In this document: piece by piece, positions 1 to 64,000 of the stretch | Position numbering within the stretch: the stretch's first letter is position 1 | How the letters are laid out: the number at the start of each line of letters is the position of its first letter | Source: Lingula anatina | Lineage: Eukaryota; Animalia; Brachiopoda | Assembly: GCA_051362555.1 (NCBI GenBank) | Contig: CM120640.1 | Location: forward strand, 51,128,788 to 51,192,787 | Direction of reading: 5' to 3' | DNA: 64,000 nucleotides | Made by a program: the position numbers and the translations under genes | Notes under the pieces: model-generated | What the model saw: only the letters and a program-made list of their open reading frames with translations | Databases searched by the model: none | What the model was told of the DNA's origin: nothing

Positions 1-161
1 CAGACGTCGCGCAAAACTGTCGAACACCTGAGCACATTCCTCTCAGGGAATTTCCTCGATTTTTGCCGTGATTGCTGCCTTTCAGTTCACCAATTGTTTG
101 AGGGTTGTTCTGGTACACATTAACCAGAGGGGATCACCCTGTATAACATTTGTAAAATAAT

Positions 162-163
<2 letters not shown>

Positions 164-239
<76 letters not shown>
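164..239. repeat. (AT)n microsatellite
   Basis: Direct observation. Confidence 0.95.
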
Positions 240-242
<3 letters not shown>

Positions 243-368
243 AAGTATCATATTTTCTCAAAATACAGAATTCATTTTGAGCCTATCTCTGGCACCCCTC
301 TCCTCAAAATACATTATATTAATACCAAATGATACGTTTTTTTTCAATATGACACTTTTTTCATGTAG

Positions 369-3300
369 AATATATGTGCTCTGTGGCTACTGCTTCTGTC
401 CACCAAGGCAACAAAAAGTTTTAGTGTGGTCGAAATGGCAGAGGGATTTAATAACTTCCCAAAGGGACCGCTCCAGGATGATAGTGAGTATTAAACTACT
501 AAGCACGAAATGCTTTCTCTTCTAGCTAATTTGCATTAAAATGCTTCATAAGATGTCACTAAAGTGAAAGTAAAACCGAAGAGTTAGGCCTTTATGCTGG
601 TTCATTAATTAAGTAGTTACATGTATATCATACAATCCATTCTTTTCTAAACATTTTTGACATCGAAATTATAAAACACTACCAATTTTGTAATATGTGT
701 CATTTTGCTTAATAGGTGGAAGCTTGCGGATAAGAAGACAAACAGACGGCCAGACTGGTGAGATCTTATACATGTTCTTCTCTTTGATTTATATTTAATT
801 CTTGTATTATTTGTTGTGAGAAATGATACAAAGATTGAATATTGCGCCCCCCTCTCTTTGTCTTTCTTTATCGCTCTATATTAACTTGTTGTAACAGTGC
901 AATAAAATGTAATGAGTAACAGAGTCTTTAGCCTCGGTCACAACCGCCGTACGGGCTCTTACTGGCAGTTTGCGTCCTAATTTTGCGCAGAATCTCACGT
1001 CCCACGCAAGTCCTTCTTACGCAATTTCGAGTTCGCAGACCCCGTAAGCACGTACGGAGGATGTTGGACATGTCCAAAAGATTCTACGAATAGCCTGCGA
1101 ACAGCGAGGCCGCAAGCGTAACTTGCTCCCCTCGCACGGAGTTAGCAAGAGAGACGCGCGTTGTGCAAGACGCACGTCGCAAGCAATGAAGGAGCAAGTG
1201 CCCTTTGCGTGTTGAGTAAGGCGCACGCCCTCACAACTAACGAACAAAGTCGAGAGCACACCGGGAATGCGTCGCACGTGCGTCACCCCCCACGCCTGAT
1301 GTATAAAAGGCGTGCTCACGACGCACGCTCGTGTCTTTACAATGAACGTCCACTGTGTAACGTGTACGACAATTTCGTGCGTCCGGTTGTGACCGAGGCT
1401 TTTACTGTTGTAAGTTGTATGAAGTACCAAATACTGACGACATTCAGTAGGTGTAACTTGGAATGTATTTAAAGTTTCTTAAAGTTGTGTAGCAAACTAA
1501 AGCGTTTGTGGATACTTTGAACGTTGGAGACATGATCAAAGCATAAAATCGTTGACATTTTGAAATACAAAAACCTCATTTTAGAGACACTTCAGACTTA
1601 CCGTGTATCTCTACGGGTTTATTTCAATAAAAATGATTTTTAAACCTAACCTATTCTTGTCCTCCCTTTTCTACTCATCTTCTCTCTCATAATGATTGTT
1701 CTTTTTGTCTCTATTTTCAGTAAAAACTGCTGGAGGAACAGAATTTGTGATAATGTTTATGAACAATATTGTAGAGTCCAGTGACACCACACCCTTAGAA
1801 TTATATTACACTGGCGCTGATGACGCCATAAGCACAAGGATAAATGTCAATGTGACATACTACAGCCCGGCAAGTGGAAGCATACAGCATATAGAGCGTG
1901 TTTTGATGAGATCGACCGATATAGACTCCGTTCAATTAGACTACCAGCTGAGGACTATGACAAAAAATTCCATATCCAACTTTGGAGTTCAGGTGACATC
2001 CAGCGAAGCTATTATTCTGTACGGTATGAATAAAGCGCGTTATTCCTCCGACGGCTTTCTTTCTATCCCTGCCTACGTACCCGGAAAAGAGTTCATAACA
2101 GTTGGCTATCACCCTCCCACCACCGCATCGCAGATAGGCATAGTGGCCCAGCAGGACAACACCATGGTAACTGTGAGGCTACCGGCTAACAGAGTCTTAC
2201 CTGGCAACATCACTACGTCCATCGAGGTGAGGGATCCAAATACTCAAGCCATTGTTACAGCAGGAGGTACAATCACCGTTACACTTAATCGTTTGCAAAC
2301 CTACCTTATTGTAAGTAATGCCGATGACGGAGAACTACCAGCAGCTTTTAATTTGTTGAAGGGAGATTTGACAGGTACACATATAACCTCAGACAAAGAC
2401 ATATCTGTCTTCAGTGGTAACATCAGGACTTCGATATTGCCCCCTGCTAGTATAGATCAGCCTTCGAGAGACCATTTAGTAGAGCAGCTGCCACCTTTGG
2501 AGACATGGGGTCAAAACTTCATCACCGTTCCAGTCCCACGACCAGCGAGCACAGCTCCTCTGTACGATTTGTTCCGGATAATCAGCGGCTCCCTTAGTCC
2601 CAATACCATCACCATATATCATAGCAGTGATAACATTACAACACTAACCATCAACAACCAGGGTGGCTCTGTCGATGTCAAAATTGGTACCTACGCATAC
2701 ATCGTTTCTGCTTATCCAGTCTTGGTTGCCCAGTTTGTCTTGAGTCAGCAGGTTCTAAATGTTGACAAGGCAGATCCTAGTATGATCTTGGTCCCGCCAA
2801 TTGAACAATACCACGACGATTACCATTTCACAACACCAGCTGCAGTTGGTACCACTTACGACCATTTTTTCCTAATCGCAATACGAGACAACTTCAGGGG
2901 TTCTGTGTTACTTGACGGAGCGGCGCTACCGTCCGATACAACTTGGACCACTATACCTGGTTTAGGTGGATACAGTGGGGCCGTACTGAGTATCGCTGCC
3001 GGTGGTCACAATATTACTCACAATTCTGAGACTTTTTTGGGTATACTGTATGGAGCCGGGGACAGAGAGAGTTATGGACTGCCTGTTGGAATGCGCTTCA
3101 ATCGAATTGTTCCGGTAAGAATGATTAAATTAATATATGAACAATTTTACAGTTTGGAGAGATTACAATGTAGTCATTCAAATAATGTATAGTAAAACAT
3201 CTTTTTTCACCACCTTTTCTTCAGTCATAATATACCCTAAAGGTACCCCCCCTCCCCCGATGAAATAGTATCCTATATCATTGTTATCATCCTTATGTGA

Positions 3301-6300
3301 TGGTTGCACGACCAATCGCTTTAATTTGTTTGTCAGCCATTCCTTAGTTAGCAAAATACTTCGATGAATAATACCACACCTTTTTAAAACTATCAACCAA
3401 ATTAGCAACTGAGGTCAAGTACCGTACTAGTGGGTTATATTTTGGATAGTGTTAGCTTGAAATATTGTTCAAAAATTTTTTTTTAAAGATAATATACCAC
3501 AGCTAGCTGGCCTGTTAACGAAAAGAACTTATACATGCACAAAGCATAAATATATTCTTAAACAGACAAACTTGCAAGAAAAGGGGGGGGGTTGAATAAA
3601 GTGTCTAAGTGTCTGTAGGTTTTTATTGTTCTGTAACAAAACATGCGTGCTGTATGCCTAATATAACGGTCACTTATGGACATGGGCATACAATTTGTTA
3701 GCAACCATGTTTGAGTTGTGGGAGGACGACTTTTTGTCCTGACAAGAATTGACTCTCAGTATTCGTGTCTGTCAGGAAAAAATAAGTTACCGTTTCATTA
3801 AAATTTGCTTTGACGGAGTTATTCACACTAAGTCTGCTCTTTTGGTTGAATTCTGTTAAGTGGTTAACGAGCAGAACCTTTCCTAATTTTGAGGAAATCA
3901 AAAATGTTCAGTTTTTAAATTTAGAAATGCATTGGCCCTTGGTATGGTAAGTGATTAAAAGTAAAAACAACCCCATGGGAACCTTAATGCTCTCGTTTTA
4001 TGCTCAAAATCCGCCAACACTATGGGTTTGTCATTCAACTCCCCTAAAATAACACCGACCAAGCCTCAAATTTAACTGCCATGCTCTTTGAATTATCATA
4101 TTTGAAAAAGCAAAACAAAACGAGACAAAAAAAAAGTCAGTTTCGTCGCTCGTTAAGCAACTTATCCACTTTGTCAGACCTTCGAAAAAAATATCTTATA
4201 ATTAACTTAATGATGTCCCGTTTTCTTTTTTCAGCTTCCTCCAGGTATGAACGAGTGCTCAACCCCTTAACTCGTAGCTGAAAACAAAAGTTTGATGTTT
4301 AATCTTTGTTATACTTAGTATCAGAATATCAATATTTAAGTAATAGTCGTGATTCTATTATATGATATTGCTTAAATGTCACAAAATGTGATCAGAATTT
4401 AGTAGAAATGTGGGCAGATGAGCTAATTGATTTTAAAATAATCATAAATATCATTCTACGTGTTTTATGTTTTTAACAAAGGTAAACCGTTCTAAAACCT
4501 GGCTAATCAGTACTCTTTTACAGGCCCAACAGGACCAACTGGACCGACAGGTCCAACAGGGCCTACGGGGGCCACAGGCGCAACTGGTGAAACTGGTGCA
4601 ACTGGACCTGCAGGACCCAAGGGAGATACTGGTCCGAAGGGAGACACAGGGGCAACGGGAGCCACTGGAGGGACGGGTGCTGCAGGCAACACTGGGCCAA
4701 CTGGGCCAACTGGACCCACTGGCAGTAAAGGTGCTTCCGGAGAAAAGGGTGCCATTGGTTCCACTGGTCCAACAGGTTCCACCGGTGCCACAGGTGCTAC
4801 AGGTCCTAGAGGAGAAACTGGAGCAACTGGACCACGTGGAAGTGTTGGTGAAACTGGGCCGCAAGGTCCAAAAGGTGCTGTAGGTGCGACAGGCCCTGCT
4901 GGTATGACTGGTGCAACAGGTTTAAAGGGGGATAAAGGTGGCACCGGAGAAAAAGGAGCTATTGGCCAGACAGGAGCAACTGGCATGAAAGGCACCAGTG
5001 GACAACAAGGCCCAACTGGGCCCGTTGGGCCCACTGGTGTAACAGGGCAGAAAGGTAGCAAAGGGGAAATTGGCATCAAAGGAAACTCTGGAGTGGATGG
5101 TATAAAAGGTGAAAAGGGTGTACAAGGGGACAAGGGCAGCCTTGGTTCAACAGGACCGAAAGGGAATCAAGGGAATACCGGGAATACAGGGCCAGCTGGA
5201 GCAAAAGGACAGAAAGGTGAATTTGGCGCAACAGGGGAAACGGGACCTGTTGGCCCAACTGGACAAAAAGGAAATTCTGGTGCAATTGGCGCAACCGGAC
5301 CAGCCGGCAATAAGGGAGAAAAAGGGCAAATTGGTGCAGTAGGTGCCACTGGCGCCACAGGCCCAACTGGGGCAATTGGCCCAACAGGCCCTCAAGGACA
5401 GAAAGGAAATGTGGGTGCCAAGGGCGAAATAGGAGCCAAGGGATCGATAGGAAATACTGGTGCGACTGGCAGTACAGGCCAGAAAGGCGACAGAGGACAG
5501 ATTGGACCAACAGGTCCAACAGGATTGACAGGCTCCCAAGGTATACAAGGAGAAACGGGTCCTAAGGGAGACAAAGGCATGCAAGGAGAGAAAGGTACAC
5601 AAGGTGAAATTGGTCCGACTGGCCCCACAGGAAATAAGGGAGAGCAAGGAGCTAAGGGAAATGTTGGCAATACTGGACCAGTGGGAAGTAAAGGGGACAA
5701 GGGAGAAATTGGAGCAGTAGGTCCAACTGGCAGCACTGGCGCTACTGGGTCTAAAGGGGACAAAGGAGATCTTGGCCCCAAAGGTGTTCAGGGTCAAACT
5801 GGACAGACAGGTCCTCAAGGCAATACTGGAAATAAAGGAGAAGTAGGGCAAAAAGGAGAACAAGGAATACAAGGAAATACCGGTCCCACTGGGGATGTTG
5901 GGCGTACAGGAGAGAAAGGGGCCATTGGTGATAAAGGGCAGAAAGGTGTACAGGGTTTTACTGGAGCAACTGGATCTACTGGCGCCACAGGTGCTACAGG
6001 TGCCACAGGAGCCACTGGTCCTAAAGGTGATTTAGGATCAAAAGGTCAGAAAGGTGCTATTGGACAAACAGGAGTTCAAGGACCCAAAGGATCACTAGGG
6101 CCTACTGGAGCGACTGGCGTCACCGGGAATAAAGGTGAAAAAGGTGTTCAAGGCCAAATTGGAAATACTGGACCAAAAGGAGCCAAGGGAGAATTAGGCA
6201 ACACAGGGCCTACAGGAAGTGTTGGTCCGACTGGTGCAACTGGACCACAAGGGATTTCTGGAATTAAGGGGAATGTTGGAAACACAGGGCCTACTGGTTC

Positions 6301-9300
6301 TACGGGTGCGATTGGCTCCACTGGAGCCACGGGTCCAAAAGGAAATGTGGGAAATACGGGTCCAAATGGACAAAAAGGAGTGCAGGGAGAGAAGGGCAAT
6401 GAGGGGCCGACTGGAGCCACTGGAACTACAGGGGCCACAGGCCAAAAAGGTGCAATTGGTGGCACTGGCCCAACTGGGGCAACTGGTTTAACTGGTCCTA
6501 TAGGAGTAACAGGCGCGACTGGTGCTGTTGGACAGACGGGCCCAGCTGGAAGCACTGGACCAAAGGGTAATAAAGGAGAGATCGGTGCATCTGGGCCAAC
6601 TGGTCCAAAAGGCAATATAGGGGCAACAGGAAACACTGGAGCTACTGGTAGCACCGGAGCAACTGGACCCGTTGGTTCTACTGGTCCTGTAGGTTCTACT
6701 GGAGCAACAGGGGTTACTGGCGCTAAAGGGAATATAGGAGCCACGGGACCAATTGGTGCCACAGGAGCAACTGGTGCCACTGGTATCCAAGGTAACACAG
6801 GACCAAAGGGAGAAAAAGGTAATATAGGTAATACGGGAGCAACGGGTGACAAGGGTGCTCAGGGTAATACAGGACCCAAGGGACAGAAGGGGGCCTTAGG
6901 TGCTAAAGGGCAAAAAGGTGAATTTGGACAGAAAGGTGTCAAAGGAGAGTTAGGAGAAAAAGGTTCCGTTGGTGCGACAGGAGTAACTGGGTCCAAAGGA
7001 GAAAAAGGAAGCATTGGGAGTAAAGGTGACAAAGGTTCAATTGGTTCAACAGGACCAGTTGGGGCCACTGGCTCCCAGGGAAACACTGGACCCACCGGTG
7101 CAACGGGTTCCACTGGTCCAACTGGTGTTACTGGTGTGACAGGAGCTAAGGGCACTAAAGGTGATCAGGGTGTCCAAGGCAATACTGGCCCTGTCGGATC
7201 AACTGGTGCCACGGGCCCCACGGGCTCCACTGGGGCTACAGGCCAAACTGGACCAAAAGGAATTCAAGGGCAAACAGGATCCAAAGGATCTGTCGGGGAT
7301 AAGGGAAGTAAAGGTGATGTGGGAAATACTGGTGCTACCGGACCTGTGGGTGCAACTGGAGCTATGGGAGGCACTGGACCTGTAGGTGCCACTGGTCAGA
7401 AAGGTGCAGTTGGTGCCACAGGAAATACAGGGCCGAAGGGAAACATTGGAAACACTGGACCGATAGGTGCAACGGGGCCAACAGGGGCAACAGGAAGCAC
7501 TGGACCTGTTGGTGCCACTGGTCCTGTAGGTGCCACGGGTGGTAAAGGAAACAAAGGTGAAAGAGGTGCACAAGGTCTGACAGGAGCAACTGGTACAACT
7601 GGTCCTGTCGGTGCAACTGGTGTCACTGGTCCACAGGGAAATAAAGGCGATAAAGGTGAAATAGGCAACAGTGGCCCCATGGGTCCCAAGGGAAATGTTG
7701 GAGCAACTGGAGCCACAGGTTTAAATGGAAATACAGGGCCAACAGGGGTGACTGGACCGGTGGGTGCCACTGGAAATACAGGCCTCCAAGGTTTAACAGG
7801 ATCAACGGGTGTAACAGGTCTAAAGGGTCAGAAGGGTGAAACAGGGAATGTAGGCAGTACTGGTCCAACTGGCCCCGTGGGATCCACAGGCAAGTGCATT
7901 ACCTAGCTAAGCTGGATATAACGGGTTTAATATCTAGAGACGTATATATTAAATGCTAACCCTTAATGGAATCAATTTTAAATGCTTGTTTTAGGCATAA
8001 CCGTGTCGCTCAATTTATTTTTCGTTTATATGAATCATTGCAATTTATATATATAACATAAGCCTGAGTTTTTGAAAAAAATTTAATGATTAGGCACTAC
8101 TGGGCCACAGGGCAACTCTGGTCCAAAGGGCGAGATAGGTGAAAAGGGGGCTGTTGGCAGTACAGGTCCAGTTGGAAGCACTGGTGCAACAGGGCCAGTA
8201 GGTGCAACTGGAGCCACTGGACAACAAGGACCAAAGGGAGATGTTGGAAACGTAGGTCCCACTGGCCCTAAGGGTGCTGTAGGTGCCACAGGTGAAACTG
8301 GACTGATTGGTAATACAGGCCCGATGGGTCCTAAAGGCAATAACGGCAATACTGGAGCCACTGGACCTGAAGGTGCCACTGGTCCCCAAGGACCAAAAGG
8401 TATCCAGACGTCTTTTAGCCAGTCCTCTTCTTGTTGAACAATAAACTGGATAATTATAACTTTTGAAATGTCAAAAGTACTACATTATTCGTGATAAAAT
8501 ATATTGATACTTATAAGCAAATATTTCTGTAACGTGAAAAACAAAAATATTGTGTAGATTTTTAAAACTTCTATATTCTTTGGCACTGTTACTTATGGTC
8601 AGCATTGTTATTGCCAAATTTTCTCACTTAGGTGAAAAGGGGATTCAAGGAATTTCAGGCATTACCGGTTCTAAAGGAAACCAAGGCGAAAAGGGCGTTA
8701 TCGGACCCACTGGGCAAAAAGGGGAACAAGGAAATACGGGGTCAGTTGGCCCAACTGGTGCAACAGGACCTATTGGACCTAAGGGGAATGTAGGGGCAAC
8801 TGGATCCACTGGACCTGTTGGTGCGACAGGACCTACTGGTACAAAGGGAGAGAAAGGTGTCATTGGGTCCACTGGACCAAAAGGAGCCGTTGGCGATAAA
8901 GGAAGCAAAGGTGATGTTGGACCCATTGGTGCTACTGGCGCAACAGGGCAGAAAGGAGAGACTGGTGAAAAGGGTGTGCAAGGTATATCGGGGATAACAG
9001 GTGCCAAGGGAGAACAGGGCCTACGAGGACCAAAGGGTGAAGTAGGAGAAAAAGGGAGCAAAGGAGAGATAGGAAACACTGGTTCGACAGGTGCAACAGG
9101 TTCTGTTGGAGCAACAGGCCCCGTGGGAAATACAGGTAATGCTTTAATTATTGTGTTGTGAGCACTTTATGAATTTTAGCCATGTTTGAGTATTGCGGTA
9201 TATTTACGCGCGTTATTTATGGGAGGAACTCTCTAACATATCATATACATTAGCTGATGCTGTTTAAAACGGATTCTGATCATTCCATATTAGGGGCAAC

Positions 9301-10402
9301 TGGTCCATCGGGACCAACGGGAGGTACAGGACCACAGGGACCAAAGGGTGAACAAGGAAATAAAGGAGATCAGGGGAATTCGGGACCGATAGGTCCAGTC
9401 GGTTCCACTGGATCTGTTGGTCCGACAGGTGCGACAGGATCCACAGGTCCAGTTGGAAGTACGGGCCCCATTGGACCTACTGGAGGCACAGGGTCTATGG
9501 GACCCACAGGACCTACAGGGGTCAAGGGTGAACAAGGTGTCTCTGGGATAAAAGGCCTGAAAGGAAATGTTGGTAAGTTATATTTCCGTGCAGCAGTTTT
9601 AAGATGGTCGTTTTAAGATGAGTTTAATGATGTACGAAGAATAAACAATAAGCACAAGATAACAGTAAATATTCCTTACATTAGACATAAATATTATTGC
9701 GTTTAAGTGAATGTGTCATCGATTTGACTAGATTCTTCTTTTACGTTAAGGCGCTAAAGGAGAAATCGGAGAAAAGGGTTCCAAAGGAGATCTCGGGTCG
9801 ACGGGCTCTACTGGACCAACAGGTCCTTTTGGTCAAAAGGGTGACCGGGGAGCTACGGGACCAGTTGGAGCTACTGGACCACAAGGCATCGGTGGACCAC
9901 CAGGACAAAAAGGAGTCCCTGGCTCAGCTGGCCCAACTGGAGCAACAGGCCAGAAAGGTGAAGTTGGTGGTGTTGGAGCAACAGGAGCAACTGGTCCACA
10001 GGGTGCAACTGGAAACAAAGGTTCAAAGGGCGAAGTTGGGGTCAAGGGGGAGGTGGGTGCAACAGGAGTATCAGGACCCCAAGGTGCAGTTGGCGCAACT
10101 GGTTCGACTGGACCTATGGGTCCAACAGGAGAGAAAGGGGCGCTCGGCCAGAAGGGCGAGCGGGGATTGGTTGGACCAACTGGACTTAAAGGTAATGCAG
10201 GAGAAAAGGGAGAAAAAGGAGCATTGGGATCTAAAGGAGATACTGGATTAACTGGTGCTACAGGATCAAGTGGCCCCACTGGACCTCAAGGGAACAAAGG
10301 TGAACCAGGTGCTCAAGGGCCAAAAGGTGAACCTGGTTTTAATGGTACAAGAGGACTGAAGGGAGATGTTGGGCCACAAGGGCCACCAGGTAAATTATTT
10401 TT

Positions 10403-10487
<85 letters not shown>

Positions 10488-11118
10488 CATAACATCGTAC
10501 GGTTTTGGTCTTCTGAACGCACAAAACTGTATAATTTGCATATGCTATGATTTCAATTCAAAACAATACACGGAGCTCTTTTAAGTAGATAATATTAAGT
10601 GCACTTAATTCTTACTTTGTTCTTAGCATGCTACCTATTTTTCTTGTTCTTTTACAGGAGTAACCGGTAAGGATGTCCTTCCGATGTTAGGGGAATACAG
10701 ACTTGGTGAAATATTTTAAAAAAGTGATAACGAAAGCTTTTCGTGTACAATTATGCTGCATCAACTATCAATGGATGGTTAATACACAGATAAAGGTCAC
10801 TCTCCCCTTGATTAATTTGTGAAAATTTGGATAATACAATTATGATGCAACAAGCAGTGCTGAAAAATAACAATACTGAGCTGAAACATATAGCAAAAAA
10901 ATGTGTTATCTGTCCATCTCCCTTCAGTAACTTAGTCAGGTGTGTGTCTATTTCAGATGTCGACGAGTGTAACTTTAATAATGGTAACTGTAGTCAGCTG
11001 TGCATCAATACAATTGGGAGTTACTACTGCTGCTGCTACGATGGGTATGAACTAGAAAAAGAAAATCTAGTAGTGCATAGTCGATTGGCAGATGTTTCCC
11101 AATGTCTTGTCACAGGTA

Positions 11119-11176
<58 letters not shown>

Positions 11177-14100
11177 TACATTTTCATTACATTTGGATTT
11201 GCAGGTATAATTTTATTTCTGAAGCATATGAAGAAGCATGCTACAGTTTGTTTCATATTCAATTTTGTCTAAGTTAAGATAATTGATTTCATTTATTTTG
11301 TCCCACTGTCGCTAAGTTGAATTATGTACTGTTTACTTAAACACCCGATTTAGTGACTCGTTGTGTGACAGTTTATATTTATCCGTACACTTATATAAAG
11401 ATAATCCAACGCCAGGTGTGATCTCGCCGATTTATATTATTTTTTACTTAAATCGATAAGAATTAACAAAGTTGTTTTTTCAGGATCAAGGAAGAAAAGA
11501 CAGACAGCGGATTCTACAGGTTAGTTCCAATTTTAAGGCAATTTAGGTTCTTGTTTTTCATATGTTTTAAATTATGTCATATCCAACATCTTTCATTTAC
11601 TGGAGAAGGTTGTCGTCTTAAATAGTCAATGTGACATTGTTCTTTGACACGGCCATTTTGTGCTGTAAGTAAAATTTAACTGATGGTTACATTTCATTAC
11701 ATCCAGACATCATCGACGCAGAGGGCAATGTGTATATGCTTATGTACCTTAACAACATAGTAAATGACAGTCCGGACAATACAGCCACCCAGGAGATGTT
11801 TGTTACCGCCGGCAAACAAGATGTTAATCAAACTGTTGTGGTAACAGTAACCTATTACGATACCAGCGGGGTGAAGGTATCTTTCGACTATACCATAAAC
11901 CCCGGTGCCGTTAGAAGAATTGATCTCTCAGGAAGAGGGCTGTTGACAACTGGAACAGGAATGTCCATGAATGGCATAGAACTAAATAGTTCGAACCCTA
12001 TCATTGTCTACCCTGTTAACAAAAAGTCCTATTCTACTGATGGTTATTTAGCTCTTCCGGTTGATGGTTTGGGTGTGAGATATTACGCTGTGTCCTACCC
12101 TCCATATGATGAAGAATCTGCTTCAGTATCTTTAATTGGAGTTGTCTCTCCGTCAGACAATAATATTGTCCTCATCAAATTACCCACTCTGGGTGGACCA
12201 ATCAGTTTCAATGGTTTCCAGTACGGAAGTGGCGAAACTATTAATATAACCCTGCAAAAATTCCAAACAGCACATATAGAGAGTGGCTATGATCTGACAG
12301 GAACTTTTATTAATAGCCAGGAACCAGTGTCTGTATTTAGTGGAAACGGTCGAACAGCAATTCCTAAAACAAGAGCCTCAAGGGACCATCTTGTAGAACA
12401 AATTCCACCAGTGCAATCATGGGGACGAGATTTTGCAACAGTTCCAATCCCGGATAGAACAGTTGGAGATTACTTCCGATTTGTTGCTAGTCTTGAAAGC
12501 ACAACTATTTCTGTTACTAGCAGCAACGGGACCAAATGGACGTACACTATAGCTAATGCTGGTGGTTCTATACAGGATATCGTCAATTTCAAATCTACTG
12601 ACCGCTACCGCATTGTGTCCAACAAGCCAATTTTGGTAATGCAGTTCGTTACAAGTCAGTTAACGGCATCGGACGGCGAAGTGGCTGACCCAGCTATGGT
12701 CCTGATACCTCCTGTGGAGCAATACAGCCGAGATTATCACTTCTCACTGCCAAGTTCGCAAAGTGCTATTATTTTGGGTAACGAGCCCTTCCGACATTTT
12801 GCGCTCATTGTCATAGAGGACATGTATAAAAATGATCTACTGCTGGACGGTGTTGCTGTGACTTCAGTAAATTGGTTGAGCATTGCAAATAACCCTGCTG
12901 CAACAGCGAAAAACAATCTCGTCGGAGGCTATATAAATGTGACTGGTGAGAACATGCCGCATGTTATCAGCAGCAGTAGAAGTGAACCGTTCACTTTTAT
13001 GATGTTACTGTATGGTGCAGGAGACAGAGAAAGCTACGCTTTTCCAGTGGGGATGAAATTAATCAAAATAAATCCGGTAAGGAAATAGATTTGTCTCATG
13101 AGGGTTCTCTCTCTCAACATAATAATAATAATTTTGATAATAATATGTATTTAAACGACAGTAGTTACATGCTAGGATGATGCGTGCTATAAATACATGC
13201 TTACAATTTGTAACTTGATTCAAGCATGCTTTGACGAATGTAAATAACCCTAATCTCAGTAATTTTTCAATATGAAAACCACAAAAAACTTCTGAACCTA
13301 TCATTTTAGTGTGTTTTTCAAGTATCTTATCTTTTTAAGTAATTTGAAAAAGGCACAATGTATATCGATGTTTGTTCTCTAATTTTTATAATGAATGTTT
13401 ATTAATTTTCCTTTTTAACTTCATATCCTTGTCCCTGCAGCCTTCTCCTCCAGGTAACCGAATTTTGTTTAATTGAATTAGAAACCTGTATGTCAGTAAC
13501 AAATTCAATCTGTATCACCTGTTATCTGTTTCAAGTCAAATGTAGATATACTTTTGTTTTACTAATTAAGTAAATTTAATATGGGGAAGTATGGTATATT
13601 TCAAACCCCAACATCCCATTTCATCAAGGAAAGTAATTAGAAAGGCATTTTCTGCATTTATCTACTGTGACTTATTTTATTCCAACTGGTAAACTTTATT
13701 GTACTGGCAAACTCTTTAATTCCCCAATGTCACGTTCCAGTCTGCCGTACCAATGTGGTTGGAGAGTGCTGTTCGTGTGACGTTGGTGGCGGTGTTATGA
13801 TGCCATACAGTGGAGACTGCTGCATAGGTAATTTCCATGAGCTTTCAAAGTGGAAAGAGGGACAGTCGATTTAACATTCAAATCTACCTGTCTAAATTTT
13901 GCTTTTTTTTTCTCAGTGTAGTATATTTTTAAACATATGTCCGGTGATAAACTGGCGATGGTGTGCTAATAACAATAACCTTTACCAACATAGAGGAAAT
14001 TGTAAACATATCAACAAGACCGCTGATGTTTTCATTGGTGAAAAATAAAATGAGTAACAGTGCTGAACTGTTTTGGTTTCCTTCTGATGGTCCGTAACGT

Positions 14101-16852
14101 GCAACATACTAGTCTGCCATTAACCTTTTTTATTTTTGCTTTATTTAATACATATATGACGTTATATTTTCAGCTGAAAATGTGGAGTGCTACTCGCCGT
14201 GCTGTGGAATAGTGTATTGTTATTGTCAAGTTGGAAGCGTTCGCGTTCCACTTAATAAAACAAACTGCATAGGTAGGTTTCGTTTTATCAAAACTTTTCT
14301 GTTATCACCAAGCAATATTTTAATCATTAATTTGTATTGTATAAGGTTCTAAAGTGTAACTCCCTTCTAATCCTGTAATGAACTCTCTGTCCTTAGATAT
14401 ATGAAAAAGTAAACTTACAAAAATTTGGCCGTGGCTACCATGTATCAATTTTTATTGTTATTCGTAGATACCAACGAGTGTGCAATAGACAACGGAGGTT
14501 GTGCTCACACGTGCACAAATACTCAGGTTGGACTCGGTTTTAACAGACGTGGCTATAACTGTAGCTGCTTTGATGGATATAGATTGTCCGACGACAGCCA
14601 TGAGTGTTTGGGTAAGTTTTTATTAATTTATTTATCTATTATTTTTGTATTTATCGGTGATATTATTTTACATGCACCAATTTGTGATAAGATAACGTGT
14701 GTGAGCGTTTTATGAGATGCCCTGAGAGCTGAAAAGATAAACGTGCATACGTTCACTCAAGTATTTTGAAGCCCATTGAAATTAACTGTGGTTAGCACCA
14801 TTAGGAATCGGCCGTTTTAAAAAGATGCACAATGTATAACTCTGGATAGAATAACTGTTACTGCATTACTTCAATTAATGGATAACACGAGAAAAAGATC
14901 TAGTTATTTAACAAGGATAAACATCACATATGTATGATAGGGCCGAAGCCGGTCAATCTTCAGCAAACGTCAGTGGAAGTATTGATCCATGGGTCATCTT
15001 TTTCCGATATGATCTCTAGTTGTTCTTGGCTCGCGTATAGTTATCAGCAGTAGCACACGAGGAAGATCAAAAGTTACATTCTCGTTTTAGTTTGAGAGGT
15101 GAAAAAAATCTCCAGTTTGATATGGACACAAGTACAAACATAACACAACACGTTTTCGTTTTTTTTTTCAGATATTAACGAGTGTGAGACGGCGATAGGA
15201 AGTAACATTTGTGACAATAACCGTGACTGCGTAAACACAATTGGCAGCTTTTACTGCGTTCGCGATGCTATTCCACCTTCACCAGGTAAGCAAGTCTTTA
15301 CTTTCATTTAGTGTTGCCATGAGGCGCTGTGCTGGATATCCCTTGAGTCACCAACAGAGTATAAGAGATTACGATGTGGCTTGAGGTTGATACTAGAACA
15401 CCCCCCCGGACAATTCCCACAGAGGACACCCCCCCCCCCCACCACCACCAAAAATATACATTTATATGCAAATATAAATTAGTGTAAAGTTCAAAACATT
15501 TCATTCATTTTAAGAATATTTTTACAGTGTGATAATAGAACTTCATCATTAAACAAATTACTTTATAACAAATTCGTTTTTTTATTAAGTACAAGTACAG
15601 AAAGTATTATTAAATATCTCATCAAAGTATAACCACCTATCCTCCAGGTAAAGGTGGGGAAAACAGACGAACGGGTAAATAGATAAGAATATTTTCAGTG
15701 TGGTGGGTAGGTGGGTAGAAGTCAAGCAGTTAAAAGTGATGCAAATAATCAAAGGGATGCCTAGATAAGCGAGAAAATTTGTTTATCGCACCTTTCCCTA
15801 GAGATGAACCTTGATTCGAGGCTTACTTTAATCAAGGTTGGATTAATGAAACAATTAAAAGTAACAGTTATATCATCAAAGTGTTACCTGAATGAATGAG
15901 ATCATCTGTTTACCCCACTTTTACTAGGTGATATACTTTGATCAGATTTTAAATTAAATTTTCTATACTTCTATTTCTAAAATTTTTGTTTACTTGTACT
16001 CCATGAAAATAATTTGTTAAATGAAATTAACATTTTCTATCCTCGAGTTGCATCATCACACTAAGAAATATTCATTAAATGGATGAAAAGATTCGAACTT
16101 TTTGCTTTTTCATTTATATTTTTATACAAATAAATATTCATTGGGGGAGGGGGGATTGTCCTGGGGGGAATTATCCGGGGGGGATTGTCCTGAAACCCTT
16201 GAAGCTGTTTGTTTGTTTGTTCGGCTAAATTTGCCTGATGTCAACGATTTAACCTACGTCTTTTGCTAATAAGGAAAGAAAATTGAATGCCACGCTCATT
16301 CTGCTAAAGAATTATTAAATTGTACTAAAATTTAATATACATTTGAAGAAATGGCATTAGAAACGTAGGCAGAAAGGAAAGGAAATTGTGACTTATAGTC
16401 AGTTTTATAGAAAATATAAAGTCCATCTGACGTTTGTGTACTGCTATCACCACAAATTAATTTAATATTAATTTCAGTGTACTATATTCTATATAGTAAC
16501 AGGGATGTAAATGAGATATAATTCTTTGATTATAACCACCACTTTATTTTAAGCCGCGTCCGGTTTAGAAGGAGGGCCACAGGTAATTCGAATGGCCCAA
16601 CAGACAACCAGTACCCAGTTTAATTCACTTACTATTTGGACAGCAGTCCTTTCCATACTGCTCGTGTTGGTAATAGCATGGAACTTCCGAAAATGGCAAA
16701 CAGACAGGCGAAGAAAGAAAAAGGAAGACGATATCATGGATTCTGCGTCCATAGAGACATTTAGTCCTCGCGATATTGATTTTTCATTACGTGGCAAAAC
16801 AAATGACGCCTACATAAAGAACGAAGAAGAACAGTCTAATGATTGTAATTAA
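369..16852 (+). CDS. Gene A: IgGFcBD-collagen-EGF-IgGFcBD-Cys-rich-EGF-TM membrane collagen, 5'-partial, ~2994 aa visible in 19 exons
   Basis: Exons with AG acceptors, GT/GC donors and compatible phases: 369-483, 716-757, 1721-3114, 4235-4244, 4524-7889, 8094-8399, 8632-9135, 9294-9572, 9751-10389, 10658-10666, 10957-11115, 11484-11519, 11707-13076, 13441-13453, 13741-13827, 14174-14272, 14468-14611, 15172-15285, 16554-16852. Total 8985 nt, divisible by 3, ending at TAA. First exon reads [17 protein letters not shown] (signal-peptide-like); the ATG exon was not found and is probably upstream of the window. Colinear with paralog B. Confidence 0.85.
930..1400. mobile_element. Non-autonomous DNA transposon (MITE, PIF/Harbinger-like ends) in a gene A intron
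   Basis: Perfect 17-bp terminal inverted repeats AGCCTCGGTCACAACCG (930-946) and CGGTTGTGACCGAGGCT (1384-1400), flanked by TTT on both sides. GC-rich interior in an AT-rich intron. Superfamily inferred from terminus style only. Confidence 0.75.
1721..3114 (+). CDS. Gene A exon: first IgGFc-binding protein N-terminal domain
   Basis: ORF 1696-3192 has motifs typical of the FCGBP N-terminal (IgGFc_binding) domain: [71 protein letters not shown]. Acceptor ttttcag at 1720, donor gtaaga at 3115. Confidence 0.88.
3857..4164. mobile_element. Possible degenerate MITE
   Basis: Imperfect inverted ends taagtggttaacgagc (~3857) and gctcgttaagcaactta (~4148-4164); no clear TSD. Confidence 0.3.
4524..10389 (+). 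CDS. Gene A collagen triple-helix region (5 exons, 566 Gly-X-Y triplets)
   Basis: Exons of 3366, 306, 504, 279 and 639 nt are all multiples of 9 and all split a Gly codon in phase 1. Continuous Gly-X-Y in ORFs 4904-7906, 8550-9161, 9257-9616 and 10053-10550. Confidence 0.95.
10406..10483. repeat. (AT)n microsatellite (intronic)
   Basis: Direct observation. Confidence 0.95.
10957..11519 (+). CDS. Gene A: Ca-binding EGF exon (10957-11115) plus furin-site exon (11484-11519)
   Basis: [25 protein letters not shown] matches the cbEGF consensus. The next 36-nt exon encodes [12 protein letters not shown]. Confidence 0.85.
11121..11174. repeat. (AT)n microsatellite (intronic)
   Basis: Direct observation. 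Confidence 0.95.
11707..13076 (+). CDS. Gene A exon: second IgGFc-binding N-terminal domain
   Basis: ORF 11730-13088 has [57 protein letters not shown] and [10 protein letters not shown]. The exon is 1370 nt, identical in size to the homologous exon of gene B. Confidence 0.9.
13741..15285 (+). CDS. Gene A exons: 12-Cys module (13741-13827, 14174-14272), EGF (14468-14611), truncated cbEGF (15172-15285)
   Basis: Translations [29 protein letters not shown] / [33 protein letters not shown] / [16 protein letters not shown]...[19 protein letters not shown] / [29 protein letters not shown]. All are phase-1 exons with counterparts in gene B. Confidence 0.85.
15383..16198. mobile_element. Foldback / long-inverted-repeat element in the last intron of gene A
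   Basis: Left arm ~15383-15670 (cccccccggacaatt...atcaaagtataaccaccta...ggtggggaaaacagacga) is the degenerate reverse complement of right arm ~15900-16198 (tcatctgtttaccccac...taggtgatatactttgatc...aattatccgggggggattgtcc). Confidence 0.7.
16554..16852 (+). CDS. Gene A terminal exon: transmembrane helix and cytoplasmic tail
   Basis: [18 protein letters not shown] followed by basic [13 protein letters not shown] (positive-inside rule); homologous to the terminal exon of gene B. Confidence 0.85.
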
Positions 16853-16987
16853 CTCTCTTGCTCACGAGGAAAACTGATGTCCATAGCATTTCTACCCCCT
16901 CTTTTGAAGAAGAATCGTTGAAACTTTCAGCACAGAATTGAAAAGTAGTGTGCCATAGTTGTAGAATGCTTCCATAACATGTATTCA

Positions 16988-16988
16988 A

Positions 16989-17060
<72 letters not shown>
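16988..17060. repeat. (TC)n/(AT)n microsatellite in the gene A 3' region
   Basis: Direct observation. Confidence 0.95.
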
Positions 17061-17063
<3 letters not shown>

Positions 17064-17937
17064 CGCGGATACATTTAGGTGGTCGAGACGGCACATTTAT
17101 TAATTGTCACAATTAATTGGTTTAAACTGATTTGAAAACTTTTAAAATATGAGTTGGAGTACAGTGTAGAAGTCAAATAGTATATTTGTAAAGCGCCATA
17201 TTTAACATATTGTACAGTGCTTTCTTTATTATTATTTTTTTTTAAGTCACTTGGCCTTCTTTTTTCCCCACTCATTTACGAAAAAGAATAAGCAATCCAC
17301 TACAGTGCCCTATGTCAGAAATGCCTGTCCTTAAATATGTTGTTGCATAATATTTGGACTCCTTAAGATTTCTTTAATCTAGTTTTTTCTTTTTAATTCA
17401 AACGAGGCAAATCCGCATTCAAGTTGATTAAGTAAGATTGTGAATGAGCATTCATGTGGAATAAGCTATGATTACTTAGTTAAAGTCTTGACAAGAACAG
17501 GTGGTCACTGTACTGTTTAAAAGATCAAATATTTGCAAACCGGGATTACGCAATCTATATAGACACACTTAATTGTGCAACTATTTGAACAAACCTTCTG
17601 TTTATTATTTTGTCACGAACCTCCTTCATGTGTCCGATGTTTATTCATGTAATTTTCGCTGCTTCTTAGAATTGTGCGAAATTAAATTAGTAGTTGAGTT
17701 TGACTTTTGATAATTAATTAATATGTTGTTTTGCGAGGATGGAAAATTCAAACCATGTTTACTGCGCGTAGAATTAAACGAGGAATAGTCTATGAAATAG
17801 TTGCTGTAAACTGTGTTTTCAACTAAACCTTGTGTAAAAGGATGTCACAATTGTAATCTTGCCTGAAATACAGAATGTATGTAAACTGTTTGAAACTTAC
17901 ATTTGTAGATGTAAAACTATTCAAGCGACCTTTTTAT

Positions 17938-17943
17938 AATAAA
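17938..17943 (+). terminator. Candidate polyadenylation signal for gene A
   Basis: AATAAA about 1.1 kb downstream of the stop, followed by T/GT-rich sequence; not unique in AT-rich DNA. Confidence 0.3.
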
Positions 17944-17974
17944 TTCTTGGAAATTTAATTTTGGTAATCTTTAG

Positions 17975-18194
17975 TGCTAGAAGGGGTTTCTGTGTCTTCA
18001 GTAAATTTAGCATAGCAAATAACCCTGCTGCAACCATCTCGTTGGAGGCTGTATAAATGTGACTGGCGATAACATGTCGCATGTTATCAGCAGCAGTAGA
18101 AGTAAACCGTTCACTTTTATGATGTTACTGTATGGTGCAGGAGACAGAGAAAGCTACGCTTTTCCAGTGGGAATGGAGTTTATCAAAATTAATC
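17975..18194 (+). pseudogene. Degenerate duplicate of the 3' end of gene A's second IgGFcBD exon
   Basis: High nucleotide similarity to ~12841-13074 (e.g. gcatgttatcagcagcagtagaagt, ccgttcacttttatgatgttactgtatggtgcaggagacagagaaagctacgcttttccagtggg) with small deletions. The donor site is lost and the copy runs into a cac-rich repeat. Confidence 0.85.
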
Positions 18195-19033
18195 GCACAC
18201 GAGCACACGAGCACACAAGCACGCACGCACGCACACACACATGCACATACACAGTCCTACCAAAACACCTTACCTGGAATCACATGTAGGAAGTACAGGA
18301 AGAAAGAAGTAAGTAATAAATTAATTTACGAGCAACAAATACGAATTTGTGATACTTGCTACTGGATGGAAAAAAATCAGTAAGAGCTCCATACCTATCA
18401 AATATATACGTGTGTGTTTATACTATCAATATGATAATCTGTTATCGTTCTAAGATATTGTCTAGCTTTATTTATTTAAAATATAAACATTTGCATCTTT
18501 ATTTCGTCTTTAATGAAGGGTTTTCATTGAACCGTCTATAAGATTCCTTACTGATTGTTTTTTTTCTTTGAGAATTATGACAGGAGTTCTGCACGCCGCG
18601 GTGGGAGGTAACGGAAGGTAAAGAAAAACTGAACGTAAGGGGCCACTAAAATCAGGTAGGAAGAAAATATTTCTTGTCTTTTTGCGATTGTTTTATCATT
18701 GTTATACTTTCAATGAATACACCATTAATCTGAAGATTTTGATCACTGAATGAGATTCAACCTTGCTGATCTGATAAGTGATAGCTTCTTCTAAATGTCC
18801 ATAAAATAAGGCTTCTATTGTTAGTCTGATGGGTTCTAGCTAACTGGAGATGAGGCACTTTATTGTCCGCTTTTAAAATTAGTTGAAAGGCAAGGGCATG
18901 TTTTGATTGTATTAATGGCATCCCTCAAGAAAGTGTTAGATATTATTCCTGGACATCAAAAGACAAATGTCAATCCAAAGTAAACGACTAACTTCAGGTA
19001 AAGGAGTTGTGTCTATGTAATAACCGCACTTTG

Positions 19034-19315
19034 CAAAAGCGGATCCAGGATTTATTTGAAGGGGGGTCCGGAACGACAGGCCTCGGATGCAAAGCCGACC
19101 ATCGCCTCCTTGTTGTGAGGTTCTAGGCCTGCTCAGGGCCCCGAAAATTTTGTTGGTGTTTTGGAGAGCAAACAGTACGGTTTAGAACTATGATTTAGCT
19201 AGTCAAAATCTTAATTTCAAGAGGGGAATTTTGGTGTGATAAATTTTTCAGAAACTGAAGGGGACTGAAGGGGACCCCCCTGACACCCCCTTTCCCCCCT
19301 CTAAATCCGCCACTG
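19034..19315. mobile_element. Degenerate short non-autonomous element with GCGGAT...ATCCGCCACTG ends
   Basis: Left caaaagcggatccagg plus a G-run; right C-runs plus aaatccgccactg; flanks ctttg / ctctg (possible 5-bp TSD with one mismatch). Confidence 0.45.
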
Positions 19316-20880
19316 CTCTGTAAACGTTTATGTCTTCAGTTGGATTATGTTTCCTGAAATGGAGCCGGTTTTATTTATTGTATATATTAACGTTGTAATA
19401 AAACAAAGTGATTTTGTTGGACGCAGCGATTGTGATTTTTCAATGGTAATAACCATAAATGGCAGTTTTACCCTTTGATGTTGTAAATAATAAAAAGGGT
19501 GGATGAGTCAACTAATTTGTTTGAGGATATATCTTTTCCATTTGACTGTCGCCATCAATGTTACCCGTGCACCAGAACAGTAGCTGTGTGGTGTTGAAAC
19601 ATTGTATGATGCTGATTATACACGATTATGACATATGTATTGCAAATGTCATCATATTTCAATATAATTTTTAGATGAATCTTTAACACTTTTTCTTCAG
19701 TCGCCGAGGTATGCCATATCTAAAACCATTCATGTACAATCAGGGTCGATAAATTTGTTTTTGTCATTAGTTTTAAGTAACTTTGTCAGTGAAGATATAA
19801 CAAAAACTTGTGAATATCACTCGTGGCAATAAAAATAATAATTTTATAACTCGAAAATAAGTTGATAGATCGTAATTTTTCTCAACGGTATTGGGGAACT
19901 GACTAAAGGTTATACCTTGCTGTTGAGGTATTTATTTATTTATTTATCTATTTATTTATTTATTTATTTATTTATTAAGTCTTAGCGCATTGTATGCCTT
20001 TAGAATAAAGAACTGTACTTGCACATGTTAACAATGGGCCCCGTCATCCGATCATTCAAACCGTCTCTTAATACAGTTGATCATTGTAATTTGAGCTAGC
20101 AGTTTATTGACTGTCCTCTGTAGACGAGTGGTTAATATACGATAGTAAATGTTCAAATAAACAATGTGATTGTGACCGTGATATAAGACTACTGTAAAGG
20201 GATATACTATATGCATTGAACATGTTAGAATTCAGCGAACAGAGCATTCAAGTTAAAGATGGAGTTTTCTAGTGCAGGCTTGATATATGACACTTTGAGT
20301 TGTATTATGGCCATGGGCCATTTTTATAAGCTACAGGTCCAGATCAGAAAAGTGTGGAATGTACCACTTCTACACTTAAATTGAGTGATTTGGAGAGATT
20401 CAAATGAATGTTTCACTAATACAATGTCTTGTAGAGTGTAATCACATAGTTTAAGTTAAAACTATTTTACTTTATTTTTAATGTTGACGCTAATTGGCGA
20501 GTATACATTGCGCTAGTGATTGGCGCGTAATTCTTTTCAATATTTTTCGTTTACTTCTTATACATGATGTCTACCTGTTTTCTACCAGGGCCGGAGTTTT
20601 CTTTATGTGCACTTTCCTCTGACGCGTGCAGTGCAGAAAAGTCCCATTGTTTAATCAGAGACATGTCTGTGAATTTCTAGTGAAAAATCAATCTATGGCT
20701 CTGATAGAGGGTTATGTGTACCTATTTCAGTTTAATTTCTTAAAAGAGCGTGAAATGTGTATTTTCTAACTGTGCGTTTTAGCTTTGTCTAGTTTCTCAT
20801 ACCTCTTTTAGACTATGCAAGCTCGTTTATGATATTACAAATGTTTTAAATGGCACTTGTCAAGCGGCGAGACTTTTGAT

Positions 20881-20883
<3 letters not shown>

Positions 20884-20939
<56 letters not shown>

Positions 20940-21018
20940 CTACTACCACTACTTCTATTAACGAGTACTACTACTACGACGGCTACTACTGCTGCTCCTA
21001 GTACTGTAGTACTACTAC
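20884..21018. repeat. (AT)n followed by degenerate (ACT)n
   Basis: Direct observation. Confidence 0.9.
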
Positions 21019-24000
21019 ATTTTGAAGTTTGGTAGTAAATGAAATTTGAGGAGGGCGGTGTCTAAGGGCCTTCAAATATGTCACATCTTCAGATGTGTCC
21101 TAGTTGTTTCTTAAGGTAATACCTATTTCTTTTGTGTGGGTGGCGATATCAATTACGTTTTCATAACTAGGCAATATTTGAATCAGTAGCAGTTTTGTTC
21201 AGAATGCGCTGAAATTCAGCCTTCCGCTGCCACGCTTTCATTTGTACAATGACTTCAGGTCCCGCGTTGAAAGCGACATTTAGAGCAGAACGACTCAGAA
21301 CCAGTTTAGATCTGATTAACGTGCACTGGTATTTTGTTAACGATATCTGTTGAATACGGCCGCATTTTCTGCTGAATAGCACTGCAAAAAGGCAAGAAAA
21401 TAGTTAAAAGCCCGCGTCACTCTACGGGTGTTTAAGAGGCGTGGTTTATGGATTCCACAAACGCGTATTTACCACTGAGGACTTGGTTATTGAGTGAGGC
21501 ATTGAACTTCACACTTCCACGGTCGATAGCCATTTTCTAACTTTATAAAGATTAACATTTTAATCAAAAATCAATTAAACGCAAGTGATTGGGAAAAAAC
21601 TCATATAAGATTGTCACAAAGTAATTCAATGAAATATACATGTACATGTGTATTAATTCAATGAAATATACATTTATATACTGTATCACTTCACCTTCGA
21701 AAAATAGGCACAATCATTCGGGCAGTACCCGAGCCTGTATACTGGCATCATGCTACGAAAGAGACGGCAGTTAAGTAATAAGTATTTAAGCCTATGATCC
21801 CCCGTGGCTCTCATTTTTCAAAAACGCCAGGATGTACCCTTCTGTGTAACAGGTAAAAGTCGGGATAATCTGAGCCGTGGGAGATTTGTGTGTTCTCTGT
21901 GTACTCAGTGTACTGACTCCCCACTCCATATTTTGTGTGATTAGCAGTTGATTAGTCAGTCCTTGAGTAGCGCCCCTCTGCTGCGTTTTCGACAAATCAA
22001 TACAAACGTGGTAAAGTAGGCATGAGTGTTTAACAGGGTGGAGTGGGAATCGTTGAAAGGAGTTTGATGACGAACCACTGATACATCCACTGAAAATTTG
22101 TGCTTCTGTAGGGGAGTACTGTTTGTCCAACTTTTTAATCATTGCATCATTTTGTCTTATTGTGAAAATCACATATTCATCAGGAATACGCGTCCTCGAA
22201 ATTCGATACCTTTTAAAATTGAACGAAATGTTTTAGAAATTGTATATTTTGAGAAAAATCATTATTTTAAATTAGCCGACTGGCTTATTTTAATAAAATG
22301 TCACCGACTGTTTCTTTTGAGCTGTAAGATTATATCATCCGAGAAAATACCTAGACACGTCGGCTAAAACGGAGATTATACGTATGGACCTCCACTTATT
22401 CCTCACTTAAAAAAAAAGACCAACAGTACACTCAGGATGTGACATATGAATGATAAGCTTCTTTAGGGAAGATGTTTGATGTAATTTTATACGTAGTATA
22501 ATACAAGATGGTGGAGTGGTAAATTCATATATCATTCTTTTGTCTGGCTTTGCACACAGAGATTGGTAGCAATATGTCACCATGTTTGTAGGATGATTAC
22601 ATAACTCGACAGAATGACCATTTTCGAAAGCCTTAGAGAAAATCAATTATAGCATAGTCGGGGAACGCGTATACAAAGCCAATATTGAAAGTCACAAAGC
22701 AATTATGTGTTGTGAACGGGATACTCTATCCTACAGGACCGTGCAGTAATCGTTTTGTAGGAGGTCTAATAATCTCTTCCGTTTAACTTGTCATCGGTCT
22801 GCGGTTTCCACTATTTACTAAATTGCTACGTAATACCACGCCCATTTTATGCTCGACATAGGTATCAGGTACATATACTTCCTGGATGTAAGAATATAGG
22901 AATAACTGATAGTTTACCTCTCTGGGTTGGTTATCCTTGTTTAAAGAAAATAAGCTGAAAGGCACACGTATATGACTGCACGATATTCCACCAACCCTTA
23001 AATAAATGTAATAGCTGAATGAATGAAAAATATCCGTTCGTTCAATTTTCGACAAAATGTCGGAAATGGTTGGTCCGCTTCCATATGTCTGTTGAATGGT
23101 GGTTGTTAGGGCATATAGATTCGACCAAACTTAGCCTTTATTTCCCTCTGCACTTGGATGTTTCCACGTGTCAATTTGGCTTTCTTTTCAACCTCTTTCG
23201 ATCAACCATCCTGTTCACCGCCGTGAAAGTGCCTGCGTTGTTGTCCGACTCGAAAAACATCAGATATATCTGTTTTTCAAAAGAAAGGCATGTGCTTCGG
23301 GATGGTGTCTGTCTACGCTTAAGAGAAAACAAAAGATGAAATACCGCAAGGTGTGACTGAAACAGAATAATGAGGGTGTAAGTGGCATCTCTGTAATGTT
23401 TGTTTTGTGGAAGCACATCTTAATTTATGAATAACAAAACTGAATATAGAATCCTTGTCCTGAATTTTACATTTCCTTTTCATGACCAGTTTAGTTGATA
23501 ATGCATAGGTAAGCATATTAATGTCACTGGAAAGTTCACATCGGGAGACATATGTGATTTATAATGTCAGAGGTAGGGTGTTGATGGCAAATTACAAGGT
23601 AGGGAGCGTAGTAATGATACTGCTGTCAACTTTGATATGCCCCTGTGGCTTCAGAGAAAAAGTAAATAAAAGGAGACGAAGTAATACAATCTAATACATT
23701 TTTCTGATAAGAACCCCTATTCATTTAGAGACCAGAACTTTTTAAGGGGTGTGTCTGCTGTGCGAGGACACACATTTACCACCCACCAGTTCCACGGATT
23801 TAAAAAAAAAATAAGAAATTGAATATAACTCATTAACATGTATTTAACATTAACATGTTATAAAATTCGCCCTGGTCATTCTCTGTATATGAAAAATCCA
23901 GTGCATTCACTATACGTAATTACAATTAAAGGTAGGATCATAATTTCCCAGTGCAAGGAACGACCATTTTCTTGTGTCATGCACATGAAGCTTCCCGGTG

Positions 24001-27000
24001 CAAATACATGTATAGTTGGTTTAGTTAAAGAAATATCTATCTTTTATCTATTATCTATTTGTACGTTTATGTTGTAATGAATGTCGTATTGATGTATCTG
24101 ACAGGGTACATGGATATACTAGTAGAGTGGTATAAGGAGATATTGATAACACACATAATCATGGATATTAAAGAAAAGAGTGTTGGCTCTCAGGTTTTAC
24201 ATTTGTAGGCAAATTCAAAAAGCAATCAAGCCCTTTATGCACCGCATTGTGGTGAGCGATATGTTTGACCTTAGACCCTAGCTTTGACAGTGTAAACTTT
24301 CTAAGCATGGAACCATACATGCTATATACAAACATGCACCCTGTATCTTTACCGTGCGAGTTTCCACAATGAACCGGTCCTCAAATGGAAGCTCTCCTAA
24401 CAATACTGAAGGGCATTAGGTGTGGTTATTACCATGTAAGCACGCCATTGACGTTAAGTGCACTGTCCTTGCCATGTCACATCACACCTAAGGACGTCTT
24501 TCAAGATGTAATCACCTTGACTAATTATTTTCATGCGTGTGCATCTCCACTTACCTTGACAGTTCACGCCTCCCGTGTGTTCCCCCCCCCCCCCCCACCC
24601 CGCCCGGCAAACATGCTATAATTCACTCCGTTCGCCATCACTGATCTTTGGTCAGTCAGCAGTTCTACAAAGTGACGCAATATGATAATAAATATTGTTA
24701 TATAGTTATAGATTCTCAGTCGACGGGGGTAGGCGATAAAACTCATCGAAATTACTCCTATTCATAAAAGAAGATTATGTTGCTTTTAGTTGTCTGGTCC
24801 ATAAAATAAATTATAGAATTCTCAAGCAATGTAGATCAAAATGTTGCAAGCGTAACTTACGACACTGGTTACATTTTGGGCAAAACTTTAAAATCATAAA
24901 TAACTAGTGGCTATGAAAGACCGAGCAAAACAGAAAGAAAAAGTATTGCACGTGACAGACAACAGTAGAGAGACGAGTGTCCGCTGCGGTGCACGGAGAA
25001 CAGTGGAGACAACCAACATTAAAATATACGGCAGGGCTTGATCATTGGATAAGTACAGAAAAACCACCATGTAAACACTAGCAGGTGGTTTTTACAACTA
25101 CATCAGAAACATCCCTTGTATTGCAACATTTTGATTTACGATAAGAACTTTTATTTTTCAACCAATTACATGATTTATTCCCATCGCGTTATGCAACTGA
25201 AGTGGCGCGATTTTGAAAAGAAAGGTGTTCCGTCTAAATCTGATGGATAGTTAATTTGACCATTACGTTTGCATGTGAATGTGAAAACAGTTTTACTCCA
25301 GGCCATGCTAAATATACTATTCACAATTCGAATTGGATTTTATAATGTCTCTTTCAAGTTTGGCATTTGTTCTTAGTGTCACATAGGTAAACAGTCCCTC
25401 TGGTTTAAAAGACCAGGGCCACATGTATGTTCACTGATCGCTGGCGTCGGGTATTGAAACTACCAGTGTATGTCCAACGATTTAAAGGGTATCTATTAAG
25501 GATGCATCCTTCACATTATGGTTGTAAACTTGCATTTTATAAATTAAAATCATTGATTGCATTTATAAGGGCGTGGTGATCATTTCTCCTCCAACGGCGG
25601 ATTATTGAATTTTGCGTCGCGTCCTTACATTACATAACGCCTCTTTTGGTTATTGTAACTTTCGTAGTGCCATGAAATTTAACCCTGGGCAAGAGGCTCT
25701 TTTCATTTGCTTTTTCATTCAATCAACATTCTTTTCCAATCGAACATGTTTAGCATTATTCACCCTGTGGTCTGAAAACTATAAATTAAGGGGTTCATTG
25801 TTTTTACCACTGTATATTAATGGCGAGTTACTTGATCTCGCGGGGACGCAGAGCACACTGTTAGATGGACGGTAATAACGCCCATTCAAACGGAGGCACT
25901 CAGGTACTAAATTTGCATTCCTCTTTTGTTGTTAGCGCCATTCAGCGTCGTCGACCTAGACTTGAGCGAGGTACCCACACCCGCGCGCACACTTAGTCTG
26001 CTGGTACTTTTACCAGTGTCGTGGTTGGCAGCGGACGAGAAGTACCTGTTAGAAGCCAGGGTGGTTTGGCAACACCATAGAAGTTGTCGGGACTCTCTGT
26101 GACAAAGTTAGAAGAGCAGAGTTGGGGTGAGTGTTATGGGCATTTTACCTTGCGGCCACGCCTAGTTCGATCTCTATTGAACCTAGTCTAGCACAAGCTT
26201 AACATGACCGGCTGCTGTGTATAAGGGGTTACACTTGGTCATATTTAAATGTATGACAATTTTAAAAAGAACGATACAGTTATCAAAAACTGAGTTTCAT
26301 TGCTGCATCAACTGTATATGTTTTATGTGTTACTAGTATTTTTATCGGGTAATATTTTATGACCTTTACGATCGGTACTTCTATGAAAGGCAGGTGGGTC
26401 ACTTCTGCGAAACTGAAGTTTGTGTTAAAACTTGGCAGAAACTATCACATTGAACAAAATAACCCGACAGATTGGCAGCGGTGTTGACTTGAGCCAGAGC
26501 GAATTAATATTACACTAACAAAAACAGAGTACAGGCGGTAGATGGGTAATAAGTCCGAAATATAATCGCTGAAAGAGTTCCCTTTGACTTACAATAGCAC
26601 ATAGACAAGTCGAGGATTAAAATATTGTTAGTATGACCATACATAAATAAACCTTAGGCGATTTGAAATCTATTATATCGCTGGACGATCGAGCCTGAGG
26701 TGTATAGACAATAAGGGAGGGGTTGCTTAATAACTTAGGTAAGAGACTTGTACAGGAAGCCGGCACGCCCGACCGCCATTACAATAGCCAAAGGAATGTG
26801 AGCGACTTAAAGAAGATCAGTCCACCTCCCATAGCGTAGGTGGTGTTGCAGTAGCATTCCCTGGTCTAAACCACCTAGCGCCGGACAATAGGCGCCTGCG
26901 TTACCAGTTCGTCGTCACAGAACATCTTTTCGCTTGATTGGTTAACTCTCTTAAGACTGGTGAGGGCGGTGCCCCTCTCCCCATTACGCATGCTTTACCC

Positions 27001-30000
27001 GCAGTGCAACTTTATGGAGTGCTATTATGGTTCGTTCTGATGAAATGATACAGACTGTAAGTTATTATGAATCTAGCCATTTGATTATTTTTTGGAATTT
27101 ATGGTACATAATGCTCATGTAGAAAAGATAACTTTAGAGGTATTTTTTAGGTTTCCAGAAACTTCTAAGAAATACAAGTATGAAAGTCTATAGGTATAGG
27201 GTCATTTCAGATAAAACGTAGCCTTATGTGAATAACAGTATTTGTCTAACAGTCTACTGTACGCAATTAATTGATAAAAGTTACCATCAATGTACTAAAA
27301 GATTACAAACCAATCATTGCCTGTGAGGAAGTAATGGTGACTTTCTAAAAGTGAATAAACAAACAGTACATAATATCGATGAGTAATATCACGCATCATA
27401 AATAGTGTATAAAACAGCAAATCAAACTTCGAAAGCGGGTCTAGGGGTGAAATGCAGTTAAAATTTGGACAGAGAGAGGACGCTTAAATCTTTACCCACT
27501 GATAGTTAGTAGTAGTTCTTTTGAGTTCAAGGTAAGAAAGGGGGGCTGGTGCAGAGAACCTTTGTTTATCTACCTGACTCGAGTAAATTTGTGCATTGTG
27601 AATTTATAAGTAGGCCTTTAGAAAAACTAGTCCATGTGCCATGTGATTTGTAACATAACACCACGCTGAAAGTGGGACAGTGCGCATGTGACTCCCGCGC
27701 ATGGGCGTGGATCATAATCCGGGTCGGCCCAACACCGCATGCAAAAGTGTGATAACCGGTTGGCCGGATGGTGTTATGGCTGAAGCAGACTAGGGATTTC
27801 ATTGCTTTCTTTTTGGTGACCTTATCGATAAGATAGAGAGTTTAGTCCCCAGTTTGATTTTTGCTGCACCTAGTGGCATTTGAAATCATAGATTAAGTCA
27901 GGAAGAAGTTTCAAACATCAATGAACTTAAGTGACACGAAAAGCATTTGAGGTATGCATAGGATTGAATAAAAATTTTGTGAATGGTTTACAAAAATTAA
28001 ACTACATCATGGATACACATTTGTAATGTGATAATCTAAATTTCTACATTGTAATCCTAAGCGTTATTCAGAGGAATGCCCATTTGCAGGGCAAAAAATG
28101 TCGTAAGGATAAGATCATTTCCTTGTTTGCACAGGGAAACTTGTCTGTCAGTAATATCCTTTGCTTTAAGCCAGCTGTTTGTACTGGTATCAATTACTCG
28201 AGGAAGGCAGAACTACCTCGTTTTTTCATCAGATAAAGTATATTGAGTAATTGGTCGACGCCCCTTTGTAATATCTTCGTTATTTCAGTGCACCATTAAA
28301 ATGTATAAGCCACATTTTTTATAAATACAGCACTCGCCTCTCTCTCATAGGTCACATTATCTCTAAGAAATCCAAAGTTCAATTACACATCGTCAATAGA
28401 AATTGATTTTACGGCCAGAGCGTATACATTGTTGCTCTGTTGAGTTTTGGAAGTTATACGGTACTATGATGTCGTAATTGGGGTTCAGTGTGACATAACC
28501 GTATACATAGATATGTTTTGATTCGACGCCCAATGTGCTAATTATAATCAATACTACACTTTGAATAAAGAGACTGATTTTATACAAAAATATTTGGATG
28601 CAGAGGGTGCAAAGCTTGATTGCCCCGTACCAAATGACCTGTATAGAGGTTCTCCATCCTTGTGTCCGTTGTGTTTGAAGTTATGTCATTTGTGCTGTAC
28701 TGTATACTGGTATCGGGTGTGCCTTACGTTGCGGTGACCACAATTGTTTGGGAGATAGTCTTTCACCCAAATAAAGGTTAAAAGTAATAGCAACGCGTAT
28801 TAAGCCACATTGTTATGAAATATGTATTCAAAATTGCAGGGACTGATTTTGGACGATTTTGGTACCCATCACGGACACTCCTGTAACTGTGTCTATACGT
28901 AGAGAAATATCTACAAATGCCGTCCATTAAATAAGATAAAAAACATACTTTTCAATCATTTGCATTACAAGCAATTTTTTCAAATCTGTTTCTGTTATAA
29001 GGGTCTGTCTTTGGGATTTAAAACGTCTAATTTGCTAATAGACCATTTAAGCTTCTTAAGGCATTTCTCCGTTTCAAAACCTAACGCACTTCAAGTAGTC
29101 GTTTTAGTTGATGAAAGAAAATGAAAAGTTCTGAATAAGTCAAATGGCACATGATATACTTTCAGCATTACTTGTAAAGCATACTTGTATTTTGTAGGAT
29201 ACTCGTATATTGTAGTAGTCCTTTCCAGTTATGCGTTGTCCGAACTTTGTTATATAAGATACGTAACATCTATGTTGCATGTAAAATGCACATATTCATT
29301 TGTTATACGGACGTGCAGCATATTGAGCACACATGTAACACATAAGTAAGGTCGAATATGCCTATACAATGAGTATTAATAAACGACCCGCTTATAGGTA
29401 ATTCGGTACTCGGGTCGACTAAATTAACCATAAACGTGCTGCATACCTTACCTCGAAAGATTTCCATTCAAACTGGTGTTGTCCTTATTGCAAACAATAG
29501 CAGAGCTTTGGGGCCGTCGGACAGTATCTCGCTATATGTGCGTACCTCACTGACCTCAATGAATATTGAAATATTTCTGTTAATTGAGTTGGCGAGAAAT
29601 TGAGAGTAATACTCTGCATTGCTAAATTAATGACATTTCATTTGACCCGCCTTCTCCATTCAACATTTGACCCTCCTTTGATCAACCTGCCAGTTAAGGT
29701 CTAGTTTTGTTTAGATGCTAATGACAAGCACGCAGGTTATATTCTTATTACACGACCTGTTTCCAACATAAGTTATATCTGTATAAGGTATTAAAGTTTG
29801 TCTTCGATCAAGTGTTTTACACCCTATGGTGATAGCCTAGAATCAGTGGTAGTGATTATAATCTGTATAAATACATTTCGAAAAACGTTAAGAAATTAAG
29901 GCTTGCCAAATTTCAATTTTTTTATTCATGTATAGTTAATAAGAAAAGTATACCCTTGTCTGAAAAACGGATTCATTTAAATAATGAGTGAACATTCAAT

Positions 30001-31216
30001 ATTTTCGTGTCTATTTCATACCACACAGGTATTAGTAAGTGACCTAATATTCTTTTTTAATGAGATAGAGGAACGATGCAGATATTGTACAATATTTAAA
30101 GAAAAACGAAGCGCTTGTGCTATATTTATACTCGTTTGCACTTGACAATTGACATACAATGGAATAAAAGAATTAAATGTTGTGCGAATATGGGTCTTGC
30201 GGGAAATAAATAAATGTCAAAATCGATCTTAATCCGCTTTAAGAATTTTCCCTCTGTCTTTAACGATAAGCCAATATACTACAATGCTGGATAGTTTTAC
30301 AAAATGCTATAGGTAAGCGAACCAAGTGTGCACGTTGTGATACAATGGAACTGCTTTCTTTATTTGCTCTTTGTTGCTCTCCCCCACATCTCTGCACATG
30401 CGCAGATCGTCGAGGAAATATAGGCGTGGTCGCTCCCAAACAACTACCTCTCAATATTTCAGTGAGGCTTGGCAGAGTTTCCAAATTGTTTGAAAGATCG
30501 CTGCTAATAAAATATACTTGTTTTGACAGGTTCCTTTTTTATCATTCTTCTTACCCATTTAACCAAATATCCATTTGCTGACAGAATGCAAAATAAATAG
30601 AATTCAGAGAGATAGGACTTTCTGTGATAGCTTGGCCAACTTGACTCATCGGTCAATGAATGACTGGCCCCACCGTACGAGTTGAACAGTTGCTAGGTGG
30701 ACTGTTATTATAGCAATATTCGTCATTTTACAATTCGTGACAAAAAATTGACTCACCTCACTGAATGTGGGTTGAAAGACGCCCTTGAGATTAAGCACAA
30801 GTCTATGGAATGCTTTTGGGGGGGGGGGGGGGTGTAAAGCCAAAAGCAAACGCTGCTATTTACTAGAAACTTGGCATTTATATCAAAATGTTCAAACTCT
30901 TTGTGAGACTTGTTTTCATTGTTCATTCTTTCTTAATCGAAATTTTTATCAAATTTTCAATTAGCAGTTTGGAGAGAGTTATTCGAAAAATAAACTAACA
31001 AACAGAAAAGACGTGTTGTGTTAGCCAGGGTTTATACCAACGACTGGACAGTGAGTGACTGGCCAATCTATGCGGGATGTTTAGTTGCTGGGTGGGTTGT
31101 GATTTTCACAATATTAGTCAGCTTCATTATTCTTTGCAAAATTTATTTTGACTCACGAGAGCACTTTGCATTGAATGAGGGTTGAAGCACACCTAAAACA
31201 GCGTGTTGTAAAATTT

Positions 31217-31218
<2 letters not shown>

Positions 31219-31254
<36 letters not shown>
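31219..31254. repeat. (GA)n microsatellite
   Basis: Direct observation. Confidence 0.95.
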
Positions 31255-31258
<4 letters not shown>

Positions 31259-32528
31259 AAAACATACCACTTACTGGCCAAAATACTCAAAGCTTAACAT
31301 TGATTTATACATTTACGCTTTCAACACGCTATTTTTTCTACAGGACAGCTGCATGTACATGCATTTCTATTTAATTTTGCTTTATATAGGTGCAAAATTT
31401 GAGAGGGGTTGTTTATTTTTCATTCAACAAATGATGCACCATGTCTTTTACAGACATGTCGCTACAAGCTATTTGATCGGAAAATGTTAGTCTAAGGAGT
31501 ACTTTACTTTACTACTTATTTAAACCATCATTAACGCTAGGTTTATATACATCGTAGCGCAAACGAACATGCACTATCATAAGCAATTAAACAATAAATT
31601 AGATATCTGCTATACTTAATTATCATGCCTATCAAAGCTGCACAATACACCAACGTGCGTTCTTCTCACGCGACCATTTCACATTGATACTACTCATCAA
31701 GAGGTTTGTATACTTGCACATAGCCCACAGGGGTGTGGTCAGAAGTAGCAGTAGCACGGTAGGTTGTTATTGCTTAATTGCTTACGATAGTAAATCGTAG
31801 ACAAAAACGAAGAGCAAGTAAAATGGACAAAGTTAAGCGAACAAGCTGAATACTTTTGAAAGCCTTTGCAATGAATGAATGAATTCAAAAGGTTGAAGAT
31901 TGTAATAAGATTGTTTTCAACTAGCGCATTCCAGATTTAAGCAATCATTTTCTGGGCAAGATATTATTCTTGGTTGTTTGCTAGAACCACCTAAATGAAT
32001 TACACCACATTCAAAATAGAAAAAAGACATTTGTTGATTATTCGTTTGGTTAAGCGTATCTTGTATTTTTATGGCGATGCGACATCAGTCCAAGTTACTC
32101 CTGACAAATGCCCGAGATATGGTAACAGGATTATGCTGATGGAGGAAAATATATGTATTATAAAATTAGTTATATCAAATTGTGTCTCTCCTTTTTTTTC
32201 AAAATTTGCAGTTAAGTGAATTTTAAAAAAAATTCCTAGTCAACTAAAGACAAAATCTTAGCTAAGAGGCCCGCCTTAGATATTTCGTTTCAGCATTTTC
32301 TTCTAGTCAGTCGTTTGAAATAAAAATTATAAAATACAATGATAAAATGGTGTATCATTTTATCATTTTTTAGTCTTCACAAATTCCTAGTGGACACACA
32401 AGATTCAAAATGATTTTTAACTATCTCCGATGAAAAAGGCTGGAATTTGTTTCACAGATGACTTGGGAGTGGTTAAATGCTGCTGGAACACCATGGATAA
32501 TGTCCCCTTTATGTACTTGGCTATTTAA

Positions 32529-32868
32529 AGGGATAATAACTCTTCGTTTCGGCCAAAAAATGGATTTTCCTGGAGTAAACAACAATTTTCCCATACTTAC
32601 TAATGGTCAATGAATCCATTTCTACATTCAAAGTAAGTCCCTGTTTTTTTCTAAAAAATTTGTTTTTTTGTTAAAATCTCTTAAGAGATTTTAACAGAGA
32701 ATAGCCATCAATGGAGGTCACGTGGTCTAAAGACAATCTCAGATATCAGAATAATACATAGCTATAACTGCCGTTTTTGTGGTAAAACAGAATTTATTAT
32801 ATTTCTATGAGTTATCAACAATGTTTTTATTGTGAATTATAGATCTCATACGAAGAGTTATTATCCCT
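32529..32868. mobile_element. MITE with TTAA target-site duplication (Kolobok-like)
   Basis: Perfect 19-bp TIRs AGGGATAATAACTCTTCGT (32529-32547) and ACGAAGAGTTATTATCCCT (32850-32868), with TTAA on both flanks (32525-32528, 32869-32872). AGG termini plus TTAA TSD are characteristic of Kolobok. Confidence 0.85.
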
Positions 32869-33449
32869 TTAAGTGCGCTAATGTAGGAGTGGTGTTAATT
32901 TGTCTTTCTTTGAAAAAAAACATATATCATTGGACATATGCTGTGGTTTCATTATCATGCACTTTGTGAGCAACTGAAATCTATATAGTAATCGGTAAAT
33001 CGGAAGATTGTGAAGTTAGCAGAAAATGGATGAAGTTACATGTAAATCATTTAGTGCTGAAAGCGTATTTCAATAAGGTATTTTTTGTTAGAACTTTAAA
33101 ATTTGATGAGGGGTGTAGGGTGTAGAGCCGCATACATAGCAAAACATGACGTAGCAGTTTGGGAGTTAAAAATTGATATCACTTGTCATGTCAAGTTTAT
33201 TGTGTCGACTGATAACCACAGTTAATAAAGTGCTTTAAAACTAGTCTGAAAATATCTCTTCATCTCGAAAGATGGCAAGGAAAATGTAATTTAATTGACA
33301 AATTTATCCTAGGGAAACATTTATGCATATTTTAAGTTCATGTCCGTCTCATATGAAACTTTAAAAGAAATCAGTATCAAAGGTTGATGTTCAATAAAAC
33401 TGAACTGGCAAGCAATTTATAACGGAGAGCTTTTAAGTAAGCAACACTA

Positions 33450-33942
33450 GTTTTTAAATCGTTAAATGGACTTTCACCAAAATACATAAGGTATTACAAA
33501 CAGAGGCACTTCAGGCAGAATTACCCATCACCGATCAAGTACTAAATTTTACCAATCGGCAGACATAAAGACATATCAACTGTTGGTCCAATATGGTCTT
33601 CAGTTGAAATATGGAACTGCCTTAACTCTGGAATTTAAAAAAACTCCGAAGACTTGGATACTTTTTAAAAAATCGTTTTTAAAATATCAAAAGTCAATTT
33701 TTATGTATAAACTTATTAATTTATGTAGCTTTAAGATTTTTACTAACATATTGTCTATTTACTTCATTGTTATTACTATTATTACGTTTAAGTTGATTCA
33801 GTTTTACTTTATTGTTATTTAATTTAATTCAATTTATTATTTATCTTTTATTCATTAACACACTATTTCATTCTAACCCCTCAGAGGGCCATGTGTAAGA
33901 TAAGTGTATACACTTACCATGTTTTACCCTCTTTAAATAAAA

Positions 33943-33989
<47 letters not shown>
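33450..33989 (+). mobile_element. 5'-truncated non-LTR retrotransposon (CR1/L2-like) 3' end
   Basis: Frameshifted remnant resembling a LINE ORF2 C-terminus (VEIWNCL...SEDLDT(F)KK at ~33603-33673), AT-rich 3' UTR, short palindromic stretch (taagtgtatacactta), AATAAA at ~33936 and an (ATT)n tail at 33942-33989. The 5' boundary is approximate. Confidence 0.5.
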
Positions 33990-33990
<1 letters not shown>

Positions 33991-34100
33991 AGCACAATCT
34001 GATTGTTAATTATGATTGTGCCTTAATGATTTCAGTAAGCCAGACATAAAATATCAACATATGTATTTATATTAAATGTTCCTTTTTTACATTTCAGGCC

Positions 34101-34489
34101 ATGAAGTTACTACTACTTGCAGCAGTGCTGTTGGCAGTGGCGGCCCACGCTAGCCAGGCCAGCATCATAAGCGGCAACGAAGATATTCTAATCTATAATG
34201 ATAAACTGTTAAATCAAGACATCGAGGGTAAGTTATTTTTACACATGTATACAGATAGTATTGTTCTACAGAATCAGTTTATTGTATTGGAGCTGATTTT
34301 GAAGCAGGCCAGGCGTTACATAACATCTTTTTGCTGTGCATAAATGACATGTTTAGCTGATATATGTGCATATTTGTTTTGAACAAGTCGATTTTATTAT
34401 TCCAGAAATGAAGGAGCATATCCGAAGGAAGAGACAGACAACAACGAGTAGGAAAATACTGCTTTGAACGTCCTCCAACTGCCCCTACA

Positions 34490-34574
<85 letters not shown>

Positions 34575-37500
34575 AACACATACAGGGAAAAGGGGATATT
34601 TTATCCAGCCTTTCATCAATCATTTGTCATTCCATTTAATCATTTATCTATACAATAATTCATTATAAGTTTGTAGACATATTTTCATTGCCATTTTCAG
34701 TGCTCTTTCTGCATTGTAAATATTTTTTTCAGTCCAAAGACAAAATTCTGGTGGACGCCGCTTCCTGCTAATGTTCATGGAAAATCGAGTGGAATCAAAT
34801 ACGAATCCACCTCAAGACATTTTCCTCACACCCGCTAGAGATGCTACCAGTTTAGTTTCTGTCAATATCACAAACATTTTCGACACTTCATACAACCAAG
34901 TTATAACTTTAGTTCGTAATCAAGTTGTCTCGATAACTGTTGGGGCAAACGTTCGCATGATGAGCGGGAATATTATAGAAAACAAGGCAATTCTAATCGA
35001 GTCTACAGAAGACATCGTTGTTTACGGTGTAAACAGAGAAGCTTTTTCAGTCGACGGTTTCTTAGTCTATCCGATCGAAGCCATTGGATCGTCGTATTAT
35101 ACCGTAAGCTACACCCCAGCCACTACCAGGACAGAAATCGGCATTGCTTCTGTGTACGACAATACCCCTGTTCGCGTCACTCTACCGAACCGGGCTCTGT
35201 CTGTACAATGGGCAGGAACAACTTATGGCGCAAATGGAGTCATTGAATTCACTCTGAACAGTATGCAGACCGCTCTCATTCAGTCAGATACAGACGGCGA
35301 TCTCACAGGAACCAGAGTTGAAGTTACCGTTGCTTTAGTGAACGGCCAAATGCCTAAGCTCGCAGTATTTAGTGGGAATGTCCGCACAGCCGTGAAGCCC
35401 GTGACCAACAACCCTTCACGAGATCATCTGGTGGAGATGATACCGCCCATATCCTCGCTCGGAAGACGTTGGTGCTACGTGCCTATACCAAACAGAACAA
35501 CTGGAGATGTCGTTCGTATAGTTGCAAGCGAGTCTGGTGTTACAGAGCTAACCGTCGTTGATGACACAGGTTCTAGGTTTTATTCCATAGTTGGAGCCGG
35601 AAGTTACACTGAGCTAAATATTTTTAAGTACTCCTATCTGTACACAAATAAGCCCGCCCTTGTAGCCCAGTTTGTAATCAGTCAACTAACAAGTCAATCG
35701 CCTGAAGAAGCCGATCCTTCGATGATCATAGTTCCACCAATTGAGCAGTATGACAATGACTATCATTTTGCAACCCCAACTGGTGTAGCAAGTGCCTACA
35801 CTAATTATTTCTTACTGGTCATCCAGAATGCATCCAGAAGCGGAGTCTTGCTTGATGGTCAACCTGTTGCTAATGTTCAGTGGACCGACATCCCTGGCAC
35901 CATATATGTAGGAGGATATTTCACTGTTTCTGATGGAGCCCACAATATTAGCCACCCTGTTGCTGGTATTGACTTCATGGGTATCCTTTACGGCGCAGGT
36001 GATCGTGAGAGTTATGGTTTACCTATTGGAATGAGACTTGAAGAGATAAATGTTATTGTAAGTACTTATAACCTTTTCAAGTAAACGTGAACATAGGTTT
36101 TATAATTATTTTCACAAGCAATTCTATCTTAAAGAAAGATACATATTCAAAACTATTTAAGTAAAAATTTGAATCAAGCGTTATATATTTTCTGCTTGGA
36201 TGAAAGGATGCCCATTTTTTTTCTAATAGATGTTCCTTGTTTAATCATACAACCGCTTTAATTGTCTGAATTATTAATCATTTGATTTTCGACTTTCCTT
36301 TTTTAGCCTACAAGCCCCCCAGGTAAGTGAACTAAGAACACAACAAACTGTAACATTACTTAAATTGTGTTAATAACCAGATAATATTGTTATATCTAAA
36401 ACTGATTGACTTTTTATAATATTTTAATGTTATTGGTTGTTAAAGAAAGACCAAGGCAATATTTATTTTGAATACTTCCAGGTCCTCCAGGTCCAACAGG
36501 GCCAACTGGACCTGCCGGCCCAAAGGGTTCTCCAGGGGTAACTGGTCCTACTGGTCCAGTTGGGCCCACTGGTGCCATAGGCCCAAAAGGAGATGTTGGT
36601 CCTCAAGGTCCACAAGGCATCACGGGCAACACCGGTCCCCTGGGGCCCACAGGACCAAATGGCCCCATGGGTCCACAGGGTGATCCTGGATTCAATGGAG
36701 CTAAAGGTGACCAAGGTGCACAGGGTCCAACAGGTCTACAGGGTGTAGCTGGCCCTCAAGGGGATACGGGTCCAACAGGACCACAAGGTATCCAAGGGGT
36801 CCAAGGACCAACTGGTGCTGCTGGACAAAAGGGAGAGGTGGGTGCACAGGGACCAACTGGCTCTGAAGGACCACAAGGTGTACAAGGTCAGTCAGGTATC
36901 ACAGGAGCGACAGGACCTCAGGGGTTACCAGGTGCCCCAGGCTCATCAGGACCAACAGGGCCCCAGGGTTCTACTGGGGCTGTTGGAGCCACGGGCGCTA
37001 TTGGTCCAACAGGACCTGCGGGTGCTAAGGGCGAACAAGGAAATATAGGTCAAAAGGGAGCCCTTGGTAGCACAGGTCCAACAGGTCCAGTGGGAGCTAC
37101 AGGGATCCAGGGAAATGTAGGTCCAAGTGGGCCTACTGGCGCACAAGGTGTAATTGGTCCACCTGGTCCAACCGGCAGTAGAGGAGAAACAGGTACCACA
37201 GGTCTTCAAGGCCCAATAGGTCCACAAGGTCCCACAGGATCCAAAGGTGACCAAGGAGTAACAGGCGCTGTTGGAGCAACAGGAGCTACAGGACAAAAGG
37301 GAGAACAAGGAAATGTTGGTCCATCAGGGCCACAGGGTCCAACTGGTCAAGCTGGTGCTGTAGGGCAAACAGGAGTAAAAGGTAATGTTGGCGCAACAGG
37401 TGCAGTGGGACCAAATGGAGCAACTGGACAAAAGGGCAGTCAAGGTAACACTGGACCACAAGGTAATGTTGGCGCAACTGGATCTCAGGGCGCATCAGGG

Positions 37501-40500
37501 CCGACGGGAGCGACTGGCCCTACAGGTGCCCAAGGAGCAGTTGGCCCCACTGGAGCAACTGGTGTAGCAGGTGCAACAGGAACCAAAGGATCAAAAGGAG
37601 AAGTGGGAGCAACTGGCACACAGGGCGTGGCGGGACTAACTGGTCAGAAAGGTGAAATTGGTAATAAAGGTGATAAAGGGAATGTTGGCGCCATTGGCCC
37701 AACTGGTCCACAAGGTGCCATTGGTGTGTCAGGCGTCCAAGGACCAACTGGCAGTAAGGGCGATATAGGAGCTAGTGGACCGACTGGAGCAATAGGCCAA
37801 AAGGGAGCATTGGGTGAGAAAGGGAATGTTGGTCAGAAAGGCGACCAGGGAGCCATTGGTCCCACTGGAGCTACAGGAAACACTGGTCCACAGGGTACAC
37901 AAGGTGTGAGCGGTCCAACTGGTGCAACAGGAAGCAAAGGTGAAGTAGGGGCAAAAGGAGTACAGGGTAATTCTGGGGCAAATGGACCAACTGGAGCCAC
38001 CGGTGCAGTAGGAGCCACAGGGCAAAAAGGACAACAGGGAGTGTCTGGAGCTGTTGGGCCGACGGGTGCTACTGGAGCTACTGGACTTAAAGGAAATGTA
38101 GGAGCTACGGGAGCCCAAGGTTTCACAGGCGCAGTAGGCCCTACTGGTGCAACGGGAGCAAAGGGAGCCATAGGAGACCAGGGCCCAGTGGGAGCGACTG
38201 GTGCCGTTGGGCCTCAGGGCAATACTGGACCTGTTGGAGCTAAGGGACAAAAAGGTACTGTGGGACAGAAAGGAGAGCAGGGCATCCAAGGTGTGTCTGG
38301 TGTCTCAGGTCAACAAGGGGCAGTTGGTGCAACGGGAGCACAAGGAAGCTCTGGCCCGACTGGAGCCACTGGGATAACGGGTGCAAAGGGAAACGTTGGT
38401 GCTGTGGGACCAACTGGGGCTCAAGGGCTTGCTGGTGCAAGCGGACCTACCGGAGCAAAGGGAAATGTGGGTGCAACGGGTGCAGTGGGTGCAACGGGAG
38501 TAGCAGGAGCATCTGGACCGACTGGGGCGACTGGTCAAAAAGGTGATCAAGGCAACGTAGGTCCAACTGGTGCAACTGGAGCCCAAGGAGCCACTGGTCA
38601 GAAAGGTGCTCAGGGTAACCAGGGGGTTTCCGGTGCACAAGGTCCACAAGGTAATGTCTGATGTTATATGAAACATTTGCTGTCAGTGCATCCTTCTTTT
38701 TCCACTTTTTAGTGATATTTTTATTTGTACCAATTTGAAATACAAATGTTAAAAGTACATACAGATATCCATGTTAAGGAAATGGGAATAAAAAGCTGTA
38801 TATAGCACTTTTTTAACATATGTATAAAAAGTTCGTATATTCGTTTCGTTTACAAGCAATAGACAATTTGCACATTTTATTCATTGAATTGGCAGGTGTT
38901 ACTGGTGCGACTGGTCCACAGGGTGCCCAAGGTCTCACGGGAGCAATAGGTCCACAAGGATCAACAGGTCCTCAAGGACCAACAGGTGTAACTGGATTAC
39001 AGGGTGCGTCTGGAGTGACTGGAGCAACTGGGCCAACTGGACAAAAAGGCACAAAAGGAGCCCAAGGTGTATCAGGTGTAGCAGGTCCAACCGGCGCAAC
39101 TGGACAAAAGGGCTCTGTAGGTGCTGTAGGTCCAACAGGGGCACAAGGAATCCAAGGGGTCAGCGGTGCTAATGGACCGACAGGAGCTACAGGTACGGAA
39201 TTCTTCGTATATATGCAGAGCAGTTAAATTGGTTATGAGAGAGAGGGGGAGGAGAATCAGGGTACATAATAAGCAGTGCTTTTTATGAACACGATTTCCG
39301 TGACATTGATTATAGAGAGAACAGGACTTGTAGTTAAACACTTTACTCCATTAATTCAAACATTTTAATTTTACAGGCCCAACAGGTCAGAAGGGTGAAC
39401 AAGGAATACAAGGAAACTCTGGTGCTGTAGGACCAACTGGTAGCACAGGTCCACAGGGTAACGTTGGTCCAACTGGAGCTACCGGTGCAACTGGCGCTCA
39501 GGGTCAATCAGGTTTACAGGGTCCTACTGGTAACACAGGGGGTACTGGGCCAACAGGAGCCATTGGTGCCACAGGGAGCAAAGGGCAAAAAGGAGTGCAA
39601 GGAGCATCTGGAATAGCTGGACCTACGGGTGCAGTTGGCTCTAAAGGACAGAAGGGAGATGTCGGGGCTGTTGGAGCTAAAGGAGCACAGGGTATACAAG
39701 GTGTTAGTGGCAATATTGGTCCCACAGGGGCAACTGGTCCTCAAGGACAGAAAGGTGAAGTTGGAAACCAGGGAGCATCGGGTGCAGTTGGAGCAAAAGG
39801 TCAGAAAGGAGCGTTGGGAGCGACCGGAGCTGTTGGTGCCACTGGAGCTACTGGTCCACAGGGCCAGACAGGAGATAAAGGAGCCCAGGGAGTTTCTGGA
39901 GTTCGAGGTTTAACTGGTCCTACCGGCGCCACTGGTGCAACTGGTGTCCAAGGCCAATCCGGAGCAGCTGGGCCCACAGGAAGCACAGGAGCTACGGGAC
40001 CAGTTGGAGCTACTGGCCCCAAAGGTAACTTGACTCAAATATTTTTCAGTGTCTCTAAACTTTGATTCTGGATACTGCTTAAAATATTTTAATGTGTGAG
40101 GAAACCTACGGATACAAAAAAATAGGGTGTAACTTAACTGGAGGTGCAACTTAACTTCTTTTAGGTGAAATCAACTGCATTGTGTTCATTAATTAATAAC
40201 AGTTAGCCTTTAACACACACACATACACACACATTTTTGTTTAATTCTATTAAAACGTGTTTGTTTGTTTAGGTGAAGTTGGGCAGAAAGGATCACAAGG
40301 AATACAGGGTATCAGTGGAGCAAATGGGCCAACTGGAGCTACTGGGCCTCAAGGTCAAAAAGGTCAGAAAGGTATACAAGGGGTATCTGGTATTGCAGGA
40401 CCAACAGGAGCTACTGGTCCTCAAGGCCAGAAGGGGGAGCAGGGTATACAGGGTGTTTCAGGAGCAAATGGACCCACTGGAGCCACAGGTCCGCAAGGCC

Positions 40501-43500
40501 AGAAAGGTCAACAAGGTATACAGGGAGTATCTGGATTGGCAGGCCCAACAGGTGCAACGGGACCTCAAGGTCAGAAAGGCCAAAAGGGTATACAGGGTGT
40601 ATCTGGAATAGCAGGACCAACCGGAGCAACTGGTCCTCAAGGTCAGAAGGGTCAGCAAGGTGCTCAAGGTACTTCTGGGGCAGTTGGAGCGAAAGGTCAG
40701 AAGGGACAACAGGGTGCATTTGGACCCCAAGGCCAGACAGGAGCAACAGGCCCTGCGGGACTGCAAGGCGTGTCCGGTGCTGCAGGACCAACTGGATCAA
40801 CAGGTCCAACTGGGAGCCAGGGCCCTGTTGGGGCAACTGGCCCACAAGGTAAATGCCCTTTCTTTGAATTATATATTACTGTTAAAAGAAATGATTGAAT
40901 GATCCATAAAATAATGATTGATATTATTCTTACTGCTGTAATATGTTATGAAATTTGAAAAAGATATTAAGAAAATAAAACGCTGGTTTCTGTCTTAAGG
41001 TGTTCAAGGTCAGAAGGGCCAGAAAGGAGTGCAAGGTGTATCTGGAATAGCTGGACCTACCGGAGCTCAGGGCCCACAAGGTTTTACTGGCCAGAAGGGT
41101 ACAAAGGGTGACACTGGTGCAACTGGTGCTCAGGGTACATCCGGTAGTATTGGTCCCACAGGAGCAACAGGCCCAGCTGGTGCAAGAGGTGAAACAGGAG
41201 TTAAAGGCGAAAAAGGTATGTTTGCATCCTTGGATGCTATTTATGTGTATTTATATAAAATTATGCGTTTCCTATTACTGAAACTGCTTTGTTCAAAGGA
41301 TAAATTTCTTGGACCAACATAAGCAGTTTGTCAAACCTTTCTGAACTGTCTTGAAGGAACATGATTTTCTTTTGAAATGTAGACAAACTTTCTTTCCATT
41401 TTTTTTCATGATGCCTTTTTGTACATTTTATACGACTCGAATATTTATTTGAATTTCACTATGTTATCTTTTATTCTATTCCAGGATCGGTTGGTGCAAG
41501 TGGGCCCCAGGGTGTGACAGGAGCAACCGGAATTACTGGAACGAAGGGCCAAAAGGGTCAGCAAGGTGTGTCAGGCCAGATCGGTCTTCAGGGTTCAAAG
41601 GGTACTAAGGGAGATCAAGGAATCCAGGGTGTATCAGGTGCAAGAGGTGCAAATGGACTTAACGGTGAAAAGGGTCAAAAAGGAACAGTTGGAGCGACAG
41701 GGGCAACGGGAGTAAATGGTGCCCAGGGACCAAAAGGAAATCAAGGAGACAGTGGCGCAATTGGACCACAAGGTAAGTTTCGTATTTTATTGCCATTATA
41801 TAAAACTTAGGATGCACATACTCAATTTTATTGCTTTGTTAACTCGTTTAATGATGGCTAGTCATCTCATATTTATTTAAGCTAGTCATCTCAAGTTCAT
41901 TAAAGCTACTCTGGTCACTTAAAAAGTAAATCGCAAAAACATTGCACAGTGCGCTTACTCCGATTTCAAAGAATTACATAATATAAATTGTCCCCTTGTA
42001 AACGTTCGCATTTTGCCAATTTCAATTTTTTAAACCAAAATTTAACGTTATCTTGAAGGACCTACTGGTGCGAAAGGAGAAGTTGGAGCCCAGGGAATTC
42101 AAGGCATTAAAGGTGAAAAGGGTATTCAGGGTAACTCTGGAGCCGTAGGACAAAAGGGGTCAGTGGGTGCAGTTGGACCAACAGGTGCCAAGGGAGAAGT
42201 GGGTGCAGTAGGAGCCACAGGCCAAAAAGGTTCAATTGGTGCATCTGGTCCAACAGGTGTCCAAGGTCTAAATGGTCCTACAGGAGCCACTGGTCCAACG
42301 GGTGCTCAGGGAGCCTCTGGAGCAATAGGTCAAAAAGGTAACAATGACATTCCTCTTGGCTCTGAGATATCTACTTGTATGCAATGTAGTCTCATGTGAA
42401 AAGCTGTCTGCTGTAGGTAGTTTCTTAATGATTTATATATCCTTCAAATCTTTTAACTAAAGCCTAACTAACCTTGTCTTTATTGCACAGGTGAACAAGG
42501 AATACAAGGTCCTGTGGGTGCTAAAGGAAATCAAGGAGCCTCTGGAGCAGTTGGCCAGAAGGGAGAACGTGGTTTACAAGGTTTACCTGGTAATACAGGA
42601 CAAGTTGGTCCCACAGGACAGCAAGGTCCATCTGGTGCTGCTGGTGCCAATGGTTTACAGGGTCCTAAGGGATCAGTAGGATCAACAGGTCCAACAGGAC
42701 AGGTAGGTGCCAAAGGTGCACAGGGCCAAAAAGGTGAGGTCGGTTCATCCGGCGCCGTAGGACAGAAGGGAGAACAGGGTGTTGTAGGACCTACCGGCGC
42801 TCAGGGTCTCCAGGGAATAAAAGGACAAAAGGGTGTGAATGGTGTTCTTGGTCCACAAGGCCCAACAGGTCAGAAAGGTCAGCAGGGTGCGTCTGGAATA
42901 GCAGGACCTACTGGTCTCACAGGAGGTATTGGTCCTGTTGGCCCAACCGGTAGCACTGGCCCCCAAGGATTACAGGGGGTAGTTGGAACAAAAGGACAAA
43001 AAGGCGATCAGGGTGTTCAAGGACAACAAGGACCAATGGGTGCGCAAGGTCCCCCCGGTGTCACAGGTTTACAGGGAACTCCAGGTGTGCAGGGTATTAA
43101 GGGAGAGCGAGGAGCCCCTGGAATGAATGGTAAGTTGACTGTTAGTTTTAACAATCTTTACCAAATTGATTACACAATCATATATATTAAGCTATCTGGT
43201 ATGGAGGCCCATAGTATAAATACACGTATGAGTTCGTTTTTAGGATGGATTAAGACATTTTCTTTCTTTCTTTTTTTTTTTTTTTTTTTTTGACGTTTTG
43301 TTGCAAAACATCAATGTAAGGTTTTTGAAATGTTCGTGGTGCTCAATATGGTCTTGATATTGTACATATGTGACTACTGAAGTTCTTCTTCTCTTTTTAA
43401 GATCACCAATTCAAGTGAACAATGTATGATATTTAGCATTTCTTCATATCACCATAACACAAACGGCTCATTATTGATAGCATGTAACACTTTGTGCATA

Positions 43501-46500
43501 TGTGTCATTACAGATACAGATGAGTGTGCAACTAATAACGGAGGCTGCGGAGATATCTGCATCAACACGATTGGGTCCTACTATTGTACATGCAGCGAAG
43601 GGTACCATTTGGCCCGAGCTAATGTTTCGGTCTACACCAATAGAGTACCCAGATCTCAGTGCCCAGCGGATATGGCGGGGAAAAGGAAAAAGAGACAAAG
43701 TAATATTTATATATAATTTAAAATGTAGTAAAATAAATATGTTATTTAAAAAGAATAAACTGTTGGTAACGGTTCTGCACGACGTATATTTTCTGTAAAA
43801 TTACACTGTTAGATACAAACCTTGTGTATTTTATTTCATGGTATATTTATCGGTGAAATAAAAATTACATAATTTGACAGAATCCATCAATTAAATCTAA
43901 TTTTTTTTTTATTACAGCATCTTCAACACTTCTTGATGCTATTGGCACTGATTACATGGTGATGTTCACAGAAAATCGAGTGCAAGACGGTCCAGGTCCT
44001 AACCCATTTTTTGAATGTTTCATCACTCCTGGGAGGGACACGATCACAGTAGCCTCTCTAAACATTACCTATTACAATACTAACGGAGATTTAGTGAGAT
44101 TGCCAAGGATGGTGCTTGGTGGTCAGGTATTGAAAGAAACTCTTGATGAGCCGACCCTGGTACTGAGAGGAAGCGTCAAGGAAAGAAAGGGTGTTAGAAT
44201 TCAGTCGAGTGAGGATGTGGTGGTCTATTGTCTAAACAAAAATAGCTTTTCAACAGACGGCTATTTGGCTCTTCCGAAGGATGCTCTAGGCAATAGATAC
44301 TATACTGTCTCTTACTCTCCTCCTAGATTCCAAACTGAATTAGGTATTGCAGCCACAGAAGACAACACTCTTGTAACCGTTACACTCCCTCGTAAGTTCA
44401 ACGCTAGCGAGCCCGATTTGCAGGTTACTTACAACGGCCAAACGTATCGTAACAACGACGTTATATCAGAAACTCTCCAAATGTACGAGGTCCTTCAACT
44501 ACAAAGCGATGGGGGCACACCAGGTGATTTGACCGGTGCACTGGTTGTGTCAAGTAAAACTGTTGCTGTCTTCAGTGGTAATGTCAGAACCAATATCCTC
44601 GGTTTGACACCAGGCAACACTCCTTCACGTGACCATTTAGTAGAACAGATGATCCCTGTGACATCTTGGGGCAGAGACTATGGTACGGTACCCATTCCAG
44701 ACCGAACAATTGGTGACTTCTTCAGGATCGTTGCCGCCGAGGACAACACGGTGATTACACGTATTTCAAGCAACGGCGAGACAAAAACTTACACCATCCC
44801 ATTCGCTGGCGGTTATACCCAGGATGAATTTTCTTCCGGTGTATACTACCGTGTGTATGCAAACAAACCAATCCTCCTCCAACAAATGGTGAAGAGTCAG
44901 ACAAGCAGTGCAGAACTTGCTGATCCATCCATGATCACCGTAGTGTCGGTCGAGCAGTACAGCAACGACTATCACTTCCTGCTCCCAACATCAGTATCAG
45001 GATCCTATACGCATCATTTAATGATAATTATGAAGTCCCAGTTCACTTCTACGCTACGATTAGACGGAGCCGCTCTGAGTCTAACATGGAACCCGATCCC
45101 CAATAATCCGAACTCCCCACAAAATGACGGTTTGGTTGGGGCCCACGTCACGGTGACCGGAGAGAGCCAAAGCCATGTTATCAGAAGCACAGACTCTAAT
45201 GTTAACTTCATGGTGATCATGTACGGCAATGGAGACAGGGATTCGTATGGTCTACCGATTGGGATGAAACTTTTACTTCTGAACCCGGTAAGTACTTGAA
45301 AGCGCATAAAAGCGAATGGGTGAAATGGATGTAGAGCTACTTCGAATGCTCTATTTAAATGTCGTGCATGTCCTCTTTTTTTTAATGATACTTAAATTTA
45401 GTGCCTTGTTTGGTTATACTTTTTTTAAATTTAATTTAAATTAGAAATATTTCGATATATCATTTTAAAAGATTTAATATAAATATATATTTAAAAGATG
45501 TCTTTTAGTTACCCGACAAGCTCTGTTGAAAAATCTAACGAATGTATCTTTTCTTTTCTTTTGCAGCCGGTGCAATCAGAAAGTGAGTTTTTTTTTAATT
45601 ATAATATTACAATAAAGCAAATTTATGTAATTATTCAGTATCGATCTAGCATTCCCATTTTTATTTTACTTGGCTAGTTTAGTTGTCCTTGTTGAAACGA
45701 TTAACACGTGTGTCTTTATATACACGTATTACTCCATTTCAGTTTGTAACACTGATGCTGCTGGTACTTGTTGTACATGTCACGTTGGAAACAATGTCTA
45801 CCTTCCCTACGAGGGCGCTGCGCAGGCCTCTTGTTGTTTACGTGAGTACAAATATCCTTCATTTTAAATATCCTTCATTTTAATTTTAACTTAAAAGTTT
45901 TAATGATGGGTCCCATTTATTCACACACACGCACGAACACATTGACACGGATATACATGTATATATTACTTAAAATGATTATTTGATCTTTTAAAGATTG
46001 AAATACTCGTATCACTTTTCCAGTGGAAAATATCCGTTGTTACTATCCATGTTGTGGGCGAAAATACTGTGACTGTTTGGTGAATGGCGTCTACATCCCA
46101 TTAAACGAGACCTTCTGTGAAAGTAAGTACAGTACAAGTGCACTTAATTTCACCTTATTTACGGTCATTTCAAAACATAGCTTCTTGCTGTGTGAAATAA
46201 TTTGAATCGACGTACAATATTTCAAAAAATTGGTGAATGTTTGGAATTGTAAATTCAGATTATTGGAAAGAATTATTTCATCATTTTACCGCTTTTCACT
46301 TTCGAATTTTTTTTCAAAACAGACACGAATGAATGCCAGATTGATAACGGACAATGCGAACACACTTGTACTGATACAGTATTTGGCCTCGGCCAGAACA
46401 ACGGTGGATACAACTGCAGTTGCTTCCCTGGGTATCAGTTATCACTGGACTTCCACGAGTGTATAGGTAAGGTACCCGATCAACTACATGTAGCTTTTAG

Positions 46501-47442
46501 TGTAAACATGAAAATACGTTCATAAGATAATGTGAACGACCATCATCAATGCACACCGCAATTTCAGGTTATTTTTGCTTGTAGTGCTTATGCCGTTTGT
46601 GTTTCTTTTTTTATTTTCCACGTTTTATTCCCCTTTTGTAAATGCCTGGTCATGCGACTGGCACTGTATTGCTTCTTTAACTATTCCTCTAAATATTCTC
46701 ACTTTTGTAGATATAAACGAGTGCTCAGGGACATCTCCATGCCCAGCTGGCAATACCTGTGTCAATACTGTGGGATCGTTTTACTGCGTCGGGTCTAGCG
46801 TGGTAGCAGCTGGAAGTAAGTAGAGTGTATACTCACAGTTTTTAGACTATTAAAATATTCCATTGGTAAATATGTAAAAGTAAGACATGATCGTATTTCT
46901 GTATCTTTTCTCATATTGTTTCTTTTGTGAAAAAATACATTTGTTATCTCATTTTTTTTCATGGCCAGCAGCGTTCATTTATTTATTTTTCATTTTATTT
47001 CAGTTTTGTCAACATTGGTTATCTCTAACCATTTGTTTGTTTTTTATCTTTAGGTAGTGCTCAGAGTGGAATGCCGGCTGTAGTCTCCGGAATGTCTGTC
47101 AGTACCATTACAACGGCTCTTACAGGCATCACAATATGGGCGGCCGTCATTACCATTGTGGTAGCCATAGTAATAGCTGTTGGGTTCCGAAAGTGGCGTA
47201 AGGCGCAGTGCAAGTCTGATACGGAGAGCATCTCAGACAAGTCTTCAATTGTGGACAGTCCCTTAAATTTCCATGCCTTTAGGCCTAAAGGTGGTAAAGA
47301 AAACCCCGCCTTTGCAGAGGACACTGAAGATGCCGTAGCTCCCACGTCAGAACAGGAAGAGGTCGGCGAATGGGATTCTTCTCACGATCCTGAAGAACTT
47401 TCTACGCCGAGAGAGGAGGATCCTGTTGCCACGAGATTATAA
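34101..47442 (+). CDS. Gene B: IgGFcBD-collagen-EGF-IgGFcBD-Cys-rich-EGF-TM membrane collagen, ~3009 aa, 20 coding exons
   Basis: Exons 34101-34227, 34406-34447, 34733-36057, 36307-36322, 36482-38650, 38896-39192, 39377-40024, 40273-40848, 41000-41215, 41485-41772, 42059-42337, 42491-43129, 43514-43699, 43918-45287, 45567-45582, 45743-45841, 46024-46122, 46323-46466, 46711-46815, 47054-47442. Total 9030 nt, in frame, all GT-AG. Starts gccATG with signal peptide [20 protein letters not shown]. Confidence 0.9.
34492..34572. repeat. Compound (CT)n/(CA)n microsatellite (gene B intron)
   Basis: Direct observation. Confidence 0.95.
34733..36057 (+). CDS. Gene B exon: first IgGFc-binding N-terminal domain
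   Basis: ORF 34771-36084: [67 protein letters not shown]. Confidence 0.9.
36482..43129 (+). CDS. Gene B collagen triple-helix region (8 exons, 568 Gly-X-Y triplets)
   Basis: Exons of 2169, 297, 648, 576, 216, 288, 279 and 639 nt are all multiples of 9 and phase 1 within Gly codons; total 5112 nt. Confidence 0.95.
40281..40640 (+). repeat. Five tandem 72-nt (24-aa) coding repeats within gene B collagen
   Basis: Unit GQKGxxGIQG(V/I)[13 protein letters not shown] repeated 5 times plus a partial sixth in ORF 40257-40898. Confidence 0.85.
43918..45287 (+). CDS. Gene B exon: second IgGFc-binding N-terminal domain
   Basis: ORF 43956-45299: [61 protein letters not shown]. Confidence 0.9.
47054..47442 (+). 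CDS. Gene B terminal exon: transmembrane helix and cytoplasmic tail
   Basis: [20 protein letters not shown] followed by RKWRK; acidic tail ending ...DPVATRL*. Confidence 0.88.
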
Positions 47443-48214
47443 TTACACGATTATTTTGCCAGAACGATTGCAGTGATCTTTTTAATGTCTAACTGTCATG
47501 TTGTACAAAGATTCCGTTCTTTTATTTTAATGGCTTTTTATCTATGTAATCTTTTCCGCCGTATACATTCCAGTTTTCACTTATAACAATATTTATATCT
47601 AAAAACACGTTTTTAAGCCCTTTCAAGGCTTACCACGCAAGTGGTATGTATTTCTCGTGTTGATTGTTTTTTAGATGATCACCAGAACGTGTGTACATTA
47701 TATATATATATGTATTATAAGAATGAATACGTCTGTCGTAGACTTCTTCAAATGAAATATCGATATGCAAGTAGTAGAAATCTCGTCCGAAATTATGGAC
47801 TTTTTTAGGTCACATGCACACGGTCTATTTTATTTTGAGTTTTTCATTGTACCAAGTACATAGGAGAGTTTAATTCAGAAAAGATGAGATGGTTACTTGG
47901 TTTTAGATATATATCATGCTGGTTGTGAAGCAAAACCCTTTATCACTAACACTACATTTAAACAACGAAGCAAATACAAACAAATGCAAACTTTTATATC
48001 AGCTTTAAGTAGTTTATAGTCTAGGTTTTGAAGAGATATGCATAATAAGCTTATTAAAATGTCGAGTATCAGCAGCAGTACAAGCACAGACATTTGAAAG
48101 GAAGAGATTACTGACACGGTGTCATTGGTTAAACAGAGGGTAATTTTACATTTCTTCTGTGTAGGACCCCCTTGCATTTTAACAGTATTCCGTAAAACTA
48201 TGCATTAACTTGTG

Positions 48215-48220
48215 AATAAA
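48215..48220 (+). terminator. Candidate polyadenylation signal for gene B
   Basis: AATAAA ~770 nt after the stop, followed by a GT/T-rich tract (48254-48290). Confidence 0.35.
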
Positions 48221-49489
48221 ACCATTCCATTTCTTAAATAAACTTGAAGTACCGTGTTATTTATTTATTTATTTTTTCATTTTATTTTCATCCATTTGTT
48301 TTATTTCTATGATTTTGTATGTAAGGGCTGTGTACATATGAAAGAATATCATCGGCCGATTTATTTAAAACACTGAGTGAAAACAATGAAATTAATTAAT
48401 AGCACTTATATGGGCTTTAAAGGCTGTACCGACGAAAACAAAACATGCGCTCATCGTCAACGTACTGGAACTTGGTGTAATTGGCCTGATACGCCCGTGA
48501 CCATTGATCCCATTGTGATAGATTGAAGGATACAATATCGGTTGCTAACTTAGTAAGTTGATGAATTTGAAAACCATATATAGAGAATGAATTTATAATG
48601 ATATACTGGGTTACCATAATACAAATGTGGAAAAGTCCTTTCATTCTGATTCAATATTTTAGATTAATTATGCACTATGTATTACTATGCTGTAACTAAT
48701 GCACATGATAGTCTTTGAAAACATGGAGTAAAAAGTAATTACAGAATGCACTGAAGAAAAAGGTGGTCCTCAAACTAAGTTTACCTACCCTTAACGATCG
48801 TGGCTACATTTCCTTAAACTTATTCAAATGGAAATTAGATTTCTACACAAAATTTGAGAAGTCCATTGGTACTAGCATACTGGTACATGCATGTACAGTG
48901 ACTAATATATAGCACAGGGTAAATACCTGTCGGCTCAAGCCGTAATGGACTTTTTCGTAGTGGAAGGAATAAAAAGGTCATTAAAAATTAGATATTTTAA
49001 ACGGTTGAAGTAGATGGTGCCAGAGTTGTCGAAGACAGTTTGTTTTAGCGTGAGGTTAAGCTAACCGTAAGTAATATTCCAAATTAGATCAAAATCAGTT
49101 TAGTATTCATAAAAGTTCCCAAAATTGACCTTGTATACAATACTATAAGCAACGCTTATAGACAAAGATAAATAACGTATTAAAAATGAATTACCAATAT
49201 TGATATCTATTTCAATATCCACTCTGGTAATTGTACTTTGGAATTACAAAGACAGCTCTAAGCAGTATGAAGACACATCAACTAAACCAAGACAACAATG
49301 AACTGTGAACTCTCCGATTTTTCACTATAAAATGGGCACGTGTAGCTTTTGACCAACTGATCATTTTCTATTCATTTATTCATATTCACTCACATTTTAG
49401 ATCGCGATCGCCCGTCTAGACCTCTTAAAGATTGGGTCTGGCTGTAGAACGTGATAAAAACAGCAAAGGACGTATTGAGCAAATCAGCT

Positions 49490-49495
49490 TTTATT
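49490..49495 (-). terminator. Candidate polyadenylation signal for gene C
   Basis: TTTATT on + (AATAAA on -) about 1 kb downstream of the gene C stop. Confidence 0.3.
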
Positions 49496-50528
49496 TACAA
49501 TATTCATTAGAATGTACAAAAATCATCATATAACTTGCATCTATGATTCCATCACAATTATATACAATCATGCGATATAATTACAATGTGAGCACCTTCC
49601 CGAGGTAGAGGTATATCGCCCTCATGTGAGACATACCAGAAAACAATGAGATAATTGCGACTTACAGGGTACACATATACATTAATAGGATCGGCCTAAC
49701 AGAAGCTTAACTATTTGCGTAGTTATTTATATAATATAATGATTACATTGATACGACTTCCACATCAATGTGAAATTAAATGATATTTGAGGTCATCCGC
49801 ACATTTCAATGGAATATTAATATGTCCAGAATGGCAATGGTGTAATTAATACCTGGGCAATATCTTCTTGTATGTTACAACAGTAAAAGAAATGACTTCG
49901 ATGTGTACCATTTCATCGTGTGTTCAAATGTATGATACATGATATATGATATAGCTGTAAAGAGGCTAAATGATTACTGGCAAGTTATATTTAAACAATA
50001 TCATTGGACCAAGTATTAGAATGTGTAGTCTAAAACTAAAAAATACTATTCTATCATGAGCTTCCATCTATCTTCCCAAGTCTAACCCCCTTTCTCAATG
50101 GATGGTGTATGTACAAGCTTCGGGCAAGCGACCAACCATTTCTGATATTGTCGACATAAAAAAATTAAAATTAGATCCATTGATACATGTGATAAAAACG
50201 GCAGATGACGGAAGACATCTTTAATTAAGAACTTAAAATCATTCAACAATATCTAAATTGAAAAAAGAATAAAACAATCATAATTTGGTTAACTAGCTGA
50301 TGATGATATAAGGATTGTCATACGGACAAGAACGTATTATGAAGAAAGAGCTTATCCATTTCAAAGCTTGATAATAAAATACCTCATGTTTTCAAATTAA
50401 GAACTAAAACCTAGGGCTTCTTACATAACATTTTTAAATATTTTACATATTTTACAAAAATATATTGTGATGAAATCGAATTCATTCTCCACGAAATCTT
50501 TTCTGAATTTTTAGTCCTGACAACTTTT

Positions 50529-53500
50529 TTAAATAACAATTTTATTCGAACTTTCATTTGCAGAATTTTTTTTGACCTTCTTCTTTTTGCGGGATTTTTT
50601 CTTAGCTTCTTTCGTCATGTTAAGGGAAGTTGTGACGGCTGCGAGTCCAAATTGTTTTCTGAAATTATAAAAGAAAAAACGTTAACCTGTAGAGTAATGC
50701 ATAAAGAAAAATATAGATAAATTTTAGAGCAATGACCCATTACAGAAAGCTAATCACAAATAGTATACATGTATAAAACTCGTTAAAGACGGAGGCGAAA
50801 CGGATTTTGATCGGTTTCGATATTTTCCCTCAATAAAGTGTCAATTTCATCTTGATCGTTCAATAGCCGTTTTCCAGATTATATCCAATTTCTCTCGCAC
50901 ACAAAAGATCAAAGTGTTTAGTTCTTTTAAAACCATTGGAAACTTAATGTTTTAAAAATTGATCTATCTAAAACACGAGATGCCTACCAATCACAAAACA
51001 CCCTTTACATCCTTACAAAAACCCACCCATTTACCCTTACCCTGTGTATCAGGCACTATGGAAAATGTACTTACTTCTGTCGTCGCTTTGTTTCTTCTTG
51101 TAGATAACTTTCAACGTCTTCGTAGTGATTCTGTTGTTTAGGTTTGGCTGGCGAGTTGGGCAGATGACCGTTTCCAACATGTCCGTTCATTCCGTTCATT
51201 TTCGGTACTTCAGTTCTGTAAGATAAGGTGTAAAAGTATTTCATGTAACTGAACTGTTACTAACCGCCACTTGCACATCTGTTTGACAATTCATCTGTCC
51301 CAAAAGTAACAACAAACGATATATAATCTAACAACTTTAATCTGTACAAGTTTTTCCCATATAATGCACTTACATTGGGTCTGGATGAATATATTCATCC
51401 TCTTCCATTGGCATCACTGCTGATGTCATCCAACAGGGACAACAAACATCTGGAATACAATTTGAATCAATGTTTGATGACGTTCTCCAAACAACAGGAT
51501 ATAATGTGTTTTAGACAAAATTCAAGTTCCACAAAGTACTATACCGCTTTACATGAGGGCACCAACCCTAGACTTGAAAGAATATTCAGATAGGCATTAC
51601 AAACTATGCATTTAACAATTTATTTTCAGGAAAAAAAACAGATAAAAGAAAACACCTACTTTTACCAGTTTCTTTTTTCATTTTGCAGCAAGCGCAGCAC
51701 CAGCACACGATCCAAATACAGATGAAGAGCACGATTATTGCCAAGGCAATGCCAATCACAAGAAATGCGATTTCCGTGTTAGTTAGTCCAACAGGAGGCG
51801 CTACAGACGCGTCACCTTCTCTTGCACCTACGTTTCCGCCTGGATAATAAAAGCTATAATTATATCTTTTTGGAATTTATAGGCTTTTAACTAAATATGT
51901 TTCACGCAGTTAATGTAAAAGATAAAAAATACTTTATATATATTTTTAAAATTCTTAATTCCTTCATCTTAACATCTTGTTTCTAGGAGACCATCCCTCT
52001 AAAACAGTATCAGAAGAGCCCAAATAAAACCGCTGACGTTGCATTAACACTTGTTGAGTGAACCTGGACCACATTTAAATCAACTTCAGTTTTTATTTTT
52101 CTGCTATGTTTACAGCAGTACAAGTGTTTTGACTGAGAAGTGTACCCACCTGCCTGCCCTGTGACATTAAGACACACTTTGTCCACTGTGCTGGTTTCAT
52201 ATATACAAACGTAACACCCAGTGTCCGAGGCAGCTAGGTTAGCGAGGTCCAAGGGATGCGGACTAACGAAATACTGCTGCCCGTCATCTTCAACCTTATA
52301 CCACTCTATACCAGACTCGTTTCGTCCCCCGCGGCTACATCCTGGATACACGAAGTTGCTGCCGGCCACCATTGCCAGGATAAGAGGCTGTGCAACTAAA
52401 CAAACATAAACATAGGACAATATACTAAAACGTTGCAACTTTCATAAATATTCACAATGATAAGATGAAAAATACAATTTCAATTTGATTTATATTAATG
52501 TGACGCTAGACGAAATTCAGAATATCTTATTTTTTATAAACGAATCACTTCCATGCTCCACAGTTCTAATTTTTTTCTATAAACGGCCCTCCCAAAAAAC
52601 CTTTAAGTGAAAGACGTGGAGGTGATTTTTGAATCAAGTCAAATTAAAAGAGATCATTTGTTAATGAAAAATGATGATGTTAGTACATAGACAACAAGAG
52701 TAACAAGCAGACACTCTCAAAGCAAAATATTGCATCACTCTGCTGTATGCAAGAAATCGGGACGTAATTCGAATGCGAATTTATCCGAGGTTGGCGGAAT
52801 GCAGAAGACCCGACGTCGCATTGAAACTGTGCCGACATTATTGGATTCATTGATTGGATTGATATTAGGGTGCACTCTCACCGAAATTATTGGTCGCTTG
52901 TGTGGTGACTGGTGACGTTGTTGTTGCTGCTGTTGTCGTCGTCGATTTAGAAGTCGTGGTTGTAATGCTACGAGTGGTGCTCGTCTCACTATTTGAAGTC
53001 ACGGGCGCACTACTATGTCTACTACCACTAAGTGACGTGGTTATAACGGGCACCGGCTTGGTTGTAGTCGTTGTAAGTGGTGAAGTGGTAATAGGCATGG
53101 TATGGCTCTCAGCTAAAGTACAGGGACAATAAAAAACTCAGAGGTAGTCGACAAACACATCACAAATAATCAGACAAGTTAAAAGTGCAAATTACGCAAA
53201 GTGAAGAAACATCTTATTGGTTATGATAAGTAGAAAGGTATTTCTTTTTTTTTTCAAAATAAACAGTTTGCGTGAAAACAGGCAAGGTTCTATCGCTAGG
53301 CTGTAAAAGAGGGCAAACCCTGACAAACAAAACGCGAAGTGGTGAAAAATAACCATGCACTATACCCTTCACTTCAAAGGAGGGAAACATCCCTAACTGT
53401 TCATTTCGAATTAAGGTTTTAAATCTAATTCTTGCGTCACAAATATCGCTGCCTGGTTGTTAACAATAAACTGTCATCAGTGATGTAAGCTCGTCTTATC

Positions 53501-55734
53501 TCCTCCACTTCCTTACGTGAAGTTTGTCTTCTTGCTCTTCCAAATACAAACATCAGTAAAGCACCTGTTATCTGTCTGAGAAACATGCGGCTTTCGTAGC
53601 GGAATTTAGCTTACCTGCTGAGGGTGTGGTAGCAGTGGTCGTTGAGGGTTCAGTAGTAGTCGTTGTGGTAGTGGCAGTAGTAGTAGGTGCGACAGTGGTA
53701 GTAGATGTTGCTAGAAAAATCACAACACACTTTGATTGTGAATCAAAGGAGAAACCGGCAAAAAAGCAAAGGATTTCGGTGAAAAGCAAATTTCCATCAA
53801 ATTTTATTAACAGTAAAAATTAGTCACTATACTTTATGAGTCACTCATAATTAGATAAGTGAGACTTAAAACAACACGCTTAGTGATAAAAATTAACAGC
53901 AAACCTCAAAGTGAAAGATAAATGCACACATCGTGTAAAATACATTCATAAGAAATTGTTGCTTTACCGGTGGTTGTCGGTGTAGTCGTAGTTGTTGGCG
54001 TCGTGGTGGTGGTCGGCGTTGTGGTAGTTGTCGTCGTTGTTGTCGTTGTTGACGTAGTTGTTCCTAAAATGTTGAAAATAAACATTAAATTGAAAAAACT
54101 CTCGATGTTTTGTTCTTCTTCTTTTTTTATTTTTGAAATTCCAAAGTTTAACTATTTATCAGTACTAGTTATTATTGTCATTGGTTTTATTATATCATGA
54201 ATACTAAACAAGATGTACAATTTTCTATTCAGTGAAAATCGATGCTCTTACTTCCTTTAACTTACCAAGATTTACCCGAACACCAATGGAGTGGGAGTAG
54301 GGCTTTGTGTCCGGAAAAGTAATGACATCTCCTTCATTAGGGAACGCAAGGTTCTGTCGGTCCAACCCCTTGGTCTTCAAGGTAAACGTGGCAGGGTTTT
54401 CATAGGTGAATGCTACAGGGTTGAATATTTTTTCAAAGGCCCACCCAAGGTACCATCCACTGTGTATCCACGGTTTTGGATCTGGCGCGTCAAACTAAAA
54501 AAAGTAAAACAGACACATGATGTGTGGTGCATAATGAACTATAAAGACACACTTACTACAGGGATAAAAACATCGCATTATGGCAAATAAATTCAGCTGC
54601 ATGCAGGTTATAAAATGAACTACCTTACAATGAAAACAGAGAACAGATCATGTCTTTAAATGGAAAAAAGACTTGGTTCAAGTAATTATTTATTTAGTTT
54701 GTAAATGCGTAACATACTGTGTCAGCAAAAGACGTAAATATCCGAATAACCAAAGTTGACAAATAGTATAGGGGTGTACAGGTAGTCTGTTATAATATAG
54801 GCAATTGTGTTTTGAAAATTTCTAACGTCTGCCCCGTAATGCTTACGTACTGAGCGACATCCATGTTTGCGTTTTGTACAAGTATAGCCTTTGTTGGTAA
54901 AGACGCTTTGTAAAGTCCGTTTGTTTGTTCAACCATTTAAATGTGTTTATCAAATGCCAAGAAGTTTCCGCTTTAGACGAAATCGATATACCTGCGATAT
55001 ATACCTACTTTTCATCGTTTGTATCAGACCAGGTTGCCATTCTGTTTGCTGATAATGTATTAACAGTATGACATTGAAAATATCAATGTTTCCGCTTGTG
55101 AGAGAGATTCTCATATTGTTCTACGAATGAGTTGAATCTCTAAGGTGAACAGTATAACTCAAACATAAAAAAAATTGCAAAATAATAATAATTAAACGTA
55201 CCGAATCTTCTTGAGTTCCAGGCTGCAAATTGACTTTCAAGCTGTACTCCAATTGATAAATCTCGCTGGAATTGCTTGCTTTCGACCAAATATAAAAGTA
55301 AGTGGGAGCGATTTCCGAAATGTTAAATGCTTGCAGCAAGCTTTTAGTGTATACGTGAAAACTTGATAAACGTCCCTCTCCGAGAGGGTGTGCGGTCTCT
55401 ACAAATAATATCTGACCCCCGTCTGGATCGACGTATGGCCTGTCTATGATATCAAAGCCAAACTGTGTTGCGTTTTGGCCTAAAAACAAGAAAAATTGAG
55501 AATATTGTGATAAAAGTAACCAAAAACAACACAATACATGTATACACCTTAATAAACATAAAATACATTATTGATATTTATACTATAAATATATATATTG
55601 AAAAATATCAAATTGTCAATATTGAAAAATATAAGATCGTTAAACTCGTCTTGGTTAAGTATCAAGATATCAGTATTATAAAATTTTATTTGGGTTTAAC
55701 TCCACTTCCGCACTCCTCACCCCCCCCCCCCAGA

Positions 55735-55781
<47 letters not shown>

Positions 55782-55934
55782 CGAATAGTGAAGGTATTTT
55801 GATATATATCTTTTAAAAGGCACATTTAAAATCAATTTTACCGACTAAAGTGATTCTGTTGACAGAAACTCACCTGTGACATTTGAGGAGCATATTAATA
55901 CTAGCATCAAGGTCAGCAATGTGTCCTTCATCAT
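50529..55934 (-). CDS. Gene C: type I membrane mucin-like protein (signal peptide, unrecognised domain, Thr-rich stalk, Ig-like domain, TM, tail), ~585 aa, 11 exons
   Basis: Minus-strand exons 55934-55874, 55479-55202, 54494-54266, 54063-53968, 53710-53615, 53112-52882, 52395-52150, 51839-51666, 51449-51374, 51215-51075, 50658-50529. Total 1758 nt, in frame, all GT-AG. Signal MMKDTLLTLMLVLICSSNVTG; Ig motif C...EWYK...DTGCYVC; TM IAFLVIGIALAIIVLFICIWIVCWCC. Confidence 0.82.
55739..55779. repeat. (CA)n microsatellite (gene C intron)
   Basis: Direct observation. Confidence 0.95.
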
Positions 55935-58900
55935 TTTCCTAAAATAAGAAAGCAAAGCTTGGAATAATGTCAGATTTTGAAATATGTATTGATATGGTAC
56001 GATAAGTTTTGCCTTTATGGGACTAAAGATGATTTAAGATACTACAAGGCCATCTTAAAATGCTGTCACAGATCTGAAGCAGAATAAACTAGATATAGAT
56101 GGGTGGTTTATCATCACAAATGTCTCATATTATGAGAAATAGGGATGAAGTTAAATCAAGGCTTGAGTGGACTAACTACTTATCCCCTTCAATCACTACA
56201 ACATCGATTAGTTTTACATATACAGTACTTATACATGCGATCAATATTGTTGAAACTGATTGTTCATTTAGAAAAGGTCACACGGGACTGTAGGTGTTCT
56301 ATAGTCAGAAAAATATCAGTATTATCACTCTTGTCTTCCAAACTGAGGTATGTTTCACGATTTCAGAAATCTTTTGAAACAATGGTAAACGCAGTGAAAA
56401 ACATACGTAAAACTGATTTCCTACCTTAATGCGCAGGCCATTTTAGGTACTTTCATAGGCATCCCTCAGACGCTATTTAATTCCTTCTTTAGGAGAGATC
56501 TTAAAATGGAAGACTGGAATAGTGTTTTGGCACTAACCCCAGAAAATGGTAACTAGGGAGGACAAAGGGATAAACAGCAACAGACCAAAGGGCGCACGCA
56601 AGCGAAACGATGAGCTTTGTCGCAGTTTGTACAATGGCCATACGGGATGGGGAACAGCAATGACGTCATTCATAAATGTGAATTGAAATCTAAAATTCAC
56701 ACAGTCCAGTAAAATAAACATAAACATATTTTTTTAAGAAATCAGATATGAAGAAACGTGCATTGGACTGACTGGCCTTTATTCTTAATGAAGCTTTACT
56801 AAGTTCATGTTGTGTTTTTACTAAATTTCGCCGAATAAAACGTGAAATAAAACGTCAAACACAAACATCTCATTTATTGTGGTAAGATTGATGTAATCTA
56901 AAATCCATATGTATGTGATGAATAGTGGGTCCCAGATAGGATGGCCATTTTAACAATAGATATCCACTTTGAATTTGAAATTTTAACAAAATCTAGTACC
57001 ACCGGTTGTTCAGCGTACTAGCGTGGGCACGTTGACACCAGCCCTTCACGCAATGTTGACGCAAACCAACATGACTAACATCATTGTGTTTGCATTTCTT
57101 TTCATGCAAATACCTAATACACTCAGCGAATGCACTGGTCACAAGACACTTATTACTTAACTAATCTACAAAATGGCTTTATAGACACCGAGTTTTTGGC
57201 CATTGTTCACCTGTACATGAAGTTAGCATGAAAGAATAATAGATCTTGGCGTTCCTTTTACTATTCAAACGCAAGTGGCCACCAACCACTTCAAACGCCA
57301 CTTTGAGTATACATTGAACTGCCCACACGTTAAAATTCTTTGGATTTGGAATAGGGCGTGGCAATCCATTAAATTACAACGAATTTTTTAAAAAATTCTA
57401 TTATAATAGGTTGTAATCGTTTTTAATGAACGTCAGTGTTATATAAATTTCTTATGCAACTCTTATTTGAAGTAATTAAAATAAAAAGAGATGTTAGCCC
57501 GTGGGAAAGATTTGAACTGTGATGGGTAAATGTGATATTATAAAAAAGTAGAAAAAAGAAGTAGTGCAAGAAGAAGAAATCCAGACTATTCAGTCATTCA
57601 CTTTCACATTTTTCTTTTGTGTTTCATACATTTCATACATACATACATACATACATGTGTTTCATACATTTCCTTTCTTAACGTTCACCACAAACTTAGT
57701 CTTTGTCACGTGCATCTCTTTTTTGTCATACCTAATCATACATTATTACAGGCAATGATCCACGTGGTCTAATAATGGCATAATCACTGTATGAAGACTA
57801 TAGCCGTAACGACCTCGATTGTTGCCATGGCGAAGGTATTCTGATCTTGCGAAGCGAGAGATCAATAAATAGTCTTATTTTCTTTTATGGACTATAAAAA
57901 GCAAAAATCACTGTGTTCCTAGAAATAGCTGTTTGACGAATTATGGACAGAACAATTCGGAGTCGTGATCTCATCAGATTTCATGATGTCAACATTATTG
58001 TGACATCTCAATAGTCTTTAATACACTTTCAAATATTTCTAATCTATGAATAAATCAATTTGTTAAAATTAATCATTCAATTTTCTATTCAATTTTTGGG
58101 GCTCAAAAGCTTCTTTTTTGTTAACATGAACATCTTTTTAAGAATTATCTAAATTTGCCAACGTTTCCAGTCTCACCATAATAATGGATATATCCGATAT
58201 TCAAACTGATATATTTGTTTTTTTAAAAAAAGAGTATATTTGCTTTTCTAACAGAGAAAAATTAATGAGCAATGGTACTGCAGTTTAGTCCCAGTGATAA
58301 GTTCTACATACCATTATCTACATGTAAGTCCCGGGGACATTCCTCAGTACAACTTCCTCTTTAAAAATCCCCACCGTTTTCCATCACTAAAATAGTAGAT
58401 AGGTGTGTGTTGCTTAATTTATTCGCTTTACTAGTATATGGGCAATGCAGAATGACAAAGCCAAGGAGGGGAAACAGTGAATGGCCCTGCAGTTAAAAAA
58501 AGACGGAGTTTTATTTATCAATTTTTAGTTAGTTTTCATTTACTAATTATTTAATATTTTTTTGTCACGAAGTTTTTCATATCCTGGAAGTCAAATTAAC
58601 AGGTGACCTAGTCCATTTGTCGTAGCTTCATGTACATGACGTGGTCGTAAGAAAGAAGAAGCAACATACGATTTGACCAAAAGCACATTACAGCGAACAT
58701 CATATTTTCCGGCAGGGAAAACAGAACATCAATGCAGCAAAGGACGTTTTGGACAAATGCGTTAGGTGAGAAGAATCTTTCCACATAATGCAATGTCATA
58801 GCAAGTTATCATGATTCCTTAGTATGTTTCTCAGACGTATGTCCGTAAGGTCTGGCCAGAAAATACTTCTAGAAATGAATATGCTATTCCATTTTTGAGA

Positions 58901-61900
58901 TTGTAAAATATTGAGAGTGTTATAAACCCAAAATATCCCAAAGTAATAATTACTTTTGGGTCCCTTAACTTCATATTCCTTGTCATTATGCTACGATTTG
59001 TACACTTAGACTGGATTTTTTCCCTATCAATGCGGTTAGTCGATATAAAAAATGCAAAGAAAAGCTAAGAGAGCACTAGCGAGTACTGATCAGCAGACGA
59101 CACATTCCATTCAAAAAGATAGAGGTCAAAGTAGACTTATTACCGGCAATAGAGGTATTCCTATTGGTTAGAAGGTATAAGCTGTACCGCAAAGACAAAT
59201 ACTTGTGCTTTTTTCCTGACGATTTAGGAAAAATTGGCACATTGAGTGTGGTTAAAGGACTTCAATGCTTTTTTTTAGACTTTTTAAACAAAATCTGTTA
59301 ACATGGATTCCACGCAAAATTATGGAAATGGTTTGAAACGATAGCAAAGGACACCTTATAGACTATATGCTGACAAGCACATCTGTACATAGTTTATATA
59401 TACATGCACCATCAGTTCATTCTTGCTACACATCTGTTATTTGCCACGAATATAAATCTCATGGCTTTGTCACTTACCGTGTCCACAACTAGGAAAACTG
59501 AGCCCAAATATCGTCTAGTCTGTTGATGAAGGAATTGCTCACAATTTAGTTCCTCTGCTGGCAAAGTTCAATATTATTAACTTATTTGAGATTTGATAAA
59601 ATTATCAAATTCAATCAAGCATGTATAAAGATGGAAAGAGAAATATGGCGGACGAATGCCCGCAGATTTATAACATGGAGCAAGCTCAGAGACTCAGAGT
59701 GCAAAGTAATTAACAAAAAATAACCTTGGTTCATTATTATTACATGGGTATTAAAGACTATTTTCAATTAGATTTGTTAGGGTAATGCATCGTTGAAATT
59801 TGCAGTATAAAATCAATAATAATCAGATATTAAACAATTTGCAATAAAAAAACTCAACGTATCTAAGTTAAAAGAATACGCAGAACTTACATAATACATG
59901 TATTTATATGAATATACCCCAAGCTCGTTATCTGCTCTGACTTCGGAGAACATTTCCTCCTTATTATGGCGTTTTCTTACTTCCCGATTTTTATTTAGAG
60001 TAATTTTCTAGGCAAGTGAATCATTATTACGTACACCTGATGCAAACACACAGACAATGCACACACACGCATATAGAAACACATCTAGTTAATTGCTACA
60101 GGTTTTACGCGTAAATACCGACTTTGTTAAAATCAATTTTCAAGGATAAATGTGCGTCCAAATTTACTTAATTACTTGAATCTGAAACCGCAGTTTTACG
60201 AGTGAACGCGTCTTCAGAGAGGTGTGGAATGTCAGATTTGCACGTCCTTTGCTTTTGTGACCAAAGTGAGCGCTTTACCGCAGCCGTTTTAAGACTGATT
60301 ATTTTGCCGACTTTAATACGAGAAGTCAGGCAGAGCTACATGTGTGTTCAAGTAATAATGTGCTTTTGAATGATACAGTGGAAGAAAAGGGGGAGCTGAA
60401 TGTAAAAAAAGAGTGTTGCTTTTATAAGTGTTGTAGGTAATTGCTCATTTGAATAAATTTACATTCATAGGAAAACAATAAAGGTTCAGAATAACAATGA
60501 AGAATCCCCAACAGAAAACTCAGTTTTGAAGCAATGGGGAAGTTAGTCATCTTATTGACAAAAACGTTTGATGTGAAACATTTTACGTGAAGAAAATTCT
60601 GTATTCAGTTTTACATGTTTAATTCAGATATCTTTGGATAAAATTTTGAGTCTCTAATTTTCTTCTCGATAAATTTTTCCTACATTTCCCTTATAATATT
60701 TGTTTTGGTGGCATTTTTCTTCATTTGACCAGGAGAACGGTTGCATGTAAATGTGAAGAAAATGAATTTTTGAGAAGCTCGTATTTTCACTGCCCAAGTC
60801 AAATATTTGAATATTATCATAAAGCCAAGAAAATCTAAATTTACATTTGTTGTTGATTTTGCTTGGCAATTTAAATATTTGTCTCCTTTTAATGAACAGA
60901 TATGACCTCTTCATTTTTTCTTTATGTGTATTTTTATGCACAGTGCTTTCCTTCTCTGCTTTGCAGAGTAGGATTAAAATTTTAATCCGAACCGCAGAAA
61001 GTAGATGTATGATCATATGCAACAGTAGTACAGTCATGTACCACCATTTGAGTCCTACAAAGATTCCAACTGATAGTCCGTCCACACTTCCACCACTGCC
61101 AGCATTTGTAATTTTTTGTATTAGTAATTGGTTTATTAACAAAACGTTAAGGACTACACTGTTTGCATGTATCGGCAGCCTGTGAAATAAACACTGGCTC
61201 CTCGCCAATGCCAGTTAAATCGATGTCGGTCCAGTAATTTTTTTAATTTGATCAGAATTAGATCCTGGTGATCCGAAAGCGATTAAGCTAAAAAGTTTTG
61301 GGCACAAACTTCCATCACATTTTCATTCTACATTTTTTCGATACATTTGACGACATTTAATGGGCAATCAATCTTACATTTTATTCTGTCAGTGCAACAG
61401 AGGAGTTTTCAGAGCAACTATGAACAGTATCTGCCGTGTTAGATACATTTATCACTACTTTTCTGAGGTGTGTTCAGACAGTCCATGTTGCTATGAAGAA
61501 TCGACCAATCAAAAGGCTCAGTGCATCCTTACTGACCAATCGCAATCATCCTTACACTATCCATAATCTTTAATTATCATCGCTTTACATTAACTATTAC
61601 AAGATCAAGGCTGGGAACATATGCTACAACCGGGTAATAATTATTTATTTATAGCGCTGTGTTTATAAAAGACATTCAGATTGACAGTAGGCTGATTATT
61701 AGTTCGTCAGAGCTCTAGATGCTATACTGGACCAGTGGGAAAGAAGAATTGTCCCCAATATTTCCAAAACACAGGACACAAGTGGACATCCTATAACAAC
61801 AGGTGATTATTTAAACATTGTTTAATGTGGCCTTTTTGCCTTTGCGCTGTGTTTTGTTGTATTTTACACTCATTTAAATATATTCATTGGTTTGGCTTAA

Positions 61901-63206
61901 AATGCCGCAATAAAAAATAATTTAGTTTGTGCATGATAACTGGTCAGTTTTAATACATGCCTGGAGTATAAAAAAGGAATGAGAGAAAAATATCAATCCA
62001 ACAGAACAGCTACGATTTTTTTCAAAACCATGTAGCGATAAATAGATAGCACTTAGTACGATATGTAAATAAACTATTCAATTCGATTAAAAATTTCAAC
62101 ATTTTCACAGGTATGTATTTCCTTGTTCGATTCACATAAAATTCGTGTTTTGACAGCATCGAAACAAAACGTATCTCTATCTTTGATATTTCCTTTTAAG
62201 CGGATAGAATGTGGCAATCTCATTATCATTATTTGAAGAGGAAATTAATACATTACAAGCAAACGCTTTTTATTTTGAACAATCTTTTCATTTCGCAGTA
62301 TGTTTTACTTCATTAATAAGCAAGCGAGGCACTGATATGCCTTTCTATCTTCTTTGCGTCTTAAAAGACACAAATGATCTGTTATTAATCTGATTAAATT
62401 ACCTGGCTATTCTCATGATGTCGGAAATAGGAAGACACCGAGAGGTGCAGGTAAACCGATGTCTTTTCTTCTCGCACGCGCCGTGAACGCCGTGTATGAA
62501 TGTGCAAAGTGGATTCTTTTCAAGCTTAATCAACAAAGTGGTTCTGGAGAGCGTGACTGCCTGTTACTACCCTCTGCGCCGTGTTATTTAGACGTGTTTC
62601 ACACGGTCCATTGCAAAGAAATATAGCCACAGCGAATAATTTTCATGGAGACATATGCTGTCAAGATAAAACTAATTACAGTTATTCTCGAATTCTGGGC
62701 TTATTTTCGCGTAATTGCTGCGCGGCCTTCATTGTCTACCGCTCCTCACACCAAGTTCATATAAGGGGACATCTTGAACACGCCTGATGTCAGTATCCAG
62801 TGTTGATGACTTGAGCTATTGAAAAAATTTAATATACATTTCCTCTTACGATTCAAATACAATTTACTCAATTCAAGCCACTTGCCTTTAGTTTTCTTTT
62901 TTTATCGGAGAACAAATGAAGAGAAATAATAGATATATATGTCATCGTAAAGCAACCTGATTGATTGTGATGTTCCGTGGGGTTTAAATATTACACGCAC
63001 ACAATTTACCTAATGACATCTCCTACCTAAGTGGTCGTCTAACAAAGCTCGGTTTCATTTTAACGAAAATAAGTACTTAAAATACGAACCAACGGAGAGA
63101 TATCTTACCAAGCGCAGGTAACAAAATAGTAACAGTTGTTCTTTTCAAAATCAGCGTTCTGCTCTATTGTCTGCACACGCGCAATTCCAGGCACATATGG
63201 TGTAAA

Positions 63207-63210
<4 letters not shown>

Positions 63211-63251
<41 letters not shown>

Positions 63252-63290
63252 GCACACGCGCTCGCTCGCTCTCTCTCTCTCCCTCTCTCT
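63211..63290. repeat. Compound (CT)n/(CA)n microsatellite
   Basis: Direct observation. Confidence 0.9.
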
Positions 63291-64000
63291 TTTTTCGTTG
63301 TTCGTTGTCGTAAACAAGGGTAAACATTATTATCTTATTTCACTTGTTGAATCCGCTCCGAGAATTTTTATTCACAGTCAGAATTGCTCAAATTTCAACT
63401 CCTGTACGATCTGTGCTTTTGATTGATCCGGTGCTAATTACATGCAACTACGTTTACTTGAACTGATGATGAATCTAGAAGGACAGATTAGTTAATTGCA
63501 ATTAGCTGACTTCTGCGGACAGACTGTCATCTGTCTTTCACATGTCAGTCAGTAGTTAAATGTCCTCTTTCAGAAATTAATTAAGCACACCATGGATGCA
63601 GTGACATTTACAGGCATACTAAGACGGCCTGTTTCATTTATTTGCCGAGCAATATTATTTCAGCTTTTACCACTCGCTTGCTTTTTTAAAAAAAATACGC
63701 AGTTTAAATGATCAACGCCCTTTTTGAATATGTTATAATACTGGAACCAAATATGAGCCAAATGAAAATATGAAACTCTTACATTGTACAATCAAATTCA
63801 TTTTACGATGAGGTCTCTTCTACAATTTTATTTGAGTTTGGGGTGACCAATTGTATTCATACGTTACCTGCTTAAATACGATAGTAATTATATTTTTCCG
63901 TTTTTCATAAGTTTTTTTCTTTTTATTGTTGCTTGCAACATTCTTGCTTGCTTGCTTAGTTTGTGTTATCGTGGACCTAACTACTCTTGCTTCCAATAGA

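Follow-up and report, generated by a model that had tools for sequence, protein, structure and literature searches.

Neighbouring genes for likely membrane-tethered procollagens with paired IgGFc-binding domains

Fibrillar procollagens combine one long unbroken helix with a cleavable C-terminal globular part and have paralogous chains of matched length, while the helices of annelid cuticle collagens measure 1-2.4 micrometres. To our knowledge, the described animal membrane collagens are anchored at their N-end, and the procollagens described so far trimerise through soluble domains at the C-end. It is established that furin sheds the type II membrane collagens (MACITs) from the membrane (PMC4678570). 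The IgGFc-binding domain (FCGBP_N, PF17517) is best known from goblet-cell FCGBP and usually lies at the chain N-end; the word collagen does not occur in the main text of the survey of this domain (PMC4948705). Here we describe two neighbouring genes on the + strand of a 64,000-nucleotide stretch of DNA (the window) that join this domain to collagen. We consider it fairly probable, judging from their sequence, that they encode paralogous, C-terminally membrane-anchored collagen precursors of about 3,000 residues, whose helix of about 490 nm would fold at the membrane and be cut by a furin-type protease behind the helix, freeing a rod that bears a single globular head for use in a surface matrix.

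Joined by their coordinates, the exons of each gene splice without a stop codon. Gene 1 yields a frame of 2,994 residues from 19 exons in the window (369..16852, + strand; 369-483, 716-757, 1721-3114, 4235-4244, 4524-7889, 8094-8399, 8632-9135, 9294-9572, 9751-10389, 10658-10666, 10957-11115, 11484-11519, 11707-13076, 13441-13453, 13741-13827, 14174-14272, 14468-14611, 15172-15285, 16554-16852). Gene 2 yields 3,009 residues from 20 exons (34101..47442, + strand; 34101-34227, 34406-34447, 34733-36057, 36307-36322, 36482-38650, 38896-39192, 39377-40024, 40273-40848, 41000-41215, 41485-41772, 42059-42337, 42491-43129, 43514-43699, 43918-45287, 45567-45582, 45743-45841, 46024-46122, 46323-46466, 46711-46815, 47054-47442). 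The initial annotation had begun gene 1 at 369, which proved wrong: its start codon and first coding exon lie upstream of the window, as RNA reads extend beyond 368 into a further exon on the upstream side, which has Met codons in frame. None of the motifs of that exon was found in the window.

The remaining architecture agrees with what the initial annotation had described, namely proteins of about 3,000 residues with the order signal peptide, IgGFc-binding domain, collagen, EGF, second IgGFc-binding domain, 12-Cys module, EGFs, membrane helix and tail. This order is supported by Pfam, cysteine counts and hydropathy, the last being the sole basis for calling signal peptides and membrane helices. 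In gene 1, the hydrophobic core and end of a likely signal peptide (369..419) are followed by a short prosegment ending in the furin-type site RIRR (727..738), the first IgGFc-binding domain (1726..3111; Pfam E 4e-56), the collagen helix in seven exons (4244..10665; Pfam Collagen and triplet count), a calcium-binding EGF domain whose last loop is long and which has one additional Cys (10666..11105; Pfam and spliced translation), the furin-type site RKKR dividing the collagen half from the anchor half (11489..11500), the second IgGFc-binding domain (11712..13076; E 1.1e-59), the 12-Cys module and two EGF domains, the last one truncated (13743..15257), and a predicted membrane helix with a basic stop-transfer stretch and a 55-residue tail (16625..16849). 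Gene 2 repeats this layout on the same strand, with a likely signal peptide (34101..34157), the site RRKR ending the prosegment (34423..34434), the first IgGFc-binding domain (34741..36057; E 3.8e-47), the helix in eight exons (36322..43128; Pfam Collagen and triplet count), a calcium-binding EGF domain followed by RKKR (43129..43695, the site at 43684-43695), the second IgGFc-binding domain (43935..45287; Pfam match and a confident, all-beta structure model), the 12-Cys module with two EGF domains, the last again truncated (45745..46787; Pfam and BLAST), and a predicted membrane helix with an 85-residue tail (47119..47439). Cleavage at these four sites is predicted from the motifs.

Pfam matched IgGFc_binding in all four domain exons (E 4e-47 to 1e-59), two per gene, and Collagen and EGF_CA in both genes, as the initial annotation had anticipated, together with FXa_inhibition. 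The module C-terminal to the second IgGFc-binding domain holds 12 Cys in both genes; it has no Pfam family and matches the Lingula protein XP_013406006. The reported absence of COLFI and C1q was also borne out, neither these nor C4 having a Pfam match in either gene, and the exons 3' of the helix match EGF and IgGFc_binding. Likewise, VWD-C8-TIL units gave no Pfam match in either gene, and the spliced chains leave no room for them. By hydropathy, the N-end resembles a signal peptide and the strongest hydrophobic stretch spans residues 2906-2938 of about 3,000, so that the proposed type I orientation stands for the precursor.

Introns end in AG at all 37 3' ends and begin with GT at 36 of the 37 5' ends, with GC in the other; such spliceosomal introns rule out a bacterial collagen-like gene. 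The RNA evidence comprises short raw reads from runs carrying the same species label, and read depth is continuous along the genes. For gene 2, spliced reads cover 17 of 19 introns, the remaining two falling inside the helix; the covered introns include the collagen-to-EGF and EGF-to-second-domain joints, and each joint from helix to EGF, second domain and membrane exon was read 16-49 times per run. Gene 1 has spliced reads at 15 of 18 introns, and the three without displayed joints, the collagen-to-EGF joint among them, lie between 10389 and 11484 beside masked (TA)n repeats. The initial annotation had the collagen part and the second-domain-to-membrane part in one transcript, which the read joints support for gene 2; for gene 1, where that joint was not displayed, we draw the link from the open frame, the read depth and homology to gene 2. 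Where displayed reads differed from the window in exons, the change was silent in 26 of 40 and 20 of 35 cases, and this, together with the open frames and spliced reads, rules out a pseudogene or chance repeat. Runs X7 and X9 contain reads from both genes, gene 1 at about three times the depth of gene 2; because the likeness cut-offs differed (90 and 93), this ratio was not counted toward a 2:1 trimer. Few or no reads were seen for gene 2 in X1 (9) and X4 (0) and for gene 1 in X2 (41, nearly all partial), which may reflect tissue restriction if the organism was present in those runs.

The approximately 567 Gly-X-Y triplets noted initially form one uninterrupted run per gene (567 in gene 1, 568 in gene 2), that is, about 1,700 residues and a predicted triple helix of about 490 nm. 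Pro occupies 23% of X positions in both helices and almost no Y positions (5, or 1%, in gene 1; 10, or 2%, in gene 2), while Thr fills 41% and 29% of Y positions, respectively. KGE/KGD, a type of triplet reported to stabilise helices (PMC11923368), occurs 57 and 31 times compared with 19 and 6 in triplet shuffles, and none of 1,000 shuffles reached the observed counts. The two helices did not align in an ungapped register test (best 20% at shift 9 versus a mean of 17%), their intron positions differ, and gene 2 contains internal 72-base repeats. The two genes agree exactly in the span from the start of the helix to the 3' end of the second-domain exon. That the helices are matched in length though unalignable hints that the two products could form a heterotrimer. 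No Lys periodicity was found in the helices, and no cross-chain charge register or in-register salt-bridge complementarity between gene 1 and gene 2.

A furin-type motif (R-x-K/R-R) precedes all four IgGFc-binding domains in the window, and the inner one, RKKR, follows the helix by 59-61 residues in both genes, with XP_013406006 having it at the corresponding position. Of the 61 IgGFc-binding domains that were fetched and had sequence upstream, no more than six are preceded by the motif: the four window domains and the two inner domains of XP_013406006. Since all six core EGF cysteines are N-terminal to RKKR, no disulfide is needed across it. With RKKR directly after collagen and EGF, the rod is likely cut from its anchor, and the mature collagen is therefore likely not membrane-bound. 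The term transmembrane collagen used initially thus suits the precursor and probably not the mature collagen, and the products are likely membrane-tethered procollagens rather than resident membrane collagens. After the predicted cuts, both IgGFc-binding domains would stand at chain N-ends.

We envisage that the signal peptide directs the chain into the ER, where the C-terminal helix would keep it anchored in type I orientation. Three chains would be aligned by the anchor half, which comprises the second IgGFc-binding domain, the Cys module, the EGFs and the membrane helix and would replace COLFI or NC1, and the triple helix would zip from there toward the N-end. With almost no Pro at Y, stability may come from Lys-Gly-Glu/Asp salt bridges and from Thr at Y, probably glycosylated. 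Furin would then cleave off the prosegment and cut at RKKR; the products would be a secreted fragment of about 207 kDa and a stub of about 79 kDa left in the membrane, both beginning with an IgGFc-binding domain. The gene 1 and gene 2 products would probably co-assemble, and the released rods could be packed into a cuticle or another apical matrix. A surface-matrix-building role, as first suggested, is plausible.

The closest protein that we found is the uncharacterised Lingula anatina LOC106170605 (XP_013406006, 2,861 aa), which has the same module set, in the order signal peptide, IgGFc-binding domain, Thr-rich collagen with Pro at X, long-loop EGF, furin-type site, IgGFc-binding domain, Cys module, EGFs and membrane helix. 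The initial claim that the genes match no named family holds, in that no named family was found, although this protein shares their design. Module-by-module BLAST gave E values of 1e-11 to 1e-106 (long-loop EGF 2e-17; Cys module 6e-17), and the IgGFc-binding domains are 35-44% identical to those of the window. It differs in having 309 triplets with one two-residue break, a duplicated EGF-site-domain-Cys block, 8 rather than 12 Cys in the Cys module, and no furin-type site before its first IgGFc-binding domain. Its helix chemistry is similar (Pro at X 25%, Pro at Y 2%, Thr at Y 42%), and, as in both window genes, an IgGFc-binding domain immediately precedes this helix. A 16-row clade unites the window and XP_013406006 domains (SH-like 98 in one tree, SH-aLRT 87 in another) and includes three domains from collagen-less proteins; the nearest tree neighbours include ten Logan or ENA proteins. 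Given these shared modules, furin sites and helix chemistry, we conclude that the window genes belong to a family.

In word-index searches, which covered chains of up to 5,000 residues, and in a profile search, no collagen-bearing homologue from an annelid or any other named organism outside Lingula appeared. A metagenome scan returned 79 loci (24-38% identity), all lacking a stretch of eight Gly-X-Y triplets, and the ESM Atlas gave IgGFc-binding clusters only. Fold searches produced no clear match (Foldseek TM-scores ≤0.15; VIA best Z 7.6), a sequence search found no relative with a solved structure, and our literature search found no publication describing this architecture.

These data also bear on other readings of the locus. 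That the long architecture is an artefact, with neighbouring genes joined or repetitive collagen DNA mis-assembled, could be argued from the reliance on short reads and from the three gene 1 and two gene 2 joints not displayed. We regard this as highly improbable, because the same order occurs in two diverged paralogues and in XP_013406006, and the gene 2 joints from helix to membrane exon were read repeatedly at continuous depth. It is also quite unlikely, in our view, that the proteins remain in the membrane, as the initial term transmembrane collagen implies, and serve as tall collagen-stalk receptors or adhesion molecules whose IgGFc-binding head stands some half a micrometre off the cell, with RKKR unused or the halves remaining bound. 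A type I arrangement ending in a tail of 55-85 residues would suit such a role, as would the related Lingula type I proteins P0001, P0244 and P0245, which have three IgGFc-binding domains, TSP1 repeats, 53 triplets, EGFs and a membrane helix without a furin-type site. However, RKKR is a full consensus, kept in both paralogues, present twice in XP_013406006 and family-restricted among the 61 domains; the cysteine pattern requires no bridge across it, and the membrane helix plus tail of the two genes are weakly alike (33%).

Shedding might, on the other hand, serve a different use, the rods forming a glycosylated scaffold in mucus, a tube lining, an adhesive or a shell matrix, their IgGFc-binding heads linking them to mucins. 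The association of the IgGFc-binding domain with goblet-cell FCGBP (PMC4948705) favours this, as do Thr contents at Y (29-41%) that could bear dense glycans and, for Lingula, two mantle-specific FCGBP-like transcripts in a supplement table and four EGF-collagens in the shell proteome (PMC4595640). Nevertheless, XP_013406006 and PF17517 were not found in one supplement file of a 2026 Lingula shell proteome, and an unbroken, length-matched helix would suit ordered fibre packing, so that we consider this use unlikely.

If the reading of a shed, C-terminally tethered procollagen is true, these genes represent a different way of building collagen at the cell surface, with a C-end anchor, no known trimerisation domain, release behind the helix and conservation in the brachiopod Lingula. 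More tentatively, and with the balance against it, they may belong to an undescribed ancient lophotrochozoan class of C-terminally anchored procollagen, in which FCGBP_N would stand in for the trimerisation domain, and which would include the long Thr-stabilised worm cuticle collagens, proteins known for decades with no gene family. Should that class be real, the orphan FCGBP_N domain would gain a testable function, and apical collagen assembly at the epidermal surface would become experimentally accessible. The family offers a concrete test of the role of FCGBP_N, a domain for which we found no solved structure, and it supplies candidates for the genes behind the hydroxyproline-poor, Thr-stabilised surface collagens of invertebrates. 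For recombinant biomaterials, too, an unbroken helix of 1,700 residues that would do without hydroxyproline at Y is of interest.

At about 490 nm, the predicted window helix is shorter than the 1-2.4 micrometres of annelid cuticle collagens; the Riftia, Alvinella and earthworm proteins resemble the predicted window product in shape, with a very long helix joined to globular domains. Glycosylated Thr stabilises Riftia cuticle collagen (PMC11766948), and the window helices resemble it in composition, with 41% and 29% Thr and 1-2% Pro at Y; earthworm cuticle collagen has its imino acid at X (PMC8233474). Alvinellids and Eisenia have giant candidate cuticle collagens that are unlike the window chains, being longer (7,700-8,900 residues) and far richer in Pro at Y (22-33%; PMC12403961). 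The Lingula EGF-domain collagens noted as a group by Luo et al. (2015; PMC4595640, in the part consulted) likewise have a helix followed by EGF and no COLFI, whereas those of the shell are about 780 residues long and Ala-rich, that part of the paper mentioning no IgGFc-binding domains, anchor or cut sites. FCGBP and other FCGBP_N proteins share PF17517 with the window genes, which lack the VWD-C8-TIL units of FCGBP.

With fibrillar procollagens, the window genes share a long unbroken helix, a C-terminal globular part whose cleavage is predicted, and length-matched paralogues. Fibrillar procollagens, however, have COLFI and 54-base exons, and Pro is abundant at Y in their roughly 338 triplets, whereas the window genes have large exons, 567 or 568 triplets in which Pro is nearly absent from Y, no COLFI and a C-terminal part predicted to be membrane-bound. 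The MACITs (XIII, XXIII, XXV and C. elegans COL-99) are likewise membrane-anchored collagen precursors with a furin-type site between anchor and helix. They have short interrupted helices without IgGFc-binding or EGF domains and are type II, with the anchor at an N-end that lies in the cytosol; in contrast, the window genes carry a single run of 567 or 568 triplets, and both the anchor and the putative cut lie at the C-end.

The architecture encoded by the two neighbouring genes is real: an IgGFc-binding domain (FCGBP_N, PF17517), a Gly-X-Y helix, an EGF domain, a second IgGFc-binding domain, a 12-Cys module, two EGF domains, a membrane helix and a tail. Gene 1 (369-16852, plus strand) splices into an open frame of 2,994 residues, and gene 2 (34101-47442, plus strand), 17 kb further on, into one of 3,009; all splice sites are GT-AG save one GC donor. 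Each protein carries a single unbroken Gly-X-Y run, of 567 triplets in gene 1 and 568 in gene 2. Pfam places IgGFc_binding in all four large non-collagen exons, along with Collagen, EGF_CA and FXa_inhibition; the four small exons that encode the 12-Cys modules have no match. Hydropathy picks out one stretch at the N-end and a strong one about 75-100 residues before the C-end, with basic residues after it. The initial annotation, which described spliced proteins of about 3,000 residues with some 567 triplets, two IgGFc-binding domains, a 12-Cys module and a membrane helix, is borne out by splicing, Pfam and hydropathy, and the families it expected (IgGFc_binding, Collagen, EGF_CA) were all found. 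The window is eukaryotic DNA with 39% G+C and microsatellite-rich introns. Exon 5 of gene 1 consists of 3,366 bases of pure collagen, with the GC donor at 7890, and the big domains are flanked by micro-exons of 9-16 bases (4235-4244, 10658-10666, 13441-13453, 36307-36322 and 45567-45582), four of the five being visible in RNA reads as inserted letters.

Short raw RNA reads bearing the window's species label align to both genes, most at 95-99% likeness. Among the differences listed (the first 40 for each gene, leaving out five intronic ones of gene 1), 26 of 40 and 20 of 35 exon differences are silent. Gene 2 collected 2,136 reads in run X7 and 1,472 in X9, with joints displayed for at least 17 of its 19 introns and the other two lying inside the helix; the joints include helix to EGF (43128-43513), EGF to second domain (43699-43918) and onward to the membrane exon. 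Gene 1 collected 5,093-7,507 reads in X7, X8 and X9, part of them on an intronic repeat, and joints are displayed for 15 of its 18 introns; the other three, including collagen to EGF, flank masked (TA)n repeats. Gene 1 begins upstream of the window: at 368 its reads switch to an exon outside it, the final 30 letters of which read in frame and include two Met codons. Runs X1, X2 and X4 hold next to no reads on the genes. Within gene 1 intron 2, coverage of 931-1155 rises to about 700 reads in X8, and the reads continue past both borders into different sequence; this is probably an interspersed repeat that is transcribed.

Elsewhere in the window, 17972-18194, just behind the 3' end of gene 1, is a barely read duplicated fragment: a 237-base copy 86% identical to 12838-13074, the 3' end of the gene 1 second IgGFc-binding exon. 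In the 17 kb between the genes (16853-34100), stop-free frames on the two strands reach at most 146 codons, and the longest has no Pfam family. On the minus strand (about 55935-51050), splicing by eye gives a third gene. It starts with what resembles a signal peptide, continues with Thr-rich, mucin-like exons and perhaps an Ig-like one, and has a membrane helix whose inner end is rich in Cys; no Pfam family matched four of its frames.

The initial annotation described the domains correctly and overlooked four furin-type sites, one before each IgGFc-binding domain. Each domain is preceded by R-x-K/R-R and then Gln: RIRR (gene 1) and RRKR (gene 2) end a short prosegment before the first domain, and RKKR lies 59 and 61 residues behind the helix, downstream of all six core EGF cysteines. 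Among the 61 fetched family domains with enough upstream sequence, such a motif within 30 residues upstream occurs in six, the window's four and two of one Lingula protein. The furin consensus motif is well established, and we infer cleavage because the sites fit it. The cuts would leave a stub of 78-80 kDa in the membrane and release a secreted piece of 206-209 kDa made up of head, helix (about 487 nm, taking 0.286 nm per residue) and EGF. Both IgGFc-binding domains would then be N-terminal, the usual place of this domain in the passages of PMC4948705.

Passages of PMC11923368 place triple-helix nucleation at the C-end. Because neither protein contains a known trimerisation domain, the candidate for trimerisation is the anchor half (second IgGFc-binding domain, Cys module, EGFs and membrane helix). 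Membrane tethering alone can reportedly replace a C-propeptide (Bulleid and colleagues, 1997). Chain selection may be contributed by the second IgGFc-binding domain or by the Cys module through its four additional cysteines. For gene 2, the second domain yields a confident all-beta model (pLDDT 90), for which fold and sequence searches found no clear structural relative. We consider it probable that the chains assemble while anchored, are released by furin and serve in an apical fibrous matrix. The same processing might instead supply a mucus, tube or shell matrix, which we think rather unlikely. A resident membrane receptor would keep its helix on the membrane, from which the predicted cuts would free it, and seems a little less likely again; an artefact, set beside the spliced reads, is very improbable.

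No alignment of the two helices emerges over 201 shifts (best 20%, mean 17%). Their introns are different as well, and a 72-base unit is present in 4.6 copies in gene 2. The helix lengths are nevertheless one triplet apart, and both genes cover an identical distance between helix start and the end of the second-domain exon. Helix length is free between species, because the uncharacterised Lingula anatina protein XP_013406006 (LOC106170605) has 309 triplets; a matched length therefore points to selection for it, and hence to co-assembly of the two products. Shared matrix spacing could be another cause, and a cross-chain charge register between the helices was looked for and not found.

Thr occupies 41% and 29% of Y positions and Lys 23% and 15% (gene 1 and gene 2); bacterial collagen-like proteins also have Thr-rich triplets. 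Pro makes up 23% of X and 1-2% of Y positions, so that Y-position hydroxyproline, the usual collagen stabiliser according to passages of PMC8233474, can hardly stabilise these helices. KGE/KGD triplets number 57 and 31, whereas 1,000 triplet shuffles average 19 and 6 and never exceed 32 and 12; such triplets form stabilising salt bridges and are enriched in collagens of all kinds (PMC11923368, in part). The Thr at Y recalls Riftia cuticle collagen, stabilised by glycosylated Thr (passages of PMC11766948), and the Pro at X resembles the imino acid at X of earthworm cuticle collagen (PMC8233474, in part). In contrast, the giant alvinellid and Eisenia collagens have 7,700-8,900 residues and 22-33% Pro at Y (PMC12403961, in part), and section 12 and two supplements of that paper give no flanking domains for them. 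It is possible, though doubtful, that worm cuticle collagens also come from this class of genes.

Relatives were sought among proteins of at most 5,000 residues by word-index searches (best 70 of 7,991, 16 of 6,203 and 43 of 4,496 candidates) and by a profile-free HMMER search against cluster representatives (best 150 of 6,100), giving 280 proteins with later cluster members. Only six of the 280 have a run of at least eight Gly-X-Y triplets, all from Lingula anatina. No annelid homologue was among the matches listed, which in such crowded searches is weak evidence of absence. XP_013406006 (2,861 residues) has a signal peptide, an IgGFc-binding domain, 309 triplets with one break, a long-loop EGF, RRKR, a second domain, Cys module and EGFs, then RKKR, a third domain, Cys module, EGFs and membrane helix. 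The match to the window proteins holds module by module, with 35-44% identity between domains and E 1e-11 to 6e-17 for the Cys module, which has no Pfam family. In trees omitting near-duplicate proteins, the window and XP_013406006 domains, another Lingula collagen, five Logan proteins and three domains of non-collagen proteins form a clade (support 98, FastTree, 155 rows; 87, quick IQ-TREE, 48 rows). The Logan proteins (P0077, P0078, P0090, P0092 and P0093) are single-exon pieces and perhaps signs of orthologues in other animals; both second IgGFc-binding domains match P0093 best (39-44%). Lingula XP_013396611 and XP_013383271 with isoforms (P0001, P0244, P0245) are type I proteins that combine three IgGFc-binding domains with 1-20 TSP1 repeats, 53 triplets and EGFs; they lack a furin-type site and are candidates for type I collagens that truly stay in the membrane. 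In Lingula LOC106178224 (P0237/P0190), an IgGFc-binding domain leads into a collagen that is interrupted and extremely rich in Thr; the C-terminal domain is of another kind and has no Pfam match.

The main text of Luo et al. reports Lingula collagens with EGF domains (17 genes) and, in the passages concerned, no IgGFc domain (PMC4595640), and XP_013406006 is absent from the passages and one supplement of PMC13425148. A full-text search, with subscription papers mostly outside its scope, found no title or abstract describing an IgGFc-collagen-transmembrane design. By their defining features, the proteins are neither FCGBP, nor fibrillar procollagens, nor MACIT, the type II membrane collagens XIII, XXIII and XXV. 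We regard this unnamed family of collagens as real and its predicted, membrane-anchored biosynthesis as a new form: it would work like a MACIT (passages of PMC4678570) turned end for end, and like a fibrillar procollagen whose C-propeptide is tethered.

What the first reader, a model, noticed from the sequence alone, without database searches (positions are those of the whole stretch)
716..43920. Four conserved R-X-(K/R)-R|QT proprotein-convertase sites, one before every IgGFcBD
Seen: A exon 716-757 RIRR|QT, A exon 11484-11519 RKKR|QT, B exon 34406-34447 RRKR|QT, B exon end 43699 KRKKR|QT (T completed across the splice). Both first-site exons are 42 nt. Established: R-X-K/R-R is the furin consensus, and N-terminal Gln can cyclise to pyroglutamate. 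Inference: each precursor is cut into a released IgGFcBD-collagen-EGF rod and a membrane-retained IgGFcBD-Cys-EGF-TM stub. The stub could act as a membrane-tethered C-propeptide for trimer registration, or re-capture the rod through IgGFcBD contacts.
Basis: partly seen in the sequence, partly recalled or inferred. Interest (0 to 1): 0.75.

Follow-up and report, generated by a model that had tools for sequence, protein, structure and literature searches.

The report
Giant membrane-tethered procollagens with furin sites
Two neighbouring invertebrate genes encode very long, threonine-rich collagens built on a membrane anchor, and furin-type cut sites at both ends of the collagen part would likely trim off a short leader and release a rod about 0.5 micrometre long, a collagen design that my searches did not find described.

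Summary
All four R-X-K/R-R|QT motifs lie in frame in two tandem ~3000-aa genes: signal peptide, short leader, site 1, IgGFcBD, collagen, EGF, site 2, IgGFcBD, Cys-rich linker, 2 EGF, TM, tail. RNA reads splice the site exons in, and no skipping joint appears among those shown. They are the only R-X-K/R-R motifs in either protein. They are copies of one exon module, not four independent events.

The helices are uninterrupted (567 and 568 triplets). Their X/Y sequences have diverged to background, yet they share three intron positions. Y is Thr-rich and almost free of Pro.

Most likely these are type I membrane-tethered procollagens: site 1 removes a leader, and site 2 releases a globule-plus-rod molecule from a membrane stub. 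Cleavage, pyroGlu, stub-driven registration and re-capture are untested. Closest named relatives are Lingula IgGFcBD-collagen-EGF-TM proteins, which begin with QT straight after the signal peptide and lack furin sites. The processing logic is known (procollagen V, ZP proteins, MACITs); this architecture was not found in print. The host taxon is undetermined. Bold reading: a gene for annelid-type cuticle collagen.

The parts
369..483 (+). Gene A exon: rest of signal peptide and leader (first coding exon lies upstream of the window)
   Evidence: RNA joint 480>715; the loose end before 368 carries two in-frame ATGs; model
716..757 (+). Gene A site-1 exon, RIRR|QT (R at 727)
1721..3114 (+). Gene A IgGFcBD 1 exon
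   Evidence: PF17517 E=4e-56; RNA
4235..4244 (+). Gene A micro-exon after IgGFcBD 1
   Evidence: letters between joint 3114>4521 (table 5c)
4524..10389 (+). Gene A collagen exons (4524-7889, 8094-8399, 8632-9135, 9294-9572, 9751-10389): 566 uninterrupted triplets
10658..10666 (+). Putative 9-nt micro-exon (567th triplet); not seen in the RNA output
   Evidence: splice signals and frame only
10957..11115 (+). Gene A EGF 1 (7 Cys, one extra)
   Evidence: EGF_CA and FXa_inhibition above cut-off
11484..11519 (+). Gene A site-2 exon, RKKR|QT (R at 11489)
11707..13076 (+). Gene A IgGFcBD 2 exon
   Evidence: PF17517 E=8.9e-60
13441..14272 (+). Gene A micro-exon 13441-13453 and 12-Cys linker exons 13741-13827, 14174-14272
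   Evidence: RNA joints; no Pfam match
14468..15285 (+). Gene A EGF 2 (14468-14611) and EGF 3 (15172-15285)
16554..16852 (+). Gene A last coding exon: TM helix, cytoplasmic tail, stop
   Evidence: hydropathy; joint 15283>16552
34098..34227 (+). Gene B first coding exon: signal peptide and leader
34406..34447 (+). Gene B site-1 exon, RRKR|QT (R at 34423)
34733..36057 (+). Gene B IgGFcBD 1 exon
   Evidence: PF17517 E=3e-47
36307..36322 (+). Gene B micro-exon after IgGFcBD 1
   Evidence: letters between joint 36057>36478 (table 5c)
36482..43129 (+). Gene B collagen exons (8 exons): 568 uninterrupted triplets
43514..43699 (+). Gene B EGF 1 plus site 2, KRKKR|Q(T) (R-K-K-R from 43684)
43918..45287 (+). 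Gene B IgGFcBD 2 exon (completes the Thr of QT)
   Evidence: joint 43699>43918; PF17517 E=7.7e-60; all-beta model pLDDT 82
45567..46122 (+). Gene B micro-exon 45567-45582 and 12-Cys linker exons 45743-45841, 46024-46122
46323..46815 (+). Gene B EGF 2 (46323-46466) and EGF 3 (46711-46815)
47054..47442 (+). Gene B last coding exon: TM helix, cytoplasmic tail, stop

Best explanation
Genes A and B encode expressed type I membrane proteins with a 567/568-triplet uninterrupted collagen helix between two IgGFc-binding domains, each domain preceded by an R-X-K/R-R|QT site, and they are likely membrane-tethered procollagens that a furin-type convertase would cut twice, removing a ~30-residue leader and releasing a globule-plus-rod molecule from a membrane stub. 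Shown: gene structure, splicing, domain order, sites, helix length and composition. Inferred steps: (1) three chains are held together in the ER membrane by the C-terminal stub (IgGFcBD2, 12-Cys linker, EGF2-3, TM) and zip from C to N. (2) The helix is stabilised by KGE/KGD salt bridges and probably by glycosylated Y-Thr rather than Y-Hyp. (3) A Golgi or cell-surface convertase cuts at site 1 and site 2. (4) The freed ~2,220-aa chain (206-209 kDa without sugar; about 487 nm as a helix) assembles into an extracellular fibre or cuticle-like matrix, and the 78-80 kDa stub stays in the membrane. (5) Both new N-termini begin with Gln, which could cyclise.
For: R-X-K/R-R occurs only at these 4 places in two ~3000-aa proteins and is rare in shuffles. 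The site exons are spliced in. The motif is kept although the leaders are only 22% identical (8 of 37) and the four domains are 34-42% identical pairwise. Each site lies in a short polar linker 6-12 residues before the domain's conserved start. Lingula P0001, P0181 and P0182 begin with QT right after their apparent signal peptide (read by eye), so a mature QT start appears conserved and is reached here by a second route. Y-Pro is concentrated at the C-end: all 5 in A lie in the last 87 triplets, and 4 of 10 in B in the last 88, which fits C-terminal nucleation. KGE/KGD counts are 57 against a background of 18+-3.5 (A) and 31 against 5.9+-2.2 (B). Precedents: furin removes the C-propeptide of pro-alpha1(V) (PMC10381214); ZP proteins need C-terminal furin-like cleavage to assemble, and TM domains can nucleate collagen folding (PMC11304992); (Gly-Pro-Thr)10 folds only when galactosylated (PMC11923368).
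Against: No cleavage was observed; there are no protein data. None of the 5 collagen-bearing homologues among 281 proteins (all Lingula) has an R-X-K/R-R. Only 6 of 174 homologous domains with upstream sequence have one within 30 residues, and none of the 6 is followed by Gln (the set includes bacteria, isoforms and single-exon fragments). So the design was not shown to be conserved outside this genome. No trimerisation motif such as COLFI was found in the stub exons. Tissue and host taxon are unknown.
Confidence: 0.7

Rival explanations
1. Cleaved but not released: site 2 is cut as a maturation step, and rod and stub stay together (non-covalently, via IgGFcBD contacts, or via a disulfide), giving a cell-surface-anchored 0.5-micrometre bristle. 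This includes the first reader's re-capture idea.
For: A's EGF1 carries a seventh Cys. Lingula relatives and locus L020 have collagen-EGF-TM with no furin site, so tethered forms exist in the family.
Against: B's EGF1 has 6 Cys and both stub linkers have an even 12, so no shared free Cys is evident. Little but EGF1 lies between the helix end and the cut.
Confidence: 0.17
2. A and B chains form a heterotrimer (a sub-question that is compatible with the best explanation); the stubs select and register the chains.
For: 566/567 against 568 uninterrupted triplets, although X/Y identity in register (0.16-0.19) equals background (0.167+-0.013). Three intron positions are shared counted from the C-end (71, 102, 158 triplets; simulated p=2.8e-5). 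The genes are tandem, and both are expressed in runs X7 and X9.
Against: No A-B Lys-acid enrichment near the true register, whereas the within-chain KGE/KGD enrichment in both chains suits homotrimers. Equal length could also be inherited and held by fibre packing. Read counts A:B were 5900:1779 (X7) and 4456:1186 (X9), at slightly different thresholds, and depth is a poor measure.
Confidence: 0.4
3. The sites are remnants of module duplication: only site 1 is used, or neither, and the protein works full-length.
For: All four sites come from one duplicated module, and Lingula relatives lack them.
Against: The motif and QT survive in 4 of 4 copies while neighbouring residues and the helix have diverged, the helix to saturation.
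Confidence: 0.1

Closest known systems
Lingula anatina IgGFcBD-TSP1-collagen-EGF-TM proteins (LOC106163541 = P0001, LOC106153735 = P0181/P0182) and IgGFcBD-Thr-rich collagen LOC106178224 (P0173); compare the 'EGF-domain collagens' of Luo et al. 2015, PMC4595640
   Same: IgGFcBD, collagen followed by Ca-binding EGFs, C-terminal TM, apparent mature start QT (P0001, P0181/2); Thr-rich Y position (P0173, 82%).
   Different: Helix of 53 triplets or short interrupted runs rather than 567; three IgGFcBD and TSP1 repeats N-terminal to the helix; no IgGFcBD C-terminal to it; no R-X-K/R-R. I did not check that these entries are the ones the paper discusses.
Fibrillar procollagen V (furin-cleaved C-propeptide; PMC10381214 citing Imamura 1998)
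   Same: Uninterrupted helix with globular ends; furin motif C-terminal to the helix.
   Different: Here no COLFI domain, about 1.7 times the helix length, almost no Y-Pro, and the C-terminal part is membrane-anchored.
MACIT collagens XIII/XXIII/XXV, COL-99 and C. elegans cuticle collagens (PMC7848082, PMC11304992, PMC10538796)
   Same: Transmembrane collagens with furin-type sites that allow release or secretion.
   Different: Those are type II with an N-terminal anchor, interrupted short helices and, for MACITs, N-to-C folding. Here type I, uninterrupted, with the shedding site C-terminal to the helix.
ZP-domain apical matrix proteins (PMC11304992)
   Same: Assembly needs C-terminal cleavage at a furin-like motif; the type I membrane precursor is recalled knowledge.
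   Different: No ZP domain; here the stub retains a ~700-residue part with a second IgGFcBD.
Annelid cuticle collagens, notably Riftia pachyptila (PMC11766948)
   Same: Very long helix with a globular domain; stability linked to glycosylated Thr rather than Hyp.
   Different: Host here undetermined; 487 nm is shorter than the 1.5-2.4 micrometres I recall for vent-worm cuticle collagens; no annelid was among the named hits.
FCGBP and amphibian PRIT proteins (PMC11237159)
   Same: IgGFcBD (PF17517), repeated in an extracellular protein.
   Different: No VWD domains, no GDPH motif; the spacer is a collagen helix, not disordered repeats.

Membership tests
Furin/PC substrate | R-X-K/R-R consensus | tested here: met
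   4 of 4 sites
Furin/PC substrate | Site on the luminal side of a secretory protein, in a linker | tested here: met
   Hydrophobic N-terminus and C-terminal TM by hydropathy scan (no SignalP run); sites lie outside Pfam domains
Furin/PC substrate | Cleavage shown | not testable with these tools
   No protein data; ProP not available
MACIT transmembrane collagens | Type II topology (N-terminal TM) | tested here: not met
   TM near the C-terminus; definition in PMC7848082
MACIT transmembrane collagens | Interrupted triple helices | tested here: not met
   One run of 567 / 568 triplets
Fibrillar procollagens | Long uninterrupted helix | tested here: met
Fibrillar procollagens | COLFI C-propeptide | tested here: not met
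   The exons C-terminal to the helix matched only IgGFc_binding and EGF families above cut-off, or nothing
Fibrillar procollagens | Gly-X-Pro(Hyp)-rich helix | tested here: not met
   Y-Pro 0.9% (A) and 1.8% (B)
Lingula-type IgGFcBD-collagen-EGF-TM proteins | IgGFcBD + collagen + Ca-EGF + C-terminal TM | tested here: met
Lingula-type IgGFcBD-collagen-EGF-TM proteins | TSP1 repeats, three N-terminal IgGFcBD, short helix | tested here: not met
Annelid cuticle collagen | Very long helix with a globular domain | tested here: inconclusive
   Predicted released form has one large globule and a 487-nm helix, shorter than recalled values
Annelid cuticle collagen | Thr rather than Hyp in Y (Riftia type) | tested here: met
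   Y-Thr 41% (A) and 29% (B); Y-Pro under 2%
Annelid cuticle collagen | Annelid host | tested here: inconclusive
   Organism coded; named animal hits are brachiopod, bryozoan, mollusc, amphioxus, fish
Annelid cuticle collagen | Thr glycosylation and cuticle location | not testable with these tools
   Needs protein and tissue data
FCGBP / gel-forming mucin | VWD domains and GDPH autocleavage | tested here: not met
   No GDPH; no VWD in the exons scanned

The most novel reading that the evidence does not exclude
These are genes for annelid-type giant cuticle collagen (one globule plus a very long glyco-Thr helix), made as a type I membrane-tethered procollagen in which a second IgGFcBD-Cys-EGF-TM module replaces the COLFI C-propeptide and furin releases the rod at the epidermal surface: a separate route to fibre-forming collagen in spiralians.
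Probability: 0.3. Interest if true: 0.8.

Novelty: new variant of a known kind. Interest (0 to 1): 0.55.

Why it matters
The transmembrane collagens described in the reviews I read are type II, and the fibrillar ones register through a soluble COLFI propeptide. A natural type I precursor with a 567-triplet helix would be a real case of membrane-nucleated C-to-N folding followed by furin release. It would give the functionally unannotated IgGFcBD a testable role, and it offers a sequence candidate for the Thr-stabilised cuticle collagens known mainly from biochemistry. If cleavage is only routine maturation, the sites themselves are ordinary and the interest lies in the architecture.

Tried and rejected
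No whole genome is held. No RNA holder was listed by index; the runs came by species label. Run X4 laid 0 reads and X1 9 reads on gene B; X2 laid 8 partial reads on gene A.

Complex prediction of IgGFcBD A2 with B2: no verdict (0.20 and 0.27, mark 0.34; alignments not used). It is no evidence either way. Trimers of the stub were not modelled.

Structure searches: no PDB sequence relative. Foldseek gave TM-scores of 0.15 or less. The VIA search ranked TM1070 (1nc7) first, Z 10.7, rmsd 4.2 over 109 residues, with ASRT 2ii7 at Z 7.3. These are ASRAH beta-sandwiches with a predicted sugar-binding role (PMC2739507), a lead only.

Helix analyses: no periodicity in charge, hydrophobicity or Thr above the shuffle 95% level, and no A-B salt-bridge or residue-class correlation in register, except Pro-X at offset +1 (r=0.137, best of 121 offsets).

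The 12-Cys linker matched no Pfam family and none of 303 fetched proteins (best E 0.52). The tree groups A2+B2 with P0027 and a Lingula domain (96.6/85) and A1+B1 with P0065 (90.6/70); support is moderate and it gives no taxon (26 sequences chosen from the top 60 of 234 domains). Atlas searches gave no taxon. Rfam and ARAGORN found nothing. Earlier findings: none.

Literature: ten full-text searches listed no paper describing an IgGFcBD-collagen TM protein with furin sites or naming an annelid cuticle collagen gene. Most subscription papers are outside that library. Mann 1996, Gaill 1995, Bulleid 1997 and Shoulders and Raines 2009 were not held. Supplements of PMC4595640 (tables of EGF-collagens) were not opened and may list the Lingula relatives.
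Full report
Observation. Exon models built from splice signals give open frames of 2,994 aa (A, lacking its first coding exon, which lies upstream of the window) and 3,009 aa (B). The order in both is signal peptide, short leader, R-X-K/R-R|QT, IgGFcBD (PF17517, E 3e-47 to 8e-60), collagen, EGF, R-K-K-R|QT, IgGFcBD, 12-Cys linker, two EGFs, TM and tail. R-X-K/R-R occurs exactly twice in each protein, always before QT. Shuffles of the non-collagen parts gave two or more such motifs in about 1% of 20,000 trials and the six-residue form 0.00035-0.0008 times per protein. The four are copies of one exon module, so they count as conservation of one feature, not as four independent chances.

RNA. Raw reads under the same species label were laid on both genes. 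They are mostly 95-99% alike to the window, so they come from other individuals. Joints on both sides of exons 716-757 and 34406-34447, the joint out of 11484-11519 (85, 70, 76 reads) and the joint 43699>43918 that completes the last Thr (12, 19 reads) are all present. None of the joints shown (15 of 20 and 15 of 17; 3 more were dropped at repeats) skips a site exon. The joint into exon 11484 and the 9-nt micro-exon at 10658 were not shown, because neighbouring repeats were masked. Three of three oligo-dT runs covered gene A and two of two covered gene B; the other runs laid 0-9 reads. Of the coding differences that were listed (the first 40 rows per call), none falls in a site-1 exon; 20 of 33 changed codons in A and 26 of 40 in B were synonymous. 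The site-2 regions were not among the rows shown.

The helices. Each is one uninterrupted run: 567 triplets in A (566 without the unconfirmed micro-exon) and 568 in B, about 487 nm at 0.286 nm per residue (the rise is recalled). Y is Thr in 41% and 29%, Pro in 0.9% and 1.8%; X is Pro in about 23%. In-register X/Y identity between A and B equals background, yet three intron positions coincide counted from the C-end (p 2.8e-5 by simulation). The helices are therefore old collinear paralogues whose length has been kept. KGE/KGD motifs are strongly enriched within each chain, with no cross-chain enrichment and no axial periodicity. Equal length argues for a heterotrimer or a shared packing rule; the salt-bridge pattern suits homotrimers. 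I leave that open at 40:60.

Relatives. The best-scoring named hits are Lingula proteins with three IgGFcBD, TSP1 repeats, 53 triplets, EGFs and a TM. Read by eye, they start with QT directly after the signal peptide. Another Lingula protein joins IgGFcBD to Thr-rich collagen (P0173). One of 78 metagenome loci, L020, has IgGFcBD followed by short collagen exons, EGFs and a TM-like exon (read by eye). None of the 5 collagen-bearing proteins among 281 has R-X-K/R-R. Six of 174 homologous domains, all from one unnamed group, have a leader ending in R-X-K-R before Glu or Asp, and two further proteins (one named as amphioxus) have RVKR|Q ahead of an EGF that precedes the domain. A leader cut by a convertase thus recurs in the family, but the internal second site and the giant helix were seen only here. 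The searches were word-limited and length-limited, so this is weak evidence of absence. The host taxon was not determined.

Mechanism. Shown: structure, splicing, sites and composition. Inferred: with the anchor at the C-terminus and Y-Pro triplets gathered at the C-end, the stub probably brings three chains together at the ER membrane and the helix zips from C to N. PMC11304992 states that TM domains have acted as nucleation centres in other collagens. Stability would rest on salt bridges and glycosylated Thr (PMC11923368). A convertase would then remove the leader and free a chain of 2,234 or 2,216 residues (209 or 206 kDa) from a stub of 714 or 741 residues (78 or 80 kDa). I put this at 0.7; cut-but-retained at 0.17; sites unused at 0.1. 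PyroGlu formation is chemically plausible (established knowledge) but untested. The IgGFcBD model is all-beta (pLDDT 82); its best fold match, to a predicted sugar-binding family, is only a lead.

Comparison. It works like procollagen V, whose C-propeptide is removed by furin (PMC10381214), and like ZP proteins and MACITs, which are released from the membrane by furin-type cuts. It is not a member of those families: it has no COLFI, is type I rather than type II, and has no interruptions. Its composition and predicted shape resemble annelid cuticle collagens, described as very long helices with globular domains and, in Riftia, glycosylated Thr (PMC11766948). Against that identity: no annelid among the named hits, and a helix shorter than the 1.5-2.4 micrometres I recall.

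What I saw of each paper. Passages: PMC11766948, PMC7333891, PMC8334717, PMC4595640, PMC7848082, PMC11923368, PMC11237159, PMC10381214. Passages plus section 64: PMC11304992. Abstract plus section 18: PMC10538796. First third of the text: PMC2739507. Bulleid 1997, Imamura 1998, Mann 1996 and Gaill 1995 were seen only as citations in those papers. Ten searches listed no description of this architecture.

Verdict. The feature is real. The furin sites alone are an ordinary processing signal. The combination of a type I anchor, a 567-triplet Thr-rich helix, IgGFcBD at both ends and conserved length in two saturated paralogues is a new variant of membrane-shed collagen. Interest 0.55.

Noticed in passing
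window 4524-10389 and 36482-43129: The two collagen helices have the same length (566/567 against 568 triplets) and three shared intron positions, although their X/Y sequences are at background identity.
   Followed up: yes
window 17972-18194: A partial copy (86% identical) of the 3' end of gene A's IgGFcBD 2 exon lies just downstream of gene A.
   Followed up: partly
window about 50600-55935, minus strand: A neighbouring gene read by eye as signal peptide, an unrecognised domain (exons near 55201-55480 and 54267-54494), Thr-rich mucin-like exons, a possible Ig-like exon, TM with a Cys cluster, and tail. No Pfam match below E 0.01 and no Atlas hit.
   Followed up: partly
window 926-1395: Intronic stretch of gene A with RNA depth and many loose ends, probably a transcribed repeat from elsewhere in the genome.
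   Followed up: no
window 7890-7891: The largest collagen exon of gene A ends at a GC donor; RNA shows the matching joint 7887>8092.
   Followed up: partly
window 13741-14272 and 45743-46122: A 12-Cys linker in two small exons, conserved between A and B, with CC pairs; no Pfam family and no match among 303 fetched proteins. Candidate for inter-chain disulfides.
   Followed up: partly
window 10957-11115: EGF1 of gene A has a seventh Cys; EGF1 of both genes has a long insertion before the last Cys.
   Followed up: no
all four sites: Thr at P2' and further Ser/Thr follow each cut; O-glycosylation there could regulate cleavage, as recalled for some furin substrates (for the sequence).
   Followed up: no
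L020 3400-7170: An unnamed animal locus encoding signal peptide, IgGFcBD split by introns, short collagen, three EGFs and TM, with no furin-QT motif found.
   Followed up: partly
proteins P0272, P0275-P0278, P0280: An unnamed group of secreted IgGFcBD proteins with a leader ending in R-X-K-R before Glu or Asp.
   Followed up: partly

Follow-up and report, generated by a model that had tools for sequence, protein, structure and literature searches.

Two neighboring collagen genes of Lingula anatina, here called A and B, encode helices of almost the same length, which raises the question of what has held these lengths together. From a window of 64,000 nucleotides (the whole stretch of DNA analyzed), the sequence-only reading had proposed that the two chains are partners in a heterotrimer or that the rod is a molecular ruler. 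The explanation that we favor, with guarded confidence, is that A and B are old tandem paralogs, predicted to be type I membrane procollagens whose unbroken helices count 567 and 568 triplets, that this length was likely inherited, that each chain likely forms its own homotrimer, and that selection against insertions and deletions holds the length.

The predicted order of parts is the same in both genes: after the signal peptide come a furin-type site and an IgGFc-binding domain, then the Thr-rich helix, an EGF, another furin-type site and another IgGFc-binding domain, and last the remaining EGFs and a membrane helix. From this arrangement we predict a type I membrane topology. Motifs of the form R-x-K/R-R, matched as putative cleavage sites, flank the rod on both sides in A and in B, and the helix itself would be about 490 nm long. 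The sequence-only reading had overlooked the furin-type sites, the predicted membrane anchor and the IgGFc-binding domains of both precursors. The predicted model of the C-terminal IgGFc-binding domain of B is confident and all-beta (pLDDT 94.5), and fold searches with it returned just weak beta-sandwich matches (best Z 7.6). A PDB sequence search gave one match with an E value of 0.49, the ESM Atlas gave generic families only, and a Gly-X-Y run was present in none of 57 metagenome loci.

Features of genes A and B, with positions counted within the window
Feature	Positions	Strand	Evidence or remark
Gene A, 19 coding exons in window, 2,994 aa	369..16852	+	First coding exon upstream of window
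A 42-nt exon, R-x-R-R furin-type site (putative cleavage) closing N-propeptide	716..757	+	RNA and sequence
A N-terminal IgGFc-binding domain (PF17517), single exon	1721..3114	+	E 5e-56
A helix exons (374, 34, 56, 31, 71 triplets)	4524-7889, 8094-8399, 8632-9135, 9294-9572, 9751-10389	+	DNA and RNA
A micro-exon, 9 nt, supplying the 567th triplet	10658..10666	+	88 RNA reads
A calcium-binding EGF exon and 36-nt exon with RKKR furin-type site, 59 aa past helix	10957..11519	+	
A C-terminal IgGFc-binding domain, 1,370-nt exon	11707..13076	+	E 1e-59
A Cys-rich segment, two EGF domains, predicted membrane helix, short tail; last exon 16554-16852	13441..16852	+	Hydropathy 2.3 over 19 residues
Gene B, whole coding span, 20 exons, 3,009 aa	34101..47442	+	Predicted signal peptide 34101-34227 at start
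B 42-nt exon, RRKR furin-type site, size equal to that of A	34406..34447	+	RNA loose end, 25 reads
B N-terminal IgGFc-binding domain	34733..36057	+	E 4e-47
B helix exons (241, 33, 72, 64, 24, 32, 31, 71 triplets)	36482-38650, 38896-39192, 39377-40024, 40273-40848, 41000-41215, 41485-41772, 42059-42337, 42491-43129	+	DNA and RNA
B block of five 72-nt repeats (8 triplets each), copies alike at 19-23 of 24 residues	40299..40658	+	Silent sites near saturation
B calcium-binding EGF and RKKR furin-type site, 61 aa past helix	43514..43699	+	
B C-terminal IgGFc-binding domain, 1,370-nt exon	43918..45287	+	E 1e-59; all-beta model, pLDDT 94.5
B Cys-rich segment, two EGF domains, predicted membrane helix, tail; last exon 47054-47442	45567..47442	+	Hydropathy 2.8 over 19 residues

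A generic AG..GT rule reproduces the listed exon sizes exactly, and the earlier triplet counts were correct: the helix exons of A sum to 566 triplets, or 567 with the micro-exon, and those of B to 568. All of these exons are of phase 1, with sizes of 216-3,366 nt plus the one of 9 nt, and each spliced helix is a single Gly-X-Y run without the interruptions that might have been missed by eye. In one RNA run (X18) all four internal helix introns of A were seen, including an intron with a GC donor (7890-8093), and the reads that back the micro-exon show a loose end at 10390; five of the seven internal helix introns of B are among the joints listed, the junctions after 38650 and 42337 being drawn from DNA alone. 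RNA joints from this run cover positions 369-10390 of A, and the A exons past 10957 are based on DNA and on similarity to B. When introns were searched for hidden helix exons, none was found inside the helix and one 9-nt candidate was found outside it; there is no micro-exon between the helix and the EGF of B.

The difference in composition between the two helices is real, with Thr occupying 41% of the Y positions in A and 29% in B, and Pro 0.9% and 1.8%. The helix DNA is repeat-rich, with many short tandem arrays. The block of five 72-nt repeats that had been described in B exists, but the argument built on it is weakened, as the repeat is judged from its silent sites to be old: the copies agree at 60 of 140 four-fold sites, where codon usage alone predicts 30-39%, and a recent expansion of the block is rejected on this near-saturation. 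Neither stagger scans nor a Fourier analysis revealed a D-like period common to A and B, and no fiber stagger was detected.

That the exon layouts differ, as had been stated, is half true. Some introns do differ, but three of the four helix introns of A coincide with introns of B at a single offset, a match that 12 of 200,000 random layouts equaled. The 56-triplet exon of A corresponds to the 24- and 32-triplet exons of B, and because of these matching positions the segments of 71, 31 and 56 triplets can be seen to have kept exactly the same length in both genes. Identity at X and Y positions in register is 17.5-18.6%, against a background of 16.8 ± 1.2%, and the alignment of the globular parts, of about 1,160 residues, contains 34 gap events. 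A recent duplication or gene conversion is rejected, there being no in-register identity in any 40-triplet window and the flanking domains being 42-48% identical.

If indels are modeled as a random walk at the rate of the globular parts, the match in total length is not extreme (3-17%), and a match segment by segment is reached in 0.3% of cases or less. At that rate 50 indels would be expected, but the pattern of segment lengths is compatible with no more than about 5. No coding indel appears in run X18, which lists 255 substitution sites over one of the two stretches and 324 over the other. Given segment lengths that were kept, helices that can no longer be aligned, globular parts with their gaps, and a repeat that is old, we conclude that indels have been suppressed, and the earlier claim that length is under constraint holds. 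In the N-terminal 408/410 triplets compensating indels are possible, because no intron there is common to A and B. The match is likely inherited from one ancestral gene rather than convergent. Equal length is usual among collagen paralogs, whether homo- or heterotrimeric, at about 338 triplets (PMC2852846), and two Lingula paralogs have 53 triplets each; members of the present family span about 50 to 568. Such equality is ordinary and no proof of a heterotrimer. What is striking is a segment-by-segment freeze of length, over 1,700 residues, that persisted after the sequence became unalignable, and in this combination selection on length can be told apart from that on sequence.

It is possible, though we think it doubtful, that A and B share one heterotrimer, either as A2B or AB2 or, joined by a third chain from another locus, as ABC; the C-terminal domains would then choose the chains, and equal length would be needed for a shared helix. 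The helices are one triplet apart, the distance from helix end to furin site is 59 versus 61 aa and to the membrane segment 702 versus 701 aa, and net charge (+54 in A, +52 in B) and Pro count (136 and 138) are alike. The genes are neighbors, and both are high in the same run, one of four bulk RNA runs, which is compatible with overlapping expression; the A:B depth ratio is 1.9 in the exon of the N-terminal domain, fitting 2:1, and 4.0 in the helix exons. Loose ends of the RNA reveal additional Thr-rich collagen transcripts from outside the window, and three shell EGF-collagens of Lingula, with 795, 774 and 781 aa, are arranged in tandem (PMC4595640).

The charge patterns point the other way. 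Lys-Gly-Glu/Asp motifs number 57 in A (19.1 ± 3.4 after triplet shuffling) and 31 in B (6.2 ± 2.2), and bridges, counted by the rule of PMC11923368, number 147 for AAA, 70 for BBB and 85 for the best mixed trimer. Motifs of A and B facing each other gave 2-7 coincidences at offsets of -2 to +3, where 3.1 are expected, and inter-chain Lys-Asp/Glu pairs between A and B stayed at background level in all six arrangements and seven registers (19-28 in register versus 20.9 ± 4 out of register). Neither pairing direction alone exceeded a z of 1.6, which also bears on an ABC trimer. For a control pair of Lingula paralogs, this kind of pair count gave a sharp in-register peak (15-17 versus 4-12). In-register co-occurrence of Pro (47 versus 31.7; best of 601 offsets, p 4e-4) is explained by shared Pro-rich ends: once these were trimmed, the signal was at chance, 23 of 138 shifts being equally high. 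Scans of other residue features and of mutual information between A and B gave nothing consistent. These sequence tests thus show no sign of A and B winding together, and the proposed heterotrimer is unsupported, with A-B pairs at background and each chain pairing strongly with itself. Both chains retain self-pairs, although an AAB or ABB trimer would exploit those of one chain only. A heterotrimer need not depend on charge pairs, and the self-pairs could be a remnant of a homotrimeric ancestor.

A broader proposal, tentative and in our view unlikely, is that these genes represent a second, independent kind of fiber-forming procollagen, tethered to the membrane, in which the IgGFc-binding domain and the anchor would replace the COLFI propeptide, furin would free a half-micrometer Thr-glycosylated rod, A and B would wind together without sequence matching, and the same family would also encode the giant Thr-rich cuticle collagens of annelids.

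It is improbable that the rod is a spacer spanning a fixed distance of ∼0.5 micrometers, such as that between the cell surface and an outer layer of cuticle, with each paralog held to length independently. An unbroken helix that bears a globular head and, at its opposite end, a predicted membrane anchor would suit such a role, but a furin-type site separates rod from anchor in A, in B and in a Lingula homolog (XP_013406006.1; LOC106170605, uncharacterized), so the rod is probably released. The helix of this homolog has about 310 triplets and is broken once, and the protein carries an additional, third IgGFc-binding domain; 568 is therefore no universal ruler, which weakens the proposal of a fixed ruler across the family. 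A spacer could moreover tolerate a length change of a few percent, and exact segment lengths would be unnecessary. Very unlikely, finally, is the absence of any selection on length, with lengths close through inheritance and luck and indels that keep the Gly frame merely rare: only multiples of 9 nt are tolerated and about 5 small events give the observed pattern with a probability of 0.07-0.25, but X and Y positions are saturated, the helix DNA is rich in repeats, B once gained or homogenized a 40-triplet block, and triplet numbers across the family run from about 50 to 568.

The explanation by old paralogs that each form a homotrimer is built on what was observed: how the genes and their domains are arranged, which introns they share, that their helices can no longer be aligned, and that the charge pairs of each chain fit itself. 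Under it, three chains would be gathered by the membrane-anchored C-terminal part and would then zip from the EGF end, after which furin-type cuts on both sides would free a rod of ∼490 nm whose head is an IgGFc-binding domain and whose foot is an EGF. Thr at Y would probably be glycosylated and replace hydroxyproline. An allele that gained or lost a triplet would yield a chain that, over the rest of the rod, no longer lies in register with those made by the other allele, and the effect would be dominant. Dominance of triplet indels is known from human collagen I disease. Rods packed in one extracellular fiber or layer would likewise require equal length. By analogy with fibrillar collagen paralogs, then, the length lock may be chain register, perhaps together with shared fiber packing; since point changes at X and Y are tolerated, sequence drifts and length does not.

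For the IgGFc-binding domain, whose role is described as open (PMC4948705), a testable job would follow if type I membrane procollagens that lack COLFI exist as predicted here. No description of such an architecture, collagen with IgGFc-binding domains, was found in the literature outside subscription journals, and the term IgGFc is absent from PMC13425148. Like A and B, the homolog XP_013406006.1 has an N-terminal signal peptide and a C-terminal membrane helix, and between them an IgGFc-binding domain ahead of a Thr-rich helix (42% Thr at Y), followed by an EGF, a furin-type site, another IgGFc-binding domain, a Cys-rich segment and further EGFs. It likewise has no COLFI, and its IgGFc-binding domains group with the four of the window in a quick tree of 42 rows (SH-aLRT 99). 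The tandem-duplicated EGF collagens of Lingula (Luo et al. 2015; PMC4595640) also join a helix to calcium-binding EGF without COLFI, but the shell collagens listed in the accessible part of that study, of 774-1,548 aa and 10-21% Ala, are named with collagen and EGF domains only, without IgGFc-binding domains or membrane anchor.

With the fibrillar procollagens (types I, II, III, V and XI, the COLFI family; PMC2852846) A and B share a long unbroken helix between propeptides that are, in A and B, putatively removable, nearly equal lengths among paralogs, and an assembly that probably starts at the C end. Fibrillar procollagens, however, have COLFI, where the exons past the helix of A and B match EGF and PF17517; their helix has about 338 triplets rather than 567/568, and their exons of 54/45 nt begin on an intact Gly codon, in contrast to large phase-1 exons. 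A and B further differ in having Thr rather than Pro at Y and a predicted membrane anchor. The MACITs XIII, XVII, XXIII and XXV and the colmedins (PMC7848082) likewise have a membrane-anchored precursor and furin-type release of a collagen ectodomain, which is predicted for A and B, but MACITs are type II with an interrupted helix, whereas A and B are predicted to be type I with an unbroken one. Heterotrimeric collagens have matching helix lengths, as do A and B, but also register-specific inter-chain charge pairs, of which the counts for A and B gave no sign.

Thr that dominates Y, with little Pro there, is an annelid-type trait. Annelid and vestimentiferan cuticle collagens (Gaill et al. 1991/1995; Mann et al. 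1996; as cited in PMC11766948 and PMC2443231) reportedly have a very long helix, a globular domain and a stability linked to Thr instead of hydroxyproline, and lengths of up to 2.4 micrometers are reported (questioned in PMC2443231), compared with about 0.49 for A and B. None of the named, top-scored matches was an annelid protein that combines collagen with an IgGFc-binding domain. The A/B family nevertheless offers candidate genes for very long Thr-stabilized collagens, and by analogy its architecture resembles that of the giant Thr-rich cuticle collagens of annelids.

The window is a stretch of animal DNA that carries two tandem + strand genes, A and B. A six-frame scan found 13 Gly-X-Y runs grouped in two clusters, and Pfam places an IgGFc-binding domain (PF17517) on both sides of each cluster and EGF domains 3′ of it. 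By coordinate-based exon models, A reads open over 2,994 aa, with its first coding exon lying 5′ of the window, and B over 3,009 aa. Both chains run from a signal peptide through a short propeptide with a furin-type motif at its end and an IgGFc-binding domain into the helix, followed by EGF, RKKR, an IgGFc-binding domain, a Cys-rich segment, two EGFs, a hydrophobic helix and a short tail, with micro-exons of 9–16 nt linking domains. The exon sizes of the sequence-only reading were all exact, and the triplet count in spliced coding sequences that it called for gives helices without a break, of 567 triplets in A and 568 in B. All four internal helix introns of A, GC donor included, are seen in RNA run X18, as are at least five of the seven of B among the joints listed. 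Collagen rises 0.286–0.29 nm per residue, which gives computed rods of 486–494 nm and agrees with the earlier figure of ~490 nm.

Splice features of genes A and B
Feature	Position	Strand	Support
GC-AG intron after the 3,366-nt exon of A	7890-8093	+	RNA
Domain-linking micro-exon, A	4235-4244	+	RNA
Domain-linking 9-nt micro-exon, A	10658-10666	+	RNA, 88 reads in X18
Domain-linking micro-exon, A	13441-13453	+	exon model
Domain-linking micro-exon, B	36307-36322	+	RNA
Domain-linking micro-exon, B	45567-45582	+	RNA

From helix end to membrane segment the chains measure 702 aa (A, 10667–16640) and 701 aa (B, 43130–47140) despite 18 gap events, which may be chance. A short way past the A stop codon, the stretch 17972–18194 repeats the 3′ end of the gene's C-terminal IgGFc-binding exon at 86% identity. 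A stretch in an A intron (930–1260), RNA-covered with loose ends at both sides, where aligned reads leave the window sequence, is probably a dispersed repeat. Open frames on the − strand (52010–52441 and 55121–55567) that may be exons of another gene have no Pfam match above the cut-off.

The length match between A and B is inherited. Helix introns after triplets 408, 464 and 495 in A match those after 410, 466 and 497 in B, a layout with three shared introns that 12 of 200,000 random layouts reached. Because the introns coincide, three helix segments have the same length in both genes, namely 71, 31 and 56 triplets; the N-terminal helix parts have 408 (A) and 410 (B) triplets, and the A micro-exon contributes one more. 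The helices cannot be aligned (X/Y identity 17.5% at offset 0 and 18.6% at +1, against 16.8 ± 1.2% over 401 offsets). Identity is 42% in one flanking part, with 16 gap events, and 48% in the other, with 18; at this rate ~50 helix indels would be expected. In a random-walk indel model, ~50 events give P of 0.03–0.17 for the total match and 0.003 or less for the segment pattern; ~5 events give 0.07–0.25 for the pattern. Since the pattern is improbable at the flanking rate, helix indels were suppressed, and the length is constrained. X18 reads list no coding indels for either gene stretch, against 255 (A) and 324 (B) substitution sites, which is weak evidence because few neutral indels would be 9-nt multiples. 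The selection on length proposed earlier thus stands as constraint, but the block of five 72-nt repeats in the B helix is not a sign of recent compensated expansion: it is old, its copies having 19–23 of 24 residues in common yet only 60 of 140 four-fold sites. A compensated expansion at an early date may have occurred.

That A and B each form their own homotrimer is the reading we favor, by somewhat better than even odds. Salt bridges, counted by the rule of PMC11923368, number 147 in AAA, 70 in BBB and 28–85 in mixed trimers. The A–B charge pairs of mixed trimers come to 19–28 in register, where shifted registers give 20.9 ± 4, and for each direction alone z never exceeds 1.6 near register, so the A/B heterotrimer of the sequence-only reading is left without sequence support. 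Lys-Gly-Glu/Asp motifs are three times as frequent in A, and five times in B, as in triplet shuffles, and those of A and B are not opposite each other. A control pair of Lingula 53-triplet paralogues, short and alignable, gave a sharp in-register peak. Pro-containing triplets of A and B coincide at offset +1 (47 against 31.7, the top of 601 offsets), a co-register signal that falls to chance once 25 triplets are trimmed off both ends, after which 23 of 138 shifts reach its level. In favor of a partnership of A and B, reads are high on both genes in X18 (3,457 on A, 1,701 on B). The A:B depth ratio there is 1.9 for the exon of the N-terminal domain and 4.0 for the helix exons, although a single bulk run is no proof of shared cells or of a stoichiometry. 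Runs X12, X15 and X14 hold 9, 22 and 1 reads on A, those of X12 and X15 partial or intronic, and 9, 0 and 10 on B. Loose ends at 5989, 6243, 6763 and 10009 (X18, X12) mark Thr-rich Gly-X-Y transcripts from outside the window; they hint at a third chain, and a further family member may lie elsewhere in the genome. We hold a heterotrimer, perhaps with such a chain, to be a doubtful though serious alternative.

Among the matches listed, the named relatives that combine collagen and IgGFc-binding domains belong to a brachiopod and a bryozoan, which makes a lophotrochozoan source of the window probable. Runs of at least four triplets occur in 9 of 226 proteins collected, six of them true collagens (five Lingula records, one Watersipora). 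The predicted Lingula gene model XP_013406006.1 resembles A and B in domain order, Thr-rich helix and furin-type sites, but its helix is interrupted once (56 + 253 triplets) and it carries three IgGFc-binding domains in all. This one homologue contradicts a ruler length kept across the family, and a rod serving as a spacer is unlikely. Elsewhere in the family, two paralogues with 51% in-register X/Y identity count 53 triplets each, and a further member 32 + 19. A quick tree built from 42 domains groups the four IgGFc-binding domains of the window with the three of XP_013406006.1 (SH-aLRT 99); the C-terminal ones of A and B join one Logan ORF, P0101, and stand separate from Lingula (95). The A/B duplication, though old, thus probably postdates the split from the Lingula lineage. 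In P0343 (Lingula XP_023933091.1), a Gly-X-Y tract, Thr-rich but broken, follows a related IgGFc-binding domain, and the C-terminal domain is a different one.

For the favored homotrimers, three chains would be gathered by the C-terminal, membrane-anchored part, zipping of the helix would begin at the EGF end, and a piece of 2,234 or 2,216 aa would be freed by furin-type cuts. Length would be locked in that a chain with a single triplet gained or lost would fall out of register with those of the other allele; such damage by chains of altered length is known from human collagen I disease. Packing of A and B rods in one fiber might be a second lock, and a sequence scan detected no stagger between them. 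Inheritance alone, without selection on length, is very improbable. Thr occupies 41% (A) and 29% (B) of Y positions, and Pro stays below 2% of them. Glycosylated Thr lends stability to the cuticle collagen of Riftia (Mann et al. 1996, as cited in PMC11766948), and by analogy it would do so in these helices.

The C-terminal IgGFc-binding domain of B gives a confident model (pLDDT 94.5) with only weak fold matches in the PDB. The word collagen is absent from the main text of a survey of this domain (PMC4948705), whose supplementary architecture figure may be relevant to how new the combination is. The rod, though long, sets no record: bacterial collagen chains are described with up to 6,000 residues (PMC11923368), and measurements on annelid cuticle molecules go up to 2.4 micrometers, a figure questioned in PMC2443231. 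A and B would work like fibrillar procollagens as described in PMC2852846 but do not count among them, lacking COLFI and having another length and another exon pattern. Nor are they MACITs, a group of type II collagens with interrupted helices (PMC7848082). Rather, they belong with the Lingula EGF collagens, for which the passages of PMC4595640 on collagens name neither IgGFc-binding domains nor a membrane anchor.

What the first reader, a model, noticed from the sequence alone, without database searches (positions are those of the whole stretch)
4524..10389. Hydroxyproline-poor collagen: Thr dominates the Y position ([12 protein letters not shown]), with KGE/KGD charge motifs
Seen: Pro occurs almost only at X; Y is mostly Thr, Lys or Gln. 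In gene A the few Y-Pro triplets (GPP, GVP, GEP) lie in the last collagen exon, and in B they cluster near the ends. Established: vertebrate helices rely on Y-position 4-Hyp, whereas Riftia cuticle collagen uses O-glycosylated Y-Thr, and bacterial collagen-like proteins use GPT repeats or charge pairs. Inference: these chains may be stabilised by Thr glycosylation and Lys-acid pairs, like annelid cuticle collagens.
Basis: partly seen in the sequence, partly recalled or inferred. Interest (0 to 1): 0.75.

Follow-up and report, generated by a model that had tools for sequence, protein, structure and literature searches.

The report
Threonine-rich collagen pair with IgGFc-binding caps
Two neighbouring, expressed animal genes encode unbroken collagen chains of almost equal length that have threonine, and almost no proline, at the position where ordinary collagen needs hydroxyproline; they are predicted to be cut from the cell surface as half-micrometre rods and are likely held together by sugars on those threonines, a trait shared in sequence with a brachiopod relative.

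Summary
Observation confirmed. Two intact, spliced, expressed paralogues (A 369-16852, B 34101-47442) encode: signal peptide, furin site, IgGFc-binding domain, an uninterrupted collagen of 567 or 568 triplets (about 487 nm), EGF, furin site, second IgGFc-binding domain, EGFs, membrane anchor. Y-Pro is 0.9% and 1.8% (collagen VII 23-39%) and lies only near the helix ends; Y-Thr is 41% and 29%. Lingula LOC106170605 has the same layout with Y-Thr 42% and Y-Pro 1.9%, so the trait is old and not vent-specific. KGE/KGD is enriched but is not the conserved feature (10, 5.5 and 2.3 per 100 triplets; human VII 11). A and B keep helix length and three internal intron positions although X/Y identity in register is at background, which points to a length constraint. 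These are not the giant annelid cuticle collagens (too short, different Y-Pro). Best reading: furin-shed rods stabilised mainly by O-glycosylated Thr, as in Riftia. Glycosylation is untested, and a crude estimate does not show it is needed. I found no description of this architecture in the searches run.

The parts
369..757 (+). Gene A exons 369-483 and 716-757: hydrophobic signal-like stretch, short prodomain, furin-type motif RIRR (aa 43-46 of the part in the window). The ATG exon lies upstream of the window.
   Evidence: 36 reads run on into an upstream exon that is in frame and not seen in 1-368; signal peptide judged by eye
1721..3114 (+). Gene A N-terminal IgGFc-binding domain (one exon)
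   Evidence: PF17517 E 4e-56; covered by RNA
4235..4244 (+). Gene A 10-nt linker microexon
   Evidence: 40 reads carry its letters between 3114 and 4521
4524..10666 (+). Gene A collagen, 567 uninterrupted triplets; exons 4524-7889, 8094-8399, 8632-9135, 9294-9572, 9751-10389, 10658-10666; all introns phase 1; GC donor at 7890
10957..11519 (+). Gene A EGF-like exon (10957-11115) and furin-type exon RKKR (11484-11519)
11707..13076 (+). Gene A second IgGFc-binding domain
   Evidence: PF17517 E 9e-60
13441..16852 (+). Gene A linker, two Cys-rich exons, two EGF-like exons, transmembrane helix (about aa 2920) and cytoplasmic tail; stop ends at 16852
34101..34447 (+). Gene B signal peptide exon (34101-34227) and furin-type exon RRKR (34406-34447)
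   Evidence: joint 34447^34733 seen as a loose read end
34733..36057 (+). Gene B N-terminal IgGFc-binding domain
   Evidence: PF17517 E 3e-47; RNA
36307..43129 (+). Gene B linker microexon (36307-36322) and collagen, 568 uninterrupted triplets; exons 36482-38650, 38896-39192, 39377-40024, 40273-40848, 41000-41215, 41485-41772, 42059-42337, 42491-43129
43514..45287 (+). Gene B Ca-binding EGF with furin-type RKKR (43514-43699) and second IgGFc-binding domain (43918-45287)
   Evidence: PF07645 E 2e-8, PF17517 E 8e-60; all-beta AlphaFold model pLDDT 94; RNA
45567..47442 (+). Gene B linker, Cys-rich exons, two EGF-like exons, transmembrane helix (about aa 2905) and tail

Best explanation
Genes A and B are expressed paralogues that encode an unbroken, Thr-rich, nearly Y-Pro-free collagen between IgGFc-binding and EGF domains with a C-terminal membrane anchor; furin is predicted to release trimeric rods of about 0.49 micrometre with a globular head, likely stabilised mainly by O-glycosylated Y-Thr and likely built into a surface matrix. 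Inferred steps: three anchored chains would register at the C-terminal side, where the few GPP/GEP triplets could be hydroxylated and nucleate folding; the helix would zip towards the N-terminus; glycosylated Thr would replace Hyp along the body; KGE/KGD bridges add kinetic clamps, more in A than in B; cleavage at the two furin motifs frees an IgGFc-binding-collagen-EGF unit of about 2,220 aa (206-209 kDa before sugar) and leaves the second IgGFc-binding domain on the cell. Equal helix lengths suggest A and B co-assemble or span a fixed distance.
For: Shown: open frames of 2994+ and 3009 aa; domains; composition; expression and splicing, A in 1 of 4 runs laid and B in 3 of 4, both in X7; 48 of 70 exonic read differences examined are synonymous, 7 of 9 in B's helix. 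Lingula P0023 has the same order of domains, furin motifs after the EGFs, Y-Thr 41.7%, Y-Pro 1.9%; Lingula P0354 has Y-Thr 82% and no KG[ED]. TG[AP] per 100 triplets is 25, 19 and 24 in A, B and P0023 against 1.5 in human VII, while KG[ED] is 10.1, 5.5, 2.3 against 11.0. Length 567 vs 568 and three internal introns at the same triplet +2 (chance 2.5e-5) with register identity at background, 0.162 vs mean 0.168. Literature passages: (Gly-Pro-Thr)10 is a coil until galactosylated; TGA/TGP is enriched in prokaryotes and viruses but not in eukaryotes surveyed (PMC11923368); Riftia cuticle collagen relies on glycosylated Thr (PMC11766948).
Against: No glycan, cleavage, trimer or tissue evidence. 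An additive host-guest estimate with a recalled scale ranks unmodified A and B (35.1, 34.6) level with cnidarian and sea-star fibrillar collagens (33.9-35.7), so it does not show that sugar is required. No salt-bridge peak marks an A/B register: at the intron-implied offset ABA 60 vs mean 54.9, sd 4.3. Bacterial Scl2 and EPclA fold without Hyp and without abundant Thr. In P0023 only 4 of 6 Y-Pro lie at the ends (p 0.07) and none at the C-terminal end, which weakens the C-terminal nucleus step. The host taxon and tissue are unknown.
Confidence: 0.5

Rival explanations
1. Same rods, but the helix is stable enough unmodified at sea temperature through X-Pro/Ala, beta-branched and Gln residues at Y, Lys-acid bridges and trimeric end domains; Thr is a tolerated filler or carries sugar for solubility only.
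For: KG[ED] threefold to fivefold above shuffle; 147 possible bridges in an A homotrimer; additive estimate level with other marine invertebrate collagens (recalled scale); KGE/KGD raise peptide Tm by 15-17 C (PMC7824840); bacterial precedents.
Against: Lingula relatives keep Thr but lose KG[ED] (2.3 and 0 per 100); up to 14 triplets in a row have neither Pro nor KG[ED]; unglycosylated (Gly-Pro-Thr)10 does not fold.
Confidence: 0.3
2. A mucin-like or glue-like protein in which the Gly-X-Thr chain is mainly a glycan scaffold, partly unfolded, spaced between IgGFc-binding domains as in frog PRIT glue proteins.
For: IgGFc-binding domains flank O-glycosylated disordered repeats in PRIT (PMC11237159); relatives carry Thr-rich mucin tails; a membrane mucin-like gene lies next door.
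Against: No interruption in 567 and 568 triplets and a length kept while X/Y diverged to background is hard to explain without selection for a full triple helix; strict X/Y position bias.
Confidence: 0.1
3. A shell-matrix scaffold of the Lingula EGF-collagen kind that templates mineral.
For: Collagen plus EGF without COLFI is the hallmark of Lingula shell collagens, some arising by tandem duplication (PMC4595640); several are marked transmembrane; two FCGBP-like Lingula genes are mantle-enriched, though they cannot be mapped to P0023.
Against: The nine collagen shell proteins listed in PMC13425148 do not include P0023 or its kin, and term searches of that supplement for their accessions, PF17517 and IgGFc gave 0 hits.
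Confidence: 0.1

Closest known systems
Lingula anatina LOC106170605 (XP_013406006.1, P0023), uncharacterised
   Same: Signal-like start, IgGFc-binding domain, Thr-rich Y-Pro-poor collagen, EGF, furin motif, IgGFc-binding domain, Cys-rich/EGF, C-terminal membrane anchor; domains 37-44% identical and in one clade (SH-aLRT 95.6).
   Different: 309 triplets with one interruption, three IgGFc-binding domains, few KG[ED], no R-x-K/R-R motif before the first domain.
Riftia pachyptila cuticle collagen (Mann et al. 1996; title seen in reference lists, details recalled)
   Same: Thr in place of Hyp at Y; recalled: about 40% of Y positions, a globular end and an N-terminal non-triplet stretch.
   Different: Recalled length 1.5 micrometre against 0.49 here; glycosylation shown there, untested here; the longest Riftia gene model has G-X-P 36%, so it does not look like the Thr-type chain, and no sequence comparison was possible.
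Lingula EGF-domain shell collagens (Luo et al. 2015)
   Same: Collagen plus EGF, no COLFI, tandem copies; several marked transmembrane in PMC13425148.
   Different: Those listed carry no IgGFc-binding domain; the orthologue is not among the shell proteins found by term search.
Bacterial and viral Thr-rich collagen-like proteins (BclA type; Scl2, EPclA)
   Same: GPT/GAT-rich, Y-Pro near zero: 27 mostly unnamed hits have median Y-Pro 0.8%, Y-Thr 49%.
   Different: Here spliced animal genes with RNA-supported introns and EGF/membrane domains.
Membrane collagens XIII, XVII, XXIII, XXV (recalled)
   Same: Membrane-anchored precursor, ectodomain shed, furin in several.
   Different: They are type II with an N-terminal anchor, interrupted and Hyp-rich; these have a C-terminal anchor and one unbroken helix.

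Membership tests
Annelid giant cuticle collagens | Very long helix (7,700-8,900 aa gene models; 1.5-2.4 micrometre recalled) | tested here: not met
   1,701 and 1,704 residues, about 487 nm
Annelid giant cuticle collagens (Riftia type) | Thr dominates Y, little Y-Pro | tested here: met
   Y-Thr 41.1% and 28.7%, Y-Pro 0.9% and 1.8%; Alvinella and Eisenia types differ, G-X-P 21-33%
Annelid giant cuticle collagens (Riftia type) | O-galactosylated Thr | not testable with these tools
   needs glycoproteomics
Annelid giant cuticle collagens | Globular domain at one end of the helix | tested here: inconclusive
   IgGFc-binding domain abuts the helix start and would stay after predicted furin cleavage; cleavage not shown
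Annelid giant cuticle collagens | Annelid host, cuticle location, match to Riftia peptide sequences | not testable with these tools
   no genome held; Mann 1996 not held; none of 12 named among 30 looked-up relatives is an annelid
Lingula EGF shell collagens | Collagen plus EGF, no COLFI | tested here: met
   no COLFI-like region in the assembled proteins
Lingula EGF shell collagens | Present in the shell proteome | tested here: not met
   tested for the Lingula relatives only, by term search of one supplement: 0 hits; nine listed collagens are other accessions; 2015 gene ids could not be mapped
Fibrillar collagens | About 340 triplets, C-terminal COLFI, Y-Pro rich | tested here: not met
   567/568 triplets, EGF after the helix, Y-Pro under 2% against 7-28% in 12 COLFI-bearing controls
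Membrane collagens (MACIT, XVII) | Type II topology, N-terminal anchor (recalled) | tested here: not met
   single strong hydrophobic segment near the C-terminus
IgGFc-binding-domain proteins | PF17517 domain above cut-off | tested here: met
   4 of 4 domains, 162-203 bits against cut-off 25.6
FCGBP proper | VWD-C8-TIL repeats after the IgGFc-binding domain | tested here: not met
   no room for them in the assembled proteins; collagen and EGFs follow instead; defining feature from PMC11237159
Bacterial collagen-like proteins | Intronless prokaryotic gene | tested here: not met
   spliced polyA/oligo-dT RNA reads across the introns

The most novel reading that the evidence does not exclude
These genes define an ancient lophotrochozoan collagen class, type I membrane precursors shed by furin as IgGFc-capped rods of fixed length, that replaces hydroxyproline by glycosylated threonine; the Riftia cuticle collagen is a longer member of the same family, so its chemistry is a Cambrian-age inheritance and not a vent adaptation.
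Probability: 0.2. Interest if true: 0.82.

Novelty: new variant of a known kind. Interest (0 to 1): 0.58.

Why it matters
Hydroxyproline-free stabilisation by glycosylated threonine is known in animals from one vent worm protein, studied as peptides. Here are complete, expressed animal genes with that sequence signature and an orthologue in Lingula, an easily collected shallow-water brachiopod (habitat recalled), so the glyco-Thr mechanism, its glycosyltransferase and its age become directly testable. A published survey found TGA/TGP enrichment in prokaryotes and viruses but not eukaryotes; this is an exception. The IgGFc-binding domain has no solved structure and its place at the helix start offers a test of whether it trimerises. 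A 0.5-micrometre unbroken helix that needs no prolyl 4-hydroxylase along its body would also interest recombinant-collagen work.

Tried and rejected
No own genome held, so prolyl hydroxylases, glycosyltransferases and further paralogues could not be surveyed. No periodicity of Y-Lys, Y-Thr or charge beyond the shuffle 95th percentile in 7 of 8 tests; B hydrophobic period 2.5 exceeded it (834 vs 716) and was not pursued. No A/B register signal by identity or salt bridges. Recent tandem amplification rejected: about 90 distinct triplets per chain, all four Thr and Gly codons used. Assembly artefact or pseudogene rejected by RNA joints; two odd joints in B (37932>42057, 40016>39744) have loose ends that match gene A and were read as cross-mapping. 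No RNA holder was listed by index; runs came by species label. Blank lays (X1, X2, X4 for A; X5 for B) are no test of tissue specificity. Read density A:B about 2.8:1 in X7 was not used, since reads differ from the window at many sites. Metagenome scan: 6 loci from 115 pattern matches; the 2 eukaryote-like ones were read and hold no collagen, the other 4 were not read. Trimer prediction of the IgGFc-binding domain was not available (no verdict); fold searches and the protein atlas (74, 80, 101) did not complete. PDB sequence searches found no relative. UFBoot trees did not finish; aLRT on that topology was used. Earlier findings: three look-ups, nothing. Mann 1996 and PMC2846778 not held; no paper with the host-guest table found.
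Full report
1. What is there. A six-frame scan finds Gly-X-Y runs in two clusters on the + strand, 4.5-10.4 kb and 36.5-43.1 kb. Joining exons at splice signals gives two open frames: gene A, 19 exons in 369-16852, 2994 aa without its first exon, and gene B, 20 exons in 34101-47442, 3009 aa. Both read: signal-like N-terminus (by eye), furin-type motif, IgGFc-binding domain (PF17517), collagen, EGF, furin-type motif, second IgGFc-binding domain, Cys-rich exons, two EGF-like exons, one transmembrane segment, tail. The unit between the furin motifs is 2234 aa (209 kDa) in A and 2216 aa (206 kDa) in B and has no Cys in the helix.

2. The genes are real. Oligo-dT run X7 lays 3457 reads on A 260-10400 and supports all 10 joints from 483 to 10957, two of them as a loose end; X1, X2 and X4 lay 9, 4 and 22 reads, not along the exons. 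X7, X8 and X9 lay 1701, 2098 and 1120 reads on B, X5 none; 17 of the 18 joints in the stretch are shown, and 42337^42491 is not among the rows printed. Of 623 listed read differences 80 were printed; I dropped 10 intronic rows and classed 70: 48 synonymous, 22 not.

3. A: 567 unbroken triplets, Y Thr 41.1%, Lys 23.1%, Val 10.2%, Gln 8.1%, Ile 6.5%, Pro 0.9%. B: 568, Y Thr 28.7%, Gln 22.5%, Lys 15.3%, Val 11.1%, Ser 8.1%, Pro 1.8%. X-Pro is 23% in both. All 5 and all 10 Y-Pro lie in the outer 15% of the helix. KG[ED] is 57 against 19 shuffled in A and 31 against 6 in B. Among the 120 listed hits, 75 collagen VII have Y-Pro 23-39%, 12 COLFI-bearing 7-28%, 5 C4-bearing 15-21%; 27 others, mostly unnamed and microbial-looking, have median Y-Pro 0.8% and Y-Thr 49%. 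At 0.86 nm per triplet (PMC7824840) the helix is about 487 nm.

4. Relatives. The best hit to B's first collagen exon is Lingula anatina LOC106170605 (P0023), the only one of 120 listed (800 passing) with PF17517. It has the same order of domains, 309 triplets, Y-Thr 41.7%, Y-Pro 1.9%. Collagen plus PF17517 occurs in 1 of 22 hits, 4 of 64 and 1 of the best 150 of 11,554 representatives, all Lingula; these searches score capped candidate sets, so absence from annelids is weak evidence. Of 30 proteins looked up, 12 had names: 6 Lingula, 6 molluscs. In a tree of 36 chosen domains (from 179 found; a 60-domain FastTree agreed) the four window domains group with the three of P0023, two other Lingula domains and five unnamed exons (SH-aLRT 95.6); A1+B1 (62.7) and A2+B2 (77.4), each with one unnamed exon, group weakly. 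The host is thus probably a lophotrochozoan; I cannot name the phylum.

5. Which feature is conserved. TG[AP] per 100 triplets is 25, 19 and 24 in A, B and P0023 and 43 in Lingula P0354, against 1.5 in human VII. KG[ED] is 10.1, 5.5, 2.3 and 0, against 11.0. Thr at Y is the shared trait; charge pairs vary. A and B share no identity in register (0.162 at the intron-implied offset, mean 0.168 over 301 offsets, best 0.208 at an unrelated offset), yet differ by one triplet in length and share three internal introns at +2 triplets (409/465/496 and 411/467/498; chance 2.5e-5). That points to selection on helix length; a heterotrimer or a molecular ruler would explain it, but salt-bridge counts give no register signal.

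6. Mechanism. Shown: architecture, composition, expression, conservation. [quoted passage not shown] Inferred: membrane-tethered trimer, folding from the C-terminal end, O-glycosylated Y-Thr as main stabiliser, furin release of capped rods, role in a surface matrix (0.5). Against it: an additive estimate with a recalled host-guest scale ranks unmodified A and B at 35.1 and 34.6, beside Hydra, octocoral and sea-star fibrillar collagens at 33.9-35.7 and below vertebrate VII at 36.8-39.1. The method treats triplets as independent and gives no real Tm, but it leaves the unmodified-helix rival open (0.3). P0023 has no Y-Pro at its C-terminal end. The second IgGFc-binding domain of B folds as an all-beta domain (pLDDT 94); no fold search or trimer prediction was obtained.

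7. Comparison. Not a giant annelid cuticle collagen: those models reach 7,700-8,900 aa with G-X-P 21-33%, and the longest Riftia model has G-X-P 36%, so the Thr-type Riftia chain is not evidently among them. It works like the Riftia chain by composition only; Riftia's length, 40% figure and globular end are recalled. It meets the collagen-plus-EGF test of Lingula shell collagens, but its Lingula relatives are not in the 2026 shell proteome by term search. It is not fibrillar, not a type II membrane collagen, not FCGBP.

8. Novelty. Searches for IgGFc-binding with collagen, annelid and cuticle gave 0 papers. One search gave 5, none holding both IgGFc and cuticular collagen. One search gave 100, of which the 30 listed all lack IgGFc. 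Luo 2015 has no IgGFc in its main text. Subscription journals are mostly missing, so this is not proof. New variant of a known kind; interest 0.58.

9. What I saw of each paper. PMC4595640: passages, supplement term hits and part 7 of 24. PMC13425148: passages and supplement term hits. PMC11923368, PMC11237159, PMC11766948, PMC8476170, PMC12403961 (with Table 1) and bioRxiv 10.1101/2024.06.25.600561: passages. PMC7824840: passages and section 2.1.1. Mann 1996: title in reference lists only. Figure 6 of Luo 2015 and unread supplement parts may show P0023 under a gene id I could not map.

Noticed in passing
window 7890-8093: Intron of gene A with a GC donor; the 204-nt skip is seen in 61 reads of X7.
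   Followed up: yes
window 4235-4244, 10658-10666, 36307-36322, 45567-45582: Microexons of 9-16 nt flanking the domains, all four seen in reads; a fifth, 13441-13453, is predicted only.
   Followed up: yes
window about 55940 to 51040, minus strand: Membrane mucin-like gene: signal-like start, unassigned N-terminal exons, three Thr-rich exons, an Ig-like exon judged by eye, transmembrane exon.
   Followed up: partly
window 17972-18194: Stray 86%-identical copy of the 3' end of gene A's second IgGFc-binding exon (12838-13074), downstream of the gene.
   Followed up: partly
window about 931-1400: Element with inverted termini of about 17 bp in gene A intron 2, covered by reads in X4 and X7; probably a small DNA transposon.
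   Followed up: partly
window 6010-6763 (loose read ends): A few reads of run X1 match short stretches of A and run on into other Thr-rich Gly-X-Y sequence, hinting at further such collagens elsewhere in the organism.
   Followed up: no
P0151, P0153, P0157, P0166, P0173: Unnamed single-exon IgGFc-binding proteins from public assemblies fall in the same clade as the window's domains; P0151 and P0166 both list a longest contig of 8,714 bases and may be one gene.
   Followed up: partly
P0033, P0100: Rotifer (Rotaria) COLFI-bearing proteins also have low Y-Pro (about 9%) with Y-Lys, Gln and Thr.
   Followed up: no
window 260-10400 and 34600-47600: Reads of X7-X9 differ from the window at several hundred apparently fixed sites (255 and 368 rows), so they come from a diverged population or sibling species.
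   Followed up: no
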